Virus record (IMG/VR): IMGVR_UViG_3300042894_007211 | Origin: an uncultured virus (IMG/VR IMGVR_UViG_3300042894_007211) | Taxonomy: Duplodnaviria; Heunggongvirae; Uroviricota; Caudoviricetes | Strand: one strand, 5' to 3' | DNA length: 58,080 bases | Shown here: in pieces, positions 1 through 58,080 of the stretch | Position numbering within the stretch: position 1 is the stretch's first letter | Layout: each line of letters starts with the position of its first letter | The notes under the pieces: model-generated | Seen by the model: the letters and a program-made list of their open reading frames with translations, nothing else | Database searches by the model: none | Told to the model about the DNA's origin: nothing | Position numbers and translations under genes: made by a program

Positions 1-1
1 A

Positions 2-247
2 AAACTACAAATCATAAGTTCAGATATTACCGGTGACCTACAACTATCTCAATTTGAAAAATTAGAAGAACTTCATTTAGTTTACACACTTGATTCATTA
101 GATGAAACACTAGAAGCAGTGTCTAATACACAGATTAAAAAATTAGTTATCTCTGGAGATTTAGTTTCAGGTGAAAATGGCAAACAAATGCTTCAAGATA
201 TCAGAAGAAAAGGTATAAGAGTTGAAACAATCGGACCAGTTATATGA
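2..247 (+). CDS. 3' end of leucine-rich-repeat-like protein (partial)
   Basis: Open frame from window start (FEKLEELHL...IKKLVISG); TGA overlaps next ATG (ATGA). Confidence 0.55.
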   Translation, partial: KLQIISSDITGDLQLSQFEKLEELHLVYTLDSLDETLEAVSNTQIKKLVISGDLVSGENGKQMLQDIRRKGIRVETIGPVI

Positions 248-1902
248 GAGAGTTAAAATATTTAAAACTATTTGAAGCATTTGAATCTATTAAGTTAACA
301 AAAACTTTAGGTTATGTCGATTCCAAGAGTAGAGAAGAGTTAATAGATAAGTTGAAGATTATATGTTCGAGTATAGATTTTCCAATTTCTCAATTAACCG
401 ACGATTATTTCAAATACCTTCCATTTAATAAGGCACTAAATCTACAATTTACCCCAGAAGACAAACCGTGTAAGGCTACTAGTAAAGATTTATTTGGGGG
501 TTCTGGTATAGAAGGTGAAGTCTGTCAAAGTGGAAAAATAAAAAGAATGTGGGGGTCTCGCCAAAGACTTGTTGACTGCTCGAATTGTAGTGGAACTGGA
601 ATACAACCACAAAAAAGTGAAGTACAGCTTCTAAAATTTTGGTTTACTAAAGAAGGTGAAATGGTAGCAATAACTGCAGTTGATAACAACACAAAACCAG
701 AGCTTAAATCGAAAACAACCTCAAAATTCAACAAAAATGTATCAAGTTTTAATTTAGTTGGTGAAGAATATTCAAGAAGAAGTAACGTCTCTTTTTTAAA
801 TCATGGTGATTTTGTTTATGCTAACTTAGTTGGACATTCAACACCAATCATTTGTTTTGTTTGGAAAGAAGGACGTAGATTATATCTAATTCAAGATGAA
901 CACGATGGAGATACACCAAGTGGTGATTTTAGAAAAATTGCTAAATATTCGTGGAACATCACAGATGGTGATTTTATAACTCTACGAAAAGCAGAACCAA
1001 AACAAACTCAAGATTACGAAGATGTTGATGATGAAATCGACCCATATTCTTTTAACAGATCTATAACTTTTAGCTACAGAGGTGTTCAGATGTCAAGATA
1101 TAATAATGCAAGAGAAGTAGAAAAAACTATTTCAAAGGCTCATTTTGCGCTTGTATTTGATATTTCAAAATTAAAATCCACAGATTTTAAATCAAAGAAG
1201 GAAATATCTTCAGAAAGAGAAAAAATCAAAAGTGGATCTAAATTGACTATTAAAGATGAAGACATAAGAAAAGCAAATATTCAAAGATATATGAATGAGA
1301 TTGCTAAAAGAAGTGATATCATTTCAGATATTAGCAATCTAAAAAAAGTAGTCAAAAGAATTTTAACTGGTAATTCACTTTACTTAATACTATACAACTC
1401 CAGATTTACCAATAATCTATTTTCAGTTATTGATAAATATCTTAGAGCTTTGAAAGAAGATGTTAATGAAGATTACTATAAACGAGAACTTTCTAACTAT
1501 ATTGCTGAAAAATATAAAAGTGTGGCTGAAAGAAGTTCAAACATTTCTAAAAATCTTAAAGAAGTAAGAGACCATTTACAAAAAAATGATATGGATGATA
1601 GACTTCAGATAATTGATGGATTGGACAAAATGTCAAAATCATTCAACAATTTAATCGATAATTCTAAATTAGAATGTATTGAAGATCTTGAAATTCTTTT
1701 ATCAAAACTTGACGGGTTGAGAACTATTTTTAGAGGAAATAGGTATGATGTAGATAAACTAGACTATTTTATAGACAGTTTAACAAATGAGGAATCAGGT
1801 AACAGCATAAGATACATAACTGACCATTATTACGTTAGAGACTATGTTGCTGAAATTAATAACAGTATACAAAAATGCCTTACAATTTTGGCAAGATATT
1901 AA
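244..1902 (+). CDS. Hypothetical protein with CTS-like N-terminus and DnaJ-like Zn-finger segment
   Basis: 552 aa; starts MRELKYLKLFEAFES; CSNCSGTG motif. Confidence 0.7.
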   Translation: MRELKYLKLFEAFESIKLTKTLGYVDSKSREELIDKLKIICSSIDFPISQLTDDYFKYLPFNKALNLQFTPEDKPCKATSKDLFGGSGIEGEVCQSGKIKRMWGSRQRLVDCSNCSGTGIQPQKSEVQLLKFWFTKEGEMVAITAVDNNTKPELKSKTTSKFNKNVSSFNLVGEEYSRRSNVSFLNHGDFVYANLVGHSTPIICFVWKEGRRLYLIQDEHDGDTPSGDFRKIAKYSWNITDGDFITLRKAEPKQTQDYEDVDDEIDPYSFNRSITFSYRGVQMSRYNNAREVEKTISKAHFALVFDISKLKSTDFKSKKEISSEREKIKSGSKLTIKDEDIRKANIQRYMNEIAKRSDIISDISNLKKVVKRILTGNSLYLILYNSRFTNNLFSVIDKYLRALKEDVNEDYYKRELSNYIAEKYKSVAERSSNISKNLKEVRDHLQKNDMDDRLQIIDGLDKMSKSFNNLIDNSKLECIEDLEILLSKLDGLRTIFRGNRYDVDKLDYFIDSLTNEESGNSIRYITDHYYVRDYVAEINNSIQKCLTILARY

Positions 1903-1924
1903 TCTGAAAATCTTTAAAAGAAAA

Positions 1925-2149
1925 TTAAAACAATCTTTTTATCTCATCGATTTGTCTTTGAAATTCCTTAAGTTCAATATTTCTAAGCATTTTAAACTTT
2001 TTGTGGATTTTGTCAATGTCTAAATTTCTATGAAATTCGTCATTTCGAGACAAAAGGATTAAATAAAATTCTTCAATTTCTACTTCAATTGTTTTAATTT
2101 CTCTTTTTAATCTCCAGATTTTATACTTTGATAAAATCTTTCTAAACAT
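1925..2149 (-). CDS. Hypothetical small protein
   Basis: 74-aa ORF with AATATATA upstream. Confidence 0.55.
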   Translation of the reverse strand: MFRKILSKYKIWRLKREIKTIEVEIEEFYLILLSRNDEFHRNLDIDKIHKKFKMLRNIELKEFQRQIDEIKRLF

Positions 2150-2271
2150 AATTTATATATTTTGACATTTTTTAGTATTTTTACAAAAACATTGATAATC
2201 ACAGGTTTTTAACGATTTACATCAAACCTCTTTTAAACTAATCTTAATTTTGATATATAAAAAAATTAAAC

Positions 2272-2279
2272 TATATTTG
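2272..2279 (+). promoter_or_regulatory. Bacteroidetes-type -7 promoter element (TATATTTG)
   Basis: Matches TAnnTTTG, 4 nt before ATG 2284. Confidence 0.6.
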
Positions 2280-2283
2280 CCTT

Positions 2284-2655
2284 ATGAAGACAGTTATTTT
2301 AAAAGGAGTCGAGATTAAGATTGGATCTCGAGTTCGCTTCGTGAATGATACAGACCTTTATACTACAGTTGAAGGTGTTATCAAACCTGAATTAGGAAAC
2401 GTTTATACAGTCAGAGATATCAATGACTTAGGTGGATTTTTGCTTCAGGAAATTAAAAATATTGACTATGAATGGTATTCACCACAAGGTGAATTAGACT
2501 TTATAGCAGAACCGGGATTTGCTAACTGGAGATTTGAACCGAAGCAACCTGCCAATAAAAAGAGAAAAATAGTTAGGATTAAAATTTTACCAGAAATCAA
2601 AGAAACAATTGATTTACCAGTAAGAAGAAAAGTAAGAGAATTAGAACCAGCATAA
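2284..2655 (+). CDS. Hypothetical protein
   Basis: 123-aa ORF between promoter and terminator. Confidence 0.75.
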   Translation: MKTVILKGVEIKIGSRVRFVNDTDLYTTVEGVIKPELGNVYTVRDINDLGGFLLQEIKNIDYEWYSPQGELDFIAEPGFANWRFEPKQPANKKRKIVRIKILPEIKETIDLPVRRKVRELEPA

Positions 2656-2686
2656 AAAAAGGGTGATTTAAAAATCACCCTTTTTT
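2654..2686. terminator. Bidirectional intrinsic terminator
   Basis: GGGTGATTT-AA-AAATCACCC stem flanked by A and T tracts between convergent genes. Confidence 0.85.
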
Positions 2687-2722
2687 ATTTCATATTAAAA
2701 TTAAATTGATATTTATTTTCTA

Positions 2723-3208
2723 TTATCTATTTCTGTAGCTTTCTTTAGCCATTGTTTCACCAGCTCTTTTAGCAACAACTGGCTCTTCTTGCATTGCGTA
2801 TCTTCCAGCTGTAAGTTTTCTACCAGCTTCAGCGCCAATACTCTGAGTGTCAATTCTTAAATCTTTAGCAAATGAAGATAAAACTTCAGCTAACATTTGA
2901 AACTGTTCAACATCAAAACCTTTACACAATTCATTATAGTATTTTTGTACTTCTGTAGCAGTAGTAGGGAAAATGTTTGCCCCTGTTTCTTTGTTATATG
3001 CAGTAAGACTTCCACCGTACTCAACTTGGTAAAAAGCACCAATGTTTAATAATAATAGGTTTAATAAGTCAAGTTTGCTTTTATCTAATGTAGCAGACAA
3101 ATTCAATAAAGCTGAGTTACGACTCTCTTTTGTAATTTGTTTAGGAACAAACTCTTCATTAACAGAGTTAAAGTTTCTAAAGTTTTTAATTGTTTTCATA
3201 AATATCAT
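2723..3208 (-). CDS. Hypothetical protein with CTS-like N-terminus
   Basis: MKTIKNFRNFNSVNEE; TAATATATA upstream. Confidence 0.7.
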   Translation of the reverse strand: MIFMKTIKNFRNFNSVNEEFVPKQITKESRNSALLNLSATLDKSKLDLLNLLLLNIGAFYQVEYGGSLTAYNKETGANIFPTTATEVQKYYNELCKGFDVEQFQMLAEVLSSFAKDLRIDTQSIGAEAGRKLTAGRYAMQEEPVVAKRAGETMAKESYRNR

Positions 3209-3326
3209 TTTATTTTTAATTATATATTATTATAAAAAAATAAAAAATTGATTTTTTTCAAAAAACTATTGTTAACACTGTAAATTATAAACAATCACAG
3301 CTTTTTTAATAAAAAAAGTAATCAAA

Positions 3327-3551
3327 ATGAAATTAAACCGACAACTAGCCTACTATAAGTTATCTCAAATCGAAGAACAACTAACCATCCAACAGGTAAT
3401 ACACGCCAGAAGATTTAGAAATTGGAGAAAATTTGACAAACTATCAGAAGATGAGAAATTGTGGGTAAGATTAGAAGAGTTTGAGATATATGCTGATGAT
3501 TTAGATCCAGAATACGTACCAAAAGGTCCTAAAGGAGACACAGATATTTAA
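3327..3551 (+). CDS. Hypothetical protein
   Basis: 74-aa ORF. Confidence 0.6.
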   Translation: MKLNRQLAYYKLSQIEEQLTIQQVIHARRFRNWRKFDKLSEDEKLWVRLEEFEIYADDLDPEYVPKGPKGDTDI

Positions 3552-3560
3552 TTTATAAAT

Positions 3561-3569
3561 TAATATATA
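3561..3569 (+). promoter_or_regulatory. Candidate phage late promoter TAATATATA
   Basis: Recurring motif, here 6 nt before ATG 3576. Confidence 0.6.
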
Positions 3570-3575
3570 CCTTTA

Positions 3576-3956
3576 ATGAAACATGTTAAGGACTTTAATA
3601 ACTACTTATTAGAAGAAGAGTCAATTTGGAAAAATTTATTTTTATCTATCGCACTTTCACTTGGTCTAAACCACGTTGATGCTCAAACGATAGAAGGCGA
3701 TTCAATCAAAACTGAAGTAATAAAAGACATTTCAAATTATAACAAAATTTTGTCAATGACTGGAAATCAAGATGAAAATCTTACAAAACTCACTTATGAA
3801 CTTTCTAAAAAATTAAATGAACCAAAATTATTTGTTGATAAATATCTTTTACAACAGGTTAATGGAACTTTTATAGTTAAGCCCGACTTCGTAAAGGGAC
3901 TGGAGTTACATCTAAGAAAAAATTTATTTGAATTAGGGTATAATATTAAATTTTAA
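3576..3956 (+). CDS. Hypothetical protein with CTS-like N-terminus and hydrophobic segment
   Basis: MKHVKDFNNYLLEEES. Confidence 0.7.
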   Translation: MKHVKDFNNYLLEEESIWKNLFLSIALSLGLNHVDAQTIEGDSIKTEVIKDISNYNKILSMTGNQDENLTKLTYELSKKLNEPKLFVDKYLLQQVNGTFIVKPDFVKGLELHLRKNLFELGYNIKF

Positions 3957-3972
3957 TTATTATCTTTGTAAG

Positions 3973-4182
3973 ATGAAAAAGATTTTATTTATTACCCTTA
4001 TGATATTACTAACATCGTGTGAAGAAAAAGGTTGCAGAATTATAGTTACTCTAACAGATGGAAAAGTTATTTCAAGCGAATACGTAAATGATTATGTTTC
4101 TGGAGTATCAAATATCAAAAAATGCGATGGTACAAATATGCAAATAACCACATCGAATATTAAAACCGTAGAAGAAAAATAA
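3973..4182 (+). CDS. Putative lipoprotein
   Basis: MKK + hydrophobic stretch + LLTSC lipobox; TATCTTTG at 3961-3968. Confidence 0.7.
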   Translation: MKKILFITLMILLTSCEEKGCRIIVTLTDGKVISSEYVNDYVSGVSNIKKCDGTNMQITTSNIKTVEEK

Positions 4183-4212
4183 ACTTTTAATAAATTATAA
4201 AATATATCAAAT

Positions 4213-4524
4213 ATGAAAACGATTTTAAATAAATGGACATTAGTCCTTTTTGGTATCTTTATCTGCTTTTCTCTTATGATTATGACACAATGTACAACTC
4301 ATAAAAAAGAAAAGTCCGAGTGGCGTTATGAAATACATAGTTTTGTCCTACACAAAGGACAACAACACGAAGCAATTTGGTTCACAGACACACTTGAAAT
4401 TGGTGATAATTATGTTAGTTATCAAAATTCAGACGGTAGTCAAGTGGTTATTCCATCACCTTTTGTCCTGATCGACCATAAGTTTGATAAAGTCGATACT
4501 AATATTTCTAATCCATTTAGATAA
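4213..4524 (+). CDS. Membrane-anchored or secreted hypothetical protein
   Basis: N-terminal hydrophobic helix. Confidence 0.65.
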   Translation: MKTILNKWTLVLFGIFICFSLMIMTQCTTHKKEKSEWRYEIHSFVLHKGQQHEAIWFTDTLEIGDNYVSYQNSDGSQVVIPSPFVLIDHKFDKVDTNISNPFR

Positions 4525-5730
4525 TTATCTAAACAAGTTTATTAGTTTATTCCACAATCTCTTTAGAATTGATATTAAACTAAATCTGTATTTTTTTACA
4601 TCACTTTTAGGACTTCCGGGTAAACTCCACTTAGTATAAACTTCTTCTCTTGTTGCCACCGCATACTTATTAGTAGATTGATTATAACAATCGTTTTGAA
4701 ACAACCAATCCGATAAAATCTTTGGAGCTTTATTTCCATCATTATCTGTTAATATCATATAATGAATGTGATTTCCAATATAGTGTCTATTACCATCTTG
4801 CGACTCATCAAATTCTAAGTATCCCCAAATAGAAGAATAATTGGTCATGTCTCTACTACCAACTTCCATTATAAATTGTAAAAATTCTTTTGAAGTTCTA
4901 CCATTTTCATCTGTTCCTATCATATAGTAAGGTGGAAATATAGTCTCTGGTCCTCCAACAAATTTCTGACACCAGAAATCATCATCAGTATGTGGATTAT
5001 ATTGCGAATAATCAAAATCAAAATGTCTTTGGCCATCATTTCTTGTATAGTAATCTTTACACCAATAAGATGGATAAGTTTTAACTCGCCATTTTACTGG
5101 AAGTAATTTTGAAACAACTATAGATTTACATCTTTGAGAAAGATAAAGTTGAAAATCATCATAATCAGGCGTTTCTTCATCCGGAAAGAAATCTAAAGAT
5201 TCCGCCATATCAGACATTGTTATATCTCCTTTAAGACCTAAATCAGAATAATCTTGGCAATGAAACACTTCTTGCCAATGTCCTTCTGGATCAACCACCA
5301 TCTGGTCAATTTTCTTTTTGGCTGCATCAAATATAGCAAGCATTCCTTCTCTAATCTCATTAGCTTTTGATTGTATTTCATCACCTGGTTGAGATTGTTC
5401 AATTAGTTTAGTAATAACACCTGATGCAATTTTCCCAATAATCATAGAAATATAAGCGGCCGGTGTACCACCTGGCCAAAACGCAGAAATGCCTTCGAAT
5501 ATTTTTGAGGCAAACATTCCTAAAATTTGAGCTGTTTGGTCTTTAACAGCATGAACCCCAACATTATTGATAGCATCTTGAAGGTCAATTTGTGCTTGTA
5601 TTCTTAAAGAATAAATTAATTTTGAAAGTGTTCTTAGATTGATATAAGTAACTTGAACGTGTTTATCATCATAAACTCTGATTCCCATTTCATTTACTGT
5701 GTAATGAAAGGATTGTGGAAAATAAGGCAT
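4525..5730 (-). CDS. Hypothetical protein (likely start MPYFPQ)
   Basis: Long ORF; GATATATA element precedes ATG 5730. Confidence 0.7.
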   Translation of the reverse strand: MPYFPQSFHYTVNEMGIRVYDDKHVQVTYINLRTLSKLIYSLRIQAQIDLQDAINNVGVHAVKDQTAQILGMFASKIFEGISAFWPGGTPAAYISMIIGKIASGVITKLIEQSQPGDEIQSKANEIREGMLAIFDAAKKKIDQMVVDPEGHWQEVFHCQDYSDLGLKGDITMSDMAESLDFFPDEETPDYDDFQLYLSQRCKSIVVSKLLPVKWRVKTYPSYWCKDYYTRNDGQRHFDFDYSQYNPHTDDDFWCQKFVGGPETIFPPYYMIGTDENGRTSKEFLQFIMEVGSRDMTNYSSIWGYLEFDESQDGNRHYIGNHIHYMILTDNDGNKAPKILSDWLFQNDCYNQSTNKYAVATREEVYTKWSLPGSPKSDVKKYRFSLISILKRLWNKLINLFR

Positions 5731-5789
5731 TTTTTTGATTTTTCTTTTATATATCAAAAATTAATCCTTAAAAAATGATATGACAATAA

Positions 5790-7037
5790 TTAATACTTTT
5801 TAGTGTTCTTTGGAACTATATTTAACTTTTCTAAAGCAGTTGTTACTAATTTAACTATCTCTGATCCAGTTTCTTTTCTATATTTCTTAAAAATAAATAC
5901 TACTTTATCTTCTTCTAAAATATATTTACTAATAGAATTTGCCAAATCTTCTAACGAATATTTATCTTCTAATTTTTTTCTATATTCAGTCTCTGTATTT
6001 TTAAGTATTTGAAAACTATCTTTTGATAATTCTTTGATATGTCTGTTCACCAAATCTGTTATCCATGGTTTATATTCTACATCATCTAGTAAATATTTAA
6101 GTGATTGTGCCTTTTCTAACTCATCCTTAGAATCCAAATCTAAATCATCATTGTAGACCTTTTTATAAGCAGATTTTAACTTCTCATCGTTATCTTCTTC
6201 TTCCTGTTTTATACCAGAAATTGTTTTCGACACACCAACTTTGACTTTTTTTGTATTGTTTTCATAAATTTGAAGAATTAAATTACTAAGGTCTATATTT
6301 TGTGTATTTTTAACACTCTCTTTTTGAAATTGCTCAGATAAAGATATACATAAAGATGAAAAATACTGAGTGAGATGTTGTAATTCATGTCTTATCGTCT
6401 CACTAACAACTTCTCTGCATTTTTCGTTCAAATTAAGTTCTAATGCCCAACTTCCACAATTTTTGTTTGATTTTAAATAATCTATAAAATTATTCACGTC
6501 ATAATTTACTAAGTTAGCAAAAACAACAAATCTTTTATCATCTGTCTCAGAGACTTTTTCACCAATATCATAAAAAGCCTCTACATTTAAATCAATAGTA
6601 GCCTCGTCAAGATATTTTTGTAAAACCGGGGTAAGTTTACCCGACTTCAAAGACAAATTAAACTCTGAAATAAATTGGGAATCAAAAACAAAATTATTTT
6701 CAGCTGAAGCTTTGAGAATCACAGCACCAAGTTGTTGTTTTATCTTTGGATATATTATATCACTTGCTTTGGCTTGTATTTTTTCAACATTATAATTTTC
6801 TTGGTAAAAATTCTTCCAATATTCATCTTGATTTTCAAATCCTAACAATCTTTTTATTTTAGAAAAAATTCCACTATCTCTAAATTTACTAGGATCTTCC
6901 TTTTTAGATATTTTCAATTTCTCGAAATTGTCTACACTAGTTTTATAATACTTCTCAACTTCGATTTTGAGAGGTTCAGAGTGTTTTAATTCTGATTCTG
7001 TAATAAGAAAACTTTCAAAGCATTTTAGATATTTCAT
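5790..7037 (-). CDS. HEXXH (zincin-like) protein with CTS-like N-terminus
   Basis: MKYLKCFESFLITES; IRHELQH; TAATATATA at 7042-7050. Confidence 0.65.
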   Translation of the reverse strand: MKYLKCFESFLITESELKHSEPLKIEVEKYYKTSVDNFEKLKISKKEDPSKFRDSGIFSKIKRLLGFENQDEYWKNFYQENYNVEKIQAKASDIIYPKIKQQLGAVILKASAENNFVFDSQFISEFNLSLKSGKLTPVLQKYLDEATIDLNVEAFYDIGEKVSETDDKRFVVFANLVNYDVNNFIDYLKSNKNCGSWALELNLNEKCREVVSETIRHELQHLTQYFSSLCISLSEQFQKESVKNTQNIDLSNLILQIYENNTKKVKVGVSKTISGIKQEEEDNDEKLKSAYKKVYNDDLDLDSKDELEKAQSLKYLLDDVEYKPWITDLVNRHIKELSKDSFQILKNTETEYRKKLEDKYSLEDLANSISKYILEEDKVVFIFKKYRKETGSEIVKLVTTALEKLNIVPKNTKKY

Positions 7038-7102
7038 AAAATATATATTAAATTAATAACAACTAAAAAAATACTTTTAATATAACAATAAATATCTAAC
7101 AA

Positions 7103-7744
7103 ATGGTAATTGATGAAATACTAAATAAAGAAACTGAACTTTGCCGTATTATGAAAAAGTGGGGTAGTGATAAAAGTACTTGGCATAACTACACCAGACT
7201 TTATTTTCACCTTTTTGATAAACTCAAAGAAAAAGGCGCAAATATCTTTGAACTCGGTCTTGGAACCACTAACTCTAATATCTCATCACACATGGGACCT
7301 TTCGGAAAACCCGGAGCTTCACTTAGGGCTTGGAAAGAATTCTTTGTAGATGCTAACATTTTCGGAGCAGATATTGATAACACTATTCTTTTCACAGAAC
7401 CACAAATCGAAACATTTTATTGTGACCAAACATCTCCACTTAAAATAAGTGAAATGTGGAATAATGAAAACTTAAAAGAAATCAACTTCGATGTAATCAT
7501 TGATGACGGCCTTCATGAATTCTCAGCCAATCTTTGTTTTTTTGAAAACTCTATACAAAAACTTAAGCAAGGTGGTTTTTATATCATCGAAGACTTAACA
7601 CCATTATCAGTAAGAATGTTCAATGAAATACTCACTGAACTTAAAGATAAATATCCTTATTTAGAAATTGAACTGGTAAAATTAAATTGGAACGGTAACC
7701 AAGGTGGTGATAACAATCTTTTAGTAATTAAAAGCAAACTTTAG
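7103..7744 (+). CDS. Class I SAM-dependent methyltransferase
   Basis: IFELGLG, GADID, FDVIIDDGLH, GGFYIIED motifs. Confidence 0.85.
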   Translation: MVIDEILNKETELCRIMKKWGSDKSTWHNYTRLYFHLFDKLKEKGANIFELGLGTTNSNISSHMGPFGKPGASLRAWKEFFVDANIFGADIDNTILFTEPQIETFYCDQTSPLKISEMWNNENLKEINFDVIIDDGLHEFSANLCFFENSIQKLKQGGFYIIEDLTPLSVRMFNEILTELKDKYPYLEIELVKLNWNGNQGGDNNLLVIKSKL

Positions 7745-7810
7745 TATCCGAACCGAGTTTTACCCGAATCCCAAATTGTTTGTATCTCAGTAACTGTCTT
7801 TTAATATATC

Positions 7811-8443
7811 TTAAATTTGACTTTGAAAATACCTTTCAATTCTTTGACTTAATCTAACTCTTGGTTCATTACTTTCTCTGTTTAATAAATGATAAGGCAA
7901 GACAAAACCAAAACTTAATAAAACTCTACGAGAACTAAACTCATCAGTCCAATGCTTGTAAAGAGATGCTTCAAATCCATATAGGTCTAGCTCTGATATT
8001 TCTAAAACATCTTTATCAATATAAAATTTATAATCTTCTGATAAAACCGATAAATTACATTTGTAATTAATATAACCAGTAAGAGAAGCATCATAATGAA
8101 CTCCAATGCTTCCACCTTTTGGCATATCAACTGCTTGAAAAAAGATATTATCTAAAGGAAAATTAAAATAATCAGCAATTCTTTTTTGAATATCTAAGAT
8201 AAATTCAGGAACTTCATCAGTTGAAACGTCACTGATTGTTTGAAACTTTGTAATGTAGTTTGTTAATTCAGTTTTAGATTGATTAAACATAAGAGCTCTT
8301 CCCTTTAAACTATCAGCCAATCTTGAAAGATGTATATTAGTAGCACCACCACTTTGATGAGTAGATTCAATCCAATCTAATATCTTTTTTCTTTCATCTT
8401 TAGAAATAAAAGATTTTACTATTTTATAATTTTTAGATTCCAT
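7811..8443 (-). CDS. 2OG-Fe(II) oxygenase-like protein
   Basis: GGSIGVHYD (HxD), later H (YKHW) and R (RRVLLSFG). Confidence 0.7.
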   Translation of the reverse strand: MESKNYKIVKSFISKDERKKILDWIESTHQSGGATNIHLSRLADSLKGRALMFNQSKTELTNYITKFQTISDVSTDEVPEFILDIQKRIADYFNFPLDNIFFQAVDMPKGGSIGVHYDASLTGYINYKCNLSVLSEDYKFYIDKDVLEISELDLYGFEASLYKHWTDEFSSRRVLLSFGFVLPYHLLNRESNEPRVRLSQRIERYFQSQI

Positions 8444-8727
8444 TTTTCAAGAAATTCTTTTGGTGAACCTTGTTCAATTGTTGAATAAAGTGAGTTGTTT
8501 ACAATTCTATTATATCCCTCATCATCTGTCGACATAAAACAAAACCAGTGAGTTGCTGGAAGTTGCCCAGTTTCTGAAACAGGAATAGAAAGATGTGTTT
8601 TTGGTAATTTATCTTTATCAATAAAGTTAGGTAAGTTAATTTCAACTTTTTCTACTTTAAACACATTTTTAGAATTTTCTCTTGCCTCAACAATATTTTT
8701 ATCTTCACAAAGAATACATAATCTCAT
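8419..8727 (-). CDS. Hypothetical protein
   Basis: 102-aa ORF in operon. Confidence 0.7.
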   Translation of the reverse strand: MRLCILCEDKNIVEARENSKNVFKVEKVEINLPNFIDKDKLPKTHLSIPVSETGQLPATHWFCFMSTDDEGYNRIVNNSLYSTIEQGSPKEFLEKWNLKIIK

Positions 8728-8742
8728 AATCTAATTTATTTT

Positions 8743-9717
8743 TTATAACACAACAAAATTTGTAAATGTAATACCACCTTCTAAAGGTTCAGGTAGTGCA
8801 ATTACATAATCTATTAATTGTTCTTCAATATTAATTTTACCAACACAAGCGTGTGGAGTAATACCATCGTCTTTATCTGTAAATACAACAATTGTCCAAA
8901 TCTCATCATTTTCTACTTGAGCATCAAAAACATACCAAACTTTTGTGTTTGATGAAATGGTTTCTGGAAGAGTACTAACATTCATTGAGAAATAATCAAC
9001 CAATTCAGTTGAACCAGTATTCAAGTCAATCAAATCTAAACTTGAAATATCACCACCCAACAATACTGAGTAATACTGACTATTATATTCGAAAATATTA
9101 ATTAGTGTTGAATCATTATCAAATGTTGAAAGTTGATTAACTGATTGTCCATCTATAGATACACTATAAATATTTTGTATGATTGGATATGTAATAAACA
9201 ACTCAGCTGAATAAATAAAACTTTGTTCACCAGCATAATAAAGAGAGTTAGGATTTAAATTAATTTCACTGTTTAAGTTAGTATCATCAATATCAATTCT
9301 TTGATAATTTACTTTATTAAATTTTCCAAAAATTACTTTATTTAAATCTGTATCGTAAGTTACAAAGTAAACAAAACTTGGATCATCAAAACAATCAGAT
9401 AAAACAGTTGGGCCATTAAATATTTGAGCAACATTTGTTAAATTTCCATCCATATCTATTGAATATAAACCATATGATACAACATCAACTGCTAAAAATT
9501 TACTTTGAACTTTTAAACTTCCACCACCCGCACCGGCCGCTGAAGAAGCAGCTGAAGGATTAAACGCCCTCTCATATAAACGATTTCTTTCAACCCATTC
9601 TCTTCTTTGTTGTTCAGCGATTTGCGCTCTTTTTTGCTCAGCCAACATCTCAGCTCTTCTTCTTTCAGCTTGTTGTTGTTGCATTTGACGATATATTTCA
9701 TCTAAAGATTTACTCAT
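8743..9717 (-). CDS. Hypothetical protein: Q/R/E coiled N-terminus, Gly/Ala linker, beta-rich domain
   Basis: 324 aa; TAATATATA upstream. Confidence 0.7.
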   Translation of the reverse strand: MSKSLDEIYRQMQQQQAERRRAEMLAEQKRAQIAEQQRREWVERNRLYERAFNPSAASSAAGAGGGSLKVQSKFLAVDVVSYGLYSIDMDGNLTNVAQIFNGPTVLSDCFDDPSFVYFVTYDTDLNKVIFGKFNKVNYQRIDIDDTNLNSEINLNPNSLYYAGEQSFIYSAELFITYPIIQNIYSVSIDGQSVNQLSTFDNDSTLINIFEYNSQYYSVLLGGDISSLDLIDLNTGSTELVDYFSMNVSTLPETISSNTKVWYVFDAQVENDEIWTIVVFTDKDDGITPHACVGKINIEEQLIDYVIALPEPLEGGITFTNFVVL

Positions 9718-9904
9718 TTCAAATTAATATTTTTATTATATATTATATTATATGTTTTTATTTATTCTGATTTCAAAAAGAAAAAATTTTTACTCGCTTT
9801 TATTTCCCTTAAAAATTTTTTGAGACACTTAAAAAAAATTTCCACATTACGTCGAAGACGGTTAAAAATTTTTCCGTGAGGAATTTCCACACCCACCACA
9901 GCAC

Positions 9905-10429
9905 TTAATATAAAGTAGACCTCTCACAAAAAGTTAACTGAACCTCTCCCAACTCCCTTTGATTATTAATCGCCAACTCTAAAACCTCTTTAGTAACAGG
10001 CCACTTATCTAATAAAAAACGATCAGGCGTATGGTGATATCCACATCTTAAACACTGAGTAAAACTAGTTAGATTATAGTTATCCTCTATATCATCACCC
10101 AAACAATTTGGACATCCTATATAATGCTGCCAACTATCATTTGAATACCAAGAAGCATCTAACAAAAGTTTTAACCCACAGTCTTCCATATAACCTAACA
10201 AATCAATTACACACCCATCTAAAGTAAACGGTGACTGAATATCTCCATTAAAATCAAAACCACCTAAATTAACAGAAACCCAATAAATATCTTTCTTATC
10301 TATAATCCACGTACCATCCGTAACATAAACACTAACCCCCTTATCAGAAATATCTAATAATAGATCCTCAATTATAGATTTACTCCATAACTTACTCTCA
10401 AATAAACGATATTTCTTTAACCTTTTCAT
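9905..10429 (-). CDS. CTS-like protein with CxxC pairs
   Basis: MKRLKKYRLFES start at ATGA overlap; CPNC, CLRC. Confidence 0.7.
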   Translation of the reverse strand: MKRLKKYRLFESKLWSKSIIEDLLLDISDKGVSVYVTDGTWIIDKKDIYWVSVNLGGFDFNGDIQSPFTLDGCVIDLLGYMEDCGLKLLLDASWYSNDSWQHYIGCPNCLGDDIEDNYNLTSFTQCLRCGYHHTPDRFLLDKWPVTKEVLELAINNQRELGEVQLTFCERSTLY

Positions 10430-10848
10430 ATCTTTAAAAACCACATTTCTACTCTAGTATTATATCTATTAGTACCACTGGATCTGGTAGTAACACGAGG
10501 TACATTTTCAGTATGAGAAGTTCCTTTATCCTTAAACCACTCAAACCCCTCTTCAGATAAAAAATCAATAATAGGATACATTACATCCTTCACTTGATTC
10601 CAAGTAAAAGAATTTGCTATCAATTGATTAACTTTATCTAAATCGTCGATTATGTCTAAAGTATGCCTATTTACAATTGCTGGCTTATAAACAGCAACTC
10701 TTATAAACTCCCTACCATCCTGACGTCTAATAACAGCATTATGTGAAAAATCATTGAAGTCTAACTCCCTTAACATATCCTTTACAATAGATAATAACTC
10801 ATCAGTATCAACACTCTCAAATAAACGATATGTCTTTAACCTTTTCAT
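10426..10848 (-). CDS. CTS-like protein, paralog of 10845-11264
   Basis: MKRLKTYRLFES; shares LSxVKDMLxELDF and VEMWF. Confidence 0.75.
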   Translation of the reverse strand: MKRLKTYRLFESVDTDELLSIVKDMLRELDFNDFSHNAVIRRQDGREFIRVAVYKPAIVNRHTLDIIDDLDKVNQLIANSFTWNQVKDVMYPIIDFLSEEGFEWFKDKGTSHTENVPRVTTRSSGTNRYNTRVEMWFLKI

Positions 10849-11264
10849 CTTATAAACCACATTTCTACCTTAGACTTAATATTATCCAATCGAGCACTTC
10901 CAGATGTAGAGATAATAGGTATACCTTCATATGATAAAGAACCCTGGTCTTTACGGTATAAAAAACCCTCTTCTTTTAAAAACTCAATAACAGGCTCCAT
11001 TACCGATTTAATATCATCCCAAGTATAAGAAGCCTTATAACCATCACCAATAGCATCCCCCCTTTTAATTGCCTTTTTAGATAAATTAATAACAATAATC
11101 TCGGGGTTTTCACTAATAGAAGCATCCATCTTCGTATAAGGAACTAATTCACACCTACTCTCAATATCTAAAAAGTCTAACTCCAATAACATATCCTTTA
11201 CAGTAGATAAGATATAATTAACATCTTCTGAACTCTCAAATAAACGAAATGATTTAATTCTCAT
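10845..11264 (-). CDS. CTS-like protein, paralog of 10426-10848
   Basis: MRIKSFRLFES; TAATATATA at 11270-11278. Confidence 0.75.
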   Translation of the reverse strand: MRIKSFRLFESSEDVNYILSTVKDMLLELDFLDIESRCELVPYTKMDASISENPEIIVINLSKKAIKRGDAIGDGYKASYTWDDIKSVMEPVIEFLKEEGFLYRKDQGSLSYEGIPIISTSGSARLDNIKSKVEMWFIR

Positions 11265-11280
11265 AAGATTATATATTAAA

Positions 11281-11499
11281 TTATAATCCCAATTCCTTTA
11301 ACTTAATCTCTCTAATCTCTTCTTTACTTAAAGCTACATCAAACCAAATCTCACCATTTAACTCCTGACGTTGCTTTAAATAACACCTCTTACATACCCT
11401 TACATTTAAAGTAATGTGATTTCCAGAACCCAATTTTCCAATATCAATCTTCTCAGTATAGAACTTCCAGTTATGTCTTATCTTACATAATATTTTCAT
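11281..11499 (-). CDS. Small C-tagged protein with Cys/His motif
   Basis: Likely start MKILCKIRH (ATGA overlap); ends IREIKLKELGL. Confidence 0.7.
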   Translation of the reverse strand: MKILCKIRHNWKFYTEKIDIGKLGSGNHITLNVRVCKRCYLKQRQELNGEIWFDVALSKEEIREIKLKELGL

Positions 11500-11783
11500 A
11501 GTATCAAATTTAATTTCATATCTCTTTCTATCTGAATAGTGATATCCCTCAAATAACCTTTGGTAATACATCCAGCAATTGACCATCTGGAACTTGCTGT
11601 CTTAGTCCAATCTAAAGTAAAGATAGCATCATACTCAGAATTATGAATGACTACTTTTGCTCCCGTTGAGTACATATTAATAGGGATAATATCTCCTATC
11701 TTAAACGGATGATGGTAATTGACATCAGTATCTATGTCTATACTTAAATTATCTTTGAGGACTTCTAAATAATAACGTGTCAT
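11496..11783 (-). CDS. Small C-tagged protein
   Basis: Ends IERDMKLNLIL. Confidence 0.7.
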   Translation of the reverse strand: MTRYYLEVLKDNLSIDIDTDVNYHHPFKIGDIIPINMYSTGAKVVIHNSEYDAIFTLDWTKTASSRWSIAGCITKGYLRDITIQIERDMKLNLIL

Positions 11784-11884
11784 TGGAGTATCTGATTTAT
11801 CTTAATATCTCTAAGTAGACAATTACTATGGAGTAACCACTGGGTAAAGTCTTCTTTGAAACAATTTTCGAGTTGATTTGTCAT
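11780..11884 (-). CDS. 34-aa C-tagged microprotein (not in ORF track)
   Basis: MTNQLENCFKEDFTQWLLHSNCLLRDIKINQILQ; ATGA-coupled to next gene. Confidence 0.6.
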   Translation of the reverse strand: MTNQLENCFKEDFTQWLLHSNCLLRDIKINQILQ

Positions 11885-11934
11885 GTATAGATTATATTTA
11901 GGTAGTGAAACAAAGTTTGGCGAGATTTTAATTA

Positions 11935-12192
11935 TACAGAAAAATGAACGGATTTCTGTATATTATAGTGTATTAGATTATACAGAAAAATGGTCAATTT
12001 TTTGTATCTAATATTTAGACTTTTGGGTCGGAAAGAGTGTGTAGAAATCCGGTTTTATTTCTGTAATCGGTTGGCAAAATGGTCGGATTTAATACAAAAA
12101 AATGTATGAAATTCTGTATAGGGTAAAAGTAAGATTACAGAAATCTGAACGGAACTTTGTATATCATACAGAAATATGGTTGTTTTTCTGTA
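11935..12192. repeat. Cluster of six 26-bp quasi-palindromes TACA(G/A)AAA..N6..TTT(C/T)TGTA
   Basis: Copies at 11935, 11981, 12040 (degenerate), 12093, 12136, 12167. Confidence 0.9.
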
Positions 12193-12331
12193 GAAATATG
12201 TGTTAGTTCTATGTCGATTTTAAAAATCTTATTTGAAACTCTTTTTTCGTATGTAAAAGTATATACGAGCAACTCATCGTTTAAACTCTCTCTCACTGAC
12301 AACTAATCGTCACATCTTTACTACAAATTTT

Positions 12332-12970
12332 ATGTCAGAATTAATCGAACCAAATCCACTTCTTATAGAGTATTATATCAAGGCTCAGCAGCTCACCGCC
12401 GAACTTTGCTTAGACGTTAGTGACCATAAATCTTTAGGTGAGTGGCATTATATTGAATCAAATATTGAGTATAATATTTTGTTATTACAGAGGCTTTCAG
12501 AGCTTGGCTTACTTCCGCTATCACCGATTAAGATATGTGATTGTGGTGTAGGTTTAGCAACTATTATGTATGATTTTTACTTACAGTCTAAAGAGTTCAA
12601 TTACAAGTTTGAGTTTTTCGGAGTTGAGAGGTATCAGCCTTATATAGATGCTTTTGAAGGGGAATTAAGAACTTACTGGAATAATGATTTGCAGATGATT
12701 TCAGACGATTTGATGGATCATAACTATAGTCGGTATAACTTTATATGGATATTCACTCCTTATAGTCAGAGTGACAAGTTAATGAAGTTTTTTGAAAAGG
12801 TTATATTGGAGATGCCACCCGGAGGTATTGTATTTGGATTAGACCATTATCGTATAATGACGTATGGTGGAGATGAGTTGAAGAAGGAGTTTATGAAATT
12901 AGAGGCTCATAAGGTGGATGAATTGTGGTGTTTCAAAAAGGTTCAAAGGGGCAGTGTCTACAACCACTGA
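12332..12970 (+). CDS. SAM-dependent methyltransferase-like protein
   Basis: ICDCGVGLA motif I, FGVE, IFTPY, MPPGG. Confidence 0.7.
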   Translation: MSELIEPNPLLIEYYIKAQQLTAELCLDVSDHKSLGEWHYIESNIEYNILLLQRLSELGLLPLSPIKICDCGVGLATIMYDFYLQSKEFNYKFEFFGVERYQPYIDAFEGELRTYWNNDLQMISDDLMDHNYSRYNFIWIFTPYSQSDKLMKFFEKVILEMPPGGIVFGLDHYRIMTYGGDELKKEFMKLEAHKVDELWCFKKVQRGSVYNH

Positions 12971-13040
12971 CGCAGCACTTGCCACGTTTAATATGATATC
13001 TTTCGGCAAGGACAATAGCCTCCTTTTCTAGTTTCTTCAT
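12933..13040 (-). CDS. DUF5522-like Cys-rich microprotein or remnant
   Basis: MKKLEKEAIVLAERYHIKRGKCCVSGCRHCPFEPF. Confidence 0.5.
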   Translation of the reverse strand: MKKLEKEAIVLAERYHIKRGKCCVSGCRHCPFEPF

Positions 13041-13158
13041 CTAAAACATAATCCCAATAATAGTGAGCTTTACCACAGTTTGAACAATCACCAACTTGAT
13101 AATCTTCACTTATGAAGAATTTATGATTACATTTCGGACATTCTAATTCGTGTTCCAT
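12988..13158 (-). CDS. 56-aa zinc-ribbon protein
   Basis: MEHELECPKC...CSNC. Confidence 0.55.
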   Translation of the reverse strand: MEHELECPKCNHKFFISEDYQVGDCSNCGKAHYYWDYVLDEETRKGGYCPCRKISY

Positions 13159-13181
13159 AATAACTGTTTATATTTGTGAAC

Positions 13182-13587
13182 GTTATAAGTAATAAAACAA
13201 AAATTATGAGTTTATATGATTTTGATACCAACTTTCAATAATCAACTCTTTTTCTCTTGTAGGTTTAACACCACCAGTTGACCAATCTGTCCACTCAAAA
13301 CTACCATCCTCGTTTTCAATTCTTCTAAATAAACACCAATATGGTTTACCATCTTTCGTAGACCAACCTTTCACTCGTATATCAAAATATGTTTTAACTT
13401 CAGTTTTTTCAAATTTAATTTCGACACCTTCAGGTAGTTTTGTTTTGTTAGATTTTGGTATTAAATAATAATCAACACCATCTAATGTAATCGTTCTTTT
13501 TTCCATAATTTTATTTTTTAATTTGTATAATTTTTGTTTTACATACTTATAACAAAGTGTAAAAAACATTAAAACGATTTTTTACAC
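13182..13587. mobile_element. Gene-cassette-like unit bounded by ~26-bp imperfect inverted repeats plus hairpin
   Basis: GTTATAAGTAATAAAACAAAAATTAT (13182) vs ATAATTTTTGTTTTACATACTTATAAC (ends 13553); GTGTAAAAAA..TTTTTTACAC hairpin follows. Confidence 0.5.
13204..13506 (-). CDS. Hypothetical protein (likely start MEKRTIT)
   Basis: ORF inside the inverted repeats. Confidence 0.65.
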   Translation of the reverse strand: MEKRTITLDGVDYYLIPKSNKTKLPEGVEIKFEKTEVKTYFDIRVKGWSTKDGKPYWCLFRRIENEDGSFEWTDWSTGGVKPTREKELIIESWYQNHINS

Positions 13588-13613
13588 TCATTCCCATTCG
13601 ACCTTCCTTTAGA

Positions 13614-13680
13614 TACAGAAAAACGTGCAGAATTTTGTATATTAATTTAATAAATACAAAAAAATGAACGGATTTCTGTA
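13614..13680. repeat. Two 26-bp quasi-palindromes
   Basis: TACAGAAAAACGTGCAGAATTTTGTA and TACAAAAAAATGAACGGATTTCTGTA. Confidence 0.9.
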
Positions 13681-13801
13681 GTAGTTAAACTTCTAATAAT
13701 TCATTTGATAATCTCAAATACATCTAATAGAGTAATTTCATTATAATATTTTTTTGTAAAGATAAGGAACTTTATTATAATGGTCAAATTATATATAAGT
13801 T

Positions 13802-14146
13802 ATGGATGTAGAAAAAGATTACATTTTTGTTTATGGTTTATTCAGGGACCAATCGAGGCCGCTGCTTGGAAAAGCTACATACTGTGGTAAATCGTTTATT
13901 TCAGGTAAGTTATATAAAGTAGATGAATTTTATCCTGGTTTAGTTCAGGGTAGTGTTGGAAAGGTGTGGGGAGATGTTTATCTTTTTGATACTAGTTTAC
14001 TCGAAGAGATGGATATCTATGAAGGAAGTGAATATAAGAGGGTTCGTGTTAGGACTGCTTCAGATATAGAGTGTTGGGTTTATGAGTATTGTCAGGATGT
14101 GTCTGGTTTTGTTGAGATAAAGTCAGGAGATTGGCATTTAAGGTAA
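13802..14146 (+). CDS. Gamma-glutamylcyclotransferase (AIG2-like)
   Basis: FVYG..., YPGL, VWGDVY, DIYEG, YKRV. Confidence 0.85.
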   Translation: MDVEKDYIFVYGLFRDQSRPLLGKATYCGKSFISGKLYKVDEFYPGLVQGSVGKVWGDVYLFDTSLLEEMDIYEGSEYKRVRVRTASDIECWVYEYCQDVSGFVEIKSGDWHLR

Positions 14147-14204
14147 ACCTTTGGGGTAGGTTGGAGTATACTCGCTCCCACCTGTTGTTGATGTTAGTAA
14201 CTTT

Positions 14205-14245
14205 ATTCTTACTACAAAGATATGGATTATTTTTAAATTGACAAA
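14205..14245 (-). promoter_or_regulatory. Full Bacteroidetes-type promoter (TTTG-19 nt-TATCTTTG) with no downstream ORF
   Basis: Closely matches the promoter at 17471-17511. Confidence 0.65.
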
Positions 14246-14264
14246 AAAAGTGCAGATTTTTGTA
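14239..14264. repeat. 26-bp quasi-palindrome
   Basis: TGACAAAAAAAGTGCAGATTTTTGTA. Confidence 0.75.
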
Positions 14265-14272
14265 TAAAAGTT

Positions 14273-14728
14273 ATGAAGATATTTTGTTATGGTTCTAATA
14301 TGAGTTCTGAAAGAATAACTGAGAGGTGTTCTTCTTCGCGTTTTATAGCAATAGCTAGTGTTAGGGGTTGGAAGTTACTATTTAATAAAAAGAGTAAAGA
14401 TGGTTCTGGTAAGGCTAATTTAGTTTGTACAGGTGATGGAAGTTTAGTATGGGGTGTTATATTTGATATATCAGAGGATCAGAAGCCGATATTGGATAAG
14501 TTTGAGGGTTTGGGTAAGGGATATGATGAATTGAAATTGCTAGTTATAAGTGATTTAGGTGAAGAGGTTGAGTGTATTAGTTATATAGCAACTGATGATA
14601 AGTATTTAGAAAAGAGTTTAAAGCCACATGAGTGGTATAAGGAGTGGTGTTTGGTGGGTGCTAGGGAGCATAATATACCTGGAGATTATATTTTAATGAT
14701 AGAGGGTGTGGGTGTTACAGAAAAATGA
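14273..14728 (+). CDS. Gamma-glutamylcyclotransferase family protein
   Basis: FCYGSNM, VWGV, LDKFEG motifs. Confidence 0.85.
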   Translation: MKIFCYGSNMSSERITERCSSSRFIAIASVRGWKLLFNKKSKDGSGKANLVCTGDGSLVWGVIFDISEDQKPILDKFEGLGKGYDELKLLVISDLGEEVECISYIATDDKYLEKSLKPHEWYKEWCLVGAREHNIPGDYILMIEGVGVTEK

Positions 14729-14782
14729 GCGAATTTCTGTACTATATAAAATAGGTTACAAAAATCTGCACGTTTTTTTGTA
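14716..14782. repeat. Two 26-bp quasi-palindromes
   Basis: Copies at 14716 and 14757. Confidence 0.9.
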
Positions 14783-14923
14783 TATATTTTGATTAATAGT
14801 CGAAACTATCATCTGGATATCTGACCTCATCTTCTATAAAGAATTCACCTTCATCATCTAAATCATCATCGCACATAGTCCGGTCGATTGGTTCTATTAC
14901 TTCAAATAGGTGGTTTTTTTTCA

Positions 14924-15448
14924 TTACTTTTTTAGGTGTCCCAGTTTTTTATAGAGGCAGATAATTTCTTCGATTGTTAGGTTATTCTTTTTACCGTTGA
15001 TATCGGATGTACAAGCAACTACGTTTCCTACAACATATCCCTTTTCGTTATCTAACCTATCAAAGGTTCTTTGATGAGGCCCATCTTCGGTGAATTGGTG
15101 ATTGGTATAGTAGCAAGTTTTATATTCAAGTAGTTTCTTAACATATTCGAATGTTAGGTTAAACTCAAGGTTTCTACTTTGTGCTGATGAATGTATATTG
15201 ACTAATTTTCTGGCTACTTCTAAGTCTGATATTGTCTTAGTTTCTTTTTTAGGTTCTTCTCCATTTTTACTTGACAAATCAGTTACGGTATCAAATATAT
15301 CTTTTGAAATTTTAAAATCTGGTAGGAGTTCTTGTTCAGGTTCTTTCTTAGCTTTTAGCTTTTTAATTGGTGTTGTTTCAATTGGTGTTGTTTCAATTGG
15401 TGTTTCTTCTCCGTTGGTATCTGTAATTTGAGTTTTTTTTCTTGTCAT
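14924..15448 (-). CDS. HNH-like domain protein
   Basis: CYYT...DRLDNEKGYVVGNVVAC...N; low-complexity N-terminus with ETTPI repeats. Confidence 0.6.
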   Translation of the reverse strand: MTRKKTQITDTNGEETPIETTPIETTPIKKLKAKKEPEQELLPDFKISKDIFDTVTDLSSKNGEEPKKETKTISDLEVARKLVNIHSSAQSRNLEFNLTFEYVKKLLEYKTCYYTNHQFTEDGPHQRTFDRLDNEKGYVVGNVVACTSDINGKKNNLTIEEIICLYKKLGHLKK

Positions 15449-15497
15449 TTAAAAGTTTTCTTTTATATATCTGGTTAATTTTTCTCCAGTCAAAAGT

Positions 15498-15716
15498 TTA
15501 ACGCAGCACATATTGGTGAATAGTAATAACTGGCTTTTGATTAAAGTAAGCTTTTTCACCTTCAATAGTTATTGATATCATACCTAAGTCTTCTTTTAGG
15601 CGATTTGCTTGTGTGTTAAGTTCTTTGATGGCGGATTCGTGTGTTTTAAAAAAACCAAAGTAGCTATCACAACCACCGGTTTTATCACAAACACCCCAAA
15701 CGAATTCTCTTTGCAT
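15498..15716 (-). CDS. Hypothetical protein
   Basis: 72-aa ORF in operon. Confidence 0.65.
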   Translation of the reverse strand: MQREFVWGVCDKTGGCDSYFGFFKTHESAIKELNTQANRLKEDLGMISITIEGEKAYFNQKPVITIHQYVLR

Positions 15717-15718
15717 AG

Positions 15719-15985
15719 TTAAAATATTCTTACTGACCAGATACCGCTCTTAATTTTGAGTGTATCATTTTTTTTATAGATTACGGGGTGGTCAAGTTCA
15801 AAACGAGACCTTCCAATACAATTAGCGAGGGTTTGACATCTGGCTTTAATATCAGCTTTCAGTTCTTGTGGAACATCATCTAAGATATAGATATTGAACC
15901 TCATCTTAGATTTAAGATCGAGTTTTGCCTGATAGATTTCGACTATCTCGCTAAATGTATCTTCGAGTAATTCTTGGGGTATCAT
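15719..15985 (-). CDS. Hypothetical protein
   Basis: 88-aa ORF in operon. Confidence 0.65.
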   Translation of the reverse strand: MIPQELLEDTFSEIVEIYQAKLDLKSKMRFNIYILDDVPQELKADIKARCQTLANCIGRSRFELDHPVIYKKNDTLKIKSGIWSVRIF

Positions 15986-16168
15986 TAGATGATATCTTTA
16001 CTAAGAATTAGAGGTGAACCATCTTTATGGTCATAAACAAAGAAACAATGGTCAGTTTCTTTAATGATGAGGTTTTTCTTTTCTAAAGTACGGTACTTTT
16101 GGTAAACATACGCCTCTACTTTTTGCTGCACATCAAGTGCTACTAATTTTGCTTTCATATTTTATTTA

Positions 16169-16606
16169 TTAAAGTTGATTTAAACGGGCTTCTAAACTAT
16201 CTAGTGAGTGGGTTACTTTTGATTCGGCATTTTTACGGAACTTTGCTCTACGTTTAGCAACTTCACGTGTAAAGATATTAGCACAATACTGTTCTACGTG
16301 TGAGCTTAAACGGATATCATAACCTACAACGGTATTAATTACCCTTAAGTTACCACTTTCTAGAAACAGATAAATAGTGCCATTGGGTGAATCCCACTGG
16401 GCGTAAGCTTCGTGTGTTTGTGGGTTATACATAAGGTCAGATTCTTTTTGATGGACAACTTTTTGCCAGATACGAGCCGCTTGTGATTCGGTTTCTGTCA
16501 TTTTAGGTTTTGATATACGTTGGTCGCGGCGGCTTGAGCCTAAGTTAAACCACATAATTATTAATCGTCTTTTTAAATGTGTCAATTTACCTTTAAAATC
16601 TCTCAT
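16169..16606 (-). CDS. Hypothetical protein
   Basis: 145 aa; TATATTTG upstream. Confidence 0.7.
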   Translation of the reverse strand: MRDFKGKLTHLKRRLIIMWFNLGSSRRDQRISKPKMTETESQAARIWQKVVHQKESDLMYNPQTHEAYAQWDSPNGTIYLFLESGNLRVINTVVGYDIRLSSHVEQYCANIFTREVAKRRAKFRKNAESKVTHSLDSLEARLNQL

Positions 16607-16771
16607 AGTTATTGTTTGTTATTTACAAATATAGTCATAATTTTTAATTTATTGAATAAATTGTAAAAAAAATTATCTTTTTGTTATTATAATAGTTGAA
16701 TTCAAAGAGTTAATCGATATCATATCTAATAAAAAAACCTACTCCATTAGTGAGTTATATCTTATATTAGA

Positions 16772-17458
16772 TTAAGAGTTTAACATATACTCGGCCATTT
16801 GTTTCCAACCATCTGGATTACACTGTCTAATTTTTGAAATCATAATAAGTGTACGCATATTAACATTTGGATGGTCTTTATTTTCATCTAAGAATGTTAA
16901 GGCATCTGCCTTAATATCTAAAGTAACCTCTGGTAAGATAAAGCCAATGATTGAAGACATACGCTGGATTTTCTCAGTTCCGGTCATTGTAAGGTCTACA
17001 GTAAGTGAACGGGACAGGATCGCACTATCAATTGATTCTTTCTTTTTGTTAGAGATAAAGATAATACGTCCGGTAAAATCAAACTGTTGTGGATAATCAT
17101 CTGATTTATTCATTTTAGTCATCCAGGTGATAGTTCGTTTATCATAACTATCAAGAGCTGATTTAAGGATATTTATGGCTACTTTATCTTCTAGTACCGA
17201 ATCACAGTCGTCGAAAATGATAAGTTTACCGTTGTTATCATAAAGGGTATTGTAAAGACCACGAGCAGTTGAATAGCCTTTAAAGAAGACGAATTCAAAG
17301 CCAAATAAGCCTTTTTTATCGATTGCTTCGGTAACAGCATGTGTTTTACCAAGACCTCCTTCGCCGGTTACAATAAGTGATGGTGTGATGCCATCAATAA
17401 CCATAGAGGCGAGGTTATTAAGGATTTCGAAACGTTTGTTGATATTTAAAGTTGACAT
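16772..17458 (-). CDS. AAA+ P-loop ATPase
   Basis: Walker A GEGGLGKT, Walker B LIIFDD, sensor FISN, SR finger. Confidence 0.85.
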   Translation of the reverse strand: MSTLNINKRFEILNNLASMVIDGITPSLIVTGEGGLGKTHAVTEAIDKKGLFGFEFVFFKGYSTARGLYNTLYDNNGKLIIFDDCDSVLEDKVAINILKSALDSYDKRTITWMTKMNKSDDYPQQFDFTGRIIFISNKKKESIDSAILSRSLTVDLTMTGTEKIQRMSSIIGFILPEVTLDIKADALTFLDENKDHPNVNMRTLIMISKIRQCNPDGWKQMAEYMLNS

Positions 17459-17470
17459 ATTGTAGTGATT

Positions 17471-17511
17471 TTTCTTACTACAAAGATAAGGAAATCTTTA
17501 TAATTGACAAA
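17471..17511 (-). promoter_or_regulatory. Bacteroidetes-type promoter TTTG-19 nt-TATCTTTG
   Basis: Upstream of the ATPase gene. Confidence 0.7.
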
Positions 17512-17530
17512 GTTATATCAAAAAAATAAG

Positions 17531-17749
17531 TTATAAATTCAGTAAATCAATCACTACTGGATTGTAATCAATCTCACTTAGTGTTGTTATCCAAGTTGTG
17601 AATTCTTGATTTTGACATTGATTAACTTCTTCATTTGAAATAATCCAATTTCCATCAGCGTCTTGAATAGGATTAAAAAATTGAGCTCCGTCATATGTCT
17701 GACCTGAAATCAGGTCTTTTTGAATTTCTGTTAATTGTCTTACTTTCAT
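17531..17749 (-). CDS. Small protein downstream of fibre-like gene
   Basis: 72 aa, co-transcribed. Confidence 0.7.
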   Translation of the reverse strand: MKVRQLTEIQKDLISGQTYDGAQFFNPIQDADGNWIISNEEVNQCQNQEFTTWITTLSEIDYNPVVIDLLNL

Positions 17750-17759
17750 AACTATTTTT

Positions 17760-19709
17760 TTATACTTGTCTACCTAAAGTTGTTTGGAAAGTCTGTACCG
17801 CAGTGTAAAAGTTAGCTGCTTCTGTGTCATTTAATCCATCTCCTATTGATGCTAAAGCACACTCCCTTACTGAATATTGATTACCTCCACCAATATTTCT
17901 GGCTCCTAAATATAAAGCAGCATTTGCAGATATAGTAATTGTAGTTGTATTTGTGCTTCCTAATTGACTTCCGTTTCTATATAACTTTTGAACATTATTT
18001 GCAGTCCTTGTATTTATAAATAATGAAGTTGTTGGGTCAGTAGCAAAATTTAAAAAAGTGTTTCCGTTCCATTGTGCACTACGTTCTAAAGTTAAATAAG
18101 CACTACCAGAACCTCCTCCCATATTGGCTGAATCAGTTAAATTTTGAGTTCTTGAATAGTAAGAAATATGATTACTATTAAAAGATGCTAAAACTGTACT
18201 TGGATTTAATTTAGTATCAGCAAAAGCATTAGTTCCGTTTGGTAATGCTCCCGTACTTGAGTGAGTCCAACCACCATTAAATACCAATCTATAAGCTGCA
18301 TCTAAATCTCTTGGATCTTTCAAGTTAAATTTATGTGAAGTAGCACTACCACCAACAAAAGGATATAAAGCCTTCATCTTAGTCCATATTCCATATCCTT
18401 TAAGGTCAGTAACTAATGTATTGACAGCACTCATTTGTGTAGCATCAGTAATGCCTGCTGCTGATACGAATGCTGCAGCATCTGAATCTGTTGGATATAT
18501 TGAGTAGTAGGTGTTAATGTTAGATTCAATTCCTGTTCTATTTGTATTCTGATTAGATGTATAAAAAATAACCTCAGAAAATTTATTATTTGAATATCTA
18601 TTTGCTGATAACTGCATACCTATATCAAAACCTATATGGTCTGATTGTATTGTTCCTGCGGATGCTACACTTGCTTCTTCTACAGAGTTATTAAACACTT
18701 TCCAAGGTGAACTACCCGGAAACATAACACTCATCAAATACATTGTATTATTTGAATATGAATTTGTTGATGTAAAATACCAACTAAAGTTAGGATAGAA
18801 AGGTAATGCAGCACCTGTATTTGATGGATTAACATAATGCAATGCTCCTACATTTGCACCGCTAGTAGTGTTTATTCCAATCTCAGGCTTATATCCATCA
18901 TTTGTGCCGTTCCCTATTTTTGAAAAAGAATAGAAAGTACATAGTGTAGTTCCATTTGCCACACTTAATGAATTTCTTAATGAGTCATTTGTTCCATCAG
19001 TAAGTAATGCTGGTTTAGAATTCTGTGTAATAACAGAACCACTAGACACTATTTGTGGCTGATTTGCAGCAGTGGTTTGAGTAGCATTTTTGCTATTACC
19101 ACTTTGGTCGTACCAAGTAGTTACAAATCCATTATTTCCTGAACCTACAAAAGTAGTCAGTGCAGATTCGTCTAATACATTGCTTCCGTCATATCCTATG
19201 TCTTGCTCAGTATTATCACTTGAACGTCTTACTCTAATTAGTGCCCCAGTGTATGTAGATGATAATCTACGAGCAGCAGAGTAAGCTGCCGCTGCACCTG
19301 TATAAGTGTCAAGCAGTCCTGTGAATGCTGGTACACTTGATACCCAAGAAGTCCAATAACCATTCGTGTTTAACCAAGTCTTTGCTGCAGATGCTGAAGC
19401 CAGTGAAGAGCTACCAGAAATTGTTTTAGCTAAGTTAAGAAAAGATTCATCTGTTTTAGCTGATGATCCAATAAATCCTAAATTACATGGGTAGTTTGTT
19501 GCCAAAACTCTTTCCGGACCATTACTTCTTTCTGAGTTGAGTGAAGAATAAGCTACAATATATCTAACATCTTCATCTGGTCCATTCCACCATTGTTTAG
19601 TAGGGTCAATTGAAACATCACCAGTTGCTGCTGCAATACTTCCAACTTGTTCAGTTCCGGATATTGTAGCTCCAGTAGGATTATAACAGAATATTCTATG
19701 AGTAGCCAT
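17760..19709 (-). CDS. Virion fibre or decoration-like protein with lectin/LamG-like domains
   Basis: S/T/G/N-rich; IRVRRSSDN..EQDIG, WYDQSGN, ALYPFVGG; TAATATATA at 19715-19723. Confidence 0.65.
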   Translation of the reverse strand: MATHRIFCYNPTGATISGTEQVGSIAAATGDVSIDPTKQWWNGPDEDVRYIVAYSSLNSERSNGPERVLATNYPCNLGFIGSSAKTDESFLNLAKTISGSSSLASASAAKTWLNTNGYWTSWVSSVPAFTGLLDTYTGAAAAYSAARRLSSTYTGALIRVRRSSDNTEQDIGYDGSNVLDESALTTFVGSGNNGFVTTWYDQSGNSKNATQTTAANQPQIVSSGSVITQNSKPALLTDGTNDSLRNSLSVANGTTLCTFYSFSKIGNGTNDGYKPEIGINTTSGANVGALHYVNPSNTGAALPFYPNFSWYFTSTNSYSNNTMYLMSVMFPGSSPWKVFNNSVEEASVASAGTIQSDHIGFDIGMQLSANRYSNNKFSEVIFYTSNQNTNRTGIESNINTYYSIYPTDSDAAAFVSAAGITDATQMSAVNTLVTDLKGYGIWTKMKALYPFVGGSATSHKFNLKDPRDLDAAYRLVFNGGWTHSSTGALPNGTNAFADTKLNPSTVLASFNSNHISYYSRTQNLTDSANMGGGSGSAYLTLERSAQWNGNTFLNFATDPTTSLFINTRTANNVQKLYRNGSQLGSTNTTTITISANAALYLGARNIGGGNQYSVRECALASIGDGLNDTEAANFYTAVQTFQTTLGRQV

Positions 19710-19794
19710 TGGAGTATATATTAATAAAAAAACTCATCTTTTAAGGTTGAGTTTTTTTATTGACATCTGGGCAAAAATTTCTTAGTTATAAATA

Positions 19795-20289
19795 TTAATT
19801 TGTTACTGTAAACTGTAACATAATCGGATGATAATTAGTTGGTTTGCTTTCAGTTTCGGCTAATTCAATAGCATCTTCTAACTTATCGGTTACATCTTCA
19901 ACTTCTCCAGTATGGCCATTTTTTCTACCAAGTGCAGTATGTCCAAAATAATCAAACTTAGTTAGTTTAACTTTACCTTGTGATTTAGTCATATCCATTA
20001 CTATTTCCATAATATCTATCCAACTGGATTTGATTTCGTTATTAACTAAGTTAATGTCAACTGGTTCATCTAATCTAAATACTACTTCATATTGTACACC
20101 CCATTTAGATTCATTAGCAACTACACCAACATTAAACTTACGCATTCCTCCAATCCATTTATTCTCCTGATTGATATGTGGGTAAAATCTTTCTTGTGCT
20201 AACAGTTCATTGATAGCAATTTGTATATCCTGAGCATATGAATAGGGAAGACCACTTTCAAATAATTTAAATGATTTAATAACTTTCAT
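19795..20289 (-). CDS. CTS-like protein
   Basis: MKVIKSFKLFES; TAATATATA at 20294-20302. Confidence 0.75.
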   Translation of the reverse strand: MKVIKSFKLFESGLPYSYAQDIQIAINELLAQERFYPHINQENKWIGGMRKFNVGVVANESKWGVQYEVVFRLDEPVDINLVNNEIKSSWIDIMEIVMDMTKSQGKVKLTKFDYFGHTALGRKNGHTGEVEDVTDKLEDAIELAETESKPTNYHPIMLQFTVTN

Positions 20290-20354
20290 ACTTTATATAT
20301 TATTTATTGTAGATTATTTTTTGTATCTTTGTAGTAAATAAATCCACTACACAT

Positions 20355-20786
20355 ATGACACTAAACTTTTCTCCAGCAAATCAATCTATTAAAAATTACA
20401 ACTCATCTAAAATAGCCGCATCTGAAAATAATGACTGTGTTGTAAGAGCATTGGCAGCTGCTTGTGATTGGGACTATGACAAATCACATCGATTTGTCGC
20501 TAAAGAGTTTGGACGTCAACCAAAAAAGGGAACTCCTAAATTTATCACTACTATTAACTCATGGGTTTTAGAAGGTAGAAAACTTGGTCGAAAGAAAATT
20601 AAACCTATCGATATTAAAGAAATCAAAACAGTAGGTCAACTGGTAAAGTGGTATGATAAGGGAACTTACTTAATAGTTATTTCTCGCCATGCTTTTACTA
20701 TTAAAGATGGTGAAGTGGTTGCTGGTAACCAACAAGATTCACAACGTATGCGTTGTCAGTTAAAAGCAGTTTGGAAAATAGGATAA
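20355..20786 (+). CDS. Hypothetical phage protein with NDCVVRA...H motif
   Basis: Cys/His pair; TATCTTTG at 20324-20331. Confidence 0.65.
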   Translation: MTLNFSPANQSIKNYNSSKIAASENNDCVVRALAAACDWDYDKSHRFVAKEFGRQPKKGTPKFITTINSWVLEGRKLGRKKIKPIDIKEIKTVGQLVKWYDKGTYLIVISRHAFTIKDGEVVAGNQQDSQRMRCQLKAVWKIG

Positions 20787-20910
20787 ACGGATTTGTATAT
20801 GTTAAAATAAATTATTATATTTGATATATGAAAATCTTTATGATAATATTAATTATACTTGTATCAGTAATAGTTTTTATTGATGAGGTATCACACGATC
20901 TTGATTAACT

Positions 20911-21270
20911 ATGACAGAAATTATTGCATTACTCGGTATAATACCCCTCCTCTGGGAACTAAAGAATTTTATTAACCCATCAGCATATGATGAATTAACC
21001 ACCAGTGTATCAGAGCAATTAAAAAGAGGTGAGATGAGACCAGAAAACAGCGGATTTATATGGTTTAATTTATTTTATTTCATATGGACTATATCAGGAC
21101 TATTTACTAAGATGTGGCCACTTTTTTTAACTCTAATTTTCTTATCTTTTCTAAGTGCTAATTTCACTAAGATTAAAACAGATGTCAGGCAAAGAATTAT
21201 ATCAAGAAGGATAGATTCTTTATTTTCTGTGATAATAATTTCATTTATACTTTTTTACTATTTTTTTTAA
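20911..21270 (+). CDS. Membrane protein
   Basis: Several hydrophobic helices. Confidence 0.7.
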   Translation: MTEIIALLGIIPLLWELKNFINPSAYDELTTSVSEQLKRGEMRPENSGFIWFNLFYFIWTISGLFTKMWPLFLTLIFLSFLSANFTKIKTDVRQRIISRRIDSLFSVIIISFILFYYFF

Positions 21271-21323
21271 AAAAAGTGTAACTTTCCTTGACTTTTGGCG
21301 TTTATATAGTATATTTATATCAT

Positions 21324-22166
21324 ATGAGAGCACTTAAAATAACCCAATCAATCACTACAAAAGAAACTGAATCATTTAACAAATATCTACGCGATGTTAG
21401 TGGTTTAGATATGATAAACTCCCAAACAGAAATCGAACTGGCTAAACAGATAAAAGCTGGTGATATTAAGGCACAAGATGAATTAGTAAAGGCTAATCTA
21501 CGTTTTGTTATATCAGTAGCAAAACAATATGTAGGTCGTGGTTTAGATATTGAAGACTTAGTATCAGAAGGTAACTTAGGTTTAATTAAAGCCGCACAAA
21601 AGTTTGATGAAACCAGAGGTATTAAATTTATCTCTTTTGCTGTATGGTGGATACGTCAATCTATTCTACAATCATTAGCTGATAATTCTCGACAAGTAAG
21701 ACTTCCCTTAAATCAAATAAACGCCTTAAATAAAATTAAATCAGCTGAAAATGATTTAGAGCAACAACTACAAAGAAAAGCTACTGCATCTGAACTATCT
21801 GAATACTTAGGCGTTACAGAAGATAAGGTTAATCTTTCTATTACCAGTAGTCAAAAGATATCTTCTATGGATACACCTATTGGTGATGATAGTGATTTTA
21901 CTTTAGCAGATACATTTCAATCTTCGGACTTTGCGGATACCGAAATTATACAATCTGATATTTTGCAAAAGATAAATACGGCCCTTAATAGCTTAACTGA
22001 AAGAGAAAGATTTATTATTATCAATCTATTTGGTATTGGAGTTAATGAAATGACTTTGGTAGAGATTTCAAATAAGTTAGACTTAACATCAGAAAGAGTT
22101 AGACAGATAAAAAATACGGCTATTAAGAAATTATCGAAGAGTGGTGTACTTTCTAGTTTAGTTTAA
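21324..22166 (+). CDS. rpoD: RNA polymerase sigma-70 factor, Bacteroidetes primary-sigma type
   Basis: MRALKITQSIT; ANLRFVISVAKQY; KFISFAVWWIRQSI; LTSERVRQIK; no region 1.1. Confidence 0.92.
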   Translation: MRALKITQSITTKETESFNKYLRDVSGLDMINSQTEIELAKQIKAGDIKAQDELVKANLRFVISVAKQYVGRGLDIEDLVSEGNLGLIKAAQKFDETRGIKFISFAVWWIRQSILQSLADNSRQVRLPLNQINALNKIKSAENDLEQQLQRKATASELSEYLGVTEDKVNLSITSSQKISSMDTPIGDDSDFTLADTFQSSDFADTEIIQSDILQKINTALNSLTERERFIIINLFGIGVNEMTLVEISNKLDLTSERVRQIKNTAIKKLSKSGVLSSLV

Positions 22167-22196
22167 AAGATGATAGATTTTCAATGTGAGTAATTA

Positions 22197-22523
22197 TTAA
22201 AGACTTCCATCGTGTAAGTCTAAAGACTCGGCATAGTTAGCTTCCATTTGAAATTTATATTCTTCTTCATCAAGTTCAGATACACCACTACCAGGAATAA
22301 TTTGAATCTTACCATTTATACTTTTTTCATCTAACCACTCTTCAAAGCCTGCTATATGTTCTATACCAACACCAAATTTTTTAGCTAATTCTGCATAACT
22401 CAAAGTTTTATCCACAAACCACTTTGATTTAGTGTTTGGGTCTATCTTTTTTTCTAACTCACCAAAGCCAAATATCTCTTCATTGGTCATTGTAAATTCT
22501 TTGTAAGATTTAATTTTTTTCAT
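22197..22523 (-). CDS. CTS-like protein
   Basis: MKKIKSYKEF...NEE. Confidence 0.7.
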   Translation of the reverse strand: MKKIKSYKEFTMTNEEIFGFGELEKKIDPNTKSKWFVDKTLSYAELAKKFGVGIEHIAGFEEWLDEKSINGKIQIIPGSGVSELDEEEYKFQMEANYAESLDLHDGSL

Positions 22524-22738
22524 TTGATTATTGTTTTATTTTTGAGATTTGAAACCCCTTTTATTTTTGGGGGTTTAGCTGTCTTATCATGTTGCTCTTT
22601 TGATTGAACTGGATTTTTAGCCATATCTTTTGCACCAATCGAAGTAGCCGTGCCTTTAGCAACCTTTTTAAATTGGTCAATTGATTTTTGATTAGCCATT
22701 GCTCCTTCCCAGATTTCAAACTTCATTAGGTGTTTCAT
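22520..22738 (-). CDS. Small basic CTS-like protein
   Basis: MKHLMKFEIWE; TAATATATA at 22744-22752. Confidence 0.7.
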   Translation of the reverse strand: MKHLMKFEIWEGAMANQKSIDQFKKVAKGTATSIGAKDMAKNPVQSKEQHDKTAKPPKIKGVSNLKNKTIIK

Positions 22739-22818
22739 AGAAGTATATATTAATTATCCAAATAAAAAAACCCCATCTTATTGATGAGGTTTCTGTGAAG
22801 ATTAAATGCTACGCCTAT

Positions 22819-23685
22819 TTAAATTATATCTGATATATCAAAAAGTATATCACCTGGTCTTATAGGACACTCCATAACTTCTCCTGTAAAACTATAATCA
22901 AAAAGATAAGAATTAGCAAGTTTGTTATCACCTGGTAGTTTAGCCACAATATTTTTATGAATATCATATCCAAACAGTTTAGGAGATGTTGCTATCCATA
23001 AAACAGTAGATTCGAGGCCTAAGGCAGCTGCTGCATGTTGAAGTGACGAATCTATTAGAATTCTTTTATCAGCTACAGCAAGTAAGTAAAATAACTCTAA
23101 ATTAGCCAGTGGTTGCCAAATTGATTCAACACCTGGTATAGCATTAGCCTCAGTTTTACATATTTGTATAATATGATGTGTTTCTTTATAGATTTCAATT
23201 ATTTGACTGGTGATACCCTGAGGTAGGTCTCTTGCCCAACTATAAAGTGGTCCGTTTTCTAAAAGTCCTCCATTAGTTTGGAGTACTAAAATTGGTTTTT
23301 CTCTTTTCCACATCTTTTCACCAATCTGTAGCTGTCTTAGATTAAATTGCAATTCGGGTAATTCACCAGAATATGTTAATCCGTATAACTTACACCAATT
23401 TTCAATTAAGGGCATTTCGCCATTTATATGTTCAGATGTGAAATAAGGTTCGTGTTTAAAAATTAGAGACTTTCCACCTTCTATATAATCCTGATAGAAA
23501 TAAGGAGTGTTTCCAACAGCAAACACTCTATCAACAAAATCTAAACCTAGAAATATTTGTGGATATGAACAAACCACTATTAATTTTAAATTAGGGTAGT
23601 TATTTTTAATACATTTAGCAACTGCCGTAGCTGCTACGTTTTTTCCTAAACCCCCTTCAATGTGAAATACTGTAAACTGTTTCAT
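22819..23685 (-). CDS. Glycosyltransferase (GT9/heptosyltransferase-like)
   Basis: GGLGK N-terminus; LIDSSLQHAAAALG. Confidence 0.75.
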   Translation of the reverse strand: MKQFTVFHIEGGLGKNVAATAVAKCIKNNYPNLKLIVVCSYPQIFLGLDFVDRVFAVGNTPYFYQDYIEGGKSLIFKHEPYFTSEHINGEMPLIENWCKLYGLTYSGELPELQFNLRQLQIGEKMWKREKPILVLQTNGGLLENGPLYSWARDLPQGITSQIIEIYKETHHIIQICKTEANAIPGVESIWQPLANLELFYLLAVADKRILIDSSLQHAAAALGLESTVLWIATSPKLFGYDIHKNIVAKLPGDNKLANSYLFDYSFTGEVMECPIRPGDILFDISDII

Positions 23686-24503
23686 ATTTTATATCCAAAT
23701 TTTTCATAGAACCAAGTAAAGTTATTGACGATGATATCACAATTTGCTTTTCCTAATACATCTAAAAAGTCTTCTTTTACTGGCTCAACTTTTCCTCTAA
23801 TCTCGTGGTCTCCAAATATTCCGTGAATTACATCATTTTCATATGTTAACTGCTCAACATTCTTAAAATCATGTTTGTAGTAGGGAAGACCAATATAATT
23901 ATACAGCTTTTTCATTTCTTTGTCTGGGTTCTTACAAAAGTCTTCAAACTTAATAAAAAGAACTTTATCATCATTTTTCTGTGTGATGAGGTCTTTAAGC
24001 CATTCAATACTTGGACCAACTGGTGGACTTACTGAAAAGTGGACCATTCTAGAATCTGTTGTCATGTTTTTAAGTTCGGCTACATTTACAATAAGAGGAT
24101 CTTTATGTGCGTTTTTTCTAAAGTTCTTTTCCATTGAAGCAAAAATAGATCTAAGGTCTCTAACCATTACTACAATTTTTGGCTCATCTACAACAAACTT
24201 TAAGAAGTTATAGTGACCAATCCAAGCTCTACTTTTATCAAATACATACGGTCTATCTGTGATAGCATCAAAAAACCCATAAAGACCTGACTCACAAAAA
24301 CACTGAAATCCTTTTTTCATATCTTCTTGATCCTGGGCTTTAAAAGCATCACCTGTTGAATAGATAGTTCTAGCAGTCAGAAGGAATTCAATAACACCTG
24401 AAGTTGGTGTTGAATAGATTTCGGGATTTTGCATAAGTATATTTTGTAAGAGTGTTGATCCGGATCTTGGAAATGAAGCGTTATAGAATATTTCTTTAAC
24501 CAT
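23682..24503 (-). CDS. Sulfotransferase
   Basis: PRSGSTLL (5'-PSB) and VRDLRSIFAS (3'-PB). Confidence 0.88.
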   Translation of the reverse strand: MVKEIFYNASFPRSGSTLLQNILMQNPEIYSTPTSGVIEFLLTARTIYSTGDAFKAQDQEDMKKGFQCFCESGLYGFFDAITDRPYVFDKSRAWIGHYNFLKFVVDEPKIVVMVRDLRSIFASMEKNFRKNAHKDPLIVNVAELKNMTTDSRMVHFSVSPPVGPSIEWLKDLITQKNDDKVLFIKFEDFCKNPDKEMKKLYNYIGLPYYKHDFKNVEQLTYENDVIHGIFGDHEIRGKVEPVKEDFLDVLGKANCDIIVNNFTWFYEKFGYKI

Positions 24504-24550
24504 AAATTAGATTTTTGTTTTTATATATTGGAATATTTTCTGCATAAAAC

Positions 24551-24582
24551 AAAAAAACTCCCTTTTTTTGGGAGTTTTTTTA
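24551..24582. terminator. Intrinsic terminator
   Basis: AAAAAAACTCCC...GGGAGTTTTTTT. Confidence 0.75.
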
Positions 24583-24600
24583 TTAAATTTAATTGACAAT

Positions 24601-26100
24601 TTATGCCAATAATATTTTCCTTTCAAGGCCATTAATTCTTACAGTCCATGTGCTGGTTGATGAGCAAGATTCTGTTGTAACTGTTCCAGCGTTTTGATTA
24701 CATGAACCAACAACGAATTGGTTATTACCAGTTGCAGCTGCAGCTGCTCCTAAAATTACAGAAGCAGTAAATCCACCGGTTTGTACATTATAACCAATAC
24801 CTACATTTAAACCTCCTATTGTGTTGGCAGCTAGAGCATTTCGACCTATCGCAACGTTGTTGTTTCCGGTTCTATTGGAATATAAAGCCTTGCAACCTAA
24901 CGCAATGTTGTAGCCTCCTGTTGTGTTGTATCGGAGTGAGTTTCTACCCAATGCAACGTTGTAACCTCCTGTTGTGTTGTATTGTAAAGCATATTGACCT
25001 AAAGCAACGTTGAAGCTTCCTGTTGTGTTGTAATATAATGCTTTGCGTCCCTGAGCTAAGTTGTAATTTCCTGTAGTATTCGTATACAAAGAACCTCTAC
25101 CTAAAGCAATGTTGTTACAACCTGTTGTATTGCTAGCTAAAGCCACTGTACCCAAGCCAACATTTTCGGCACCTACTGTGTTACCACGTAAAACACCACC
25201 ACCTAAAGCAACGTTGTAAGAACCGCACGTATTACAACCCATAGCAAGTATACCTATAGCAATGTTTTGATATCCTTCCGTATTCAAACATAAAGCAGAT
25301 TCACCTAAAGCAACGTTGTTGCCTCCTGTTGTGTTGCAACGTAAAGCATATTGACCTAAAGCAACGTTACTAGCACCTGTTGTGTTGCAAAGTAATGCTT
25401 TATAACCTTGAGCTATGTTGTGGTTTCCTGTTGTGTTTGAATAAAGTGAACCCTGACCCATTGCAACGTTAAAATTTCCTGTTGTGTTTGAATAAAGCGA
25501 GCCGTAACCCAATGCAACGTTGTTACATCCTGTTGTGTTTGAATAAAGTGACTCCCAACCCATTGCAACGTTGGCATTTCCTGTTGTGTTGTATCGGAGT
25601 GAACCCTGACCCATTGCAACGTTGGCATTTCCTGTTGTGTTTGAATAAAGTGAACTCTGACCCATTGCAACGTTAAAACTTCCTGTTGTATTACATCTTA
25701 ATGAGTTGTAACCCATTGCAACGTTGAAGCTTCCTGTCTCGTTTTTATATAATGCTTTATAACCTTGAGCTATGTTGTGGTTTCCTGTTGTGTTATAAGT
25801 TAAAGAATATTTACCTAAAGCAATATTATTTTGCCCAGTTGTATTATCATTTAAAGCATGGTAACCTAAAGCAACGTTGTAACATCCTGTTGTTGTTACA
25901 TTCAATGAAAAATCAGGAACTAATACGTTGTTACGATCATCTGTAATGTCGACACCACCACCGCCTCCACCTGAACTAACATTCGAGAAAGTTGCTCCGA
26001 TTTTTTGACTGAAGTTTGAACCATCAAAGCTCAACTCTAAAAATCCATCAGGTAAAGATCCTGACGAAGTACTTTGTTTAAGAATTATTCTTCTTGCCAT
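24601..26100 (-). CDS. Beta-roll repeat fibre protein (YadA-head-like NTTGxxNVALG repeats)
   Basis: About 20 tandem 17-aa (51-bp) repeats. Confidence 0.8.
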   Translation of the reverse strand: MARRIILKQSTSSGSLPDGFLELSFDGSNFSQKIGATFSNVSSGGGGGGVDITDDRNNVLVPDFSLNVTTTGCYNVALGYHALNDNTTGQNNIALGKYSLTYNTTGNHNIAQGYKALYKNETGSFNVAMGYNSLRCNTTGSFNVAMGQSSLYSNTTGNANVAMGQGSLRYNTTGNANVAMGWESLYSNTTGCNNVALGYGSLYSNTTGNFNVAMGQGSLYSNTTGNHNIAQGYKALLCNTTGASNVALGQYALRCNTTGGNNVALGESALCLNTEGYQNIAIGILAMGCNTCGSYNVALGGGVLRGNTVGAENVGLGTVALASNTTGCNNIALGRGSLYTNTTGNYNLAQGRKALYYNTTGSFNVALGQYALQYNTTGGYNVALGRNSLRYNTTGGYNIALGCKALYSNRTGNNNVAIGRNALAANTIGGLNVGIGYNVQTGGFTASVILGAAAAATGNNQFVVGSCNQNAGTVTTESCSSTSTWTVRINGLERKILLA

Positions 26101-26117
26101 TTCCTATCTAATTATTT

Positions 26118-26681
26118 TTATGCACCAAAGGTTAATACCTTATAGTATATTTTAACTCGTAGTGTGCCATCTCCAAAGCCTACATCACCGCTACTCATCA
26201 ATTGCACAGATTGATTAGTTATTCCAACATTTGAAACACAATGAGTACTTGCGACTGGAGTACTTGCCACAATATTACTATTCCAAAATAATATTACATT
26301 TTGTTCAAATTCAATTATTCCTCTTTCTAATCTAAATGGCGAACCGTTTACAGATATTACAGGATATTCATCATCACCATATATAAGGTATGGTTCTGAA
26401 CCATAAGTAAACTCAAATACAACCTTCTCAATGTCGTAATACTTACCAACTCCAGCAGCAGGTAGCAACTCGATAGGAGTAGTACCCATCGCAAGAATTT
26501 GAGCAGAAGTAATGTTAACTATGGTCTCGGTGTATTCCGAACCTCCACCACCAAGTCCACTAACTGTAGCCCCAACCTTTTGTGATACCGTTCCAGCATC
26601 ATCTCCTAAATATTTGTAGCCCGTTGGTGCCGTACCAGCCCCATTTAGACCATCCTCCTTTAAAATTATTTTTCTTGCCAT
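26118..26681 (-). CDS. Fibre or decoration-like protein (likely start MARKIILKE)
   Basis: Shares N-terminal module with 24601-26100; AATATATA upstream. Confidence 0.7.
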   Translation of the reverse strand: MARKIILKEDGLNGAGTAPTGYKYLGDDAGTVSQKVGATVSGLGGGGSEYTETIVNITSAQILAMGTTPIELLPAAGVGKYYDIEKVVFEFTYGSEPYLIYGDDEYPVISVNGSPFRLERGIIEFEQNVILFWNSNIVASTPVASTHCVSNVGITNQSVQLMSSGDVGFGDGTLRVKIYYKVLTFGA

Positions 26682-26946
26682 AATTAATATTTTTTTATAT
26701 ATATTTTTTTTTAAAAATGAAAAATGATATATATCCGAATGAATAATAAATTTCACGACATAGCTATTGATAATTTCAAACAATTATCAAAAATTAATGA
26801 CTACATTAAAAAAATCTTAGATTTAAATCTTTATATAATGACTAATGAAACAGATCAGTTATTATCTAATGGTGTTTTACCACAAAATATTTTTGACATT
26901 GACACAAAATCAATAATTCTTAAAGGGGATGATAAATACGAGAAAG

Positions 26947-27366
26947 CTATAAACATAATATTGAAAATTGGTCAACAAGCCAACCAATAGCACCCATATC
27001 AGCCCAGGTTAAAGTAGGGTAATTAAATATAGATGAATACTTAGCTTTTCCTAAGTGTAGGTCATCAATAGTCAATTCTCTATCGGCTCCAAGTGTTTCT
27101 ACTGAACTATAAAGATAAAGACCGTGACCAGCTTCATCTTGAACTTTGGCTAGCAGAACTGCTTTTCTCATAAGTGAAGGAGCACGAGTAATCCAATTAG
27201 CCTCTGGAAGCATTCCAACAATTTCAGAATGAGCGTGTTGAGAAATTTGTCTAATTAAAGTTTTTCTATAGTCATCAGGCATCCAATCATTAGGTTCAAT
27301 CTTAATATCGTTATCTATTTTAGATTGAAATATTTTTTCTAGTTTTAATAATTTGTTTACTTCCAT
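26947..27366 (-). pseudogene. paaA: Truncated phenylacetyl-CoA epoxidase subunit A
   Basis: [29 protein letters not shown]...KVQDEAGHG...GWLVD then unrelated tail and stop at 139 aa. Confidence 0.85.
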
Positions 27367-27485
27367 AAATTATATATTATATAAATTTATTATCTTTGAT
27401 ATATGACAACAATATTATTTATCATTTTTGCAATGTTGATGGCTATCGGAAATGAAGTGGCTAATGGAAATGAATTATAACTTAC

Positions 27486-27512
27486 AAAAAAACCCACTTT
27501 GAAAGTGGGTTT
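27486..27512. terminator. Intrinsic terminator
   Basis: AAACCCACTTT-G-AAAGTGGGTTT with A tract. Confidence 0.75.
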
Positions 27513-27518
27513 CTAATT

Positions 27519-28187
27519 TTATCCAAAAGGTTTATAAAGTTTACCAGCCATTCCTTTATCAGTAGAAAGCCAAGCATCTGCTCTTTTAATTATAGCAATG
27601 ATTGCAATTGCAATTAAAGATAATATGGCCCAAGCAGGAATAAACCCAAATTTTCCTGGATTAGTTAATACATCACTCATACCAAGTGAATTTGCCCATC
27701 CCATAAGGTCAAATTTAAAGATAGTTTCTGATAACCATTGTACAAAAACAACTACAATACCGCCAACTGCATTAAAACCAAAAATTCCCTGAAGAATAGT
27801 TCCTACTTTTTGTGTAAAGGATTTCTCCATATATTCTTCCATCTCTTCTTCTCTGGACTCTTTAAGTAATTCTGGGTTCTTTCTCATAAGTCCATCAAAT
27901 ACTTGTTTAAAAGTTAAATCTTGTGCAGTTGCTCCAAAATACTTACTTATTTTTTCAAGTACACCTTTAGAAAAATCAACTACTTTAAAGAATTCTTCAC
28001 ATAGATTATCCAATGATTTAAGAAAAAGATCTTTAGCACCTTTAAAGAATTTCTGAACTCCTTCCCAGATACCATCTAAGATATCAGCCCAAACTTCAGC
28101 AGCACCTTTGATAGGATCAACTGGCATCATAAACATATCTAATGTTTCATTAACACCAAACGACTCAAATGTTTTAATATACTTCAT
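27519..28187 (-). CDS. CTS-like protein with C-terminal membrane helices
   Basis: MKYIKTFESFGVNETLDMFMMPVDP. Confidence 0.75.
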   Translation of the reverse strand: MKYIKTFESFGVNETLDMFMMPVDPIKGAAEVWADILDGIWEGVQKFFKGAKDLFLKSLDNLCEEFFKVVDFSKGVLEKISKYFGATAQDLTFKQVFDGLMRKNPELLKESREEEMEEYMEKSFTQKVGTILQGIFGFNAVGGIVVVFVQWLSETIFKFDLMGWANSLGMSDVLTNPGKFGFIPAWAILSLIAIAIIAIIKRADAWLSTDKGMAGKLYKPFG

Positions 28188-28324
28188 ATTAATAATTATT
28201 TTTAATATCTTATATATTAAAACTATTTTTTATTTTTTTGTTATACTAATATGAAAAGATTTATTCAAAACATAATGTTTTGGTTTATGTTAAAAAACTT
28301 TAAAAGGGTTAAAAGAAAATCAAT

Positions 28325-28678
28325 ATGGAAACTTTAGATAAAGATTGGTGTTATTATTCTGGTATGCCGTCACCTAATGCCTACAAACTATCACTAAGAG
28401 ATTGTTTTAATGAAGACTTTACTGAGTGGTTAGAAAATAGTAATTATATCGGTGATATAAACCCTGATGCTGAATATGGGGTATTAAAAGATATATTAGA
28501 TATCTTACTTATTCACCCAGAAGCTGATTACTTTTGGTATGGATATCCAGAGCATGGTGGTGGGTTATCTTATTCATTACCTCATCACGATACAGTTCCA
28601 GGTGGTGCCTTAAGAGTAGATAAAGATAAAATAAAAGTTTTCTTAAGAGATATAAAATTAGATAATATATTAAATTAA
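28325..28678 (+). CDS. C-tagged hypothetical protein
   Basis: Ends FLRDIKLDNILN. Confidence 0.7.
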   Translation: METLDKDWCYYSGMPSPNAYKLSLRDCFNEDFTEWLENSNYIGDINPDAEYGVLKDILDILLIHPEADYFWYGYPEHGGGLSYSLPHHDTVPGGALRVDKDKIKVFLRDIKLDNILN

Positions 28679-28850
28679 TATATCAATGTTAATCCATATA
28701 GGGTCTATGCTCATTTATTATAATAATCAAATATCTTATTAATATCATTAAAATATATAAACTATGAAAAAAGAAAATTTATTACCTGCTTTATTAATCA
28801 TAGGTTGGTTTGCTTTAATAATGACGATTGCTATTTTAGTATCTTAACAT

Positions 28851-29414
28851 TTAAGGCTTTTGTGGTGAAAGCGCAATTGAAGTTTGAAATACGGTAAGTG
28901 ATGAAAGATGTCCTATAAGAGCAGTAGCAACAGCTCCAATAATTCCAACAACTGACATACTAGCACCAATCGAAATAGCTGCGGTAAAGACAGCAATAAG
29001 ACCAGCTCCGATACCTATTCTAACTAAAGCATTTTTAATTCTTGTTTTCTTTTCTTCTGCTGTACATTGACCCCATAGTTTATAACCATCTCCTTCTTCG
29101 CATTCAGATTCTATTTTATCTGCGTTTTCTGCTAATTGTGATAGTTCTTTCCATGTATCTCCATATCCTAAGCCTTTTTCTTTCCACTGTGGTAGATGTC
29201 TTAAAACATCTTTTAATCCATCAACTATGTTAATAACTTGTTGTCTAAATCCAGGGTCGTTATCCTGGCGTGTAATAAATTCTTTATAAAAATCACTATT
29301 GATATACTCTTCAATTTCCATAGCTTTTTCTTCTTCTCCTCTTTCTCTAAATTTTTTAGCAGCCGATTGATAAACTTCCGGACTTAGCTCTTCGAATGTT
29401 TTAAGATATTTCAT
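28851..29414 (-). CDS. CTS-like protein with C-terminal hydrophobic hairpin
   Basis: MKYLKTFEEL; TAATATATA upstream. Confidence 0.7.
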   Translation of the reverse strand: MKYLKTFEELSPEVYQSAAKKFRERGEEEKAMEIEEYINSDFYKEFITRQDNDPGFRQQVINIVDGLKDVLRHLPQWKEKGLGYGDTWKELSQLAENADKIESECEEGDGYKLWGQCTAEEKKTRIKNALVRIGIGAGLIAVFTAAISIGASMSVVGIIGAVATALIGHLSSLTVFQTSIALSPQKP

Positions 29415-29533
29415 TTTAATCAAATTATTTTTATAATGTTATATATATTAAAACAAAAAATTATTTTTTAATAAAAAATATATACCATAGCTCAATTAGG
29501 TTTTTTTATTCTACTTTTTAATATATAATCTTA

Positions 29534-30775
29534 GTGAAAATATCTCGTTACAATCAATTTATTTTAGAAAGACTAGGAGTTCCAGAAGGTATTGTTGAGT
29601 CCGCTAAAAAACTATATGCTGAAATTCTAATTAAGTATGATAGATGTGATGCTAATGAATTACTATTAGATTACCCTAATAAGTCTATTGAGTATTCTAT
29701 TGATATTCCTTTACAAATTAATGTTAATCAATTAGTAGCAACTGATGTTAAATTTACATTTACAATAGAGCCAATCTTAAATCCTAATTTAAAATTAGCA
29801 AGTAAGGTTGATGTAGCATCCTGGGGAGTTTCTGTTCGACCTACTGATGTTAAAGATATGGCTTTTCATCATCAACCAAAAGTAAAGTCGGGAGATAAAA
29901 TTATAATTGATAGTTTACAACTTATGGCAACGTTTGTTAGTACTGATAAGGGAACATTTGGTGAAATATCTAATCTACTTAAATCAACTAAAGATAAAAC
30001 AATAGGTATACTTGCACATGAATTAAAACATGTTTATGATAAGTATATGTTTGGCAAAGAGTACTTTGATGAGATAATTGATTATGCTACTTTTGCAAAT
30101 GTAAGAAGTGGTGTAGAGCCGGTTGATGAATTTATTTATAACTTATATGTTATTTCTAAATCAGAGAACTTAGTTAGACCATCTGAAGTGGCTGGTCAAA
30201 TTGAAACTATTGGTATTACTAAATCTGAATTTGGGAAGTTTTTAGAAGAGTTAAGACTTTATAAAGAGTTAAAAGAAATTAAACACTGGTCATATCAGGG
30301 TATGAGAGATTCTATAAGGTTAGATTTACCAAACATAAGAAAAAAGATACAGGGTGTACCAGACGATGAGCCAGATGAAAATATAATTGATTTTGTATGT
30401 GAGATGACTTATAAGAGTTTAACACAAGAGATGTCTAAGAAAATGGAAGATATTTTAGGCTTAGGCAATATAGTTGGGTTGTTAACTGGAAAAGTACCAC
30501 ACGAAAACATTGACTTTTATAACAAGTACATGAAACAAAGAACTTACAATAGTTACCGAGAATTTTTTGCATTCTGGGAAAAAAAGCTTAACTTTGAAGG
30601 AGATAAAATGATTAGAAAAATCTCTAAACTATATGATATGTGTAAAGACGATGTTATAAATACACTTATGACTAAGATTTCTGGAAGACAATGTATTGTA
30701 AATCCTGTTCTACACAATCAGTTAGTATTACAGGGTAGTGTACCATCTGAGCAAAAGCCAATGCCTACTAAGTAA
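29534..30775 (+). CDS. HEXXH protein with CTS-like N-terminus (GTG start)
   Basis: MKISRYNQFILE; LAHELKH; TAATATATA at 29519-29527. Confidence 0.7.
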   Translation: MKISRYNQFILERLGVPEGIVESAKKLYAEILIKYDRCDANELLLDYPNKSIEYSIDIPLQINVNQLVATDVKFTFTIEPILNPNLKLASKVDVASWGVSVRPTDVKDMAFHHQPKVKSGDKIIIDSLQLMATFVSTDKGTFGEISNLLKSTKDKTIGILAHELKHVYDKYMFGKEYFDEIIDYATFANVRSGVEPVDEFIYNLYVISKSENLVRPSEVAGQIETIGITKSEFGKFLEELRLYKELKEIKHWSYQGMRDSIRLDLPNIRKKIQGVPDDEPDENIIDFVCEMTYKSLTQEMSKKMEDILGLGNIVGLLTGKVPHENIDFYNKYMKQRTYNSYREFFAFWEKKLNFEGDKMIRKISKLYDMCKDDVINTLMTKISGRQCIVNPVLHNQLVLQGSVPSEQKPMPTK

Positions 30776-30848
30776 TTATATTTGCAATTTTTAACTTAAT
30801 TTAATTGATTATTTATAGTAATATATAAGTAATAAAATAAAAATTATT

Positions 30849-31148
30849 ATGGCAAATCAAGAAAAAAATTCACCATCTGCTTTTTTAGATGTGTTCTTTT
30901 CAAAGTTAAAAGAACAATCGTTTATAATTATTCTTATGATTGGTGTTATTTACTATCAACACAGAATGATGGAAGAAAGAGTTAGATTTTGGCAACAACA
31001 ATCACAAGAAAAAGAAGATTATATCGAACAAGTTACTTTAGAGGAAAAAAATAGTCTTCTCAAAAGGTGTGATTATCTACAATCAGAAAGAGACAAATAT
31101 GCCACACAATTAATTGAATTGAAAAAAAATAATCAAATTAGTGAATAA
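30849..31148 (+). CDS. Single-TM coiled-coil protein
   Basis: One hydrophobic helix followed by coiled coil. Confidence 0.65.
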   Translation: MANQEKNSPSAFLDVFFSKLKEQSFIIILMIGVIYYQHRMMEERVRFWQQQSQEKEDYIEQVTLEEKNSLLKRCDYLQSERDKYATQLIELKKNNQISE

Positions 31149-31842
31149 TAAACTTTTAACAGGGCTTTTTTTAATACTATTAATCTTTGGAGCAAAATCT
31201 CAATCAAATAAAAAACTTTATGAGTTATCTATGATTAACTCTCATAGACCTGATAGTTCTAAAATCTATTACGATTTAGTTGAAATTAATCATCTTAACA
31301 CTAATCTTATCAGAAAGACTATTAATTCAGAAGAATATATCTTAGTGTGTACTTGGAAACAAAATGTCAGTTTCTATCAAAAAGATACTATTTTTAATAC
31401 CGGGAGTTATAACATATGGGTCACAACGGCTCCTGAACTAAAGAAAAGAATTAAATTTGAATCTCCTAAAGATACTAACTTAAGACTACTTCAGTTACTT
31501 GGTCTACCACCAACATCTAAATACTCTTACTTTGTTGAGTTTTGGGTAAGACCTCAGGATCTTTTTAGACCGTGTCCGGATAGAGAAATTTGGGATGGTA
31601 ATTGTGACCTTTGTTTTCCACAAGGCACACCACAGGATCACATTAATTGGATAAATGAAAATCGAATTTCAAGATACTATCAATGTGACCTTTACAATCA
31701 ATATCCGTGGGGTCAATTAGGATACACTTGGGATTGGAATCCAGATAACAAATCACATGTTGGTTTAAGTGAGTTTATTATTACAACTGGCGCAACTATT
31801 TACGTCAATAAGATAGTGACTACATCTGAGTATTTAAAGTAG
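31141..31842 (+). CDS. Secreted hypothetical protein
   Basis: Signal peptide; LLGLPP, LFRPC, YPWGQLGYTWDW. Confidence 0.7.
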   Translation: MNNKLLTGLFLILLIFGAKSQSNKKLYELSMINSHRPDSSKIYYDLVEINHLNTNLIRKTINSEEYILVCTWKQNVSFYQKDTIFNTGSYNIWVTTAPELKKRIKFESPKDTNLRLLQLLGLPPTSKYSYFVEFWVRPQDLFRPCPDREIWDGNCDLCFPQGTPQDHINWINENRISRYYQCDLYNQYPWGQLGYTWDWNPDNKSHVGLSEFIITTGATIYVNKIVTTSEYLK

Positions 31843-32292
31843 TTGATTTAATTTAATTTCTCTTTTCCATTCTTTTAGGTCATACTTAGTTCTATCCATA
31901 TTATAACCTGTCATAAAATTATCATGATGAAAATGATGGTGCATATTATGGATTAAAGATTCAATCTCTTTATCAATTTCTTCTTCAGTTTCTTCTCCAG
32001 TAAATCCTCTGAAGATATTATAAGTAATTGGTCTATCTCCATTTTGATGTATTTGATCCCCACAACTCAATTCAATTTTCCATAGATGACCACATTCCCA
32101 ATACCTACTATCCATAGAGCGGGTAAGAAAGAAAAGACCTTCGGCATCTCTTTCACTAGAATGAAAAAAAATATATAATCCACCCCATCCAGATTTAATC
32201 TTAGTAAATGAATTTGACAGATTATTGCCTGTTACTTCAATACCTGGAAGTGCTTCTATTGTTTCGGTAAGTTGTTTATATAAGTCTTTCAT
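31834..32292 (-). CDS. C-tagged hypothetical protein
   Basis: Ends WKREIKLNQLL. Confidence 0.75.
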   Translation of the reverse strand: MKDLYKQLTETIEALPGIEVTGNNLSNSFTKIKSGWGGLYIFFHSSERDAEGLFFLTRSMDSRYWECGHLWKIELSCGDQIHQNGDRPITYNIFRGFTGEETEEEIDKEIESLIHNMHHHFHHDNFMTGYNMDRTKYDLKEWKREIKLNQLL

Positions 32293-32579
32293 ATTCCTAA
32301 TTCTTTTAGTTTCTCTTCTCTTTCGAGTTGTGTTTTAAATGGTTCTAGTAATCCAAAGTCATTTTCTTCCCAATTATATGACGATTCATCCATTTGTGGA
32401 TTAATAGAAAGAACTTGTAATTCATAACACATCAAATTAAAGAAATGGTCAACATCTGCTTGTCTTAAATTAAAGTGTTCTACAAAATCACTACCAGGTA
32501 AATGTGGTGGAATATATCCAGGTCTTGAATTCTTTCTAAATAACTGTATACAATCTTCTACTAAATAAGTTTCACTCAT
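32289..32579 (-). CDS. C-tagged hypothetical protein
   Basis: Ends LEREEKLKELGI. Confidence 0.75.
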   Translation of the reverse strand: MSETYLVEDCIQLFRKNSRPGYIPPHLPGSDFVEHFNLRQADVDHFFNLMCYELQVLSINPQMDESSYNWEENDFGLLEPFKTQLEREEKLKELGI

Positions 32580-32806
32580 ATTCCTAGTTCTTTTAATTTC
32601 AATTCTCTCAAAGATTGTTTATGTAATTCTAACTTACCCTCAGGTACCCAATGATTTATTAAATCCAATTCATCATTCTTTATTAGATACCACGTCTGAC
32701 CTCGTTGAGAAAGCCCAGGTTTTAAATTTTGTTCATCGTATTTTATTACTATACCATGATGATGAGAGCCAATCTCTTGTAAATGGTCACCTATATTAAA
32801 TTTCAT
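32576..32806 (-). CDS. C-tagged SH3-like small protein
   Basis: MKFNIGD...; ends LRELKLKELGI. Confidence 0.75.
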   Translation of the reverse strand: MKFNIGDHLQEIGSHHHGIVIKYDEQNLKPGLSQRGQTWYLIKNDELDLINHWVPEGKLELHKQSLRELKLKELGI

Positions 32807-33003
32807 ATTCCTAAATCATTTAATTTTTTATCTCTTATTTCACTAACTACATCAAAATTCCAATAGCAAAAAAGAGTATTGAACCCTTTGAGTTTATAAT
32901 AAAACTGATTATCAACACATTCAATATCTTCTACAAAGTAAGTCTTGTCAATGCTAAGAAGACCACCTCTCTCGGTGGTATTATCTTTACAAACAACAAG
33001 CAT
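32803..33003 (-). CDS. C-tagged small protein
   Basis: Ends IRDKKLNDLGI. Confidence 0.75.
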   Translation of the reverse strand: MLVVCKDNTTERGGLLSIDKTYFVEDIECVDNQFYYKLKGFNTLFCYWNFDVVSEIRDKKLNDLGI

Positions 33004-33174
33004 TATTTTTCTTTAGAAGTGATGTACAAAAAGGCTAAAAAGCTTATCACTGCGATTGGAGTTAAAATAGCGATTATAATTTCTGAGTTCATAATATAAA
33101 TTTTATGATAAAGATACTAATAAAATATTAATAAGAAAAAAAATTGATTTTTAATATTGGTATAAAGAAATATA

Positions 33175-33459
33175 TTAGAACTTTTGCTCAGGGTTAGTAA
33201 GTTGTTTTAATTTGTTAGATCTTATAGATTTTCTATCCCAGGATTTTATTCTACCACGAACTACCTTATAATCAAAATGGTTCCTATCACATCCACAACC
33301 ACAACCATCACCCCGATGTCTTGTGATTATAAGATTTCCATCTATGTAAGTTTCCTCAGATTCCCAGTCATATCCATCACGATAAAAGTCGTATTTTTTA
33401 CTATACCACTTAACATAGTGTTCTGCTTTTTTTATAGTATTAAATATAATCATAATCAA
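33175..33459 (-). CDS. C-tagged protein with CGCGC motif
   Basis: IRSNKLKQL near C-terminus. Confidence 0.65.
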   Translation of the reverse strand: MIMIIFNTIKKAEHYVKWYSKKYDFYRDGYDWESEETYIDGNLIITRHRGDGCGCGCDRNHFDYKVVRGRIKSWDRKSIRSNKLKQLTNPEQKF

Positions 33460-33460
33460 A

Positions 33461-33611
33461 TAAAAAAGGCTTCGATTTATCCATCTTCTGGACCAGCTCT
33501 ATACAGAGAGGTGGGTTTAATCCCAATCGCTCGAAGCCTAAGGCGAAACAAAAGAGAGAGGTCAAGTACTCAATTGATAGTCACACTCTTGACAGTGCCC
33601 CAACTGGGGAT
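33461..33611 (-). ncRNA. Candidate structured RNA element
   Basis: GC-rich intergenic segment; 9-bp closing stem enclosing three hairpins, then U tract; two more hairpins upstream. Confidence 0.45.
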
Positions 33612-33789
33612 CTATTCAAAATGTCTTAAGGTAAGAAAGTGGTCAATTGAAGCAACTGCTGCAGTCATCCAACCTAAAAACGCCATATAATCTCCAGAAA
33701 TGTAAGCACTAAAAGCACTTACAACACTAAATATAAAGGTAAGAAAAACAAAGTGTCTTTTCATATGATTTATATTTAATATATAAATT

Positions 33790-34095
33790 ATGTTTAATTC
33801 AGATAATAATATAATTATGATAATGGGAATCCTGTTAGGCTTAGGATTCATCACAGGTGCTGTCTACTGGATTAATAAATTATTTGTACAAAATACAAAA
33901 GACCAACTGGTAAAATTTGTACTTATTATATTTACTTCACTTGTTGCACTTTTTATTGTTGATAAAACGGTTGCTTTTAGGGTACACCTACTTACTGACA
34001 CAATGAATAATCAATTATTTGACCTTATTAAAACTTTAACACTGATGATATTCTCATATTATTTTGGTACAAAAAATTCTAAATCAGAAGAATGA
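33790..34095 (+). CDS. Three-TM membrane protein (holin-like)
   Basis: Three hydrophobic helices; SYYFGT then charged tail; TAATATATA upstream. Confidence 0.6.
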   Translation: MFNSDNNIIMIMGILLGLGFITGAVYWINKLFVQNTKDQLVKFVLIIFTSLVALFIVDKTVAFRVHLLTDTMNNQLFDLIKTLTLMIFSYYFGTKNSKSEE

Positions 34096-34478
34096 AACAT
34101 ATTAAATCATTTAATCAATATAAAGTTAATGAGACATTGGATATGTTTATGATGCCGGTTGATCCACTTCAGGGTTGGGGTGACGTATGGGATGATTTTA
34201 AATCGTCTATGAAAAAAAGTTATCAAGACTTTATGAAAAGATTAAAAAGAGAAGGTAAGGAAACAAAAGAGGCTTGGAACTTAGTAGTAAAATCAAGTAG
34301 AGGTGAAATAGAACTTACTGACAAACAAAAAGATAAAATCTGGACTCAATTAAAAGATATATTTAAAGCAATTGGTTTAGGTGTGATTTCTGCGATTCCT
34401 GGATCAGTTGCAATATTTATGATAATAAAGTTTTTCAAATTAGAAAAACATCTACTACCTTCTGCTTTTGTTGATTAA
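34092..34478 (+). CDS. CTS-like protein, N-terminal paralog of 27519-28187
   Basis: MKHIKSFNQYKVNETLDMFMMPVDP. Confidence 0.75.
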   Translation: MKHIKSFNQYKVNETLDMFMMPVDPLQGWGDVWDDFKSSMKKSYQDFMKRLKREGKETKEAWNLVVKSSRGEIELTDKQKDKIWTQLKDIFKAIGLGVISAIPGSVAIFMIIKFFKLEKHLLPSAFVD

Positions 34479-34863
34479 GTCTTTAGTTGTTTCATGTGTT
34501 GATATTGGACAAAGTTTATTATAGGATACATATCTATTTGTCCAATATCATTTTTGACCAGAATTTTATCACCGAAAATCCATTTTACAATATACACTCG
34601 ATTTAAGCTAAGATGTGATATTTTACCCCATTGATTAAATGTTGATATACAAAGCATTTCCATATACTAAATAAAAATTGGTTTTGTTTCAATTTGATAT
34701 ATTGGATAACCCCCTGAGTAAAACATTAACTTACCGTAAAATTCTTTACCGTTATACTTTGTTTCATCTTCTTGACCGGATTTAAAGATTACTTTTTGCT
34801 TTGAAAGGTCTAATCTAAAACTCAAATTGGAACTTAACTTATAGTGATATTTAACAAGCATTT

Positions 34864-35085
34864 TCATATTCCTAATTTTTGTAGTCTTTGTTCTCTTAAA
34901 TTACTTACCATATCAACTTCGTCTAAATTAACCCAAGTCATACAATCTTCAGCATTCTTTATGTGATAACGAGTTTTTCTGTGTTTGTTACTATACTTTT
35001 GTACTTCTGTGATCACACAATTTCCCTTAATGAATTCATTAAGAAAGTGTTCTGGTTTTAATTTAACTATATCTCCTACTCTCAT
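34864..35085 (-). CDS. C-tagged SH3/KOW-like small protein
   Basis: MRVGDIVKL; ends LREQRLQKLGI. Confidence 0.75.
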   Translation of the reverse strand: MRVGDIVKLKPEHFLNEFIKGNCVITEVQKYSNKHRKTRYHIKNAEDCMTWVNLDEVDMVSNLREQRLQKLGI

Positions 35086-35501
35086 TCTGAAAAGTGTACT
35101 CTAGTAATTGTAATATAAACTTTAGTTGCATCATCTAACCAAACATTTTCTAAATCACTGGTTTCCGCACCTGGCTTAATTGGTTGTACGATATTTCCAG
35201 AACTCCATCTGCCTTTACGAAATCCTTTGAGGTCATTAAAGTTATTATAAAAATAAGCAGTCCACTCTAATGCATCACAAGATTTTGTAGAGTTGTTGTT
35301 TTTAAATGTAACGTAATAGCCTACATTGGTATTAAAAAAGAGTTGAGTATGTGCTTCTTTTGGAATTACTCCAGACATTCCTTTATGTTTAGGTTTATAA
35401 TCAGTCGTAAAAGAAAGACATACTATTGTTAGTAATAAGAAGATTATCCTTTTCATATTATTTAATTTTGCTCCAAACTTTTTGAGGATTGTTTTTTTCA
35501 T
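35082..35501 (-). CDS. Secreted hypothetical protein (start likely at MKRIIF)
   Basis: Signal-peptide-like segment. Confidence 0.6.
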   Translation of the reverse strand: MKKTILKKFGAKLNNMKRIIFLLLTIVCLSFTTDYKPKHKGMSGVIPKEAHTQLFFNTNVGYYVTFKNNNSTKSCDALEWTAYFYNNFNDLKGFRKGRWSSGNIVQPIKPGAETSDLENVWLDDATKVYITITRVHFSE

Positions 35502-35790
35502 CTACACCGAATACACTCTTAAATGGCTTTTTATAAACTTTTACTACTTCGCCTGTGCCACTGTGCTTAAATTCTTTAACAGAATCAAAATCATCAGTTC
35601 CATAGGCATAAAGTGGTTTAAACTTTTTGTCGACTTGACCGGATTTTGTTATACGAGTTATTTGATAACAAAATTGATTTACGTTATTGGAAATTCCGGC
35701 ATGAAATCTAGTCATCACAAGTCTTCTTTTGACATCCGCTTTAGGTGAAAATTGTTTAAAATTCTTCATAGTGATTAATATTATTGACAA
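35458..35790 (-). CDS. Hypothetical protein
   Basis: ORF with TATCTTTG at its 5' end. Confidence 0.6.
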   Translation of the reverse strand: MSIILITMKNFKQFSPKADVKRRLVMTRFHAGISNNVNQFCYQITRITKSGQVDKKFKPLYAYGTDDFDSVKEFKHSGTGEVVKVYKKPFKSVFGVDEKNNPQKVWSKIK

Positions 35791-36198
35791 AGATAAAAAA
35801 TTTTTTTAAAAAAACAAAAGACTTTATAAAAAAAGAAGGTGATAAGCAAGTTGTTAACAACTAACACAAGTTATCAACAATCAGTAAACTATTACATAAT
35901 TAAGTCGTATCTTTACTAAAAATTATTTATTATGTTTATTTCTTACTTTATTTTCGCAGTCGTTGTTTATTTAGCGGCATCTTTTAATTTGGCTTGTTTA
36001 ACATACCTAATCAATGAAGGTTACTTTGACAATCCATTCTGGACACGTTCTAACAGAGCTGTATTTTTGCTACCACCATTTGCTATTGCAATTGTTAGTT
36101 TTATCTTAACTGTACAGTCTGTTAAGTCAAATTTTCAAAACATCAAACAAGTTTTAAAAAAAAGAGGGCAATAAGCTCTCTTTTTTTATATATACTCA

Positions 36199-36897
36199 AT
36201 GATTAACTGGAGTGGATATCAATGGCTTCAACAAGAAAGATGGGGACAGGTTCATCCTGAAAAGCCACACTGGTGGTATGATCCTTCTGCATCTTATATT
36301 GATAGTGAAGGTAATCTAAATCTTTTAACAAAAAGAAATCCTAGATATTTTCCAGAAATTGACAAAACATCAACAATTGGTGTAGGATTAGTTTCTTGTC
36401 AAACAAAATTTGGTTTTGGTGAATTTGAAATTGAAGCAAAGTTACCACACGGTGATAATCTTTGGCCAGCATTTTGGATGTGGTCTTGGGATAGTTGGCC
36501 ACCAGAGATAGATGTACTTGAGGCATATTCCGATAACAATCCTAATTATTTTAAATTTAGACTGGCAAAACTTTTTGGTTTTTGGAATGTTCAAACTAAC
36601 TTACATTATACTAAATCTGGTAACAATAAAATGTTGGGTGCAAAAACTCACTTTTTTGGATTTAAAGACCCAACAAAAAATTGGATTAAGTATTCAGTAG
36701 CTTGGACACCAAATAAAGTTGAATTTTATTACGGTGGTAGATTAGTTAGAAAGGTTAATGATCCATTAATTTTAGAACAACTTAGTAAGACAAAAATGAA
36801 TGTTATTATTAACAATGGAGTTACCGGTGAAGTTAACTTAGAAAAAGAAAACTTTTCAAACTTTGTTATCAAAAATTTTACTTACAATTCTTATTGA
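36199..36897 (+). CDS. Glycoside hydrolase family 16
   Basis: WPAFWM and catalytic EIDVLE (ExDxxE). Confidence 0.88.
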   Translation: MINWSGYQWLQQERWGQVHPEKPHWWYDPSASYIDSEGNLNLLTKRNPRYFPEIDKTSTIGVGLVSCQTKFGFGEFEIEAKLPHGDNLWPAFWMWSWDSWPPEIDVLEAYSDNNPNYFKFRLAKLFGFWNVQTNLHYTKSGNNKMLGAKTHFFGFKDPTKNWIKYSVAWTPNKVEFYYGGRLVRKVNDPLILEQLSKTKMNVIINNGVTGEVNLEKENFSNFVIKNFTYNSY

Positions 36898-37120
36898 TGT
36901 GATTAAAATAATCTTTTCTATCTTTTAGAACGGTTAGTAACAAAAAAAATCCACTGATCACTAATGCTAACAGAGTATAAAAAGTTTCCATATTATATAT
37001 ATCTACACAGTATAAAAAATTGTATAGATTTAACTTTATTAAATTGTTAAATATAATTTATATTATTATATTTGTAACTATTTTAGAAGTAAGAAAGTTA
37101 GAAAAAACTATCAGAATTAA

Positions 37121-37399
37121 ATGACACCAAATGAAATAATAAAAATTTGTCCTGGTATTGAAAAAATAACATTGGATGCTTATGGTGAATTTTTAGGCAA
37201 TGATTTCAATCCAAATAAAACTTGGAAAGAAATGGGACTAGATGATTTAGATGTTATCGAAATGATAATGAAACTCGAGAAAAAGTATGACTTTGAATTT
37301 CCAGATTATTTAATAGATGAGGTATTTGGTGAAAATATGAAACCAATCAACTTTATTAGTGTAGTAAGACAAAATAAATTAAACGACTTAGGAATTTAA
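37121..37399 (+). CDS. Acyl-carrier-protein-like protein, Ser-to-Asp, with C-terminal tag
   Basis: EMGLDDLDVIEMIMKLEKKYDFEFPD; ends VRQNKLNDLGI. Confidence 0.75.
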   Translation: MTPNEIIKICPGIEKITLDAYGEFLGNDFNPNKTWKEMGLDDLDVIEMIMKLEKKYDFEFPDYLIDEVFGENMKPINFISVVRQNKLNDLGI

Positions 37400-37509
37400 A
37401 GTTGTTTAAATTTAGCGATAATCTCTTCAGTTTTCTGAATTCTCTTTAGATTTTTAACTAAGTTAGCTTTATTTCTTTTCTTTTTTCCTTCTTTTCTTGC
37501 TTTTGCCAT
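37396..37509 (-). CDS. 37-aa basic microprotein
   Basis: MAKARKEGKKKRNKANL...; TAATATATA upstream. Confidence 0.5.
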   Translation of the reverse strand: MAKARKEGKKKRNKANLVKNLKRIQKTEEIIAKFKQL

Positions 37510-37737
37510 CGTAGTAGTTATTTTCTTTTATATATTATTCTTCATTATTAGAATTGTCTTCAGAAAGTAATTTATAAATTCTTCCTCTGAAAACTATAAA
37601 CTTGGTATCATCACCATGTGTTAAAGACCAAACTTCAACTTTTCCTTCTTTTTTTGTAGTAATTTTTAATTCCGAGATTTTAATAGTACCAACAACTTGA
37701 GACATACAAACAATTATATTTTTTGTATATATTGTTT

Positions 37738-37956
37738 CTAAATATCAAATTTTGTTTTATTGATGTTTTTAGACAAGCAGACAGAACACCAATTTTGTTC
37801 TTTGTCTTCGGTGGCAAATTCAAACCCACAATCATCACACTGAAATGAAAATAACGGATTTTTATCAAATAATTGATTGTTTACTGGTCTGAGTGAGTTG
37901 TAGTGTTGCCAAGTGCCAACTTGTATTTCCGACTCAAACTTTTTAAGATATTTCAT
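37738..37956 (-). CDS. CTS-like zinc-ribbon protein
   Basis: MKYLKKFESE; CDDC..CSVC; TAATATATA at 37961-37969. Confidence 0.7.
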   Translation of the reverse strand: MKYLKKFESEIQVGTWQHYNSLRPVNNQLFDKNPLFSFQCDDCGFEFATEDKEQNWCSVCLSKNINKTKFDI

Positions 37957-37966
37957 AGGTTATATA

Positions 37967-39238
37967 TTAACCACCACCAAGCATTTTTTTACTTCGTCTT
38001 TTTCTATGAAAATCCAATGAAAACCGGTGCACTTCATTTAGAATATGTGCAAACTCCGTATATCCTTTAATAGAGATGTCGGATCCGTTTGATAAATGGA
38101 TTAAATTTGCTTGATGTTTTTCGGATTTAGAAATTGAAATGACATCTAACTTATCAAAGATATGTAGAGATTTAAGCACAGATATAGCAACATTCAATTG
38201 AGGTCTTGCTCCATCTATGATAATCAAATTTGGAAGGTTAGTCTTTTCTTCAATAAGTCTTTTAAATCGTCTGATAAGTACCTCATCAAAACTTCTATAG
38301 TCATCACCACCGGCACCTGATTTAATGATAAACTTTCTCCATTGTGATTTATCGGCTTCTAATAAGGTATAACGAACCATTCCACATACTGCTTCAGTAC
38401 CAGCGGTGTGTGAGTTATCGAAAGCATCAATGACAGTTGGTAGATACTTTAAACCTAAAGACTTTTGAATAGATTCCACTCTATGTCTTTTATCAATTGT
38501 AATTATTGGCTTTAATAAATTTTTAATCTTTTCAATAACTAAGATTTTGATTTTGTATTTTTGAGCCAATTCATATTCTAAAACACTCGCATGATAAGTC
38601 ATTTTTCTTTTAAAATATTTTATTGATGTATTAAAGTTAAAATTAAAAATATCTTTAATTAATTTAATAGTATGTAAATAGTCAATTTTTTTTGCCAATC
38701 CAATACATGGAGCGGAACATCTATCCATATGCCATTCTAAACAGGCTTTAAATTTACCGCGTTCTACATTCTCATCAGTAATTTGATAAGAGCAACTTCT
38801 TAGTTTAAAGATATCATAGATTGAGTCATAAACTTCTTTTGCGACTTTTCCGGAAGTAAATTCACAAATAACTTCTCCTTCAAATTCTTCTTGTGGATAA
38901 AATAATTCTAATTTTTTCCACTCATCACCAGTTAATACTAACTTACTTCTGATAGTTTTACTATCTTTTCCTTTTATGTTAAATTTTGGTTTGTAAAGTT
39001 TGATAAGATCCTCTTCTAATACTAAAGCTTCATTTTCACTTTCAGTGGAAATAAAATCAACATTTTTAATTTCAGTAACCAACTTAGAGGTTTTAACATC
39101 TTTATGATTTTTTTGAAAATAACTGCTCACTCTCTTGGGTAGATATTTTGATTTACCAACATAGATGATTTGGTCTTTACCATCTTTGAAAAGGTAACAA
39201 CCTGCAGTTTGTGGAATAGAAAAATCCTTTATATTCAT
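37967..39238 (-). CDS. uvrC: Excinuclease ABC subunit C (short form lacking HhH)
   Basis: GIY-YIG (GCYLF..IIYVGKS), Cys cluster, UVR, RNase H-like (FDNSH, DD, IIDG, EVHRF). Confidence 0.9.
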   Translation of the reverse strand: MNIKDFSIPQTAGCYLFKDGKDQIIYVGKSKYLPKRVSSYFQKNHKDVKTSKLVTEIKNVDFISTESENEALVLEEDLIKLYKPKFNIKGKDSKTIRSKLVLTGDEWKKLELFYPQEEFEGEVICEFTSGKVAKEVYDSIYDIFKLRSCSYQITDENVERGKFKACLEWHMDRCSAPCIGLAKKIDYLHTIKLIKDIFNFNFNTSIKYFKRKMTYHASVLEYELAQKYKIKILVIEKIKNLLKPIITIDKRHRVESIQKSLGLKYLPTVIDAFDNSHTAGTEAVCGMVRYTLLEADKSQWRKFIIKSGAGGDDYRSFDEVLIRRFKRLIEEKTNLPNLIIIDGARPQLNVAISVLKSLHIFDKLDVISISKSEKHQANLIHLSNGSDISIKGYTEFAHILNEVHRFSLDFHRKRRSKKMLGGG

Positions 39239-39273
39239 TTATGGCAAATATAGTAAAAAATTTTTAAAAAAAA

Positions 39274-39774
39274 TTAAATCAAATATGTTTCAGAGCTAAC
39301 TAATTGATAATCTAAATAATCTCTGTGAACTTCTAAAAAATCCTCTCGCCATTTCACAGTAGTGATGATATAATGGTATCCAACAAATGTCATAGCCAGT
39401 TCTAAATTTTCAATATTAAATTCTTCATCGTAAAATTCGAATCTGAGTATGTCACCATTTATCCTATCTTCGGTAATTAAATAAAGTTCATCTTTTGGAA
39501 CAAATTCAAAAATTTCTGACTTAATTTTTGAAATCTCATTTTCATAGATTAATTCATTGCTTTCATCATAAACTGAAATAAATACACTATCATCATTATC
39601 TAATAAACCACACACTATAATACTTGCCTCTGTTTTATCTTCTAAATTGAGTTCAATAAGTGTATTAATATCGGATAAATCTAATTCTTTTGCCTTTTGA
39701 TGTGTTTCTTGACTTATGGTAAATAAGTATGCCTCTATGGCGTTTCCGGATAAAATAACTGAATATTTATTCAT
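39274..39774 (-). CDS. Acidic hypothetical protein (paralog family)
   Basis: Similar to 43158 and 46828 ORFs. Confidence 0.7.
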   Translation of the reverse strand: MNKYSVILSGNAIEAYLFTISQETHQKAKELDLSDINTLIELNLEDKTEASIIVCGLLDNDDSVFISVYDESNELIYENEISKIKSEIFEFVPKDELYLITEDRINGDILRFEFYDEEFNIENLELAMTFVGYHYIITTVKWREDFLEVHRDYLDYQLVSSETYLI

Positions 39775-40058
39775 ATATTTATTTCAATTTTATTTTCAAT
39801 TTTGTATTGTGTCCATTCTTCTTCACCCATAAGATTTGGAAATCTTTCATCACCATTACAAGAGACTGTTACGTATAATTTACCAGGAACAGTACAACCA
39901 CAATACTTACAGGCTCCTTCACTCAAACAGTCCTGACAAATAAGACTTCTCCAAGCAACTTGTTCTCTTACATGTTTTGGTAAAAGATAAAACATATCAC
40001 CTAACATCTTCAAATTTCCTTCTAAATACTGTCTAATTTTTTCAGGTGTAATCATCAA
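39771..40058 (-). CDS. Cys-rich hypothetical protein
   Basis: CQDC..CKYCGC..C. Confidence 0.7.
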   Translation of the reverse strand: MMITPEKIRQYLEGNLKMLGDMFYLLPKHVREQVAWRSLICQDCLSEGACKYCGCTVPGKLYVTVSCNGDERFPNLMGEEEWTQYKIENKIEINI

Positions 40059-40149
40059 AAAATTTTTTTTAATAGTTATATAGAATATAATCGAAATGGT
40101 TTAAAGAGAATATATTCGAGGATATATACAATAAAAAATATCTAAAATT

Positions 40150-41568
40150 ATGAAAATTATAAATTTTTTATCTTTGGTATTTGGTCTAATCATTTTTACA
40201 TCTTGTGAAGAAAGTGGTCCAGAAAATCAAAGGTTTATAAGAAAAGAAATTCATTCACCAGAGGCATTAGAAGATGTTAAGGCAATGAATAAAGCCTTAG
40301 AAATAATGAAGTCAAAAGGATGTCAGGATCCACTTAGTTGGTATTATCAGGGCGCAATTCACTGGGTCCCGGATTCAATTCCAAACAACCAATTTTGTGA
40401 TAGCTACCACACTTTCGTAGATAGTAAATTGGCTTGGAGAAATTGTACACATTCAAAATCTAAGGAAGAAGAAATACATTTTTTAGTTTGGCACAGAATG
40501 TATATTTGGCATTTTGAAAAGATTGTAAGAAAGTTGTCAGGTAAAAAAGATTTTGCTCTTCCATACTGGGACTATACTTCAGGTGATAAGTCAAAGATGT
40601 CACTGCATCCGCTTTTTAGAAATAATAAATCTTATTTATATGAAGACTGTAGATTTGATTCAATCAATAAAGGTTATCCAATTGAAGGTGAGGTAGAAAG
40701 AGCACTTGATATTACAAAATTGATGACCTATACTAGTTATGAGTTATTTAATAAAAATATGGATAGAGCACCACACGGAACAATTCATGATTACATTGGT
40801 CATGGAAATGATTATAATGATGGAAAACTGTGGTTTGATAATCCAATCACTGGAAAAAAATCACACGATGGTTTAATGGGTTGGGTACCAACTGCTGGTT
40901 TCGATCCAATCTTTTGGACACACCATTCAAACATTGATAGAATTTGGCAAAAATGGACTAATTCAGATAATGGTCAAATGATTACATTAGAATTATTAAA
41001 GTCAGTCGAGTGGCCTTACATCTTTTTTGATGAGAATGGCAAAGAAGTAAGGTATACACCAGAACAAATTTACAAGATACTTTATAGTATGGACTATGAT
41101 TATGATGATGCTAAAGTTGAGCCTAAATTAAATCAAATGCCTGTTAAGTTTTCAAATAAACAATTAATCAGTCAATTAAATCCTAAGACTTTATTAAGTG
41201 GTCAAAATACTAAAATTAATTTAGAAAATACTTTAGATGTAAAATCTAAGAGTGTTGTTATTGAAATTGAAGCTTCTTATAAAGAGGTACCATCTGGAGT
41301 TTACGAAGTTTATTTAAACACTAAACAAAGAAAAACAGGATCTAAAAACTTTGTTGGATTTATGACATTCTTTGGTGAAGATCACAAATCACCAGGCAAA
41401 TCTTGTAAAAATGGATGTTGTCAGGCGGTGACAACTGATGGTAGAACAAAGATGAAATTTGTTTTTCAACATAGTTTAGAAAAGAATTGGCAATTTCATT
41501 TTTACAATCACAATGGTTATTCAACAGGTGATTTACGAATAGATAAAATTACAATTAGAAAAAATTAA
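40150..41568 (+). CDS. Tyrosinase/polyphenol oxidase (type-3 copper), lipoprotein
   Basis: FTSC lipobox; CuA IHW..CTH..WHR; LPYWD; CuB PHGTIH..FDPIFWTHH. Confidence 0.9.
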   Translation: MKIINFLSLVFGLIIFTSCEESGPENQRFIRKEIHSPEALEDVKAMNKALEIMKSKGCQDPLSWYYQGAIHWVPDSIPNNQFCDSYHTFVDSKLAWRNCTHSKSKEEEIHFLVWHRMYIWHFEKIVRKLSGKKDFALPYWDYTSGDKSKMSLHPLFRNNKSYLYEDCRFDSINKGYPIEGEVERALDITKLMTYTSYELFNKNMDRAPHGTIHDYIGHGNDYNDGKLWFDNPITGKKSHDGLMGWVPTAGFDPIFWTHHSNIDRIWQKWTNSDNGQMITLELLKSVEWPYIFFDENGKEVRYTPEQIYKILYSMDYDYDDAKVEPKLNQMPVKFSNKQLISQLNPKTLLSGQNTKINLENTLDVKSKSVVIEIEASYKEVPSGVYEVYLNTKQRKTGSKNFVGFMTFFGEDHKSPGKSCKNGCCQAVTTDGRTKMKFVFQHSLEKNWQFHFYNHNGYSTGDLRIDKITIRKN

Positions 41569-41599
41569 AAAAAGAGTGGTGAATTTCACCACTCTTTTT
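41567..41599. terminator. Bidirectional terminator
   Basis: AAAAAGAGTGGTGAA-T-TTCACCACTCTTTTT. Confidence 0.85.
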
Positions 41600-41615
41600 C
41601 ATTTATAGAAATAAA

Positions 41616-41834
41616 TTAATCGAGCAACTTTCTTAATTTATCGTCTCTTAAGTCTTTTATAATTATATCTTTTGGTAGTCTATATGATGATCTTTTTCCA
41701 GTAGTATGAAGATAGTAAATTTTCAAGTGGTCACCATCATCTATAAAACCATTATAAGACCATTCTTCAGGAATAGAGCCTTTTGATTTCATAAAATGAA
41801 AATACCTCTCGACGTTTTCTTTGTTGAAAATCAC
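41616..41834 (-). CDS. C-tagged small protein
   Basis: Ends LRDDKLRKLLD. Confidence 0.7.
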   Translation of the reverse strand: MIFNKENVERYFHFMKSKGSIPEEWSYNGFIDDGDHLKIYYLHTTGKRSSYRLPKDIIIKDLRDDKLRKLLD

Positions 41835-42040
41835 TGGTCTAAAATAGAATCGTTTTTAGGTTTGATAAGTTTTTGTGTAACATAAAGATGATAGGTGATA
41901 AGACTTGCCAAAGAAACAGAAGAAGTCATCCAAGCAATGGTCTCCATCAAATTTCCTTCATTAAATGTTAGGTAGCTACAAAATGTTGAAGCTACAAAAC
42001 AAAAGCACCAAATAAAGAATAGAGTGTTAAATGTTTTCAT
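41831..42040 (-). CDS. Small two-TM membrane protein
   Basis: Hydrophobic helices; resembles MKRHFVF ORF ending at 33612. Confidence 0.6.
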   Translation of the reverse strand: MKTFNTLFFIWCFCFVASTFCSYLTFNEGNLMETIAWMTSSVSLASLITYHLYVTQKLIKPKNDSILDQ

Positions 42041-42093
42041 AATTTTTTGTTTTTTATAGTTTTTAATTATTTAAAAGTTCAATATATAAAAGT

Positions 42094-42333
42094 ATGAGAG
42101 TTGTATTGGCTTCGTTATTTTTATTCTTATTTAACTACTGTTTTACTCAAGATACTTTGAAATCAAGTTTTGATTTTACAATTTATAAAGAGGGTAAGAT
42201 AGTACAAAAAGAATTTAATAGCTCTCAAAATTATATAAAAATAGTATATCAATATGACGATTGTGGTGTTCTTATCAGAAGACTTTGGTATAACAAAGAT
42301 GGTATCGTCATTAGTGTTTGTTTAGACAATTAA
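42094..42333 (+). CDS. Small secreted protein
   Basis: Signal peptide. Confidence 0.6.
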   Translation: MRVVLASLFLFLFNYCFTQDTLKSSFDFTIYKEGKIVQKEFNSSQNYIKIVYQYDDCGVLIRRLWYNKDGIVISVCLDN

Positions 42334-42481
42334 CGAGTGGTAAAATAAGCAGCCCAAATAAAAATACCTAACCAAACTAATCCTTTAATTAAAAAGAAAA
42401 GAAATCCTACAAAACCAATACGTTTTAGCCACTTATTCATAAATTATATTAAAAAAGGAGACCAATTGGTCTCCTTAAGTA

Positions 42482-42697
42482 TTATTTAACGATTTGAGAT
42501 TTCATTTCTTTAGCTCGTAAGATAGCAACTTCTCGGTTTTTAAAACCACTTTCTACCATAGTTTTTCCACGAAATATACCGATTTCGGTAGATTTAGTAA
42601 CTGATTTACCTTTAACTGTTGAGGTTTTATCCGTTTGGCGGATTTTAAGACCTTCAACTTGACCGATAACTTTTCCTACATTTTTCTTTACTGCCAT
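42482..42697 (-). CDS. Small basic protein
   Basis: 71 aa, followed by terminator hairpin. Confidence 0.65.
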   Translation of the reverse strand: MAVKKNVGKVIGQVEGLKIRQTDKTSTVKGKSVTKSTEIGIFRGKTMVESGFKNREVAILRAKEMKSQIVK

Positions 42698-42749
42698 TTC
42701 TTTTAAATTTTTAAGTGATTAATAATAGTACAAATTTAATATCTTTTTT

Positions 42750-43151
42750 TTAATTCTCCAAATATTTTTTCAAAATATTTTCACAATTTTCTTTCCATTC
42801 AAAGTGGTCAACATGTAATGGTTTACAGCTATCACCAATTTCAAGAATATCCATTAGTTCAAATTCATCATCATCTAAGTGAAAAATAAAAGATTTACCT
42901 TTTAGAAATAAAGATTTAGACTCAGCACATGTAAAGTAAATATTATCTTTACTTATACCACACTGTTCAGCAACATCAAATACTTTTTCATTTTGTCCTT
43001 TAATCCAGTGCCAATTTTTTTGCATAGCAGTATCATCATCAAATCTAGATGTTACTATCCAAACTTCTAATCCTTTACTTACTAATTCTTTAGCAAATAA
43101 TTGAACGTCTTTTCTCGATAAAGTTGAATCAAAATCAAAACTTACTTTCAT
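42750..43151 (-). CDS. HAD-superfamily protein
   Basis: DFDSTL motif I, VTSR, HLDDD. Confidence 0.8.
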   Translation of the reverse strand: MKVSFDFDSTLSRKDVQLFAKELVSKGLEVWIVTSRFDDDTAMQKNWHWIKGQNEKVFDVAEQCGISKDNIYFTCAESKSLFLKGKSFIFHLDDDEFELMDILEIGDSCKPLHVDHFEWKENCENILKKYLEN

Positions 43152-43157
43152 CTTTGT

Positions 43158-43697
43158 CTAAAAATTAACTTTAATATCAAATGATTTACCCGTAGTGTCA
43201 CCACCCCAGTTATCAATTTCTTCACCATCATAAGTAATCTCACCAATTAGATTTCCATAAAGATAACAGTCCTCAAGTCCAACATCTTCATGCATTACAA
43301 TTCTTAATTTTGATGGATCGAAATACCCATCAATTTCAATCTCACCTGAAAAGAAATTACCTTTTTCTTGACTGCAACAAACAATACAATTTACATCTTC
43401 TTTTGGAAAATATTTATCTTCATATTCTAAAATTCCTTCTTCAAAATAATCTTCTAAATCAATTTTAAAAACTTCATTTCTTTCTTCATCTTCCACTGTT
43501 AAGGTAGAACAATCACTTGCACCAAAGTTGTGATAGATATCATCAGTTTCAGCCCAATGTCCAAAATCATCTTCCCACACTACATCATATAAATCTTCTT
43601 TGTCTGCCTCAGAGATTAATTTTGTTTGATCTTCTGTTAATCGACCAATGGTAATTTCACAACCATATCCATAAACATTAATTGTGTATTTCTTCAT
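43158..43697 (-). CDS. Acidic hypothetical protein (paralog family)
   Basis: MKKYTINVYGYG..EKG..FDPSKL. Confidence 0.75.
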   Translation of the reverse strand: MKKYTINVYGYGCEITIGRLTEDQTKLISEADKEDLYDVVWEDDFGHWAETDDIYHNFGASDCSTLTVEDEERNEVFKIDLEDYFEEGILEYEDKYFPKEDVNCIVCCSQEKGNFFSGEIEIDGYFDPSKLRIVMHEDVGLEDCYLYGNLIGEITYDGEEIDNWGGDTTGKSFDIKVNF

Positions 43698-43750
43698 AAT
43701 AATAAATTTTTAGTAAATATAAGAAATTATTTTAAATAAAAAAAGAGATG

Positions 43751-44176
43751 TTAAACATCTCTTCCAAAAATTTTCTTTTCGATATAATCATCGATTTCAC
43801 CTTTAGTTCCCTTTTTCAATTCAGAATGAATTTTCTTAGTGACTTTTTTAAGTTCTGAAATTGCTTTATTAAAATCTTTAAAAGAAGCACAATCTTCTAA
43901 GCTGTCAGCTTTTTCGGATTTACTTTCTTCCATTTTTTGCATATAGTCAAGTGTATCTTCTACTTCATCTTCAGTATAAGCGGTTATTTTATGTGTAACT
44001 GGACTATATTCGTTTCTAGTATTTGTTGGAAAGTTTTGTTTATCAGAGTTAGGTTGATAACTTCTTTTAACTTTTTTAAGTTTTTCTTTTTCTTCTTCCC
44101 AAGTATTACAAAAATCTCCGAAGTTTCTTACCTTCGAATTTGTATTAAATGTCGGTGTATTATCTTTGTATGTCAT
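43751..44176 (-). CDS. Charged hypothetical protein
   Basis: TAATATATA upstream. Confidence 0.7.
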   Translation of the reverse strand: MTYKDNTPTFNTNSKVRNFGDFCNTWEEEKEKLKKVKRSYQPNSDKQNFPTNTRNEYSPVTHKITAYTEDEVEDTLDYMQKMEESKSEKADSLEDCASFKDFNKAISELKKVTKKIHSELKKGTKGEIDDYIEKKIFGRDV

Positions 44177-44230
44177 AGATAATTTTTTCTTTTATATATT
44201 AAAAGAAAAAAACCACTTTGTTAAAGTGGT

Positions 44231-44659
44231 TTAATCTAAAATCTGATTGATTTTTTCTTCTCGATAACTTGATGTATCCACATCTACTTCGACTACCTCA
44301 TAAAAAGAAACAGTTACCATTTTATAATATTCATTTACTTCATCTTCATTTGCTGATGGATGTAATCTGTTTTCAGTAGATTCCCAGGTGTAGTTTTTCT
44401 TAACTTCACCATACTTTTTAATAAGTGAGTTGTTAAACTCCTCAAATACATCCCACTCGACATTTACACAGTTTTCATATTCATATGCAAAATCAGTAAT
44501 TGAACTTTCTTTATAAGCTTTAATATTTAGTTCTTTCACTTTTTCTTCTGCATCTTTCTTTGAGAAGCAAACAATTTTTGGAGTTCCGCCTTCGGTTTCG
44601 TTATAAATACTATCATCATATTCATAACCTTTTTTCATTACAATATAAGCTTTATTCAT
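44231..44659 (-). CDS. C-tagged hypothetical protein
   Basis: Ends YREEKINQILD. Confidence 0.75.
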   Translation of the reverse strand: MNKAYIVMKKGYEYDDSIYNETEGGTPKIVCFSKKDAEEKVKELNIKAYKESSITDFAYEYENCVNVEWDVFEEFNNSLIKKYGEVKKNYTWESTENRLHPSANEDEVNEYYKMVTVSFYEVVEVDVDTSSYREEKINQILD

Positions 44660-46451
44660 TTGTTTTATTTGTTAATTGATGTTTTACTAATTCTTTATAA
44701 TATTCACAATTTTCTAATAGATAATCATGAGTTCCTTCTGCTAACAATTCGCCTTGCTTAAGAACAAAAATCTTATCACAGTTTTTAACCGTTGAAAGAC
44801 GGTGTGCGATTATAATAGATGTCTTTTCTTTGGAAACGGCATCTATTGATTTTTGAACTACTCTTTCACTTACCGTGTCTAAAGCAGAAGTTGCTTCGTC
44901 AAAGATAAGTATTTCTGGGTTCTTAGCCAAAGCTCTCGCGATACCAATTCGTTGTTTTTCACCACCGGATACTTTAGCTCCACGTTCTCCAACAATGGTG
45001 TCCCAACCATGTTCCAGTTTTTTATAAAAGGCGTCAATACGAGCCATCTTTGATATCTTATTTAACTCTTCATCAGATAGAACCGTTTCGGTTCCATATG
45101 AAATATTATCACGAATACTTTTATCAAATAGATTTACTTCTTGATCCACACTTCCAATTTTCTTTAAGAATGATTTGAGTTCCAAGTCTCTTAAGTTATT
45201 ACCATTGATTAAAATTTCACCACATTGTGGATCAAATGCTCTTCTGACAAGGTTAGCAATTGTTGATTTACCAGAACCACTTTCACCAACAAAGGCAACT
45301 TTTTCACCTTCTTTAATTTTAAAGGATATACCTTTTAAGACCATTTCAGGTTGTAGTTCTTCTTCATCTTTATCATTATGATTTTTCTTTCTAACTGGAT
45401 AACTAAATTCAACATTTTTAAATTCTATATCTCCTGTGAGATTTTCAGAAATTGGATTTTCAATTTCTTCAACATCCGGTTTGATTTCAAGTAGTTCAAA
45501 ATATTTTTCAATGTTTATTTTATCGGTGATAAACTGTTTTTGCATATCAGTTATCATCCAAAGTGATATAATAAAATTTTGAGACCAAGTGAAAATAAGA
45601 AATATCGCACCGGCTGTAATATACCCATTAAATAATAACCAAACTGCAAATAGTATAGTTAAGTATCTAAAACCAGCAGTTCCTATTCTAATAAGTGTTA
45701 ATAAGTTATTACCTGGTATCCAAGTTCTTTGGAAAGCATCTTGATGAACGTCTTGAACATTGTCTAAATCACCTAATGATTTCTTTTCAGCTACTTCATT
45801 TTTAATTAAGAAAACAAAACGGTATAATTCAGAAATAGTTCTAGCTGTTTGGTTTCTAGCATCTCTTACTTCTCTTAATTTAGGTTGTAGATACTTGTTA
45901 AATTTATAAACCGACCATAAGAAAAGAATTGATATTCCTAAATATGAAAATCCAATAACGGAGCTTATGTAGAATAACATAACAATTGAAACAATAAAAT
46001 TGGCAATTGCTGGAAAAAGATGATAAACAAACATCTGAATTTGTCCTTGAACTGAAGTGAACCCAGCTGTTATAATATTTTGTTTAACACCAGAGTGTTC
46101 ATTTATATGTTGGCCATTTGAGAAATTAAAATACTTTGCTATTGAATAATGATTAAGATGATTAGACGCTTTAATATCTAAGTTTCTAATTTCAATATTT
46201 CCTTGAAATCGAATAATGAGTATTCGAATGAGAACTCCAATACCTGCAAATCCTGCAAACATTAAAGCAGTAGACATGTATTGAGGATCATTAGAATGCT
46301 TTTGTATAACATCAAAGATGTTACTTAAAAAGTAGGTACCAACTGCTTCGATAATTGAAGTAAGAAGTATACAAATAAAAATAATTCCGATTGTTTTTCT
46401 AAAGGGCTTAGCGAATTCCCAAATTCGTTTTATTAACGTCCAATTTGTCAT
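44652..46451 (-). CDS. ABC transporter, fused TMD-NBD (ABCB/MsbA-like)
   Basis: TM helices; GESGSGKS; VSGGEKQR; LIFDEATSALD; IAHRL. Confidence 0.93.
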   Translation of the reverse strand: MTNWTLIKRIWEFAKPFRKTIGIIFICILLTSIIEAVGTYFLSNIFDVIQKHSNDPQYMSTALMFAGFAGIGVLIRILIIRFQGNIEIRNLDIKASNHLNHYSIAKYFNFSNGQHINEHSGVKQNIITAGFTSVQGQIQMFVYHLFPAIANFIVSIVMLFYISSVIGFSYLGISILFLWSVYKFNKYLQPKLREVRDARNQTARTISELYRFVFLIKNEVAEKKSLGDLDNVQDVHQDAFQRTWIPGNNLLTLIRIGTAGFRYLTILFAVWLLFNGYITAGAIFLIFTWSQNFIISLWMITDMQKQFITDKINIEKYFELLEIKPDVEEIENPISENLTGDIEFKNVEFSYPVRKKNHNDKDEEELQPEMVLKGISFKIKEGEKVAFVGESGSGKSTIANLVRRAFDPQCGEILINGNNLRDLELKSFLKKIGSVDQEVNLFDKSIRDNISYGTETVLSDEELNKISKMARIDAFYKKLEHGWDTIVGERGAKVSGGEKQRIGIARALAKNPEILIFDEATSALDTVSERVVQKSIDAVSKEKTSIIIAHRLSTVKNCDKIFVLKQGELLAEGTHDYLLENCEYYKELVKHQLTNKTNE

Positions 46452-46826
46452 TTATTCAGGTTTATAGGTTTCACCTTTAATTCGTAAAACAATAACTGGG
46501 TTGTTAGGATCGTTTGTTGTTACAGTTACGCTTTTATTGATGAAACCTGGATTAGCATTATAATATTTTACAGTGATAGAACTACCTGTTCCAGCCGCGA
46601 CAGTTTTTGGAAAATCAGCAACTGTGCAACCACAAGAACCTTTAGCTTCATAAATTTCTAAAACAGAGATACCTCTATTCTTAAACCAAAATTGAGTTAC
46701 TAAGGTATCACCAGTGAATTCAACTCTACCAAAATCGTGATTTAGTTCAGCAAAGTCGACTAGTGATTGCGAATAAGAAGCTAATGAGATTAGTCCAAAA
46801 ACGAATGTTAAAATTAAATTTTTCAT
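46452..46826 (-). CDS. DUF1573 domain protein
   Basis: Signal peptide; FKNRG...SCGCT...TND. Confidence 0.8.
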   Translation of the reverse strand: MKNLILTFVFGLISLASYSQSLVDFAELNHDFGRVEFTGDTLVTQFWFKNRGISVLEIYEAKGSCGCTVADFPKTVAAGTGSSITVKYYNANPGFINKSVTVTTNDPNNPVIVLRIKGETYKPE

Positions 46827-46827
46827 A

Positions 46828-47364
46828 TTACCAATTATTTTTATAAAGTATATAGTTAAATCCTTTAGACCAATAATCTCTATATTCTTTAGTATCTGAT
46901 AAATCATCACCATCATAAATAAAACTTGTGATGATATCTCTTACTTCGGCTACTTCAGTAATTATTGGAATTAATTTATCTGGATTAAATTCTTCTTCTG
47001 TTTCTAAATAGAATGTGAAAAATTCACCTTTCACATAATCTTCAACTGCTAAATAGTCACTTCCTTCAATTCCGCCATCTTTCCACTCTGTATCGACGAA
47101 TCCGCTATCATTTTCCGAATTCCAAACTTCTTCGCCGGTCTCTTCGTTCATCACAGAAATAAAACACTCGCTAAGATAAGCTCCGGTTACCATATGTTCA
47201 GAGGATGAAAAAAGGTCCTCAAATTCTAAATATTCACATATTTCATCATAAGATATGTTGTCTGATTCGACATCATTTTCTTGTAAATAGTTAAATTGTT
47301 CTTCCGTAATTGGGAAAATTGCAATATCGCCGCCTCTTCCACTTAAACTGATTGTATATTTCAT
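46828..47364 (-). CDS. Acidic hypothetical protein (paralog family)
   Basis: MKYTISLSGRG..VKG..FNPDKL. Confidence 0.75.
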   Translation of the reverse strand: MKYTISLSGRGGDIAIFPITEEQFNYLQENDVESDNISYDEICEYLEFEDLFSSSEHMVTGAYLSECFISVMNEETGEEVWNSENDSGFVDTEWKDGGIEGSDYLAVEDYVKGEFFTFYLETEEEFNPDKLIPIITEVAEVRDIITSFIYDGDDLSDTKEYRDYWSKGFNYILYKNNW

Positions 47365-47371
47365 AGCTAAA

Positions 47372-48097
47372 TTATTTAGTAAGTACTTCTCTGTTGTAGT
47401 AATCATCAAAACCTTCAAGCATTTTCTCCATAGAGCTATCACCGATAACCTCATCGATTAAACCAAACTGAAGTGCTTCATGTGAATTGAACCATTTATC
47501 TCTACGAGAAGACTCAATCATTTCCTCAAATGTTTTACCACAGTTTTGTGCTAAAATGTTAAATAAGATATAATTGTATTTGTGTCCTTCAATGTGTGAG
47601 ATTGTTGTGTCCTGAATGTTTCCTTGCATTCCGTGAGAAACTTGGTGTGTCATAACTCGTGAGTTAAGGAGCGAAGAACGCTTTCCTTTTGTTCCTGATG
47701 AAAGAAGAACAGAACCCATTGATGCTGCCATTCCTGTATTGATTGTTTGGATATCCGAATTGATATAGTTCATAACATCAATCATTGATAGTCCTGACTT
47801 AACTGATCCACCTGGACTGTCAATGTGCATTGTAATATCTCGTTTCTCAACTGAATCCAAATACATAAGTTGAGCTTGAACAACTGTTGACATTTGGTCA
47901 TTTACAACACCAGCCACCCAAAGAATTCTATCTCTCATTAATCGTGAGAAGATATCCATTTGTGTTACACGCATTTCTCTTTCTTCTAAGATGTAAGGTG
48001 TCATTGATGCTTCAATTTGTTCCCCATAGTAATTGAGGTTCATTGATGAAATTCCTTCGCTTAGTGCGAATTTTTTAAAATCTTTTCCGTAATCCAT
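47372..48097 (-). CDS. clpP: ATP-dependent Clp protease proteolytic subunit
   Basis: DIFSRLMRDRI, IDSPGGSV, AASMGS, MTHQ, EALQFGLID. Confidence 0.95.
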   Translation of the reverse strand: MDYGKDFKKFALSEGISSMNLNYYGEQIEASMTPYILEEREMRVTQMDIFSRLMRDRILWVAGVVNDQMSTVVQAQLMYLDSVEKRDITMHIDSPGGSVKSGLSMIDVMNYINSDIQTINTGMAASMGSVLLSSGTKGKRSSLLNSRVMTHQVSHGMQGNIQDTTISHIEGHKYNYILFNILAQNCGKTFEEMIESSRRDKWFNSHEALQFGLIDEVIGDSSMEKMLEGFDDYYNREVLTK

Positions 48098-48157
48098 ATT
48101 ATTAAGTTTATAAAATTAATATACGAAGTTAAGGAAAAAGTTTAGAATGTTTATAAA

Positions 48158-48694
48158 TTATCTTGGAATTCCCCACATTTCATCTACTTCTATTCCAAAT
48201 TCAGAAAGTATATTTTCTAATTCAGCATGATTTACATCATTGTAATCAAGTATTAAGTGGTCATGAAAATCAACATTAAAATTAGCAGATACTCTTTGTT
48301 TTACTCCTGCTTCACTTTCATAAAAACAAAGATTAAAATTACCAGGCAATACAGAGTAGTGATGAACTTTACCCATATAAATCCAGTTTGTTTGGAAGTT
48401 TTTCTTTTCTGGATCTGGTTTACTATGAAACCAATCTGATTGAATATCACAATGAACCTCAACTCCAGGAAGCTCTGTATTAGAGGAACCCATTTTTCCA
48501 CCTAATCCAGTTGTATCAACTTTGTTTACAGTTTTAATAACAATGCCTTTATAAACCTGACTTATAGGAATTTGTTCAGTTGGTGGGGTAATTATACTTT
48601 TATCAAAAGCTTTTACAAGATCCATCATAGACTGATATCTTTCCGCTCTATTATCAGAAGTTATATTCTCATTAAATCTTTTTAGGTGTTTCAC
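48158..48694 (-). CDS. CTS-like protein
   Basis: MKHLKRFNE; TAATATATA at 48699-48707. Confidence 0.7.
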   Translation of the reverse strand: MKHLKRFNENITSDNRAERYQSMMDLVKAFDKSIITPPTEQIPISQVYKGIVIKTVNKVDTTGLGGKMGSSNTELPGVEVHCDIQSDWFHSKPDPEKKNFQTNWIYMGKVHHYSVLPGNFNLCFYESEAGVKQRVSANFNVDFHDHLILDYNDVNHAELENILSEFGIEVDEMWGIPR

Positions 48695-48732
48695 ATTGTA
48701 TATATTAAATTTTTTATTATATTTGGCGTAAT

Positions 48733-49071
48733 ATGAGAATTATATCAAATAGTAAGGGTGATTATGTTCAGGTGTTAGAGGAGTTCCTAGGAATAACCTT
48801 AACAACAGAAAATGAAGTTCGGTGGAGTGTTGTTCTTTATCACGGTGAGGTTATGATATTTCATGAGCCCTCAACTAAATTATATACTAAAGATGAATTC
48901 ATTGAGTATAAAGATAATTTAGGATTAGCTCAATGGCGAAGTTCTTCTCTTAAAAAAGATAGAATGAAACTTTTTGATGAGCTCTTAAAATCTCTTATTA
49001 AATTTGAGAGAGAATTAAAAATAGATAAAGTCTTAAGAGATGAAAATGAATATCAATATTGGCTATGTTAA
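48733..49071 (+). CDS. C-tagged hypothetical protein
   Basis: FERELKIDKVL near end; TATATTTG at 48718-48725. Confidence 0.7.
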   Translation: MRIISNSKGDYVQVLEEFLGITLTTENEVRWSVVLYHGEVMIFHEPSTKLYTKDEFIEYKDNLGLAQWRSSSLKKDRMKLFDELLKSLIKFERELKIDKVLRDENEYQYWLC

Positions 49072-49193
49072 ATAACGAATTGAAATACTTTTATGAAAAT
49101 TTGTTAAAGACATCTGGTGTTCCCTTAAAATACTTTGGTGTCAAAAACATTATTAGAATGAATAAAATAAAAAGAATATTTAATGAAAATTGA
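49065..49193 (+). CDS. 42-aa C-tagged microprotein (not in ORF track)
   Basis: MLNNELKYFYENLLKTSGVPLKYFGVKNIIRMNKIKRIFNEN. Confidence 0.55.
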   Translation: MLNNELKYFYENLLKTSGVPLKYFGVKNIIRMNKIKRIFNEN

Positions 49194-49719
49194 TTACAAC
49201 ATAAACAATACTCAGAAAATTAGTTTGGTCTTTTTAAGATGGTATCCAAATGAAAAGAATTTTGAGGAATTAACATCTGATGATTTTTTTTCAATTGATG
49301 ATATCACAGTTTCAGAAAGTGATGGAGTTATTTCCTATTCTCATGTTGAAGAGCGTCAGTTTTATAAAACTATGCCATCAAATTTATCAGAGGTAAATAA
49401 TAAATTCAATTTCATAGTTGAAATTACTTTTGAGAAAGTAAATTACTTTAAGTCAAAAATAGTTACTGGAAACAAAATGCAATCCATTAGACTTATGACT
49501 TATGAAATTTTATCAAAGTATAAAAAGAGTGAGGTCATTGGAGGAACAGATGCTTTAATGAAACTAAATCATCCTAACATAAATGTTGAAAAAACTCACA
49601 CTATGGAGATTAAACCAGTTAAGATTTTAGAGAAGGATTGTGTAGATGGAAAGTATGAATTGAATTTGCTTATTAAAGAGTTTTTAAGAGATAGTAAATT
49701 AGATGATTTAGGAATATGA
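49183..49719 (+). CDS. C-tagged hypothetical protein
   Basis: Ends FLRDSKLDDLGI. Confidence 0.75.
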   Translation: MKIDYNINNTQKISLVFLRWYPNEKNFEELTSDDFFSIDDITVSESDGVISYSHVEERQFYKTMPSNLSEVNNKFNFIVEITFEKVNYFKSKIVTGNKMQSIRLMTYEILSKYKKSEVIGGTDALMKLNHPNINVEKTHTMEIKPVKILEKDCVDGKYELNLLIKEFLRDSKLDDLGI

Positions 49720-50390
49720 AATTATTAAAACAATATATTGATAAGTTACCTAAAGACTTAAAGTTTGATACTTTTGAGTTTATAAAGAAAAATATACTCT
49801 ATCTTAATGAAGATTGTAAAAACGTTCTAATAGAAGATTTAATTAGAATTGATTTTAATAATCTTTATCCCAATATCATTTTAGGTCTTTATAATGAAGG
49901 TCTTATTGATACAAAGTGGGAAAGTGATATCAAACAACTAAAATCATTTTTAGAGAATGTTGATGAATTAAAAAGAACGACTAAAGAACTTATTGGAAAA
50001 CCTTATGATGATTTACAAGATTCTATTCTCAGTTCTTATAAGTCAGGAAGAATTCATGCTAATGGACTTTATGGTAAAATAAAATCACCATTAGTAGTTG
50101 AGTATTTACATCTAATTTATACTGACATAATTGAAAAGTATAAAGATGATATTGTTTATATTGATGTTGATATGATAATATGTAAAAAAGATATTGATAT
50201 TTCTAATATACCTGCGAAATCTGAAATGTCTAAATTAGAATACTTTTATATTGAAAATAAAAACAGATATATTCTTTTTTACAATGGTCAATTAGAAACA
50301 AAAGGTCATAGTAAATTTACTAATATGGATTTACTACAATTGGTCAAAAGTGAGATTAGAACTCGTAGATTAAATAAAATAGGAATATGA
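49716..50390 (+). CDS. Minimal family-B DNA polymerase-like palm/fingers protein with C-tag
   Basis: DFNNLYPNII (A), RIHANGLYG (B), YIDVD (C), NKNRY; ends IRTRRLNKIGI. Confidence 0.7.
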   Translation: MKLLKQYIDKLPKDLKFDTFEFIKKNILYLNEDCKNVLIEDLIRIDFNNLYPNIILGLYNEGLIDTKWESDIKQLKSFLENVDELKRTTKELIGKPYDDLQDSILSSYKSGRIHANGLYGKIKSPLVVEYLHLIYTDIIEKYKDDIVYIDVDMIICKKDIDISNIPAKSEMSKLEYFYIENKNRYILFYNGQLETKGHSKFTNMDLLQLVKSEIRTRRLNKIGI

Positions 50391-50692
50391 TTGAATTTTT
50401 TATAAAAGCTGAGTTAAAATACCATAAAGTAAGGTATAATTTACAATTTTCCGATGAAAAAACATCTGAAATAATTAAATACATCAAAGAAGGTGTTTAT
50501 GCTTTTCAACTTATTTATAATGAAAATCAACAAGTGATTTTAGTTAAACCTTTAGATTGGACTAAAGTTCGGTCAACTTTAGATTGTTGGTCTTATGATG
50601 GTGGAAAATATTTTGGCTATTCATCAATTGAAACCTTAAAATTAGATATACAAAAGATTAGAGAATTAAAATTAGATAGTATATTAACCTAA
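50387..50692 (+). CDS. C-tagged hypothetical protein
   Basis: Ends IRELKLDSILT. Confidence 0.7.
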   Translation: MIEFFIKAELKYHKVRYNLQFSDEKTSEIIKYIKEGVYAFQLIYNENQQVILVKPLDWTKVRSTLDCWSYDGGKYFGYSSIETLKLDIQKIRELKLDSILT

Positions 50693-51796
50693 TCTTTTTC
50701 TAAAACTCTCAAATGTTCTAATCCATCTTTTAGACTCCATTGTTAAATCAGGTTTCCCTAATATCTGTTTGATAATCTCAAAGGCTTCTTCTCTTGATTT
50801 TCCAACAATCTCTCTATTGATTTGACCAATCTGAGGACCAACAGCACCCATCTTCATTAGTTCTTGTGCAGTGAAAGAAGGTTTTTCTTTTTCCACTTTA
50901 ATCTCAACTAATTCAGCTTTCTTAAAAGTATCAACAAGCGGGCACTCTTTATCCCACTTTTCATAAGTTGGATTATCCCATTTCAATTTTTGAGCATCAA
51001 AAGGATAAGACATATTATCCATTTTAGAAAAGACAATTAACTTCCAAAAAGCTTTTGCTTTTTCATCTGGTGTTGCACCTGGAGCTTCCGAAAAAATCTG
51101 AAACTTTGTAGATGGATTAAGTGTTCCACCTTCAGAAGGTCCACCTGTTAAATCAGACAACCATCCTTTAATTTTCATATGGTTAGCACAGATATAAACA
51201 ACTACATCATTCATACCTGCTGCCTTTGATGACTCAGCTCCTGCTCTATCATGTCCAAGCGAAGTGGGCCAACCTTGGCTATTAAATGAAACGGTATCAA
51301 ATTTAGCGATGTCATGGAAAATTCCAGCGTTGATTAAATCATCATCTCCGGTATCAACTCCTCTACTAGTTACAATTTTAATATGAACAAGTGAGTTTCT
51401 TTCAGGATGCCACTTTGGATTTTCATTAATAAAAACATTAGAAAGTAATTGTTTCTTAGACCTATCATCAAGTGAATTAATAAGACTATCAACTTGTGAA
51501 AAGTTTTTCTTCCATTGGTTTTCTAAATCAAAACTAATTTCTTTCTTTGGTCTTTCACCAACCTTTTTTAAGTTATCTAATTTCTTTACTAATTCTCTTT
51601 GCATTTTAGGATCTACTTCTGCTGATATCTCTTCTTCCATTTGAGAAACAGATGATTGAAGTACTTCAGGTGTTACATCTCCTAACTCACTTTCTGCAAT
51701 TAAAATTTGTTGATATGAATTTGGTGTTAATCCTTCTTTTGGATCAACTCCATATTGGTCTAACATTGTTTGATAAGTATCTTGTAAGTTTTCCAT
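50684..51796 (-). CDS. HD-domain phosphohydrolase (CCA-adding-enzyme HD-like)
   Basis: WHPE..VH, FHDIAK, GHD, NHM; GPQIGQI tail. Confidence 0.75.
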   Translation of the reverse strand: MENLQDTYQTMLDQYGVDPKEGLTPNSYQQILIAESELGDVTPEVLQSSVSQMEEEISAEVDPKMQRELVKKLDNLKKVGERPKKEISFDLENQWKKNFSQVDSLINSLDDRSKKQLLSNVFINENPKWHPERNSLVHIKIVTSRGVDTGDDDLINAGIFHDIAKFDTVSFNSQGWPTSLGHDRAGAESSKAAGMNDVVVYICANHMKIKGWLSDLTGGPSEGGTLNPSTKFQIFSEAPGATPDEKAKAFWKLIVFSKMDNMSYPFDAQKLKWDNPTYEKWDKECPLVDTFKKAELVEIKVEKEKPSFTAQELMKMGAVGPQIGQINREIVGKSREEAFEIIKQILGKPDLTMESKRWIRTFESFRKRLG

Positions 51797-51828
51797 AACT
51801 TAATATAGTTTTTTTTATATATTATTTT

Positions 51829-52080
51829 ATGAAATTTGAATTAGTGATAGAAACAATTAAGAGTATTAAAAAAACTGCAATTGATAAACAGATGTATCAT
51901 TTAGCCGCAAATCTTAGAACAATTGAAAGAGAACTGGAATCTAAATATAAATCTGAAGACCAAGTTGAAGTTTCTCACTTCACGGTTTTACTACAAAGTT
52001 GTTTGATTAGACTTCCAGATGATCAGAGACTTCTTTTAACTCCAATTATTAGAGAGTTAAAATTAAGTCAGTTATTATAA
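51829..52080 (+). CDS. UVR (UvrB/UvrC, ClpC M-like) domain protein with C-tag
   Basis: KKTAIDKQMYHLAANLRTIEREL; ends IIRELKLSQLL. Confidence 0.65.
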   Translation: MKFELVIETIKSIKKTAIDKQMYHLAANLRTIERELESKYKSEDQVEVSHFTVLLQSCLIRLPDDQRLLLTPIIRELKLSQLL

Positions 52081-52102
52081 TTTTCCTTATATTTGCTAAA
52101 TT

Positions 52103-52708
52103 ATGATACCAACTGCATCAGATATAATACTTCATTCAGGACTTCACCCAAAACGCGTGCATAACATTTATGTCTTTGGAAGTCGTGTTTATAAAACCAA
52201 CTCAGATAATTCTGATTGGGATATCATAATGGTCGCAAACAATTCAGTAGAAGCAATTGAGTTGAAATTGGAAAAGTATAACATTCATATTTATACCCCG
52301 GATAAGTTTAAAGAAGATTTAGAGTGGCATCGTATAAACAACTTAGAATGTATTTATGCCCCCACTTGGGCTAAAATTCAAGAGAATATAAAATATGATT
52401 TAGATATAGACTTTCCTAAACTAAGACATGCAACTTCTCATATAAGTTCCAATAGTTGGGTCAAGTGTAAAAAGAAATTAGAAATTGGAGACTATTACAC
52501 TGGAATAAAATCTATTTTTCATTCACTTAGAATTCCGATGTTTGCAACTCAAGTTGCAACTAAAGGAACTATTTATGACTTCGAGGTGGCTAATCCGATT
52601 TGGGAAAAGTTAATAAGTAAAGAATGGACTTGGAAAGAGTTGGACAATGAGTTTAGAGAATTAAGAAATAGTATCCTAACTGAATTTAGAAAGGTGTGTG
52701 AGAAATGA
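52103..52708 (+). CDS. Pol-beta-family nucleotidyltransferase
   Basis: FGSRVY..SDWDI; TATATTTG at 52088-52095. Confidence 0.85.
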   Translation: MIPTASDIILHSGLHPKRVHNIYVFGSRVYKTNSDNSDWDIIMVANNSVEAIELKLEKYNIHIYTPDKFKEDLEWHRINNLECIYAPTWAKIQENIKYDLDIDFPKLRHATSHISSNSWVKCKKKLEIGDYYTGIKSIFHSLRIPMFATQVATKGTIYDFEVANPIWEKLISKEWTWKELDNEFRELRNSILTEFRKVCEK

Positions 52709-52839
52709 ATGAAAAGGAAGTAGAAAAGGCTGTTGAAAAGATGTATCAGAAGTTAAACCCTAAAAGAGGAGCTGCTAGTAGATACTTTAGAAACTATATA
52801 AGAAAAAGAAAAATTAAAAGAATATATGAAACTAAATAA
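52705..52839 (+). CDS. 44-aa tagged microprotein
   Basis: Ends IRKRKIKRIYETK; ATGA-coupled. Confidence 0.55.
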   Translation: MNEKEVEKAVEKMYQKLNPKRGAASRYFRNYIRKRKIKRIYETK

Positions 52840-52957
52840 CATTTCCGGTGGTGTTGATATGTATTATCAATCAACTTTAGTTTATGAGTTAGGTAAAAGA
52901 CTTTTAAGAAAGTCAAATAGAAAAGAAAAAATTAAAAAGTTATTTAATGAACATTAA
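52826..52957 (+). CDS. 43-aa tagged microprotein
   Basis: Ends NRKEKIKKLFNEH. Confidence 0.55.
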   Translation: MKLNNISGGVDMYYQSTLVYELGKRLLRKSNRKEKIKKLFNEH

Positions 52958-53078
52958 GAATTTTGACATAGTTTTAGAGATGCCAATAGGTTTAAATTCA
53001 TTTACACACTCAATGACTATATTTTCATCGAGAAAGAATTTAAGAAAAGAAAAAATTAAAAGAATATGGATGATGTAA
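52947..53078 (+). CDS. 43-aa tagged microprotein
   Basis: Ends LRKEKIKRIWMM. Confidence 0.55.
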   Translation: MNIKNFDIVLEMPIGLNSFTHSMTIFSSRKNLRKEKIKRIWMM

Positions 53079-53269
53079 TAAAAAAGATGTTAGACGAGAT
53101 TTATTTAGATAGAAAGTCTAAGAAATGCGCATTAACAACCGTTGATACATCTTTAGTTAATATGGATTTTGCATCTCTTTATCCTAATCAAATGAAGTGG
53201 TGGAATATAACTCCTGTTCCAGAAAAAGTGATTATAAGAAAAACAAGAATAAAAAGAATATTTCAATAA
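53066..53269 (+). CDS. 67-aa tagged protein carrying PolB motif A
   Basis: MDFASLYPNQMKWWNI; ends IRKTRIKRIFQ. Confidence 0.65.
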   Translation: MDDVIKKMLDEIYLDRKSKKCALTTVDTSLVNMDFASLYPNQMKWWNITPVPEKVIIRKTRIKRIFQ

Positions 53270-53655
53270 TGTATTGTATTTGTTGTAAGAAAAATAATGT
53301 GATTCCTGAGATACACTCTTATACTAAAGAAAGTATGAGAGGTGTGAAAGAGAAAGTTGAAGAAGAAGATATTCTTTGGAAAGATTCTAAAAGACCTGAT
53401 GGTAGTTTAGTTAATGTCAATAATGAAATGATTGACAATGGAATCATACACATAATTGATGCTGGTTATGGATCAACACACGATGGTGATCAATTTGTTA
53501 TTGCTATTTGTGATTATTGTATTAAAGAGAATTTAGAAGATGCAACACTTCTTTATTATGATAGCATGTTTGATCGAGAAGAATATGTTGAAGAAGAAAG
53601 GGAAAAATCTAAACAAAAATATAGAAGAAGAAAGAACTTAGATGGATTAGTCTAA
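53269..53655 (+). CDS. Zn-binding hypothetical protein (start MYCICC)
   Basis: CICC...CDYC; ends RRKNLDGLV. Confidence 0.7.
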   Translation: MYCICCKKNNVIPEIHSYTKESMRGVKEKVEEEDILWKDSKRPDGSLVNVNNEMIDNGIIHIIDAGYGSTHDGDQFVIAICDYCIKENLEDATLLYYDSMFDREEYVEEEREKSKQKYRRRKNLDGLV

Positions 53656-54006
53656 TAGATTATCCAATCTAAGCTCTCTTAAAATTCTAAGTCTATCTTC
53701 TTCTTCTGGAATAAACTTAATTGGATGAACATCTTTTCTATAGTTGCTACCAACATAGTCAACATCTAAATTCCATCCCCAAATATGTTCGATGTATCCG
53801 GTAATTTCAATTAAATTACCCCCTGTGTTTTTCCCAATCAAAATAGATTTTCCACGCATTCCAATTGGATACCATTTTTTAAGTAATTCTAATTGAAAAT
53901 CCTTATCAGTTCTATTCCAACGCATACAATCCAATGGAATTGTGTTTTGTTCAGAATTAAACCGATAAGGCCAGTAATTTAAGTATTTTTTACCGAAGGT
54001 GCTCAT
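53647..54006 (-). CDS. C-tagged hypothetical protein
   Basis: Ends LRELRLDNLLD. Confidence 0.75.
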   Translation of the reverse strand: MSTFGKKYLNYWPYRFNSEQNTIPLDCMRWNRTDKDFQLELLKKWYPIGMRGKSILIGKNTGGNLIEITGYIEHIWGWNLDVDYVGSNYRKDVHPIKFIPEEEDRLRILRELRLDNLLD

Positions 54007-54866
54007 CTTTGAGATTTTATCCAGTCAATTAAATTGTTTTTGGCTTTCCAACCAAGTTTATTAAATGTTTCTTCAACATCACAAAGTGTGTGTTGTCCTT
54101 CATTCTTTCGCAAAGGTACAAAATTTATTCTACTATCATCATCTGATGTCCATAATTTTGCAACATCTAAAATTGAAATTGGCATTCCTCTACCTAAGTC
54201 AAAATTATCACCTTTAGATTTTGTTTCACTTATCATAATAAGTCCTTTACAAATATCTTCAACATGTGTGAAGTCTCTTGTTTGTTGACCATCACCAACT
54301 ACTGTAAGTTTATCACCTTCTTTACATTGTCTTCCAAATTTAGCAACAACGGTAGCCCACTCTCCTATTTGTGGTTCTCTTGGTCCATAAACATTAAAGA
54401 ATGTTGCCATTCCGCAATTCATCTCAAAGCATTCTGAGTATGTCTTAACAATTCCTTCACCTGCAACTTTAGAAAAAGTATATGGGGTTAAGTAAGGTGT
54501 GCCGTGATTTTTAGAAGAAGTAGTTGCATAGACTAATGATTTACATCCTGATACTCTAGCAAACTCACAAGTCGCGACAGTTCCCATTGTGTTCGATCTG
54601 AAGTAAGACAGTGGTCTTTCAAATGAAGGTTGAATTCTTGCTTCTGCTGCTAAATGAAATATTCTATCGAAGTTTTTACCTTCAAAATATTTTGATATAT
54701 CTACTACATCTCCAACAACATAATTTGCACTTTCGTTTCTATAGTCAAATGACGAAGATTCGGAACTTAAATTGTCAATAACCCAAACTTCATCACCTAA
54801 TTCAACTAACATATTTACAAGATTCGAACCAACAAATCCTAAACCACCGGTAACTAAACTCTTCAT
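54003..54866 (-). CDS. NAD-dependent epimerase/dehydratase (extended SDR)
   Basis: TGGLGFVGS, HLAA, YTFSK, FNVYGP, RDFTHV. Confidence 0.92.
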   Translation of the reverse strand: MKSLVTGGLGFVGSNLVNMLVELGDEVWVIDNLSSESSSFDYRNESANYVVGDVVDISKYFEGKNFDRIFHLAAEARIQPSFERPLSYFRSNTMGTVATCEFARVSGCKSLVYATTSSKNHGTPYLTPYTFSKVAGEGIVKTYSECFEMNCGMATFFNVYGPREPQIGEWATVVAKFGRQCKEGDKLTVVGDGQQTRDFTHVEDICKGLIMISETKSKGDNFDLGRGMPISILDVAKLWTSDDDSRINFVPLRKNEGQHTLCDVEETFNKLGWKAKNNLIDWIKSQR

Positions 54867-54934
54867 AATATTTCTTATCTTAATTATAAATAAATGTTTT
54901 GTAAAACTATTGATTTTTTTTATATAAAATAATT

Positions 54935-56212
54935 ATGTTTGAACTCGAAACAATTAGTGATGATGAGATTGATTATTTTCATTATTTAAAAAATTCAAAT
55001 CCGGATACAAATATTATTGAATACATTTCTAGTTTTGATACTATAAATGATTTAGTCTATCCTGTTGATAAAAGTCTCAAAGTCACCGCAAATATTGCAA
55101 CTCAACCACATAGATTTGAGAGTTTACTAAAAACTCTTGAAACCATAGATGGTCAATTTGATGAAATAAGATTATATTTAAACAACTTTGACTATGTTCC
55201 TTCAGAACTTAAAAAATTTACAACTTATATTGGTGAAGATTTGACCGATAATGGTAAGTTTTTTTGGTCAAATAATGATAATGAATATTATTTTACTTTA
55301 GATGATGACATTCTTTATCCAAATGATTATGTAGAAAAAACACTACCATTAATTGGTGATAGAATTATATCTTATCATGGAAGAATTTTAGTTGGTCAAA
55401 ACAGAGGTTACTATAGTAAACATAAAGCATACATGTATTACTGGGAACTTGCTAGAGAAAGAAAACTTGACGTAATGGGAACTGGTGTTTCAGCCTTTAA
55501 TACAAATTTTTTTAAACCTAATTTATGGCGAACTCCAAATTATAAAATGACAGATTTAGTCATTTCACTGGAAGCACATATGTGTAATATACCAATTATA
55601 AGTCCAAAAAAATCAAAAAGTTGGCTTAGCTTTGAAGATTTATCTTATGCTCGTATAGAAGGTGGTATCGGACACGAAATGTATGATCGTGATGATATAT
55701 TGTCACCTTGGGTCGATATGATATATATACTCACTCAGTCTAACATAGATTTAAAGGAAATAAACTATAGTTATGACAAAGATTCCATTGTGAAAATTTG
55801 TGATTTTATTAATAAACAAACAATTGATAACTATGTTTTGGTTAATATTAGGACTGGTAATGGTAGTTTAATTGATGAAATTTCTAAACTAACAAATTTC
55901 AGAAGCATTTATTCATATGATACCGACGATAAAAGAATTAAAAAATGTAACCGTAAATATTTGCAGAATATAGTTCAGTATAAAGATTGTCAATTATACT
56001 CTGAAATTAATTTGCAATTAAAGGATTGTTTTGTTATTTTAGATGATATTAAAATAAGTAATAAAATTGCGACTCAAATATTTAAAAATATGAAGGTTGG
56101 TTCTCATCTTATTTGTCATAACTTAGTAAATAATGTTTTCCCAGATGATAAACTTAAATTAAAATTAGAAGATGGTAAAGAAGTTGATTTCTTTTATTAT
56201 CTTAAGAAGTAA
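54935..56212 (+). CDS. GT-A glycosyltransferase with degenerate methyltransferase-like C-domain
   Basis: YYFTLDDDILYP; later IRTGNG. Confidence 0.7.
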   Translation: MFELETISDDEIDYFHYLKNSNPDTNIIEYISSFDTINDLVYPVDKSLKVTANIATQPHRFESLLKTLETIDGQFDEIRLYLNNFDYVPSELKKFTTYIGEDLTDNGKFFWSNNDNEYYFTLDDDILYPNDYVEKTLPLIGDRIISYHGRILVGQNRGYYSKHKAYMYYWELARERKLDVMGTGVSAFNTNFFKPNLWRTPNYKMTDLVISLEAHMCNIPIISPKKSKSWLSFEDLSYARIEGGIGHEMYDRDDILSPWVDMIYILTQSNIDLKEINYSYDKDSIVKICDFINKQTIDNYVLVNIRTGNGSLIDEISKLTNFRSIYSYDTDDKRIKKCNRKYLQNIVQYKDCQLYSEINLQLKDCFVILDDIKISNKIATQIFKNMKVGSHLICHNLVNNVFPDDKLKLKLEDGKEVDFFYYLKK

Positions 56213-56823
56213 TCTAAAAAATTATCATAATAGTCTAAGTCTAACATATAATATTCTTCACAAATGAATGTTAGCTCTTGCCACTTAACTTTTTCAATTT
56301 CACCTTCTTGATAACCATCAATTATTTCTTGAAAGTCTCTCTTTTCACTTGAGTTCCAAAAGAAAGGTTCTTTGTTGTACCAACTTGTATTATCTCTTAA
56401 TTCTGTATAAAGGTCATCTATTTGTGGATTCCAAAAGTATCTAAATCCATTTTTTGGAAAGAATAGAAATGCCTCTTTTCTAAATCTACCATAATCTGTT
56501 GCAATTGAAAGATCTTTAGTCGCAAAAACACCCTTACTTCTGAGTGGAATTCCAAATTTATTTACAAATCCATCATCTAATAATTTACTTATATTTGATT
56601 TAGTATCTCTTGAGAGTCTGTTTTCAAATGGTTTCATTTTCCAAAAGCCATCAACAATTGGAGTGTCGTGAATGGTAGCTCCTCTATAAAGTCCTTTGAT
56701 ATTCTTTTCTTCTAAAAGGTCTAAAAATTCAGAACACTCAGTTGATAAAATTTCTACAATTTTATCAAAGTTCATTTCTGTTTCTAAATTTTCAAATAAT
56801 TTATATGGCTTTATATGTCTCAT
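56197..56823 (-). CDS. CTS-like protein
   Basis: MRHIKPYKLFE; LYRG..FAT. Confidence 0.7.
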   Translation of the reverse strand: MRHIKPYKLFENLETEMNFDKIVEILSTECSEFLDLLEEKNIKGLYRGATIHDTPIVDGFWKMKPFENRLSRDTKSNISKLLDDGFVNKFGIPLRSKGVFATKDLSIATDYGRFRKEAFLFFPKNGFRYFWNPQIDDLYTELRDNTSWYNKEPFFWNSSEKRDFQEIIDGYQEGEIEKVKWQELTFICEEYYMLDLDYYDNFLDYFLR

Positions 56824-57320
56824 ATTTCTATTTGTATTGTTGATAACTTTATATCACTCCTCTTAGTTCGTGGTTCATCTAAAACATCCATTACTTTGGA
56901 TTTAACATCATCTAATGAATATATTTCAAGTTTGTAAAGGTTACTAATTTGTATATCAAAGTCTTTAACAAGTATTCTTCTATGTTGGGAAATATGTGAT
57001 TTAACTAATTCATCAAGTTCTATTAGAGTATCAAAGAACTCTTCGATTTTTTCAATAGGAACTTCAAATTTAAACTTTGCGACTACATTTCCTATAAAAT
57101 TCCAATACTCCTCGTCTGATTTAGAAAAGTCTCTTACCTCAACTTTTGATGTATAATCATAATAGTCGGTTAATTCATAAAGACAATCAGAAACACCTTT
57201 AAGATATTCATCTTTGATTTCTTTTACACCTTTATCATAATCAGCTTTTACTTTGACCCACTTTTCGTAAGCATCATCATTTACCGATTCAAATAATTTA
57301 TATGTTTGTAAGTATCTCAC
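56820..57320 (-). CDS. CTS-like protein
   Basis: MRYLQTYKLFES. Confidence 0.7.
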   Translation of the reverse strand: MRYLQTYKLFESVNDDAYEKWVKVKADYDKGVKEIKDEYLKGVSDCLYELTDYYDYTSKVEVRDFSKSDEEYWNFIGNVVAKFKFEVPIEKIEEFFDTLIELDELVKSHISQHRRILVKDFDIQISNLYKLEIYSLDDVKSKVMDVLDEPRTKRSDIKLSTIQIEI

Positions 57321-57892
57321 ACACCTATTTGTTTTTTAAGTAAGTCAAAGAAATCAACTGGATTTAATCTCTGAATGTCATCAGACATCATTTGATAAAC
57401 CATATCACCTGCTCTTTCATTTCCTCTTAATCTCATTTCCTCAAAATTCATTTCTCTTTCAAATCCGCAAGCTCTCATTGATTGAATTGCAAAGTCATTC
57501 GCATCTCTTTCGAATCTACTATAAGATTGTAAAAATGATTCTCTATCTCCATTAACAACGGTATCATAATATCCTTCCATAAATCCACCTTCTCTATGTT
57601 GGTCACAATGTCTACTTTCATGAAGAGCTAAAAACAATTTAACATGTGGAGGCATTGGAAGTCTTTCGTTAAGAGCGATTATATTTTCTCCTAAAAAGAC
57701 ACCAGCTATTGGTTGAGTTGAATTAAAAGAGAAAAGATGAATTCTAATATCTCTTCTATTCTCACTCCACCACCTAACTATGTTTGGTCTCATTGGATTT
57801 GGAATTCCAATTCTTTCAAGTAATTGTTCGATAGTAACTAATGTGGAGTTATCCAATCTCTCAAATAGTTGGAAGTGTTTTAAATGTTTCAT
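57317..57892 (-). CDS. HEXXH metallopeptidase-like protein with CTS-like N-terminus
   Basis: MKHLKHFQLFE; LHESRH..FERDAN; TAATATATA at 57898-57906. Confidence 0.75.
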   Translation of the reverse strand: MKHLKHFQLFERLDNSTLVTIEQLLERIGIPNPMRPNIVRWWSENRRDIRIHLFSFNSTQPIAGVFLGENIIALNERLPMPPHVKLFLALHESRHCDQHREGGFMEGYYDTVVNGDRESFLQSYSRFERDANDFAIQSMRACGFEREMNFEEMRLRGNERAGDMVYQMMSDDIQRLNPVDFFDLLKKQIGV

Positions 57893-58080
57893 AAAACTAT
57901 ATATTAAACTTTTTGTATAAATAATTATGAGAGTAGTTCAGAATCCTGATGGAACAGTTAGTATAGTAAATGAAGATGAAAAACCTGATGGTTATATCGA
58001 AGAGATTATTGTAGATAGTGTGTCATCGGAAGTTCCAAAATCTTTAATAGAAGAATGTGAAAGATTGTGTAAAGATGGTC

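Follow-up and report, generated by a model that had tools for sequence, protein, structure and literature searches.

Small proteins of a giant Bacteroidota phage share a C-terminal peptide tag that looks like an undescribed address label. The window, a stretch of 58,080 nucleotides, is a piece of this phage, and about one in five of its proteins is tagged. The motif keeps strictly to the C-terminal end, exceeds chance, is under selection at the peptide level and behaves as a module; it is spread over several phage lineages and occurs at chance frequency in the searched genomes of the host order. We give an about even chance to reading the tag as a portable helix for addressing or docking, placed at the C-terminus of small early proteins and bound by one common partner. 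Phages of Flavobacteriales-type hosts would append the helix to small, soluble and probably early proteins whose bodies are unrelated. Each variable body would provide a specific activity or target, and the constant helix would plug all tagged proteins into the same partner, which is more likely to be conserved host machinery than a protein of the phage. From the constancy of the motif we infer a single reader, which would be host-encoded and would serve docking rather than degradation or packaging.

A shared C-terminal motif on small proteins

Twenty-two ORFs of the window end in Phi-R-[DE]-x-[KR]-[LI]-x-x-[LI]-[GL]-Phi-stop, 17 of them with the main type of the tag and 5 with a basic variant, RKxKIKRI[FWY] (Table 1). 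The original prediction of a shared tag between positions 11281 and 54006, including an RKxKIKRI variant, is borne out, with its count of about 25 proteins slightly high. In six-frame translation, the regular expression R..[KR][LI]..[LI] matched 42 times in the window; for 22 matches the stop of a real ORF follows after 1-4 residues, and two further near-stop matches are spurious, lying in off-frames. Among the 104 genes of a greedy non-overlapping ORF set of the window, 19 are tagged, whereas 200 residue shuffles gave 0.10 on average and 2 at most; the excess is greater than had been claimed. No internal match was found in this set versus 2.5 expected. The 171-kb phage contig G001 carries 73 tags versus 0.34 expected. 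From the last Leu to the C-terminus there are two residues in 13/19 window tags and in 43/73 tags of G001.

Table 1. Tagged ORFs of the window.
Coordinates	Strand	Length (aa)	Tag type	C-terminal end	Remarks
11281..11586	-	101	main	IREIKLKELGL	tag 11281-11316
11496..11783	-	95	main	ERDMKLNLIL	tag 11496-11528; overlaps ORF 11281..11586 in a different frame, true start uncertain
11780..11884	-	34	main	LRDIKINQILQ	
28325..28678	+	117	main	LRDIKLDNILN	convergent gene downstream
31834..32292	-	152	main	KREIKLNQLL	G006 orthologue (52% identity) ends LRKDKLNRLGI
32289..32579	-	96	main	EREEKLKELGI	ATGA overlap with next gene
32576..32806	-	76	main	LRELKLKELGI	ATGA overlap
32803..33003	-	66	main	IRDKKLNDLGI	ATGA overlap; orthologue retains tag at 48% identity
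34864..35085	-	73	main	LREQRLQKLGI	ATGA overlap; operon downstream of promoter-like site 35788-35817
37121..37399	+	92	main	VRQNKLNDLGI	ACP-like protein; PF00550 match
41616..41834	-	72	main	LRDDKLRKLLD	
44231..44659	-	142	main	YREEKINQILD	adjoins ABC transporter gene; tag K to Q in G006 orthologue
49059..49193	+	44	basic	IRMNKIKRIFNEN	
49183..49719	+	178	main	LRDSKLDDLGI	ATGA overlap; operon downstream of promoter-like site 48696-48725
49716..50390	+	224	main	IRTRRLNKIGI	longest; ATGA overlap
50387..50692	+	101	main	IRELKLDSILT	
51829..52080	+	83	main	IRELKLSQLL	
52705..52839	+	44	basic	IRKRKIKRIYETK	heads a tandem array of four tiny ORFs
52826..52957	+	43	basic	NRKEKIKKLFNEH	
52947..53078	+	43	basic	LRKEKIKRIWMM	
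53066..53269	+	67	basic	IRKTRIKRIFQ	
53647..54006	-	119	main	LRELRLDNLLD	

An alignment was built from 106 tags of seven genomes, all of which lie by construction within four residues of the C-terminus. At positions outside the regular expression, D/E occurs at +1 in 92/106 tags, G/L at +8 in 91/106 and I/L at -1 in 49/106. The logo is hydrophobic at -1, 4, 7 and 8-9, and polar residues separate these positions. The tag spans about 12-14 residues with the signatures of a helix; it often opens with an S/T-x-x-E-like stretch and is capped by Gly or Leu, and R0, K3, L4 and L7 fall on one face. The terminal residues are diverse (I, L, V, D, N, K, T, Q, E), and endings include LD, LK, LE, LS, LNE and FNEN besides GI and GL. 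In 68/132 tags position +8 is a Gly, and the residue after it is always I, L or V, never F; the remaining half or so lack this Gly.

The tag carriers are small, soluble and mostly orphan proteins. All are at most 224 aa long, and on G001 none of 73 tagged proteins exceeds 230 aa versus 60/252 untagged ones (p=6e-8). Transmembrane-like segments occur in 0/15 window tagged proteins and in 7/74 of G001. BLAST grouped the 93 tag-stripped bodies into 72 clusters, and the tagged proteins of the window have no body-to-body BLAST matches, so that the bodies are, as proposed, otherwise unrelated at the level of BLAST or phmmer comparison, at which some may be fast-diverged paralogues. Pfam returned one match above the curated cut-off and two weak ones below it for the 22 window proteins, and none for 84/86 tagged proteins of other genomes; full-text literature searches likewise found no published description of the tag, in line with the earlier statement that it belongs to no described family.

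An ACP fold and an HGTP_anticodon domain are among the domains recognised in the bodies. The ACP-like protein matches PF00550 (E 4.5e-6, above cut-off) and its predicted fold resembles ACP (TM-score 0.5-0.6). In this model, the sole structure predicted, the tag is modelled as a helix at residues 78-89 that follows the four helices of the ACP core, with a pLDDT of about 90; such a confident helix could pack on its own body rather than stay free. Unlike in an acyl carrier protein, the position of the DSL-motif serine that carries phosphopantetheine is Asp in 13/13 homologues. In one homologue, P0010, 11 inserted residues separate the body from the tag, which indicates a tolerant linker. Of the proposed mimics of interaction modules, ACP is therefore backed by Pfam, while UVR, PolB palm and SH3-like cargoes found no support in Pfam or PDB sequence searches. 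By eye, a DFxxLYPN string was seen in two proteins and is only a lead.

Occurrence in phages and candidate readers

Counting over relatives and hosts placed the tag in giant phages and in an unrelated family of ~31-37-kb phages. Among the former, 74/325 genes are tagged on G001 (62% complete according to CheckV), 28/207 in the part of G006 and, with the loose regular expression, 7/63 in the part of the giant phage LR745206.1. Members of the smaller family have 1-6 tags each (G010 6/47, G011 2/56, G012 4/46, G013 1/40, G014 1/29). Tag frequency in 401 Flavobacteriales genomes is at chance level. No tag was found in two cultured phages of Flavobacteriia, Nonlabens P12024S and Flavobacterium FL-1; whatever the reader, phages of this class do not all use it.

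According to BLAST and phmmer, the giant and ~31-37-kb lineages have only tail-fibre-like proteins (E 7e-42) and endonuclease VII/HNH-like proteins (G012/G013 matching G001) in common. The tail-fibre link suggests a common host group, and a host-derived gene fragment in the window has 82-86% identity to Crocinitomicaceae/Flavobacteriales proteins. Because so little is shared by these unrelated lineages, the common reader is more likely encoded by the host than by the phages. ClpP had been named as a possible hub; as an obligatory hub the phage copy is ruled out, since ClpP is encoded in only 5/15 tag-bearing records and in none of the complete 31-37-kb phages.

Timing was judged from promoter-like motifs in AT-rich DNA. 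TTG-N19-TAnnTTTG occurs 9 times versus 2.37 expected. Two of its sites lie at the head of operons with 5 tagged genes in total, and a third promoter-like site with different spacing lies upstream of the ACP-like gene. The placement of tagged genes behind host-type promoters is partly supported. On G001 the tags occupy a 90-kb block of small same-strand genes, into which 13/14 correctly placed host-type promoter-like sites fall. No protein classed as structural by PHROGs carries a strict tag in the scanned subsets of the window, G010 and G001; the loose expression is fitted by one G012 protein, whose BLAST cluster is conserved over the small phages. Judging from protein size, transmembrane-like segments, gene placement and these motifs, tagged proteins are likely early and cytosolic.

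An AAA+ protease might remove marked early proteins, the tag acting as a C-terminal degron or timer, with small phages relying on the host protease and giant phages adding their own ClpC-like unfoldase and ClpP to speed removal. The strict end position fits C-degrons, the window ClpP has an intact Ser-His-Asp triad, the near-complete relatives G004 and G006 have 2-3 copies of ClpP apiece and a 710-aa ClpC-like unfoldase that lacks the Clp_N domain, and ClpP is present in 5/5 candidate host-like genomes. We nevertheless regard this as unlikely, as G002 and G007 (both >90% complete) are tagged and have no ClpP, destabilising up to 23% of genes would be costly, the terminal residues vary widely, and a conserved helix face with a central Arg resembles a docking surface more than a pore-engaged tail.

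Quite improbable, in our view, is a role in packaging or compartment targeting, by which small proteins would be loaded into the capsid for co-injection with DNA or into a phage-built compartment, in the manner of the T4 capsid-targeting sequence, the HK97 protease tail or the peptides of encapsulins and microcompartments. The hallmark of encapsulation peptides is that many unrelated cargoes carry a short amphipathic helix at one terminus, every tagged protein is small, and with an own capsid per lineage no shared reader gene would be required. Yet BLAST and phmmer detected no capsid, scaffold or shell protein common to small and giant phages that could read an identical tag, the tagged genes lie away from recognised structural genes in the blocks with promoter-like sites that suggest early expression, and 74 cargo species on a contig of the completeness of G001 would be unprecedented.

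Very doubtful is a tag without external reader, be it a module by which early proteins associate with one another or are stabilised, for example in hetero-oligomers or condensates, or a folding cap. This would account for the absence of a shared phage reader, and it agrees with an amphipathic helix with paired charges (R0/D1/K3/E6), clear capping signals and a confident helix in the ACP-like model. However, an invariant Arg sits amid the hydrophobic face, the same sequence occurs on folds as unlike as ACP and an anticodon-binding domain, and a cap need not end within 1-4 residues of the C-terminus (the 106 aligned tags, by construction) or within 2 (most tags).

Codon usage and gene overlaps

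Docking through a peptide helix agrees with how the tag is encoded: codons vary, as had been noted, and at R, D/E, L and I their choice matches that of the whole genome. For Arg, AGA was counted 95 times and other codons 11 times (81.9 AGA expected), Leu at +4 is TTA 46, CTA 23, CTT 13 and TTG 5 times, and GAT/GAC and GAA/GAG are used as expected. Skew is limited to the last two codons, with GGA at 37 versus 18.6 and ATA at 39 versus 19.8 expected, because 'GGA ATA TGA' forms a start/stop overlap with the downstream gene. The LGI ending is in part a nucleotide-level effect of such overlaps.

Thirteen orthologue pairs link the window to its 436-kb relative G006, and the tag is kept in 12/13 of them at body identities down to 36%. 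At six conserved positions they show 42 identical codons, 19 synonymous and 17 non-synonymous changes, the latter by eye mostly D/E, L/I and G/L swaps. The tag is under selection at the peptide level, and BLAST clusters, codons and orthologue retention together support the earlier picture of a constant C-terminal module on variable, unrelated small bodies. Hardly credible is nucleotide- or translation-level conservation (a recombination site, an element that couples the next gene, or an influence of the nascent peptide on termination): ATGA overlaps do follow tagged genes more often (6/19 in the window and 24/74 on G001 versus 11/85 and 20/251 untagged), are associated with Gly-type endings (28/68 versus 13/64, p=0.014) and go with the GGA and ATA excess, but about two thirds of the tags have no such overlap, 8/19 window tags precede a convergent gene or a gap >30 nt, third codon positions hold little information, substitutions track amino-acid classes, and the upstream tag codons are those used genome-wide.

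Comparison with known systems

Two familiar motifs do not describe the tag. The bacterial sliding-clamp motif is an extended peptide (QL[SD]LF or QLxLxL), and the tag consensus R-[DE]-x-K-L-[NK]-[EQ]-L-G-I has a helical spacing of 3-4 without its Gln. C-degrons of the ssrA type have nonpolar last residues such as LAA, unlike the many polar and charged endings listed above. In Clp ATPases, an [LIV]-G-[FL] loop tip docks in a hydrophobic pocket of ClpP; the tag recalls this through its [LI]-G-[ILV] ends (68/132) and the ClpP of phage and host, but it is a C-terminus rather than a loop tip, about half of the tags lack the Gly, and the GI bias partly reflects gene overlap.

The T4 capsid-targeting sequence (IPI-III, Alt) is N-terminal, cleaved by the prohead protease and found on late packaged proteins. 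It is likewise a short address peptide common to unrelated phage proteins, whereas the present tag has many more carriers in early-looking blocks and lies at most 4 residues from the C-terminus in the 22 window and 106 aligned cases. Encapsulation and encapsulin cargo-loading peptides are terminal amphipathic helices of ~10-18 residues joined by a linker to unrelated cargo, as the logo and model helix 78-89 suggest for the tag, which differs in its pattern (central Arg/Lys) and has no associated shell gene. The poxvirus ankyrin/PRANC proteins carry a C-terminal F-box-like domain of ~40 residues directed at the eukaryotic ubiquitin system; by analogy, the tag may likewise mark a large viral set of variable target-binding bodies with a constant C-terminal module, of ~12 residues rather than a folded domain, which is the F-box style proposed originally.

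In SspB, a C-terminal XB peptide docks on the zinc-binding N-domain of ClpX; it binds as a strand and is confined to one adaptor family. The tag has helix signatures and dozens of unrelated bodies. It shares with XB the extreme C-terminal position and a linker tolerant of the insertion in P0010, its Phi-R-x-x-K start resembles the LRVVK of XB, and by analogy its bodies may bind substrates and bring them to one hub.

The C-terminal tag and the proteins that carry it

In the window, 19 of the 104 genes of a non-overlapping set end in the tag (RxxK[LI]xx[LI], often LGI), against 0.10 expected from residue shuffles, and internal matches in the same genes number 0 against 2.5 expected. The excess at C-termini over shuffled and internal positions, on which the original prediction rested, is thus present. 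Across the six frames of the window, the regular expression R..[KR][LI]..[LI] gave 42 matches, 22 of which end real ORFs, 1-4 residues before the stop. They comprise 17 tags of the main type and five of a basic variant (RKxKIKRI[FWY]) on ORFs of 43-67 aa, three of which are kept in G006, a 436-kb IMG/VR relative of the window. An alignment of 106 tags from seven genomes has the consensus K(-4) [S/E/Q](-3) E(-2) [I/L](-1) R(0) [D/E](1) x K(3) L(4) [N/K](5) [E/Q](6) [L/I](7) [G/L](8) [I/L](9) stop, with D or E at position 1 in 92 of the 106, though this position lies outside the regular expression. Reading the logo, we place R0, K3, L4, L7 and position 8 on one side of a helical wheel. Many copies also have an S/T-x-x-E-like start box and an L-G-hydrophobic end, both of which are classical helix caps. 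We rejected a membrane-targeting helix for the main type, the net charge of which is close to zero and the bodies of which are soluble. The strongly basic variant is similar to membrane-targeting helices, for instance the one of MinD, and may have a membrane-targeting role. Searched against the ESM Atlas, the last 25 residues returned unnamed clusters only, with scores of at most 0.82.

Stripped of their tags, 93 bodies fell into 72 BLAST clusters and no window body matched another window body, so that the carriers are, at the BLAST level, as unrelated as had been claimed; a variable body plus a constant docking helix is likewise borne out as anatomy. Pfam yielded one match over the curated cut-off and two weaker ones below it for the 22 tagged proteins of the window, and none for 84 of the 86 from other genomes, while PHROGs gave almost no matches to tagged proteins. 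The Pfam exceptions are an ACP-like protein, an HGTP_anticodon protein of the small phage G012, which perhaps acts as a decoy or adaptor that binds tRNA, and a weak match to DUF6501. Tagged proteins never exceed 224 aa; in G001, a 171-kb phage contig, none of 73 tagged proteins is longer than 230 aa, compared with 60 of 252 untagged ones (p=6e-8). They are also less hydrophobic than untagged small proteins, and none of 15 tagged window proteins has a TM-like segment. Two proteins contain a D-F-x-x-L-Y-P-N string reminiscent of the family B DNA polymerase motif A; neither gave a polymerase match in Pfam or in phmmer searches against PDB, and the proposed PolB-palm cargo was not upheld.

The model of the ACP-like protein (pLDDT 92.7) consists of an ACP-like bundle with an extra helix at residues 78-89, which is the tag. 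All 13 homologues keep the tag, one with an 11-residue insertion ahead of it, and an Asp (GLDDLD) takes the place of the phosphopantetheine-carrying serine in all 13. The protein probably cannot be loaded, and it may be an apo-ACP mimic or decoy.

Features of the window and of related records (window coordinates unless another record is named)
Feature	Coordinates	Strand	Basis or remark
ACP-like tagged protein	37121-37399	+	Pfam and predicted fold
Basic-variant tags, four tandem overlapping tiny ORFs (43-67 aa)	52705-53269	+	Regular expression
Basic-variant tag, one further tiny ORF	49059-49193	+	Regular expression
Protein with D-F-x-x-L-Y-P-N string	49716-50390	+	
Protein with D-F-x-x-L-Y-P-N string	53066-53269	+	
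ClpP	47372-48097	-	Ser-His-Asp catalytic triad intact
Tail-spike-like protein	24601-26100	-	Domain in common with large tail proteins of G011 and G013
PaaA/PaaC-like protein fragment, 139 aa	26947-27366	-	82-86% identity to MAG proteins of Crocinitomicaceae and other Flavobacteriales
HGTP_anticodon (tRNA anticodon-binding) stand-alone domain, 124 aa, tagged	L026:7651-8025 in G012	-	Pfam
ClpC-like unfoldase, 710 aa	L045:7044-9176 in G006	-	Without Clp_N domain, UVR middle motif kept

Origin of the window and spread of the tag

The window has a G+C content of 29-30% and is phage-like, and no near DNA relatives were found among 50,697 phage records. Its ClpP matches that of the uncultured 634-kb phage LR745206.1 at 72% identity; identity to the ClpP of Lak megaphages is about 40-44%. 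BLAST orthologues of 48 of the 104 window genes lie within the last 126 kb of the 436-kb G006, and the window is therefore part of a giant phage. The high identity of the PaaA-like fragment to Flavobacteriales proteins indicates a host of that order, from which, by this similarity, the fragment looks recently captured. The window also bears an unusual load of auxiliary genes (13802-14728, 23682-24503, 36199-36897, 37967-39238, 40150-41568, 44652-46916 and 54003-54866), the products of which include two GGACT-type cyclotransferases, a sulfotransferase, a GH16 glycosidase, a tyrosinase-domain protein, a UvrC-like nuclease (GIY-YIG plus RNase H-like domain), an ABC exporter adjoining a DUF1573 protein, and an NAD-dependent epimerase.

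The tag is kept in 12 of 13 window/G006 orthologue pairs, with body identity down to 36%; the exception is a change of K to Q. Tagged genes number 74 of 325 in G001 (171 kb, whole), 28 of 207 in the last 126 kb of G006 and, by a loose regular expression, 7 of 63 in a 41-kb piece of LR745206.1; a 41-kb piece of Lak-B5 has 0 of 73. Outside the giant lineage, G010 to G014, which are five related small phages of 25.7-36.8 kb (four of 31-37 kb, three rated complete), carry the tag on 6 of 47, 2 of 56, 4 of 46, 1 of 40 and 1 of 29 genes, respectively. They are distantly akin to the cultured Nonlabens phage P12024S (portal identity 35%), which has 0 of 56, and the cultured Flavobacterium phage FL-1 has 0 of 80.

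The exact DNA pattern of one codon version of the tag, a pattern that favours AT-rich genomes, matched 21 stretches in IMG/VR viral contigs (G+C 23-31%) and had no match in 596 Gb of prokaryote genomes. A degenerate pattern of the LGI form occurred in none of five candidate host-like genomes; among 401 Flavobacteriales genomes it matched one, about as often as expected by chance. Mimicry of host proteins was rejected on these counts, and the chance-level count in genomes of the host order thus makes the tag a feature of the phages and not of the host proteome. Full-text searches of the literature found no description of the tag, nor did a term search within the text of PMC9723584, a study of giant Bacteroidetes phages of lakes, bring one to light.

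Gene position, candidate partners and alternative readings

The window has nine copies of the Bacteroidota-type promoter pattern TTG-N19-TAnnTTTG where 2.37 are expected, and 0 of 100 shuffles reached that number. Two of these sites head operons with five tagged genes, and a promoter-like site with different spacing lies upstream of the ACP-like gene; the proposed placement behind host-type promoters is partly supported. A 90-kb block of G001, made up of small genes that are mostly on one strand, holds 72 of its 74 tags and also 13 of the 14 intergenic promoter-like sites just upstream of a same-strand gene; PHROGs searches with the large G001 proteins did not locate the structural module. The tagged genes of G010 adjoin sigma-factor-like and methyltransferase genes and are distant from portal and terminase. 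Promoter-like motifs and gene position together suggest early expression of the tagged genes by host RNA polymerase.

In the best-supported reading, which we put at roughly even chances, early cytosolic effector proteins carry the tag as a portable helix for docking or addressing, and it has one partner, which is probably host-encoded; the hub and an F-box-like action of the tag are hypotheses. A common partner encoded by the phages was rejected, since only two links between the small and giant lineages emerged at cut-offs of 1e-4 (BLAST) and 0.01 (phmmer), which are as follows: (i) the tail-fibre- or tail-spike-like protein of the window with G011 and G013 (E 7e-42 and 4e-22), and (ii) endonuclease VII/HNH-like proteins of G012 and G013 with G001 (E 3.7e-9). 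No further common protein was found by either method, and a common reader of the tag is therefore more likely to be host-encoded, or absent. The shared tail-spike domain suggests, from the alignments, a common receptor or host.

ClpP is encoded in 5 of 15 tag-bearing records; the small phages rated complete lack it, as do two giant records of >90% completeness, which rules it out as an obligatory hub. A Clp system of phage origin is perhaps an accessory. G006 has three ClpP copies, and both it and G004, another giant-phage record, encode a 710-aa ClpC-like unfoldase without Clp_N. A co-fold of three window ClpP chains (alignment of 9 sequences) with the ACP-like tagged protein (alignment of 13 sequences) scored 0.00 against a mark of 0.32 and, run without controls, bears on binding neither way. 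We consider it improbable that the tag marks proteins for an AAA+ protease, as a C-degron or timer. A signal for loading into a capsid or compartment is a somewhat weaker candidate, and a self-association or stabilising module is weaker still.

A nucleotide- or translation-level element is very improbable. As originally predicted, codons vary and conservation is at the peptide level: codons at the R, D, E, L and I positions match the genomes' own synonymous usage, and the six conserved positions of the 13 window/G006 pairs show 42 identical codons, 19 synonymous and 17 non-synonymous changes, the majority of the last being, by eye, D/E, L/I or G/L swaps. The last two codons are skewed (GGA 37 versus 18.6 expected; ATA 39 versus 19.8 expected). 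All six 'LGI-TGA' ends of the window form an ATGA start/stop overlap with the next gene, and Gly-type endings are associated with this overlap (28/68 versus 13/64, p=0.014), although 40 of the 68 lack it. Given these 40 tags and the overlap-linked GGA/ATA skew, we regard 'LGI' as a peptide feature, the codon choice and partly the frequency of which are shaped by gene overlap. ATGA overlaps are 3-4 times commoner after tagged than untagged genes, but are absent from two thirds of tags, and hence the tag does not act as a coupling device.

A possible address code

Extending the docking-helix reading, we tentatively suggest, while considering it rather unlikely as a whole, that the tag is a word of a phage 'address code' for a single conserved host machine, and that the tagged mini-proteins are a plug-in library rewiring this machine. 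The machine might be a central hub, such as an AAA+ protease, and each tagged mini-protein would be a target-specific adaptor or decoy. Such a library would account for as many as a quarter of the genes in a giant phage, and the tag would have spread by horizontal exchange among unrelated phages of the same hosts.

Giant phages contain hundreds of small orphan genes with obscure roles, and a common tag offers an experimental handle on many of them together. A tag pull-down could expose the machine where many early phage proteins converge and, once this is known, every tagged body can be treated as a candidate binder of some particular host target. Early effector genes in metagenomes of Bacteroidota phages would be simple to annotate with the tag as a marker, and it is possibly usable as a portable targeting peptide in Flavobacteriia. 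If the address-code reading is true, the tag library would be a bacterial counterpart of the viral F-box/PRANC families.

What the first reader, a model, noticed from the sequence alone, without database searches (positions are those of the whole stretch)
11935..14782. Eleven 26-bp 10+6+10 quasi-palindromes at a strand-skew switch: candidate replication origin
Seen: sites at 11935, 11981, 12040, 12093, 12136, 12167, 13614, 13655, 14239, 14716 and 14757. Arms approximate TACAGAAA(A/T)(A/C) around an asymmetric 6-bp core (TGAACG x3, TGAGCG, TGCACG, or reversed CGTGCA/AGTGCA). I noticed none elsewhere in the window. By eye the + strand is C-rich to the left (even in the + gene at 7103) and G-rich to the right (even in - genes at 15-17 kb), and the nearest operons diverge from here. 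Inference: a bidirectional origin with initiator or partition sites. The arm-core-arm geometry also resembles tyrosine-recombinase (dif/lox) sites, so inversion or resolution is an alternative.
Basis: partly seen in the sequence, partly recalled or inferred. Interest (0 to 1): 0.8.

Follow-up and report, generated by a model that had tools for sequence, protein, structure and literature searches.

The report
Phage operator-like palindromes bordering gene cassettes
The eleven 26-base palindromes are real and belong to a family-specific DNA element of huge freshwater phages, and they look like binding sites of a small phage regulator at the borders of swappable accessory genes, not a replication origin.

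Summary
All eleven sites exist (11 matches against 1.5 expected). They are the only such sites in the 58 kb window. The skew switch is local and follows gene direction.

The same element, TACAGAAA-N10-TTTCTGTA with a conserved G..C in the centre, recurs in lake metagenome contigs: 63 of 115 fetched loci hold two or more copies. It never clusters in 185,579 cellular genomes (0 of 15 hits).

The window is a piece of a huge phage. It is syntenic with a 436 kb record that encodes ribosomal protein bS21 and type-IX-secretion domains, so the host is probably Bacteroidota.

In most relatives the main cluster sits directly upstream of a 61-residue CopG-like ribbon-helix-helix gene. Two records found through that protein alone carry the cluster there and nowhere else. 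The central bases, and even the spacer length (10 or 11), vary together with the protein's DNA-reading strand.

Some sites overlap the -33 element of host-type promoters. Many sit exactly where homology between relatives breaks.

Best reading (0.5): these are operators of a phage regulator that also act as portable linkers for cassette shuffling, analogous to PeSLs. In two near-complete relatives the global skew extremes lie 36 to 105 kb from the cluster. The regulator gene itself is absent from this window.

The parts
11935..11960 (.). Site 1 of the six-site cluster. Perfect arms, core AATGAACGGA.
   Evidence: 0 mismatches. The left arm sits 16 nt from a leftward -7-like box.
11981..12006 (.). 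Site 2 of the cluster.
   Evidence: 1 mismatch.
12040..12065 (.). Site 3 of the cluster.
   Evidence: 2 mismatches. Its position is conserved in relatives' clusters.
12093..12118 (.). Site 4 of the cluster.
   Evidence: 2 mismatches. The 53/43/31 spacing of sites 3 to 6 is conserved in relatives.
12136..12161 (.). Site 5 of the cluster.
   Evidence: (3 mismatches).
12167..12192 (.). Site 6 of the cluster. Perfect arms, last site before the rightward gene.
   Evidence: 0 mismatches. A conserved TGTGTT..CTAT block follows it in 10 lineages.
13614..13639 (.). Site 7, first of a pair 41 bp apart in a divergent gap.
   Evidence: 2 mismatches.
13655..13680 (.). Site 8, second of the pair.
   Evidence: 1 mismatch.
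14239..14264 (.). Site 9. Decayed left arm. Ends 8 nt before the ATG of the second GGACT gene. Its left arm serves as the -33 position of an orphan leftward promoter.
14716..14741 (.). Site 10. Perfect arms. Supplies the last three codons (T-E-K) and the TGA stop of the gene 14273-14728.
14757..14782 (.). Site 11, second of a pair 41 bp apart in a convergent gap.
   Evidence: 2 mismatches.
11911..11918 (-). -7-like box (AAACTTTG on the minus strand), 16 nt beyond site 1. Inferred leftward promoter of the minus-strand operon, whose first ATG is at 11884.
   Evidence: The same arrangement is seen in L108. The box consensus comes from passages of PMC2483708 and PMC9723704.
12209..12217 (+). Conserved CTAT.. 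whose TA lies 17 nt after site 6, the register of a -7 box. Inferred weak rightward promoter.
   Evidence: 10 lineages; register.
14215..14226 (-). -7 box TCCATATCTTTG, 12 nt beyond site 9, reading leftward, antisense to the end of gene 13802-14146. No ORF follows.
13757..13768 (-). -7 box TCCTTATCTTTA without a site. A leftward transcript from here would run through sites 8 and 7.
   Evidence: The direction of the transcript is inferred.
11281..11586 (-). Small Cys/His protein (family F5 in my numbering). Conserved left neighbour of the cluster in several lineages.
   Evidence: No Pfam or NCBIfam hit.
12332..12970 (+). 212-residue protein that follows the cluster here, in the place of the regulator gene. 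Has a glycine-rich loop like SAM-methyltransferases (judged by eye only).
   Evidence: No Pfam, PHROG or NCBIfam hit. The structure model is too poor to use (pLDDT 54).
12933..13040 (-). 35-residue DUF5522 gene overlapping the end of the previous gene.
   Evidence: E 4.6e-13, 49.5 bits, cut-off 25.
12988..13158 (-). 56-residue zinc-ribbon protein.
   Evidence: sub-threshold zinc-ribbon hits.
13204..13569 (-). 121-residue ORF of unknown function.
13802..14146 (+). First GGACT (gamma-glutamyl cyclotransferase-like) gene.
   Evidence: PF06094, E 6.5e-19.
14273..14728 (+). Second GGACT gene. A cassette found in at least seven different neighbourhoods in relatives.
14924..15448 (-). HNH-endonuclease-like gene beside the last pair of sites.
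   Evidence: phrog_1400, phrog_3118.

Best explanation
The 26-bp palindromes are copies of a protein-binding element specific to one family of huge freshwater phages. The host is probably Bacteroidota. The consensus is A-TACAGAAAAA-TGnnCG-GATTTCTGTA-T, with 8-bp arms and a fixed 10-bp spacer.

Most likely they are operators of a small phage-encoded ribbon-helix-helix (CopG-like) regulator.

The six-site cluster is the control region between two divergent promoters. Its outermost arms lie where the host-type -33 element belongs. A bound protein would therefore shut the leftward operon (from site 1) and the rightward gene (from site 6). Single sites and pairs sit at the borders of small accessory-gene cassettes.

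The same 26 to 55 bp module is repeated between unrelated genes. It is therefore also the place where relatives have exchanged, duplicated or lost cassettes, as PeSL cassettes do in T4-type phages.

Shown:
- the existence, specificity and locality of the element;
- its intergenic position;
- the promoter register of a subset of sites;
- adjacency to the regulator gene in relatives;
- variation of the core together with the regulator type;
- breakpoints at the sites.

Inferred:
- that the regulator binds the sites;
- that binding represses;
- that recombination uses the sites.

The regulator gene is not in this window. I infer that a copy lies elsewhere in this phage's genome.
For: (1) SPECIFICITY.
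- The window has 11 sites against 1.5 expected.
- 63 of 115 metagenome loci hold 2 or more sites. 0 of 40 viral-contig chance hits and 0 of 15 cellular-genome hits hold a second site.
- The spacer length is fixed: N10 305, N11 24, every other length 4 or fewer apart from an artefact at N12.
- Information is confined to about 28 bp, and no flanking position exceeds 0.16 bit.

(2) DNA RATHER THAN RNA.
- At arm position 5/22 the pairs are G-C 89, A-T 52, G.T 44 and A.C 36 of 223.
- In tandem gene contexts, sense-strand G.U 13 against A.C 9. Site orientation is not tied to gene direction, 24 against 18.
- Hairpins are weak, -2.1 to -8.4 kcal/mol, and 3 of 11 do not form the arm hairpin.
- G12 and C15 are conserved (182 of 223) although they could only close a 2-nt loop.

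(3) INTERGENIC POSITION. 84 of 93 sites lie outside called ORFs, in loci that are 67 to 89% coding.

(4) REGULATOR.
- The main cluster is followed within 500 bp by a 61-residue protein in 12 distinct clusters.
- Its fold is ribbon-helix-helix. The AF2 model (pLDDT 82) has a strand-helix-helix order. The top Foldseek rows are Rv0298, ParG, CopG, NikR, omega and Arc, but with E of 0.08 to 1.4 only.
- Pfam RHH families score below threshold. 11 of 50 relatives carry PF10723.
- Homodimer model: score 0.50, best of 3 controls 0.00. That mark was reached by 20 of 30 proteins solved as pairs of one chain and by 1 of 23 solved as single chains. The runs agree in at least 96% of contacts, pLDDT is 70, and my own alignment was used. 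Contacts 21-21 and 23-19 form an antiparallel ribbon. Solved RHH dimers exist, so this pass may reflect likeness to them.

(5) TEST NOT BIASED BY THE MOTIF.
- Searching viral contigs with the protein alone gave 2 records. Both carry the cluster right upstream of the gene.
- Whole-record scans put 4 of 4 and 3 of 3 matches at that locus.
- At 2 mismatches the hits elsewhere equal the reversed-sequence control.

(6) CORE VARIES WITH THE REGULATOR'S STRAND RESIDUES.
- Type ..CGT..: TGAACG in 13 of 21, TGTGCG in 0.
- Type ..(C/I)VR..: TGTGCG in 13 of 15, TGAACG in 0.
- Types ..YIT.. and ..AVS..: 11-bp spacer with GCTACG.

(7) PROMOTER REGISTER.
- TAnnTTT(G/A) boxes peak at 17 to 19 nt from the site edge, 43 of 523 site-sides, against 5 or fewer at any other offset up to 28.
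- In the window this holds at sites 1 and 9.

(8) SHUFFLING.
- 88 of 138 site-bearing gaps hold a homology end, against 296 of 680 other gaps (odds ratio 2.3, p 1.5e-5).
- Homology of the 212-residue gene stops at the site edge in L117 and L116.
- Only the right half of a site remains at a cassette border in L085.
- A cassette-site-cassette tandem is found in L141.
Against: - The regulator gene is absent from this 58 kb window: tblastn E above 0.3, profile E of 0.42 or worse, and no RHH family among 92 small ORFs.
- At least three lineages lack the regulator beside the cluster: this window with L108 and L117, then L080, then L086.
- All fold evidence for the regulator is below the usual thresholds taken singly.
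- The match between core and regulator type rests on about four lineages, so it could be shared descent or homogenisation of repeats.
- Only about one site in six has a -7 box in register, and only 2 of 22 site-sides in the window do.
- 33 of 212 sites lie in convergent gaps, where neither a promoter nor an operator has an obvious use.
- The invariant arms together with a variable core are not what a single reading head would give. The arms may be read by something else.
- Binding was not tested.
Confidence: 0.5

Rival explanations
1. PeSL-like cassette without a dedicated protein. The palindrome acts as an RNA stem-loop (terminator or attenuator) joined to a host-type promoter, and its sequence is kept uniform only by recombination among copies.
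For: - Location in a hyperplastic region and at breakpoints.
- A subset carries a promoter box in register.
- The whole 55-bp site-plus-promoter module is repeated upstream of different genes within one genome.
- PeSLs are described as stem-loop plus promoter (PMC2839356 and PMC4122927: abstracts and passages).
Against: - Weak hairpins, 3 of 11 not formed.
- No excess of G.U over A.C on the sense strand, 13 against 9.
- No U-tract: flank positions carry 0.32 bit or less.
- Conserved G12/C15 and a fixed 10-nt 'loop'.
- 41 of 212 sites lie in divergent gaps, where nothing needs terminating.
Confidence: 0.12
2. Replication origin. The six-site cluster is an array of initiator-binding repeats from which replication starts in both directions.
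For: - 4 to 7 sites with a conserved layout in a divergent gap.
- Strictly local in 436 and 281 kb relatives.
- A local minimum of cumulative skew at 11664.
- The adjacent regulator's nearest Pfam family is a plasmid replication-control repressor.
Against: - The skew follows gene direction, and the minimum for the whole window is at 48678.
- In G001 the global minimum is at 316,122 and the maximum at 15,228, against the cluster at 421 to 422.6 kb. In G002 the extremes are at 5,585 and 203,600, against the cluster at 239.8 kb.
- No replication protein lies beside the cluster.
- Five of the eleven sites are dispersed at gene borders.
- Some sites are in register with promoters.
Confidence: 0.1
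3. Dedicated site-specific recombination sites (arm-spacer-arm, dif/lox-like) that move or invert gene cassettes, acted on by a phage or host tyrosine recombinase.
For: - The geometry fits.
- Central bases are uniform within a genome but differ between lineages, including a concerted 10-to-11 change.
- Breakpoints fall at or inside the sites, and one tandem cassette has a single site at the joint.
- A Xer-like recombinase gene lies 8 nt from a 27-bp site in G002, and a copy with three stops lies likewise in L051.
Against: - The recombinase is absent from G001, which is 95% complete.
- It is absent from the window and from all other loci by tblastn.
- No serine recombinase was found.
- None of 78 family representatives carries a recombinase domain.
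- Of 80 loci with relatives of that recombinase, only its own record holds a site.
- Junctions are not precise. The same gene ends before, at or inside the site in different relatives.
- No strand-change joint was listed in the laid contigs. Contigs show presence only.
Confidence: 0.1
4. Centromere-like or packaging-related array. The RHH protein acts like ParG or omega, and the sites serve partition or another nucleoprotein assembly, not transcription.
For: - ParG and omega are among the structural neighbours.
- The sites are clustered and dispersed but strictly local.
- IMG/VR classes both relatives as proviruses.
Against: - No ParA-type ATPase was recognised beside the cluster in the window or in L174 and L175.
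- Some sites are in register with promoters.
- The sites mark cassette borders.
Confidence: 0.06

Closest known systems
PeSL (promoter-early stem-loop) mobile regulatory cassettes of T4-type phages (PMC2839356, PMC4122927: abstracts and passages read)
   Same: Short repeated intergenic modules concentrated in hyperplastic regions. They lie next to small ORFan genes, are joined to a host-type promoter, and sit at indel and replacement breakpoints between related phages.
   Different: - PeSL stem-loops are G/C-rich terminators of loose sequence, followed by a -35/-10 promoter.
- Here the palindrome is A/T-rich and a poor hairpin, with a fixed 10-bp spacer and conserved central bases.
- It overlaps the -33 position instead of preceding the promoter.
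- It occurs in convergent and divergent gaps alike.
- It forms a 4 to 7 copy cluster upstream of an RHH gene.
- The host promoter type is -33/-7 (Bacteroidota).
Ribbon-helix-helix repressor and operator systems (CopG of rolling-circle plasmids, Arc and Mnt of phage P22; biology recalled, structures seen as Foldseek rows)
   Same: A small dimeric RHH protein encoded next to inverted-repeat operators that overlap the upstream promoter element, with several dimers per operator.
   Different: - No member reaches a Pfam cut-off.
- The site is longer (26 bp, three conserved blocks one helical turn apart).
- Copies are spread over 3 to 8 kb at cassette borders.
- The gene is missing from this window.
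Omega / ParG type RHH global regulators and centromere binders (recalled; both appear)
   Same: An RHH protein with arrays of repeated sites at several promoters of one replicon.
   Different: Their sites are short (4 to 7 bp) contiguous repeats with a partner ATPase. Here the sites are isolated 26-bp palindromes and no ATPase partner was seen.
Iteron-type origins such as lambda ori (recalled)
   Same: A cluster of 4 to 6 dyad-symmetric repeats in about 260 bp.
   Different: No initiator gene, no skew extreme in complete relatives, and extra copies at gene borders.
dif / Xer-type recombination sites (recalled geometry; NCBIfam names)
   Same: Arm-spacer-arm layout of 26 to 27 bp, with a lineage-specific centre.
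   Different: Many copies per genome, imprecise junctions, and no recombinase that travels with the sites (1 of 80 loci).

Membership tests
PeSL-type mobile regulatory cassette | Repeated intergenic motif concentrated in a hyperplastic region of small variable genes | tested here: met
   All 11 sites lie within 2.85 kb. Gene content between conserved flanks differs between the window and L117.
PeSL-type mobile regulatory cassette | Composite of a stable stem-loop terminator and an early promoter | tested here: not met
   Hairpins are -2.1 to -8.4 kcal/mol and 3 of 11 are not formed. A promoter box is in register at only 43 of 523 site-sides, and at 2 of 22 in the window.
PeSL-type mobile regulatory cassette | Lies at insertion, deletion or replacement breakpoints between related phages | tested here: met
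   odds ratio 2.3, p 1.5e-5; junctions at the site edge, a half-site remnant, a tandem cassette.
PeSL-type mobile regulatory cassette | Mini-circles formed by exchange between flanking copies | not testable with these tools
   Only assembled contigs of DNA runs were available.
RHH repressor with operator | A protein with the ribbon-helix-helix fold that forms a dimer through an antiparallel ribbon | tested here: inconclusive
   In relatives: model pLDDT 82. RHH proteins fill the top Foldseek rows, but E is 0.08 or more. Pfam hits are below the cut-off. Dimer score 0.50 against control 0.00. In the window: no such gene.
RHH repressor with operator | Gene adjacent to its own repeated operators (autoregulation layout) | tested here: inconclusive
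   Met in 12 distinct clusters and in 2 of 2 records found through the protein. Not met in the window's own lineage, L080 or L086.
RHH repressor with operator | Operator overlaps a promoter element | tested here: met
   The arm lies at the -33 position, 17 to 19 nt upstream of TAnnTTT(G/A), for a subset. This holds for window sites 1 and 9.
RHH repressor with operator | Specific binding of the protein to the site | not testable with these tools
   The only indirect evidence is that the core varies with the strand residues.
Iteron-type replication origin | Cluster of repeated initiator sites | tested here: met
   Six sites in 258 bp.
Iteron-type replication origin | Global extreme of cumulative GC skew at the site | tested here: not met
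   In the window the minimum is local only. In G001 and G002 the extremes lie 36 to 105 kb from the cluster.
Iteron-type replication origin | Initiator or replication genes at or beside the repeats | tested here: not met
   None in Pfam or PHROG scans of the neighbours.
Tyrosine-recombinase core site (dif/lox type) | Two inverted arms around a short asymmetric spacer | tested here: met
Tyrosine-recombinase core site (dif/lox type) | A cognate recombinase that co-occurs with the sites | tested here: not met
   The window's ORFs of 80 aa or more after 20.9 kb were scanned against PHROGs only.
Tyrosine-recombinase core site (dif/lox type) | Precise rearranged forms with the joint in the spacer | tested here: inconclusive
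   One half-site remnant and one tandem cassette were found. Other junctions are imprecise.

The most novel reading that the evidence does not exclude
The sites are the recombination sites of a self-contained gene-cassette exchange system of huge phages. The RHH protein marks 26- or 27-bp palindromes whose central spacer is specific to each lineage. Accessory genes, with or without their own promoter, then move, duplicate and invert as site-flanked cassettes. This would be an integron-like platform without a dedicated integrase, run by the phage's general recombination machinery or by a host Xer enzyme.
Probability: 0.12. Interest if true: 0.8.

Novelty: new variant of a known kind. Interest (0 to 1): 0.45.

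Why it matters
Huge phages of freshwater Bacteroidota are known almost only from metagenomes, and how they control and exchange their many small accessory genes is unknown.

This work gives three things:
- a precise, testable cis element, with about 30 informative positions and a fixed spacer;
- a candidate 61-residue binding protein, with natural specificity variants (four core types, two spacer lengths);
- a map of cassette borders.

If the pairing holds, it would be a compact orthogonal repressor and operator set for Bacteroidota. It would also extend the PeSL idea (regulatory repeats as linkers for modular evolution) to a different promoter architecture and a different phage lineage.

The element is also a handy marker for this phage family in lake metagenomes.

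I found no description of the element. A full-text search for both arm octamers gave 115 papers, and the 8 listed are unrelated. A search on RHH, huge or jumbo phage, Bacteroidetes and intergenic repeat gave 14 papers, and none of the 8 listed deals with it. I read search listings only, apart from PMC9723584, of which I read passages. Supplements were not read.

Tried and rejected
SEARCHES THAT WERE CLOSED OR EMPTY
- No whole genome is held for the window, and metagenome records cannot be searched whole.
- An arm-only scan of viral contigs gave 40 single hits, at chance level.
- L041, a distant relative found through the 228-residue protein, has neither the motif nor another palindrome family.
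- The 212-residue protein has no relative in viral contigs or named phages. The regulator has none in named phages.
- Rfam gave 0 families and ARAGORN 0 tRNAs in the window.

SIGNALS THAT WERE NOT ENRICHED
- -35/-10-type promoters and terminators are not enriched at 11 to 16.5 kb (25 found, 25.0 expected; 1 found, 2.0 expected).
- The half-site-like GGTCGGATTT between cluster sites is not significant in the window (1 match, 1.53 expected), although it recurs in relatives' clusters.
- The model of the 212-residue protein was too poor for a fold search (pLDDT 54).

HOST-FACTOR OR dif-MIMIC IDEA
- There were 15 single hits in 185,579 genomes. The three identical Sphingobacterium hits are part of one conserved promoter-proximal repeat region. 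I did not pursue this further.

RECOMBINASE LINK
- The Xer-like recombinase as partner of the sites is rejected: 1 of 80 loci holds a site.

SEQUENCING RUNS
- No RNA holder is listed.
- All 24 listed runs are DNA runs of lake or fresh water kept as contigs.
- The four laid runs gave only short contigs. No strand-change joint was listed. Parts without cover and the low-support joint 11967 to 15874 (side 21) carry no weight.

Full report
WHAT IS THERE

The region 11935-14782 holds eleven 26-bp quasi-palindromes at the coordinates given. A search for TACAGAAA-N10-TTTCTGTA with up to three arm mismatches returns 11 matches. Shuffles give 1.50 +/- 1.18, and 0 of 100 shuffles reach 11.

All six exact TACAGAAA octamers of the 58 kb window lie in the sites. 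Six sites form a 258-bp cluster in the divergent gap between a minus-strand operon and the gene 12332-12970. Two sites form a pair in the next divergent gap. One ends 8 nt before the ATG at 14273. One supplies the last codons and the stop of that gene. One more follows 41 bp later, in a convergent gap.

SKEW

The coding strand is G-rich in 33 of 39 genes. The local minimum of cumulative G-C is at 11664, where gene direction changes. The minimum for the whole window is at 48678.

The gene at 7103 has skew -0.019. The minus-strand genes at 15-17 kb have -0.065 to +0.089. The minus-strand genes at 12988-13569, to the right of the cluster, have -0.27 and -0.33.

WHAT THE WINDOW IS

No genome is held for it. 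Most ORFs have no family. Recognisable ones include a prohead protease, virion proteins, an RpoD-like sigma factor, an acyl carrier protein, two GGACT enzymes and an HNH nuclease.

58 window ORFs have tblastn hits in a 436 kb viral record, G001, which is 95% complete. The hits lie mostly at 374-433 kb and in conserved order. That record encodes ribosomal protein bS21 and a protein with SprB and CHU_C type-IX-secretion domains. Another relative has a Por_Secre_tail protein. Promoter boxes of the TAnnTTTG type precede many genes. That consensus, with TTTG at -33, is the Bacteroidetes sigma-A promoter according to passages of PMC2483708 and PMC9723704. bS21-encoding huge phages of freshwater Bacteroidetes are described in PMC9723584 (abstract and passages).

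Twenty-four lake or freshwater DNA runs hold the stretch or part of it. I therefore take the window to be part of a huge lake phage of Bacteroidota. Host and genome size are inferences.

THE ELEMENT ELSEWHERE

A degenerate pattern found 119 stretches in metagenome contigs. 63 of the 115 loci fetched hold two or more sites, and 17 hold five or more.

Controls:
- 40 arm-only hits in viral contigs are all singletons.
- 15 hits in one genome each of 185,579 species are all singletons.

The element is therefore specific to this phage family and is not the motif of a host regulon.

From 207 unique contexts, 158 of which could be oriented, the information is confined to about 28 bp: A-TACAGAAAAA-TGnnCG-GATTTCTGTA-T. 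No flank position exceeds 0.16 bit. The spacer between the 8-bp arms is 10 in 305 cases and 11 in 24.

The centre nearly always pairs a ..TG half with a ..CG half (169 of 223). G12 and C15 are kept in 182 of 223.

DNA OR RNA

The variable arm position gives G-C 89, A-T 52, G.T 44 and A.C 36. In tandem gene contexts, the sense strand shows G.U 13 against A.C 9. Site orientation does not follow gene direction, 24 against 18. Hairpins are weak, and three of the eleven do not fold arm to arm. G12 and C15 could only close a two-base loop. This favours recognition of duplex DNA by a symmetric protein.

POSITION

84 of 93 sites in 24 sources (the window and 23 loci) lie outside called ORFs, although ORFs cover 67 to 89% of those sources. 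Eight of the nine exceptions are spurious ORFs across clusters.

Of 212 unique sites, 41 lie in divergent gaps, 69 in tandem gaps and 33 in convergent gaps. A TAnnTTT(G/A) box starts 17 to 19 nt after the site edge at 43 of 523 site-sides, against 5 or fewer at other offsets up to 28. In those cases the arm lies where the -33 TTTG belongs. In the window this holds for the left side of site 1 (box at 11911-11918, first ATG at 11884) and the left side of site 9 (box at 14215-14226, no gene behind it).

After the last cluster site, a block TGTGTT....CTAT is conserved in ten lineages. Its TA is in the same register.

THE CANDIDATE BINDING PROTEIN

In gene-order maps the main cluster is followed by a protein of about 61 residues in 12 distinct clusters. 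Evidence on its fold:
- Five members give only sub-threshold Pfam hits, all to ribbon-helix-helix families.
- A profile search of PDB sequences gives a viral RHH regulator at E 0.03.
- The AF2 model (pLDDT 82) has an extended segment followed by two helices.
- Foldseek gives no match at E of 0.001 or better, but nearly all its top rows are RHH proteins.
- 11 of 50 database relatives carry PF10723.
- The homodimer model scores 0.50 against a best control of 0.00. That mark was reached by 20 of 30 proteins solved as pairs of one chain and by 1 of 23 solved as single chains. The runs agree in at least 96% of contacts, pLDDT is 70, and my own alignment was used. The strands pair antiparallel at residues 18-24. 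Solved RHH dimers exist, so the pass may be by likeness to them.

A test not biased by the motif: searching viral contigs with the protein profile returned two records. Both carry the site cluster immediately upstream of the gene. Whole-record scans place 4 of 4 and 3 of 3 matches at that locus, with reversed-pattern controls of 1 and 0. At two mismatches, 7 of 27 N10 hits in G001 fall in 1.3 kb, and the other 20 match the control of 17.

The central bases of the dispersed sites follow the type of the protein's strand:
- ..CGT.. goes with TGAACG in 13 of 21 and TGTGCG in 0.
- ..(C/I)VR.. goes with TGTGCG in 13 of 15 and TGAACG in 0.
- ..MAT.. and ..QAT.. go with TGCAC(G/A) in 7 of 12.
- ..YIT.. 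and ..AVS.. go with an 11-bp spacer holding GCTACG.

Only about four lineages stand behind this, so shared descent is not excluded.

AGAINST THIS READING

The window itself has no such gene. Here the cluster is followed by a 212-residue protein of unknown function. Two other lineages also lack the gene beside the cluster. G001 has a second, weaker copy at 10.6 kb. By synteny this would fall outside the window.

CASSETTE BORDERS

The window and its closest relative L117 share the flanks and the cluster, but 3.2 kb here is replaced by 6.6 kb there. The second GGACT gene, together with its flanking sites, occurs next to different genes in at least seven loci.

At base level:
- Homology of the 212-residue gene ends exactly at the outer edge of a site in L117 and L116, while the window has unrelated sequence there.
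- L085 keeps only the right half of the site in front of the GGACT gene.
- L141 has gene-site-gene in tandem.
- L053 and L055 lack the 5' site.

Homology ends fall in 88 of 138 site-bearing gaps and in 296 of 680 other gaps (odds ratio 2.3, p 1.5e-5). 167 of 914 ends lie within 35 bp of a site, although only 5.6% of the sequence does. The location of the sites in a variable region confounds this.

This is the behaviour described for PeSLs (PMC2839356, PMC4122927). There, exchange is thought to need only short homology.

RECOMBINASES

None of 78 family representatives has a recombinase domain.

A 266-residue Xer-like tyrosine recombinase lies in G002, with a 27-bp site 8 nt after its stop. L051 has a copy with three in-frame stops in the same place. 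G001 has no such gene. Neither record has a serine recombinase. Of 80 viral loci with relatives of the enzyme, at 52 to 100% identity, only its own record has a site within 2.5 kb. I take it to be cargo.

ORIGIN TEST IN COMPLETE RELATIVES

- G001: cumulative skew minimum at 316,122, where gene direction also flips. Maximum at 15,228. Cluster at 421.2-422.6 kb.
- G002: minimum at 5,585, maximum at 203,600, cluster at 239.8 kb.

The cluster is at neither extreme in either record.

VERDICT

The origin reading is not supported. The best account is a family-specific operator of a phage RHH regulator that also marks, and probably mediates, cassette exchange.

The element is a new variant of known kinds (operator and regulator sets, PeSL-type linkers), in a little-known group of huge phages.

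Noticed in passing
window 21288-21315, and L066 17394-17460: A -35/-10-type promoter (TTGACT, 16 nt, TATATT) lies directly in front of the phage's RpoD-like sigma gene, whose ATG is at 21324. That promoter type is said not to work well in Bacteroidetes (PMC2483708 passage). It is conserved in L066, where a full 26-bp site abuts it. In the window only a decayed remnant of the site is left. This may be an autoregulated, phage-specific promoter class.
   Followed up: partly
window 14215-14226 (-): A complete site-plus-box promoter module points leftward into the 3' end of the first GGACT gene, and no ORF lies behind it. It is either an orphan left by cassette replacement or a source of antisense RNA.
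   Followed up: partly
many loci, e.g. L047 116-2466, L075 4951-6898; in the window only 11281-11586: 85 of 1179 called ORFs end in LG or LN plus I/L/V within their last residues (the pattern the script counted). They fall in more than 40 families that show no similarity to each other. In the listed examples the tail reads ...R-(D/E)-x-K-L-x-x-L-G-(I/L/V). It could be a shared C-terminal peptide or a DNA-level element at gene ends.
   Followed up: no
window 12933-13040 (-): A 35-residue DUF5522 gene (E 4.6e-13) overlaps the 3' end of the 212-residue gene. It would be missed at usual ORF length cut-offs.
   Followed up: no
window 9905-11586: Three tandem paralogues (my family F0) and the small Cys/His gene have very strong coding-strand G excess, 0.39 to 0.57. 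The two GGACT genes have 0.52 and 0.65. Together these genes produce most of the apparent skew switch.
   Followed up: partly
window 10988 / 14849: Contigs of two runs (X4, X9) join 10988 to 14849 with 14 other letters between. This may be a variant lacking the whole 3.9 kb block with all eleven sites, or a chance join of short matches (table 5c).
   Followed up: no
window 13113-13313 and 13515-13715: Contig depth is 5 to 10 times that of the neighbouring bins in three of the four laid runs (X4, X7, X9). There are many different continuations. In two of the runs (X7, X9) there are joints that skip 13214-13517. The flanks of the 121-residue ORF seem to be shared by many genomes while its body varies.
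   Followed up: no
L175 15844-16641 and L051 6032-6823: A Xer-like tyrosine recombinase sits at the far end of the site array in two lineages. The L051 copy has three in-frame stops. Relatives were found in 151 viral contigs (the best 80 kept), and the 79 kept besides its own record lack the site.
   Followed up: yes
G001 280-300 kb: One 20 kb bin of the 436 kb relative has 40% G+C, against 29 to 33% elsewhere. IMG/VR classes both relatives as proviruses.
   Followed up: no
L160, L163, L169 around 2001-2100: Three Sphingobacterium species share an identical 26-mer that fits the degenerate pattern. It is followed by three repeats of a similar 20-mer, directly upstream of a conserved gene. This is a separate, host-side repeated operator-like region.
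   Followed up: partly

Follow-up and report, generated by a model that had tools for sequence, protein, structure and literature searches.

Within a 58,080-nucleotide stretch of phage DNA (hereafter the window), we identified a stand-alone gene whose product, P0001, is by its sequence a member of the acyl carrier protein (ACP)-like superfamily without function as an acyl carrier. Serine-less phage ACPs of this kind are a real, conserved and mis-annotated family with a known fold. As judged from the residues that the family retains, P0001 probably mimics the surface of holo-ACP in a form that cannot be loaded, and would bind a host ACP partner.

The translation of the P0001 gene, which includes MGLDDLDVIEMIMKLEKKYDFEFPD, scores 27.2 bits against the Pfam PP-binding model PF00550 (cut-off 20.8). 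The initial annotation had suggested this search as a check, and the score, together with the alignments to ACPs, bears out its description of an ACP-like protein in which DSL reads DDL. The score against the TIGR00517 equivalog is 29.1, well under the cut-off of 70.45; matches were also obtained to the NCBIfam ACP models, all far under their cut-offs, and to PHROG families labelled acyl carrier protein. In a phmmer comparison with the PDB, the best 60 of 107 distinct sequences (E≤1) were ACPs or known mitochondrial ACP subunits (best E 1.4e-6). The G-L-D-D-L-D of P0001 pairs with G-L/A-D-S-L-D of ACPs, and the Ser of D-S-L in the solved ACPs aligns with Asp42. The sole Ser anywhere in P0001 is S80 and, because there is none at or near the site, the protein cannot be loaded by any phosphopantetheinyl transferase (PPTase) and cannot hold thioester cargo, in agreement with the earlier claim that it cannot be modified at the canonical position. 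Two base changes would be needed to turn the GAT codon of Asp42 into any Ser codon. Four public runs were compared with the window: the three that cover this codon (X3, X4 and X14) all read GAT with no alternative letter, and the fourth (X12) ends at 37231, before it. Run X4 differs inside the ORF at 37255 and 37258 only, and both differences are silent. In helix II and the following loop, P0001 carries the conserved residues D41, L43, D44, E47, M50, E53 and D62; in E. coli numbering, a comparison of residue types finds it hydrophobic at the acyl-pocket positions 43, 46, 50 and 54 (Phe at 54), and it has Lys at 45 and 49. The N-terminal pattern MTxxEIxxxCPxxxK is kept among its close homologues.

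Features of the window around and beyond the P0001 gene
Feature	Position	Strand	Remarks
Two adjacent gamma-glutamyl cyclotransferase (AIG2-like) genes	13802-14146, 14273-14728	+	
Sigma-70	21288-22166	+	
Sulfotransferase	23682-24503	-	
GH16 glycoside hydrolase	36199-36897	+	
TTG, candidate -33 element, Bacteroidota sigma-A promoter	37044..37046	+	20 nt before -7 box
TATATTTG, TAnnTTTG -7 box	37067..37074	+	47 nt ahead of start codon
Serine-less ACP-fold protein gene (P0001)	37121..37399	+	stand-alone, 92 aa, net charge -8
Family-specific N-terminus, residues 1-28	37121..37204	+	two short helices and a helix replacing ACP helix I
Recognition helix II with the loop after it, residues 41-62 (E. 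coli 35-56)	37241..37306	+	conservation
Asp42 codon GAT at phosphopantetheine Ser36 position	37244..37246	+	sequence, alignments, runs
C-terminal tag RQNKLNDLGI	37367..37396	+	end of last helix 78-89; pattern ends 20 other ORFs
UvrC-like gene	37967-39238	-	
Tyrosinase-like protein, lipoprotein-like N-terminus	40150-41568	+	
ABC transporter	44652-46451	-	
ClpP	47372-48097	-	

AlphaFold2, run on the 110-row family alignment, gave a model of P0001 (pLDDT 92.3, pTM 0.79) with helices at residues 3-9, 11-15, 18-28, 42-56, 62-69 and 78-89. When the model was compared with the PDB using Foldseek, the listed rows were all entries with carrier proteins, with probabilities up to 1.0, TM values of about 0.4-0.5 and none at E≤0.001. 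Carrier proteins also made up most of the best 50 rows of a VIA search, led by a mycobacterial AcpM complex with a Z of 5.7 (rmsd 3.3, 68 residues), within a range that is common for helical bundles. As such a Z alone is insufficient for a helical bundle, kinship with ACPs is argued from the agreement between the structure match and the sequence match. The moderate fold match, together with the changed N-terminus and last helix, indicates that P0001 as modelled is an ACP domain that has been remodelled rather than closely copied, with the last helix continuing into the C-terminal tag. Helices I, III and IV depart from ACP, and interfaces for some partners may therefore be lost.

The closest known proteins are the bacterial AcpPs (PF00550, TIGR00517; H. 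pylori 5h9h, E. coli 1l0h and the Bacteroidota ACP in locus L059). Both they and, as modelled, P0001 are acidic helical bundles that share the helix-II motif D-x-L-D-x-[IV]-E-x-[IV]-M-x-x-E-K with x-I-x-D, and P0001 and an ACP labelled Chryseobacterium are 30% identical over 56 aa. Unlike AcpP, P0001 has Asp in place of Ser36, lacks T39, has another N-terminus and a longer helix III, ends its last helix in the phage tag, has no fab neighbours and scores under the TIGR00517 cut-off.

To follow the site through the family, we used a word-based search, which returned 11 homologues among 12 candidates (63-92% identity to P0001), and a profile search against 1.84 billion representatives, from which the best 150 of 191 matches were used. 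Asp stands at the site in 12/12 close homologues (63-92% identity). The listed profile matches, the query and the first matches together make 161 proteins, with Asp at the site in 71, Glu in 35, Ser in 34 and another residue or a gap in 21, a count in which Asp matches are favoured by a profile seeded with Asp sequences. Selection for a length of 80-135 aa and a loose tag at the end gave a tagged set of 110, in which the invariance of the tag Arg is a product of this filter. Among the 51 of 161 left out, 31 have Ser, and most resemble ordinary untagged ACPs. In the 110 listed tagged relatives, position 36 is Asp in 63, Glu in 31, Ala in 3, Ser in 3, Asn, Gly and Thr in 2 each, and Val, Tyr, Gln and His in 1 each; Ser is thus absent from 107/110, and an acidic residue is found in 94/110; the initial annotation had asked about conservation of the Asp. 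Its two adverse outcomes, homologues that keep Ser and a fold other than ACP, did not occur: Asp is conserved and the best structure matches are ACPs.

The mean column identity of the 110-row alignment is 22%, and PF00550 matches 55/110 of the listed tagged members (E≤0.001). Against this divergent background, the conservation in E. coli numbering among the 110 listed is 90% for D35, 91% for L37, 92% for D38, 91% for E41, 84% for M44, 100% for E47, 79% for I54 and 97% for D56, and these same residues are held in the 23 bacterial ACPs that were parsed at 25 loci. K48 is kept in 69% of the family versus 100% of the 23 parsed bacterial ACPs, and T39, which also varies among Ser-bearing phage ACPs, is lost. 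Position 36 itself is looser (85% Asp or Glu, entropy 1.8 bits versus 0-0.7 bits for its neighbours), with neither Asp nor Glu in 16/110 listed members. Length and motif are retained through about 100 clusters at 50% identity among the listed matches. The family therefore combines a conserved partner-facing surface with loss of the attachment residue, as would be expected of a mimic, and keeps the AcpP-type acidic helix II (D35, D38, E41 and E47) together with I54 and D56. As read from this alignment, the docking residues of the serine-less family are under selection.

In a quick tree (99 columns), all 110 members and one untagged Gly-type protein fall on one side of a branch with SH-aLRT 95. 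Three tagged members with D-S-L (P0111, P0125 and P0152) form one group and could be loadable, which would suit them as natural controls. They are nested in the quick tree (SH-aLRT 95), yet an AU p of 0.295 allows their grouping with Ser ACPs, and we therefore do not claim a reversion. Convergent loss of Ser across phages was likewise set aside, as an AU p of 0.537 does not reject one origin; for the AU tests we masked the trait column and used a smaller tree. Serine-less ACP-like domains also occur in longer untagged proteins, some of them in tandem (P0104, P0105, P0149, P0150 and P0160). Scanning with a 12-row alignment gave 3 loci in viral contigs, all Ser-type ACPs by motif where parsed, and 29 loci in metagenomes, among which were 2 tagged family members (L004 with Glu and L005 with Gly).

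Phage-encoded ACPs (PHROG 5934 and 4154, and auxiliary genes named 'acyl carrier protein') are also of ACP fold and usually lie amid small genes of unknown function. Checking 13 of the 71 cultured-phage records matched by a Ser-ACP query, we found Ser in 12/13 (phiMAM1 being the exception) and the tag in none, unlike P0001, which suggests that Ser-bearing phage ACPs are common and that the serine-less proteins are a distinct subset. Serine-less ACP domains are encoded by Pseudomonas phage Lu11 (Lu11_0346, Asp), Serratia phage phiMAM1 (MAM_092, Glu; Ackermannviridae), Aeromonas phage ZPAH1 (N-terminus of rIIB, Glu) and the phage genome LR756504.1 (a tandem pair, Glu). Like P0001, these domains are acidic at the Ser site and keep helix II; unlike P0001, they are untagged and have other N-termini, and the cultured phages among them have proteobacterial hosts. 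Phage ACPs are treated as lipid-metabolism genes in the available parts of three reports (PMC13573597, PMC8224337 and bioRxiv 10.64898/2026.03.01.708874), the last of which predicts binding of a phage ACP to host FabZ, with the serine unmentioned in the portion available. The accessible sections of PMC13573597, PMC8224337, PMC10892097 and 10.1101/2022.08.04.502604 mention ACPs and do not raise the missing serine, and acyl carriers go unmentioned in the accessible passages of PMC9723584. Our literature search, which covered mostly main texts from outside the subscription journals, found no description of a serine-less phage ACP or of the tag.

The window has 30% G+C, is 92% coding and contains 110 ORFs of at least 40 aa (our own caller), with virion-protein matches alongside the sigma-70, ClpP, UvrC-like, GH16 and tyrosinase-like genes. 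The P0001 gene is isolated, with a gap of 223 nt after the GH16 gene and a following ORF that converges on it; its neighbours are the GH16, UvrC-like and tyrosinase-like genes and small ORFs, without linked fab, PKS or PPTase genes. The ClpP of the window is 72% identical to that of phage LR745206.1 (634,780 bp), with the next listed records at 42-46%. According to passages of PMC7162821, five genomes of >634 kb, which may include LR745206.1, belong to the Mahaphage clade and are from phages predicted to infect Bacteroidetes. Matching DNA was found mostly in lake or freshwater metagenomes, with no RNA data set among the matches listed, and a pattern-driven scan with the helix-II motif gave Bacteroidota in 22/25 confirmed genome loci among the matches listed. 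From the ClpP kinship, the Mahaphage paper, the helix-II matches and the promoter type we infer a Bacteroidota host, and thus a freshwater megaphage of Bacteroidota as the source.

Among related phages, LR745206.1 has one Asp-type family member with a tag-like end, and LR756504.1 carries its two untagged Glu-type genes in tandem (locus L037, 1489-2058; about 109184-109753 of LR756504.1), directly before a gene that we take from its motif to be initiation factor IF3-like. LR756502.1, one of three related complete genomes, gave no family match, which makes the gene dispensable across the wider group. PPTase (PF01648) and ketosynthase (PF00109) were absent from all three of these genomes, with controls positive in 10 and 14 of 14 genomes, and comparison by eye of four loci (the window, L004, L005 and L036) found no shared neighbour gene; together, these results disfavour a pathway of the phage's own. 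A PADLOC search matched 0/5 proteins.

The host-type promoter proposed in the initial annotation was recovered upstream of the P0001 gene. Its TTG, which we take to be the -33 consensus of the Bacteroidota sigma-A promoter, and the -7 box occur as a pair in 0.25% of 20,000 local intergenic resamples (6.3% for the -7 box alone). TAnnTTTG is given as the flavobacterial sigma-A -7 box in the consulted part of PMC9723704, and the same box lies just upstream of the homologue in LR745206.1. Across the window, the box is weakly enriched, with 17 intergenic occurrences versus 9.8 expected (maximum 18 in 200) and, in a separate count among 54 genes, 10 sense versus 5 antisense. A scan for E. coli-type promoters (13 versus 6.4 expected, no terminator) was set aside. 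In run X4, a related phage has a 204-bp insertion at 37081/37082 that separates the promoter from the ACP-like gene. The match of other contigs is confined to 37030-37073, so the promoter appears to recur at other loci. A different upstream element, TAATATATA, precedes 12/13 genes with an N-terminal MKYLKxFE-like motif and 0/11 C-tagged genes having upstream gaps (the window and three LR745206.1 stretches), which argues that the P0001 gene is probably outside the late class.

The C-terminal tag noted in the initial annotation proved to be widespread. The pattern R-x-x-[KRQ]-[LI]-x-x-[LI] lies ≤5 residues from the stop in 21/110 window ORFs (at least 40 aa); in 2000 residue shufflings, the count averaged 0.12 and never exceeded 3. 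Internally, the pattern occurs once in 15,909 positions. Its terminal restriction and its spread over ORFs point to a phage-wide terminal signal that is not specific to the ACP-like protein. We propose that the tag, a basic amphipathic helix, may act apart from the ACP domain as an address or docking signal shared by many small proteins of this phage. Because the tag codons vary synonymously, a protein-level signal is preferred over a DNA repeat; AGA encodes the Arg in 20/21 tags versus 70% window-wide, and a DNA-level contribution is possible. Tagged ORFs span the window from 11281 to 54006 (e.g., 31834-33003 on the minus strand, and 49059-50692 and 52705-53269 on the plus strand). Four very small ORFs in tandem at 52705-53269 close with a variant form, R-K-x-K-I-K-R-I, and where the tag is of the LGI type, it often shares bases with the start codon that follows (GGA ATA TGA). 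About 13 window ORFs carry the N-terminal motif MK[YH]LKxFE (e.g., 5790-7037, 27519-28187, 37738-37956 and 57317-57892), which is never found on C-tagged ORFs and usually has TAATATATA ahead of it. These ORFs resemble a late class whose signal is of the capsid-targeting type, presumably akin to that of T4. Two of the proteins with this N-terminal motif (27519-28187, minus strand, and 34092-34478, plus strand) both carry VNETLDMFMMPVDP after it. The phage ClpP is a candidate link to the terminal tags.

Taken together, these observations are best accommodated if a freshwater megaphage, probably one infecting Bacteroidota, has among its early or middle genes one for a remodelled ACP domain that cannot be loaded. 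Host RNA polymerase would transcribe the gene from its own TAnnTTTG promoter. The product keeps the acidic face of helix II by which partners recognize ACP, with Asp or Glu where the phosphoserine would stand. P0001 would then occupy the ACP site on a host protein and deliver no cargo. In the available parts of PMC3340395, FabZ, FabA, PlsX, SpoT and MukB bind ACP via helix II and M44/I54, and an S36T ACP is non-functional; MukBEF is described in passages of PMC8669397 as bound and stimulated by AcpP without cargo passing, and the S36 phosphate as touching R839 of MukB. According to a section of the review PMC3896788, apo-ACP inhibits glycerol-3-phosphate acyltransferase and fatty-acid synthesis. 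P0001 would resemble AcpP in its complexes with MukBEF and SpoT, where helix II docks and cargo is not transferred (portions of PMC8669397 and PMC3340395), and would differ in that those systems use a modifiable host ACP, and SpoT does not bind apo-ACP in the portion consulted of PMC3896788. The acidic residue at position 36 may replace the phosphate; against this detail, position 36 varies more than the positions beside it and is neither Asp nor Glu in the 16/110 listed members mentioned above. An acidic residue in the first turn of a helix is favoured for stability alone.

As for the partner, the lipid-synthesis enzymes (Fab, Lpx and acyltransferases) and an ACP-using stress or defence protein have about equal chances of being the target, and PPTase is a minor option. 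SpoT, which the initial annotation had listed among the possible partners, is disfavoured: it is confined to beta/gamma-proteobacteria in the accessible text of PMC3340395, and the host signs point to Bacteroidota. For ACP-activated toxins, also on that list, no paper was found in the literature searched. A more specific version, in which a Bacteroidota stress or anti-phage sensor is switched via its ACP-binding site and silenced early in infection by a phosphate-mimicking, unloadable ACP that is delivered by the C-terminal address tag found on about a fifth of the genes here, is speculative and, in our view, doubtful.

An alternative of which we think less is that P0001 serves as a non-catalytic cofactor of a phage protein or complex, in the manner of AcpP-MukB or ACP-LYR, possibly as a hub for the basic R-x-x-K tags. 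This unlikely arrangement would fit the stimulation of MukBEF by AcpP without cargo (PMC8669397, in part), the encounter of an acidic protein (net -8) with a basic amphipathic helix on 21/110 ORFs, and the fusion of serine-less ACP domains to phage rIIB. Nevertheless, the four loci share no conserved neighbour, and 8000 longer candidates scored yielded no longer fused form at E≤1e-4 and hence no informative fusion, itself a weak argument; moreover, the residues kept are those that host partners read, and P0001 is itself tagged. It is improbable, too, that the domain has been co-opted as a generic acidic scaffold (for example, a nucleic-acid mimic or metal binder) without any ACP partner, Asp or Glu36 capping helix II. 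The tolerance of Ala, Asn, Gly, Thr, Val, Tyr, Gln, His and Ser at position 36 in 16/110 listed members and the drift of the fold speak for such a scaffold, and D35 and D38 are presumably helix caps as well, but a scaffold would not fix E41, M44, E47 and D56 at 84-100% while positions 45 and 49 (Lys in P0001) vary. The persistence of hydrophobic residues at pocket positions 43, 46, 50 and 54 could be taken to mean that P0001 still carries acyl groups by other chemistry, as an acyl-aspartate anhydride or by non-covalent binding in the pocket; we regard this as very improbable, given that Asp and Glu are interchangeable, that 16/110 listed members have neither and that the three related genomes contain no partner enzyme. 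We know of no carrier of the acyl-aspartate or non-covalent type. Finally, a sequencing error or a decaying ACP pseudogene, to which the scores far under the ACP equivalog cut-offs might point, can be practically dismissed in view of the two base changes separating the codon from Ser, the GAT in 3/3 covering runs, the silent differences of X4 and the about 100 listed clusters (50% identity) that retain length and motif.

Four of the 11 word-search matches carry the database label 'acyl carrier protein'. As the family, with its about 100 divergent clusters among the listed matches, cannot carry an acyl group, the label is wrong for its members, and so is the ecological inference based on it; the practice of counting phage ACPs among lipid-metabolism genes is likewise a misfit for them. 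P0001 is among the few tagged proteins with a recognizable domain and so offers a handle on the tag. A natural ACP that cannot be loaded is, moreover, a bait with which to find the host ACP partner that phages need blocked, and could reveal a new route of anti-defence or host takeover, or yield a naturally occurring inhibitor of lipid synthesis in bacteria. If the sensor reading were true, it is tempting to speculate that bacterial immunity includes an as yet undescribed branch that depends on ACP, to which the serine-less ACPs of unrelated phages would be a pointer.

Follow-up and report, generated by a model that had tools for sequence, protein, structure and literature searches.

Family-B DNA polymerases (PolBs) are the commonest replicases, and to our knowledge every characterised member is a multi-domain protein of more than 550 residues. 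A gene of only 224 codons in an uncultured tailed virus nevertheless carries the motifs of this family, which raises the question of what its product is: a polymerase, a piece of one, or a protein that has kept the polymerase pocket for some other use. The gene lies in a 58,080-nucleotide stretch of viral DNA (IMG/VR record IMGVR_UViG_3300042894_007211), which we call the window. A first-pass annotation had read its product, here mini-PolB, as a minimal PolB consisting of palm and fingers only, ending in a C-terminal tag. The window has a G+C content of 27–37%, encodes a sigma-70 factor, a UvrC-like nuclease, ClpP, an ABC transporter, a tyrosinase, a sulfotransferase and matches to virion structural PHROGs, and its sequence suggests that it belongs to a huge tailed phage. 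The features of the locus are as follows.

49183..49719, plus strand: upstream ATGA-coupled, tagged ORF, 178 aa, no Pfam or PHROGs match
49716..50390, plus strand: mini-PolB gene, 224 aa, ATG start, predicted PolB palm and two-helix fingers
49851–49880, plus strand: motif A, DFNNLYPNII, residues 46–55, with D46 as putative metal ligand and Y51 at the sugar/steric-gate position
50049–50075, plus strand: motif B, RIHANGLYG, residues 112–120, in the second finger helix (99–122 in the model)
50157–50171, plus strand: motif C, YIDVD, residues 148–152, compare YGDTDS, with D150 and D152
50256–50270, plus strand: NKNRY segment, residues 181–185, containing the KxRY motif
50259..50270, plus strand: KxRY motif (KNRY), family consensus KKRY, aligned to archaeal KKKY
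50301..50306, plus strand: KG motif, residues 196–197, at the palm/thumb boundary, aligned to the RG of archaeal tRGLEIVRRD
50352..50387, plus strand: C-terminal tag EIRTRRLNKIGI, residues 213–224, at the end of helix 203–221
50387..50692, plus strand: downstream ATGA-coupled, tagged ORF, 101 aa, no Pfam or PHROGs match

The frame is intact and ATGA-coupled on both sides, as first annotated. The stop codon of the upstream ORF (49717–49719) shares an ATGA with the mini-PolB start, and the mini-PolB stop (TGA, 50388–50390) shares another with the downstream start at 50387. On the opposite strand, the sole overlap is a 43-aa ORF at the end of the gene. Motifs A, B, C, KxRY and KG follow one another in canonical PolB order, and DFNNLYPNII, RIHANGLYG, YIDVD and NKNRY each lie at the site that the annotation had given them. 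In the HMM alignment, motif A is paired with KOD/9N LDFRSLYPSIII (DFRSLYPSIII). Motif B differs from KxxxNSxYG by K to R and S to G, and the family consensus is K...NS.YG. Motif C reads YNDTDS or YIDTDS in distant family members, and D150 and D152 are invariant in a 24-sequence alignment of homologs (A1). In a larger alignment (A2), the protein N-terminus falls on the YxGG segment, upstream of motif A; this segment is degenerate in the window copy. A second piece of PolB motif A, clearly fragmentary, lies near mini-PolB at 53066..53269.

The annotation had also described a protein with the exonuclease and thumb missing and the tag at its end, and the motif positions agree. Only 45 residues lie upstream of motif A, which leaves no room for the exonuclease (Exo I–III) or the N-terminal domain, and both are absent. 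Only 27 residues, forming one helix, follow KG, so there is no room for a thumb, which is likewise absent. The spacing from motif A to motif B, about 66 residues, corresponds to shortened fingers.

Standard single-sequence scans of the 224-aa protein against Pfam and PHROGs gave no PolB match, and PF00136 matched neither the window protein nor any of the 24 members of A1 at E ≤ 1. A profile built from A1 matched archaeal family-B polymerases with a best E of 4.2e-6, and the match was collinear, with profile positions 38–59 on residues 394–415 and 66–208 on 463–627. At E ≤ 10, 34 of the 39 matches of this profile were family-B polymerases, including all of the top 15. The A2 profile (98 sequences) gave a best E of 4.4e-8, on KOD polymerase, and its matches at E ≤ 1 were family-B polymerases without exception (39 of 39). 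Among them are phi29 at 0.0049, E. coli Pol II at 0.052 and yeast Pol alpha at 0.13; RB69 gp43 is absent at this threshold. Judged by these profiles, the resemblance to PolB exceeds chance, and mini-PolB appears nearer to the archaeal-type enzymes than to the T4-like phage PolB.

The predicted fold points the same way. An AF2 model computed from A1 (mean pLDDT 76.3, pTM 0.68) has a strand at motif A, two long antiparallel helices (66–91 and 99–122, the latter with motif B), a motif C hairpin (146–149, 153–157), three strands and a terminal helix (203–221). A Foldseek search of the PDB with this model returned 72 matches at E ≤ 0.001, and all those among the matches listed are family-B polymerases. 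The same holds for 49 of the 50 rows listed by VIA-align, where Pol alpha scores Z 11.6 and Tgo and KOD score Z 11.1–11.2, their residues 380–646 superposing on model residues 14–224 (about 200 aligned, rmsd 5.3). RB69 gp43, the comparison suggested in the annotation, matches at Z 9.1–9.4. The Tgo alignment starts at residue 380 and stops at about 646 of 773. Because the fold matches cover only residues 380–646 of Tgo and KOD, the modelled protein is PolB palm and fingers, terminating at the first helix of the would-be thumb. This is the minimal PolB that the annotation had described, and the gene product is very probably a true homolog of the family-B catalytic core. A fold search of BFVD returned weak matches to small proteins, as yet uncharacterised, from Aeromonas phages 65.2 and phiAS4 and from Klebsiella phage PMBT1. 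The mini-PolB family profile had no match at E ≤ 10 in the genome records that we take to be phage 65 and phiAS4.

Mini-PolB is not a single oddity. A word-indexed search found 64 homologs of 37–100% identity, and 62 of them are 209–227 aa long, the others being one of 240 aa and one 170-aa partial sequence. The annotation had suggested looking for variable truncation among homologs; the length is instead fixed. A HMMER scan of 1.84 billion cluster representatives gave 202 at E ≤ 0.001, including 103 at E ≤ 1e-10. Among the 150 listed of these 202, lengths are 200–239 aa in 106, 240–299 aa in 20, 370 aa in one and below 200 aa in 23. None of the 150 is a full-length PolB form, the longest being the one of 370 aa, and the 19 longest (237–370 aa) have no Pfam domain at E ≤ 0.01. 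No form of 420–2000 aa was found at E ≤ 0.001 among 7998 scored candidates, which is weak evidence. Pattern matches in bacterial and archaeal genomes were not confirmed as family members (0 of 131), and a tblastn search over 50,697 phage records gave one match, from an uncultured phage. Mini-PolB represents a gene family of huge phages that stands alone, is conserved in length and occurs in metagenomes from lakes and elsewhere.

Conservation was assessed in a 134-sequence alignment of the window protein and 133 representatives of 190–300 aa; 17 shorter or longer ones were left out. The pocket residues Y51 (127 of 134), N116 (118), D150 (124) and D152 (125, or 93%) are the same throughout most of the family, as are K183 (109), G197 (111) and Y185 (100). 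Column 112 of motif B is K or R in 107 of 134 sequences, and column 119 is Y or F in 122. The window copy deviates in having R for the motif B lysine and N at column 183, the second lysine of KKRY. The claim that both catalytic aspartates are retained is correct for the window protein and does not extend to the family. The motif A aspartate is present in the window and in at least 90% of the closer set A1, but across the 134 sequences E (47) and S (29) both outnumber D (27) in the D46 column, which also holds T (9), N (8) and Q (4). With this residue so variable, many members may not carry out two-metal catalysis in the usual way. Nei–Gojobori dN/dS between the window gene and its metagenomic relatives is 0.26–0.35, from only three distinct sequences (L010 and L011 are identical). 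The annotation had argued against random decay, and the homologs of the same length together with this ratio bear it out.

What the protein does is less certain than what it is. In our preferred reading, the mini-PolB pocket would still be canonical for nucleotide and metal, with D46, D150, D152, R112, N116, Y119 and Y51 in place. The protein would then perform an accessory, non-proofreading and necessarily distributive addition of nucleotides at a 3'-OH end, as in short fill-in synthesis or tailing. Since mini-PolB has no thumb, a partner would have to keep the enzyme on its substrate, and this partner would probably act through the C-terminal tag. Based on sequence and model, we give the whole statement, PolB-core identity plus an accessory minimal nucleotidyltransferase activity, about an even chance. 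With palm and fingers only, this widespread family under purifying selection amounts to nature's own experiment on the smallest PolB core. An active enzyme would bear on the evolution of polymerases from a simple palm and offer a very small scaffold for engineering.

The variability of the motif A aspartate keeps non-catalytic options alive. Mini-PolB could be a module whose pocket binds dNTPs or a primer terminus and which serves as a regulator, sensor or decoy without DNA synthesis; a decoy might, for instance, counter a host defence that senses the phage polymerase or is set off by it. In favour of such a role, S, T, N or Q stands at the motif A position in 50 of 134 sequences while the nucleotide-contacting Y51, N116, K/R112 and Y/F119 stay conserved. 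The gene also sits in arrays of small shuffled ORFs, typical of accessory genes, and the search for a thumb, an exonuclease or a recognisable DNA-binding partner came up empty. Against this, conservation in the core is highest at the two aspartates of motif C (124 and 125 of 134), and 74 of 134 sequences have D or E at motif A, the window and at least 90% of A1 having D; together these features are the pattern expected of a metal-dependent active site. We regard a non-catalytic role as possible, at somewhat under one chance in three. If inactive, the family would be a nucleotide binder or decoy of a new kind, derived from a polymerase and used in phage–host conflict.

Any partner has to be considered together with the tag. 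Its consensus, R-x-x-K-L-x-x-L-G-I, is retained across the mini-PolB family, and the tag is visible on most representatives among the 150 listed of 202. R215 is present in 124 of the 126 sequences that are not gapped at that position, which exceeds any catalytic residue. The tag is also common to other proteins. The pattern [RK]xx[KR][LI]xx[LI][GLI] occurs 18 times in the 170 translated ORFs of the window, with 16 occurrences in the last 14 residues, and in a related 483 kb genome (G002, 1332 ORFs) 35 of 59 occurrences are C-terminal. A tagged 92-aa ORF at 37121..37399 encodes an acyl carrier protein (PP-binding, E 4.5e-6). Apart from this one, the tagged ORFs of the window and its close relatives have no clear Pfam family, and none of the 35 tagged proteins of G002 reaches a Pfam gathering score. 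At the DNA level, the tag junction at 49684–49721 acts as a dispersed repeat. In all four runs examined, several contigs match just the ~38 bases of the junction and diverge on both sides, and gains and losses of cassettes between relatives stop at tag junctions. The tag helix would be the likeliest handle for such a partner or for a common localisation, and its presence on unrelated proteins suggests that huge phages have a sorting or assembly system that has so far gone unrecognised. The gp45 clamp families PF09116 and PF02916 have no match in G001 or G002, two of the related genomes.

A stronger version of the catalytic reading assigns the tag a specific part. Mini-PolB would be an active enzyme of about 215–225 residues, by far the smallest PolB, and palm plus two-helix fingers would suffice as a catalytic unit. 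The tag would be a docking code, carried by dozens of unrelated small proteins, the acyl carrier protein included, that directs them to one common hub, compartment or the virion, with the hub replacing the thumb by tethering the enzyme to DNA. Extrapolated this far from sequence, the proposal seems unlikely to us.

The missing domains might also be supplied by neighbouring genes, with mini-PolB as the central part of a polymerase encoded in several adjacent ORFs. The 178-aa and 101-aa neighbours are ATGA-coupled to it and carry the same tag, and split PolBs occur in related phages and in PhiKZ (PMC13648687, in excerpt). The neighbours, however, match nothing in Pfam or PHROGs, and their length accommodates neither an exonuclease plus N-terminal domain nor a thumb. 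Nor is the arrangement stable. In the close relatives L009–L012 (77–88% identity), four or five small tagged ORFs separate the 178/183-aa ORF from mini-PolB, and in L009–L011 an 80-aa or 130-aa ORF is inserted between mini-PolB and the 101-aa ORF. In L001 the upstream tagged ORFs are not homologous to the 178-aa ORF of the window (E 11), in L002 mini-PolB is flanked by unrelated genes, and in neither does the 101-aa ORF lie beside it. No conserved linked partner, including a thumb substitute, was found among the loci compared.

The related phages also have a polymerase of their own. A PF00136 search found separate PolB genes in two of three related viral records. The N-terminal piece is gp43A-like, 512 aa long, contains motif A and carries YDFASLYPTTQRQF; the C-terminal piece is gp43B-like, 478 or 402 aa long, and has motifs B and C, KKKY, KG and a thumb. 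The two add up to a T4-like gp43 that is split in the fingers and complete without the mini gene, which also speaks against mini-PolB as a middle piece; overall, we consider that explanation very improbable. In G002 and in LR745206.1 both genes are distant from mini-PolB; in the latter (634,780 bases) the PolB pieces lie at about 233 kb and 131 kb and the mini gene at 597 kb. No PolB was detected in G003 (rated 91% complete), where the mini gene is present, and no N-terminal piece was detected in G001; both genomes may be incomplete. The T4-like pieces do not match the mini-PolB profile at E ≤ 1000, with the same database size at which archaeal PolBs reach 4e-8, so the mini gene is no recent copy of the phage's own polymerase. 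Going by the related phages, mini-PolB appears to be kept besides a separate, split T4-like replicative PolB.

That mini-PolB is a decaying polymerase remnant or a chance resemblance is hardly credible and is refuted by the family data: the lack of Pfam detection and the fragmentary motif A piece nearby (53066..53269) would fit it, but there are 202 diverged representatives, with similar length and the same motif order among those listed, motif C aspartates in 93% of 134 sequences, a dN/dS of about 0.3, and significant profile and fold matches.

Among known systems, archaeal PolBs (KOD, 9N, Tgo, Pfu) are closest by both sequence profile and fold, with motifs A, B, C, KKxY and (K/R)G collinear. 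They are about 775 aa long and have an N-terminal domain, a 3'-5' exonuclease and a thumb, whereas mini-PolB has palm, shortened fingers and a tag helix; it shares the catalytic-core features of PolB and lacks those of its domain architecture. T4/RB69 gp43 and the split gp43A/gp43B belong to the same family and to the same kind of phage, and mini-PolB is an extra copy that corresponds to neither of the two pieces. The 174-aa Pol X of African swine fever virus, a family-X enzyme, lacks the usual DNA-holding domains and carries out short, distributive repair synthesis. It resembles the mode proposed for mini-PolB, but its fold, that of the Pol beta superfamily, is unrelated, and the virus infects eukaryotes.

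Other phage and archaeal systems are described in papers that we cite from excerpts. PhiKZ DNAP-N/DNAP-C with Rhc is a jumbo-phage PolB made of separate polypeptides, in which an extra subunit holds duplex DNA, as we propose for mini-PolB; the PhiKZ pieces together form a complete PolB with a thumb, whereas no complementing pieces were found for mini-PolB (PMC13648687). Group 2.2 jumbo phages, which are T4-like and in some cases infect Bacteroidetes, have a minimal split core of DNA polymerase III alpha (Iyer et al. 2021, PMC7824862). Like mini-PolB, this is the phage-specific, stripped catalytic core of a cellular-type replicase found beside a family-B replicative polymerase, but it is of family C and has another fold; the excerpted text holds no mention of a minimal PolB (PMC7824862). 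Degenerate PolB paralogs, with altered active-site motifs and accessory roles, are known in PolB2 of archaea and in the C-terminal half of Pol epsilon (PMC8764526, PMC12926913). They keep the full multi-domain architecture, whereas mini-PolB has lost domains and kept motif C intact. No published description of a PolB core of about 215 aa or of the tag was found in the literature searched, which included excerpts of PMC7544198, PMC7824862 and PMC12926913. A 2020 survey of PolBs excluded sequences of fewer than 200 residues, a filter that comes near the length of the mini-PolB family (PMC7544198, in excerpt).

The locus itself recurs in public data. Contigs of one metatranscriptome run are 90–95% alike over 49687–50134, which is no proof of transcription, and DNA nearly identical to the window is present in at least 20 runs, two of which may be its source, from at least 17 studies, labelled lake water or freshwater metagenome.

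The C-terminal tail R-x-x-K-L-x-x-L-(G/L)-(I/L/D), which includes the tag of mini-PolB (the 224-aa ORF with family-B polymerase palm and fingers only), is common to the C-termini of 16 ORFs in the window. When all window ORF translations were scanned, 16 of the 18 occurrences of the pattern were C-terminal. The same tail is found on 35 ORFs of a 483-kb relative (G002). Tagged ORFs of the window lie at the following positions:

11281-11586, 11496-11783, 28325-28678, 31834-33003, 34864-35085, 37121-37399
41616-41792, 44231-44659, 49183-50692, 51829-52080, 53647-54006

The ORF at 37121-37399 encodes an acyl carrier protein of 92 aa (PP-binding, E 4.5e-6) with the same tag as mini-PolB.

The tag-encoding DNA together with its ATGA junction (window 49684-49721) is a dispersed repeat, and these ~38 bases are the sole matching stretch in many metagenome contigs. 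Among the close relatives L009-L012, small-ORF cassettes are gained or lost with boundaries exactly at such tag/ATGA junctions. Because the junction DNA is a dispersed repeat and cassette gain and loss end at the junctions, we suggest that cassette shuffling is mediated by the tag.

Another ending, K-I-K-(R/K)-(I/L)-(F/Y/W), is found on five window mini-ORFs of 42-67 aa (49065-49193 and 52705-53269), four of them in tandem. In the close relative L011, this mini-ORF array is missing or different.

A second ORF in the window resembles family-B polymerases:

53066-53269, 67-aa ORF with PolB motif A of T4-like type (MDFASLYPNQM)

It matches Pfam PF00136 (E 0.017), phrog_262 (E 0.003) and, by BLASTP, the gp43A-like piece of the split polymerase of a related phage (E 2e-4). 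The tail at its C-terminus is a variant, RIKRIFQ. This ORF is a second PolB-derived fragment, independent of mini-PolB.

The C-terminal T4-like PolB piece of G002 (L005/L008; G002:C1 ~76-77 kb) has one in-frame TGA within the PolB match. Possible explanations for it are an additional split, codon recoding or an error. Its 402-aa open frame begins after motif B; the counterpart in another related virus, G001, is uninterrupted at 478 aa.

Among the weak fold matches to the AF2 model of mini-PolB in BFVD are small, uncharacterised proteins that cultured T4-like phages encode:

Aeromonas phage 65.2, 241 aa
phiAS4, 252 aa
Klebsiella phage PMBT1, 291 aa

The mini-PolB family profile had no match in the phage 65 and phiAS4 genomes.

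Many otherwise different proteins of the window and of distant relatives share the N-terminal start MK(Y/H)LK.(F/Y)(N/K)E:

Window 48158-48694
L001 12021-14093
L002 7336-9861
L009 4007-5626

Other genes of the phage, by window position, are:

21288-22166, full sigma-70 factor
37967-39238, UvrC-like GIY-YIG nuclease
40150-41568, tyrosinase-domain protein
44652-46451, ABC transporter with membrane domain
47372-48097, ClpP
52103-52708, Pol-beta-superfamily nucleotidyltransferase
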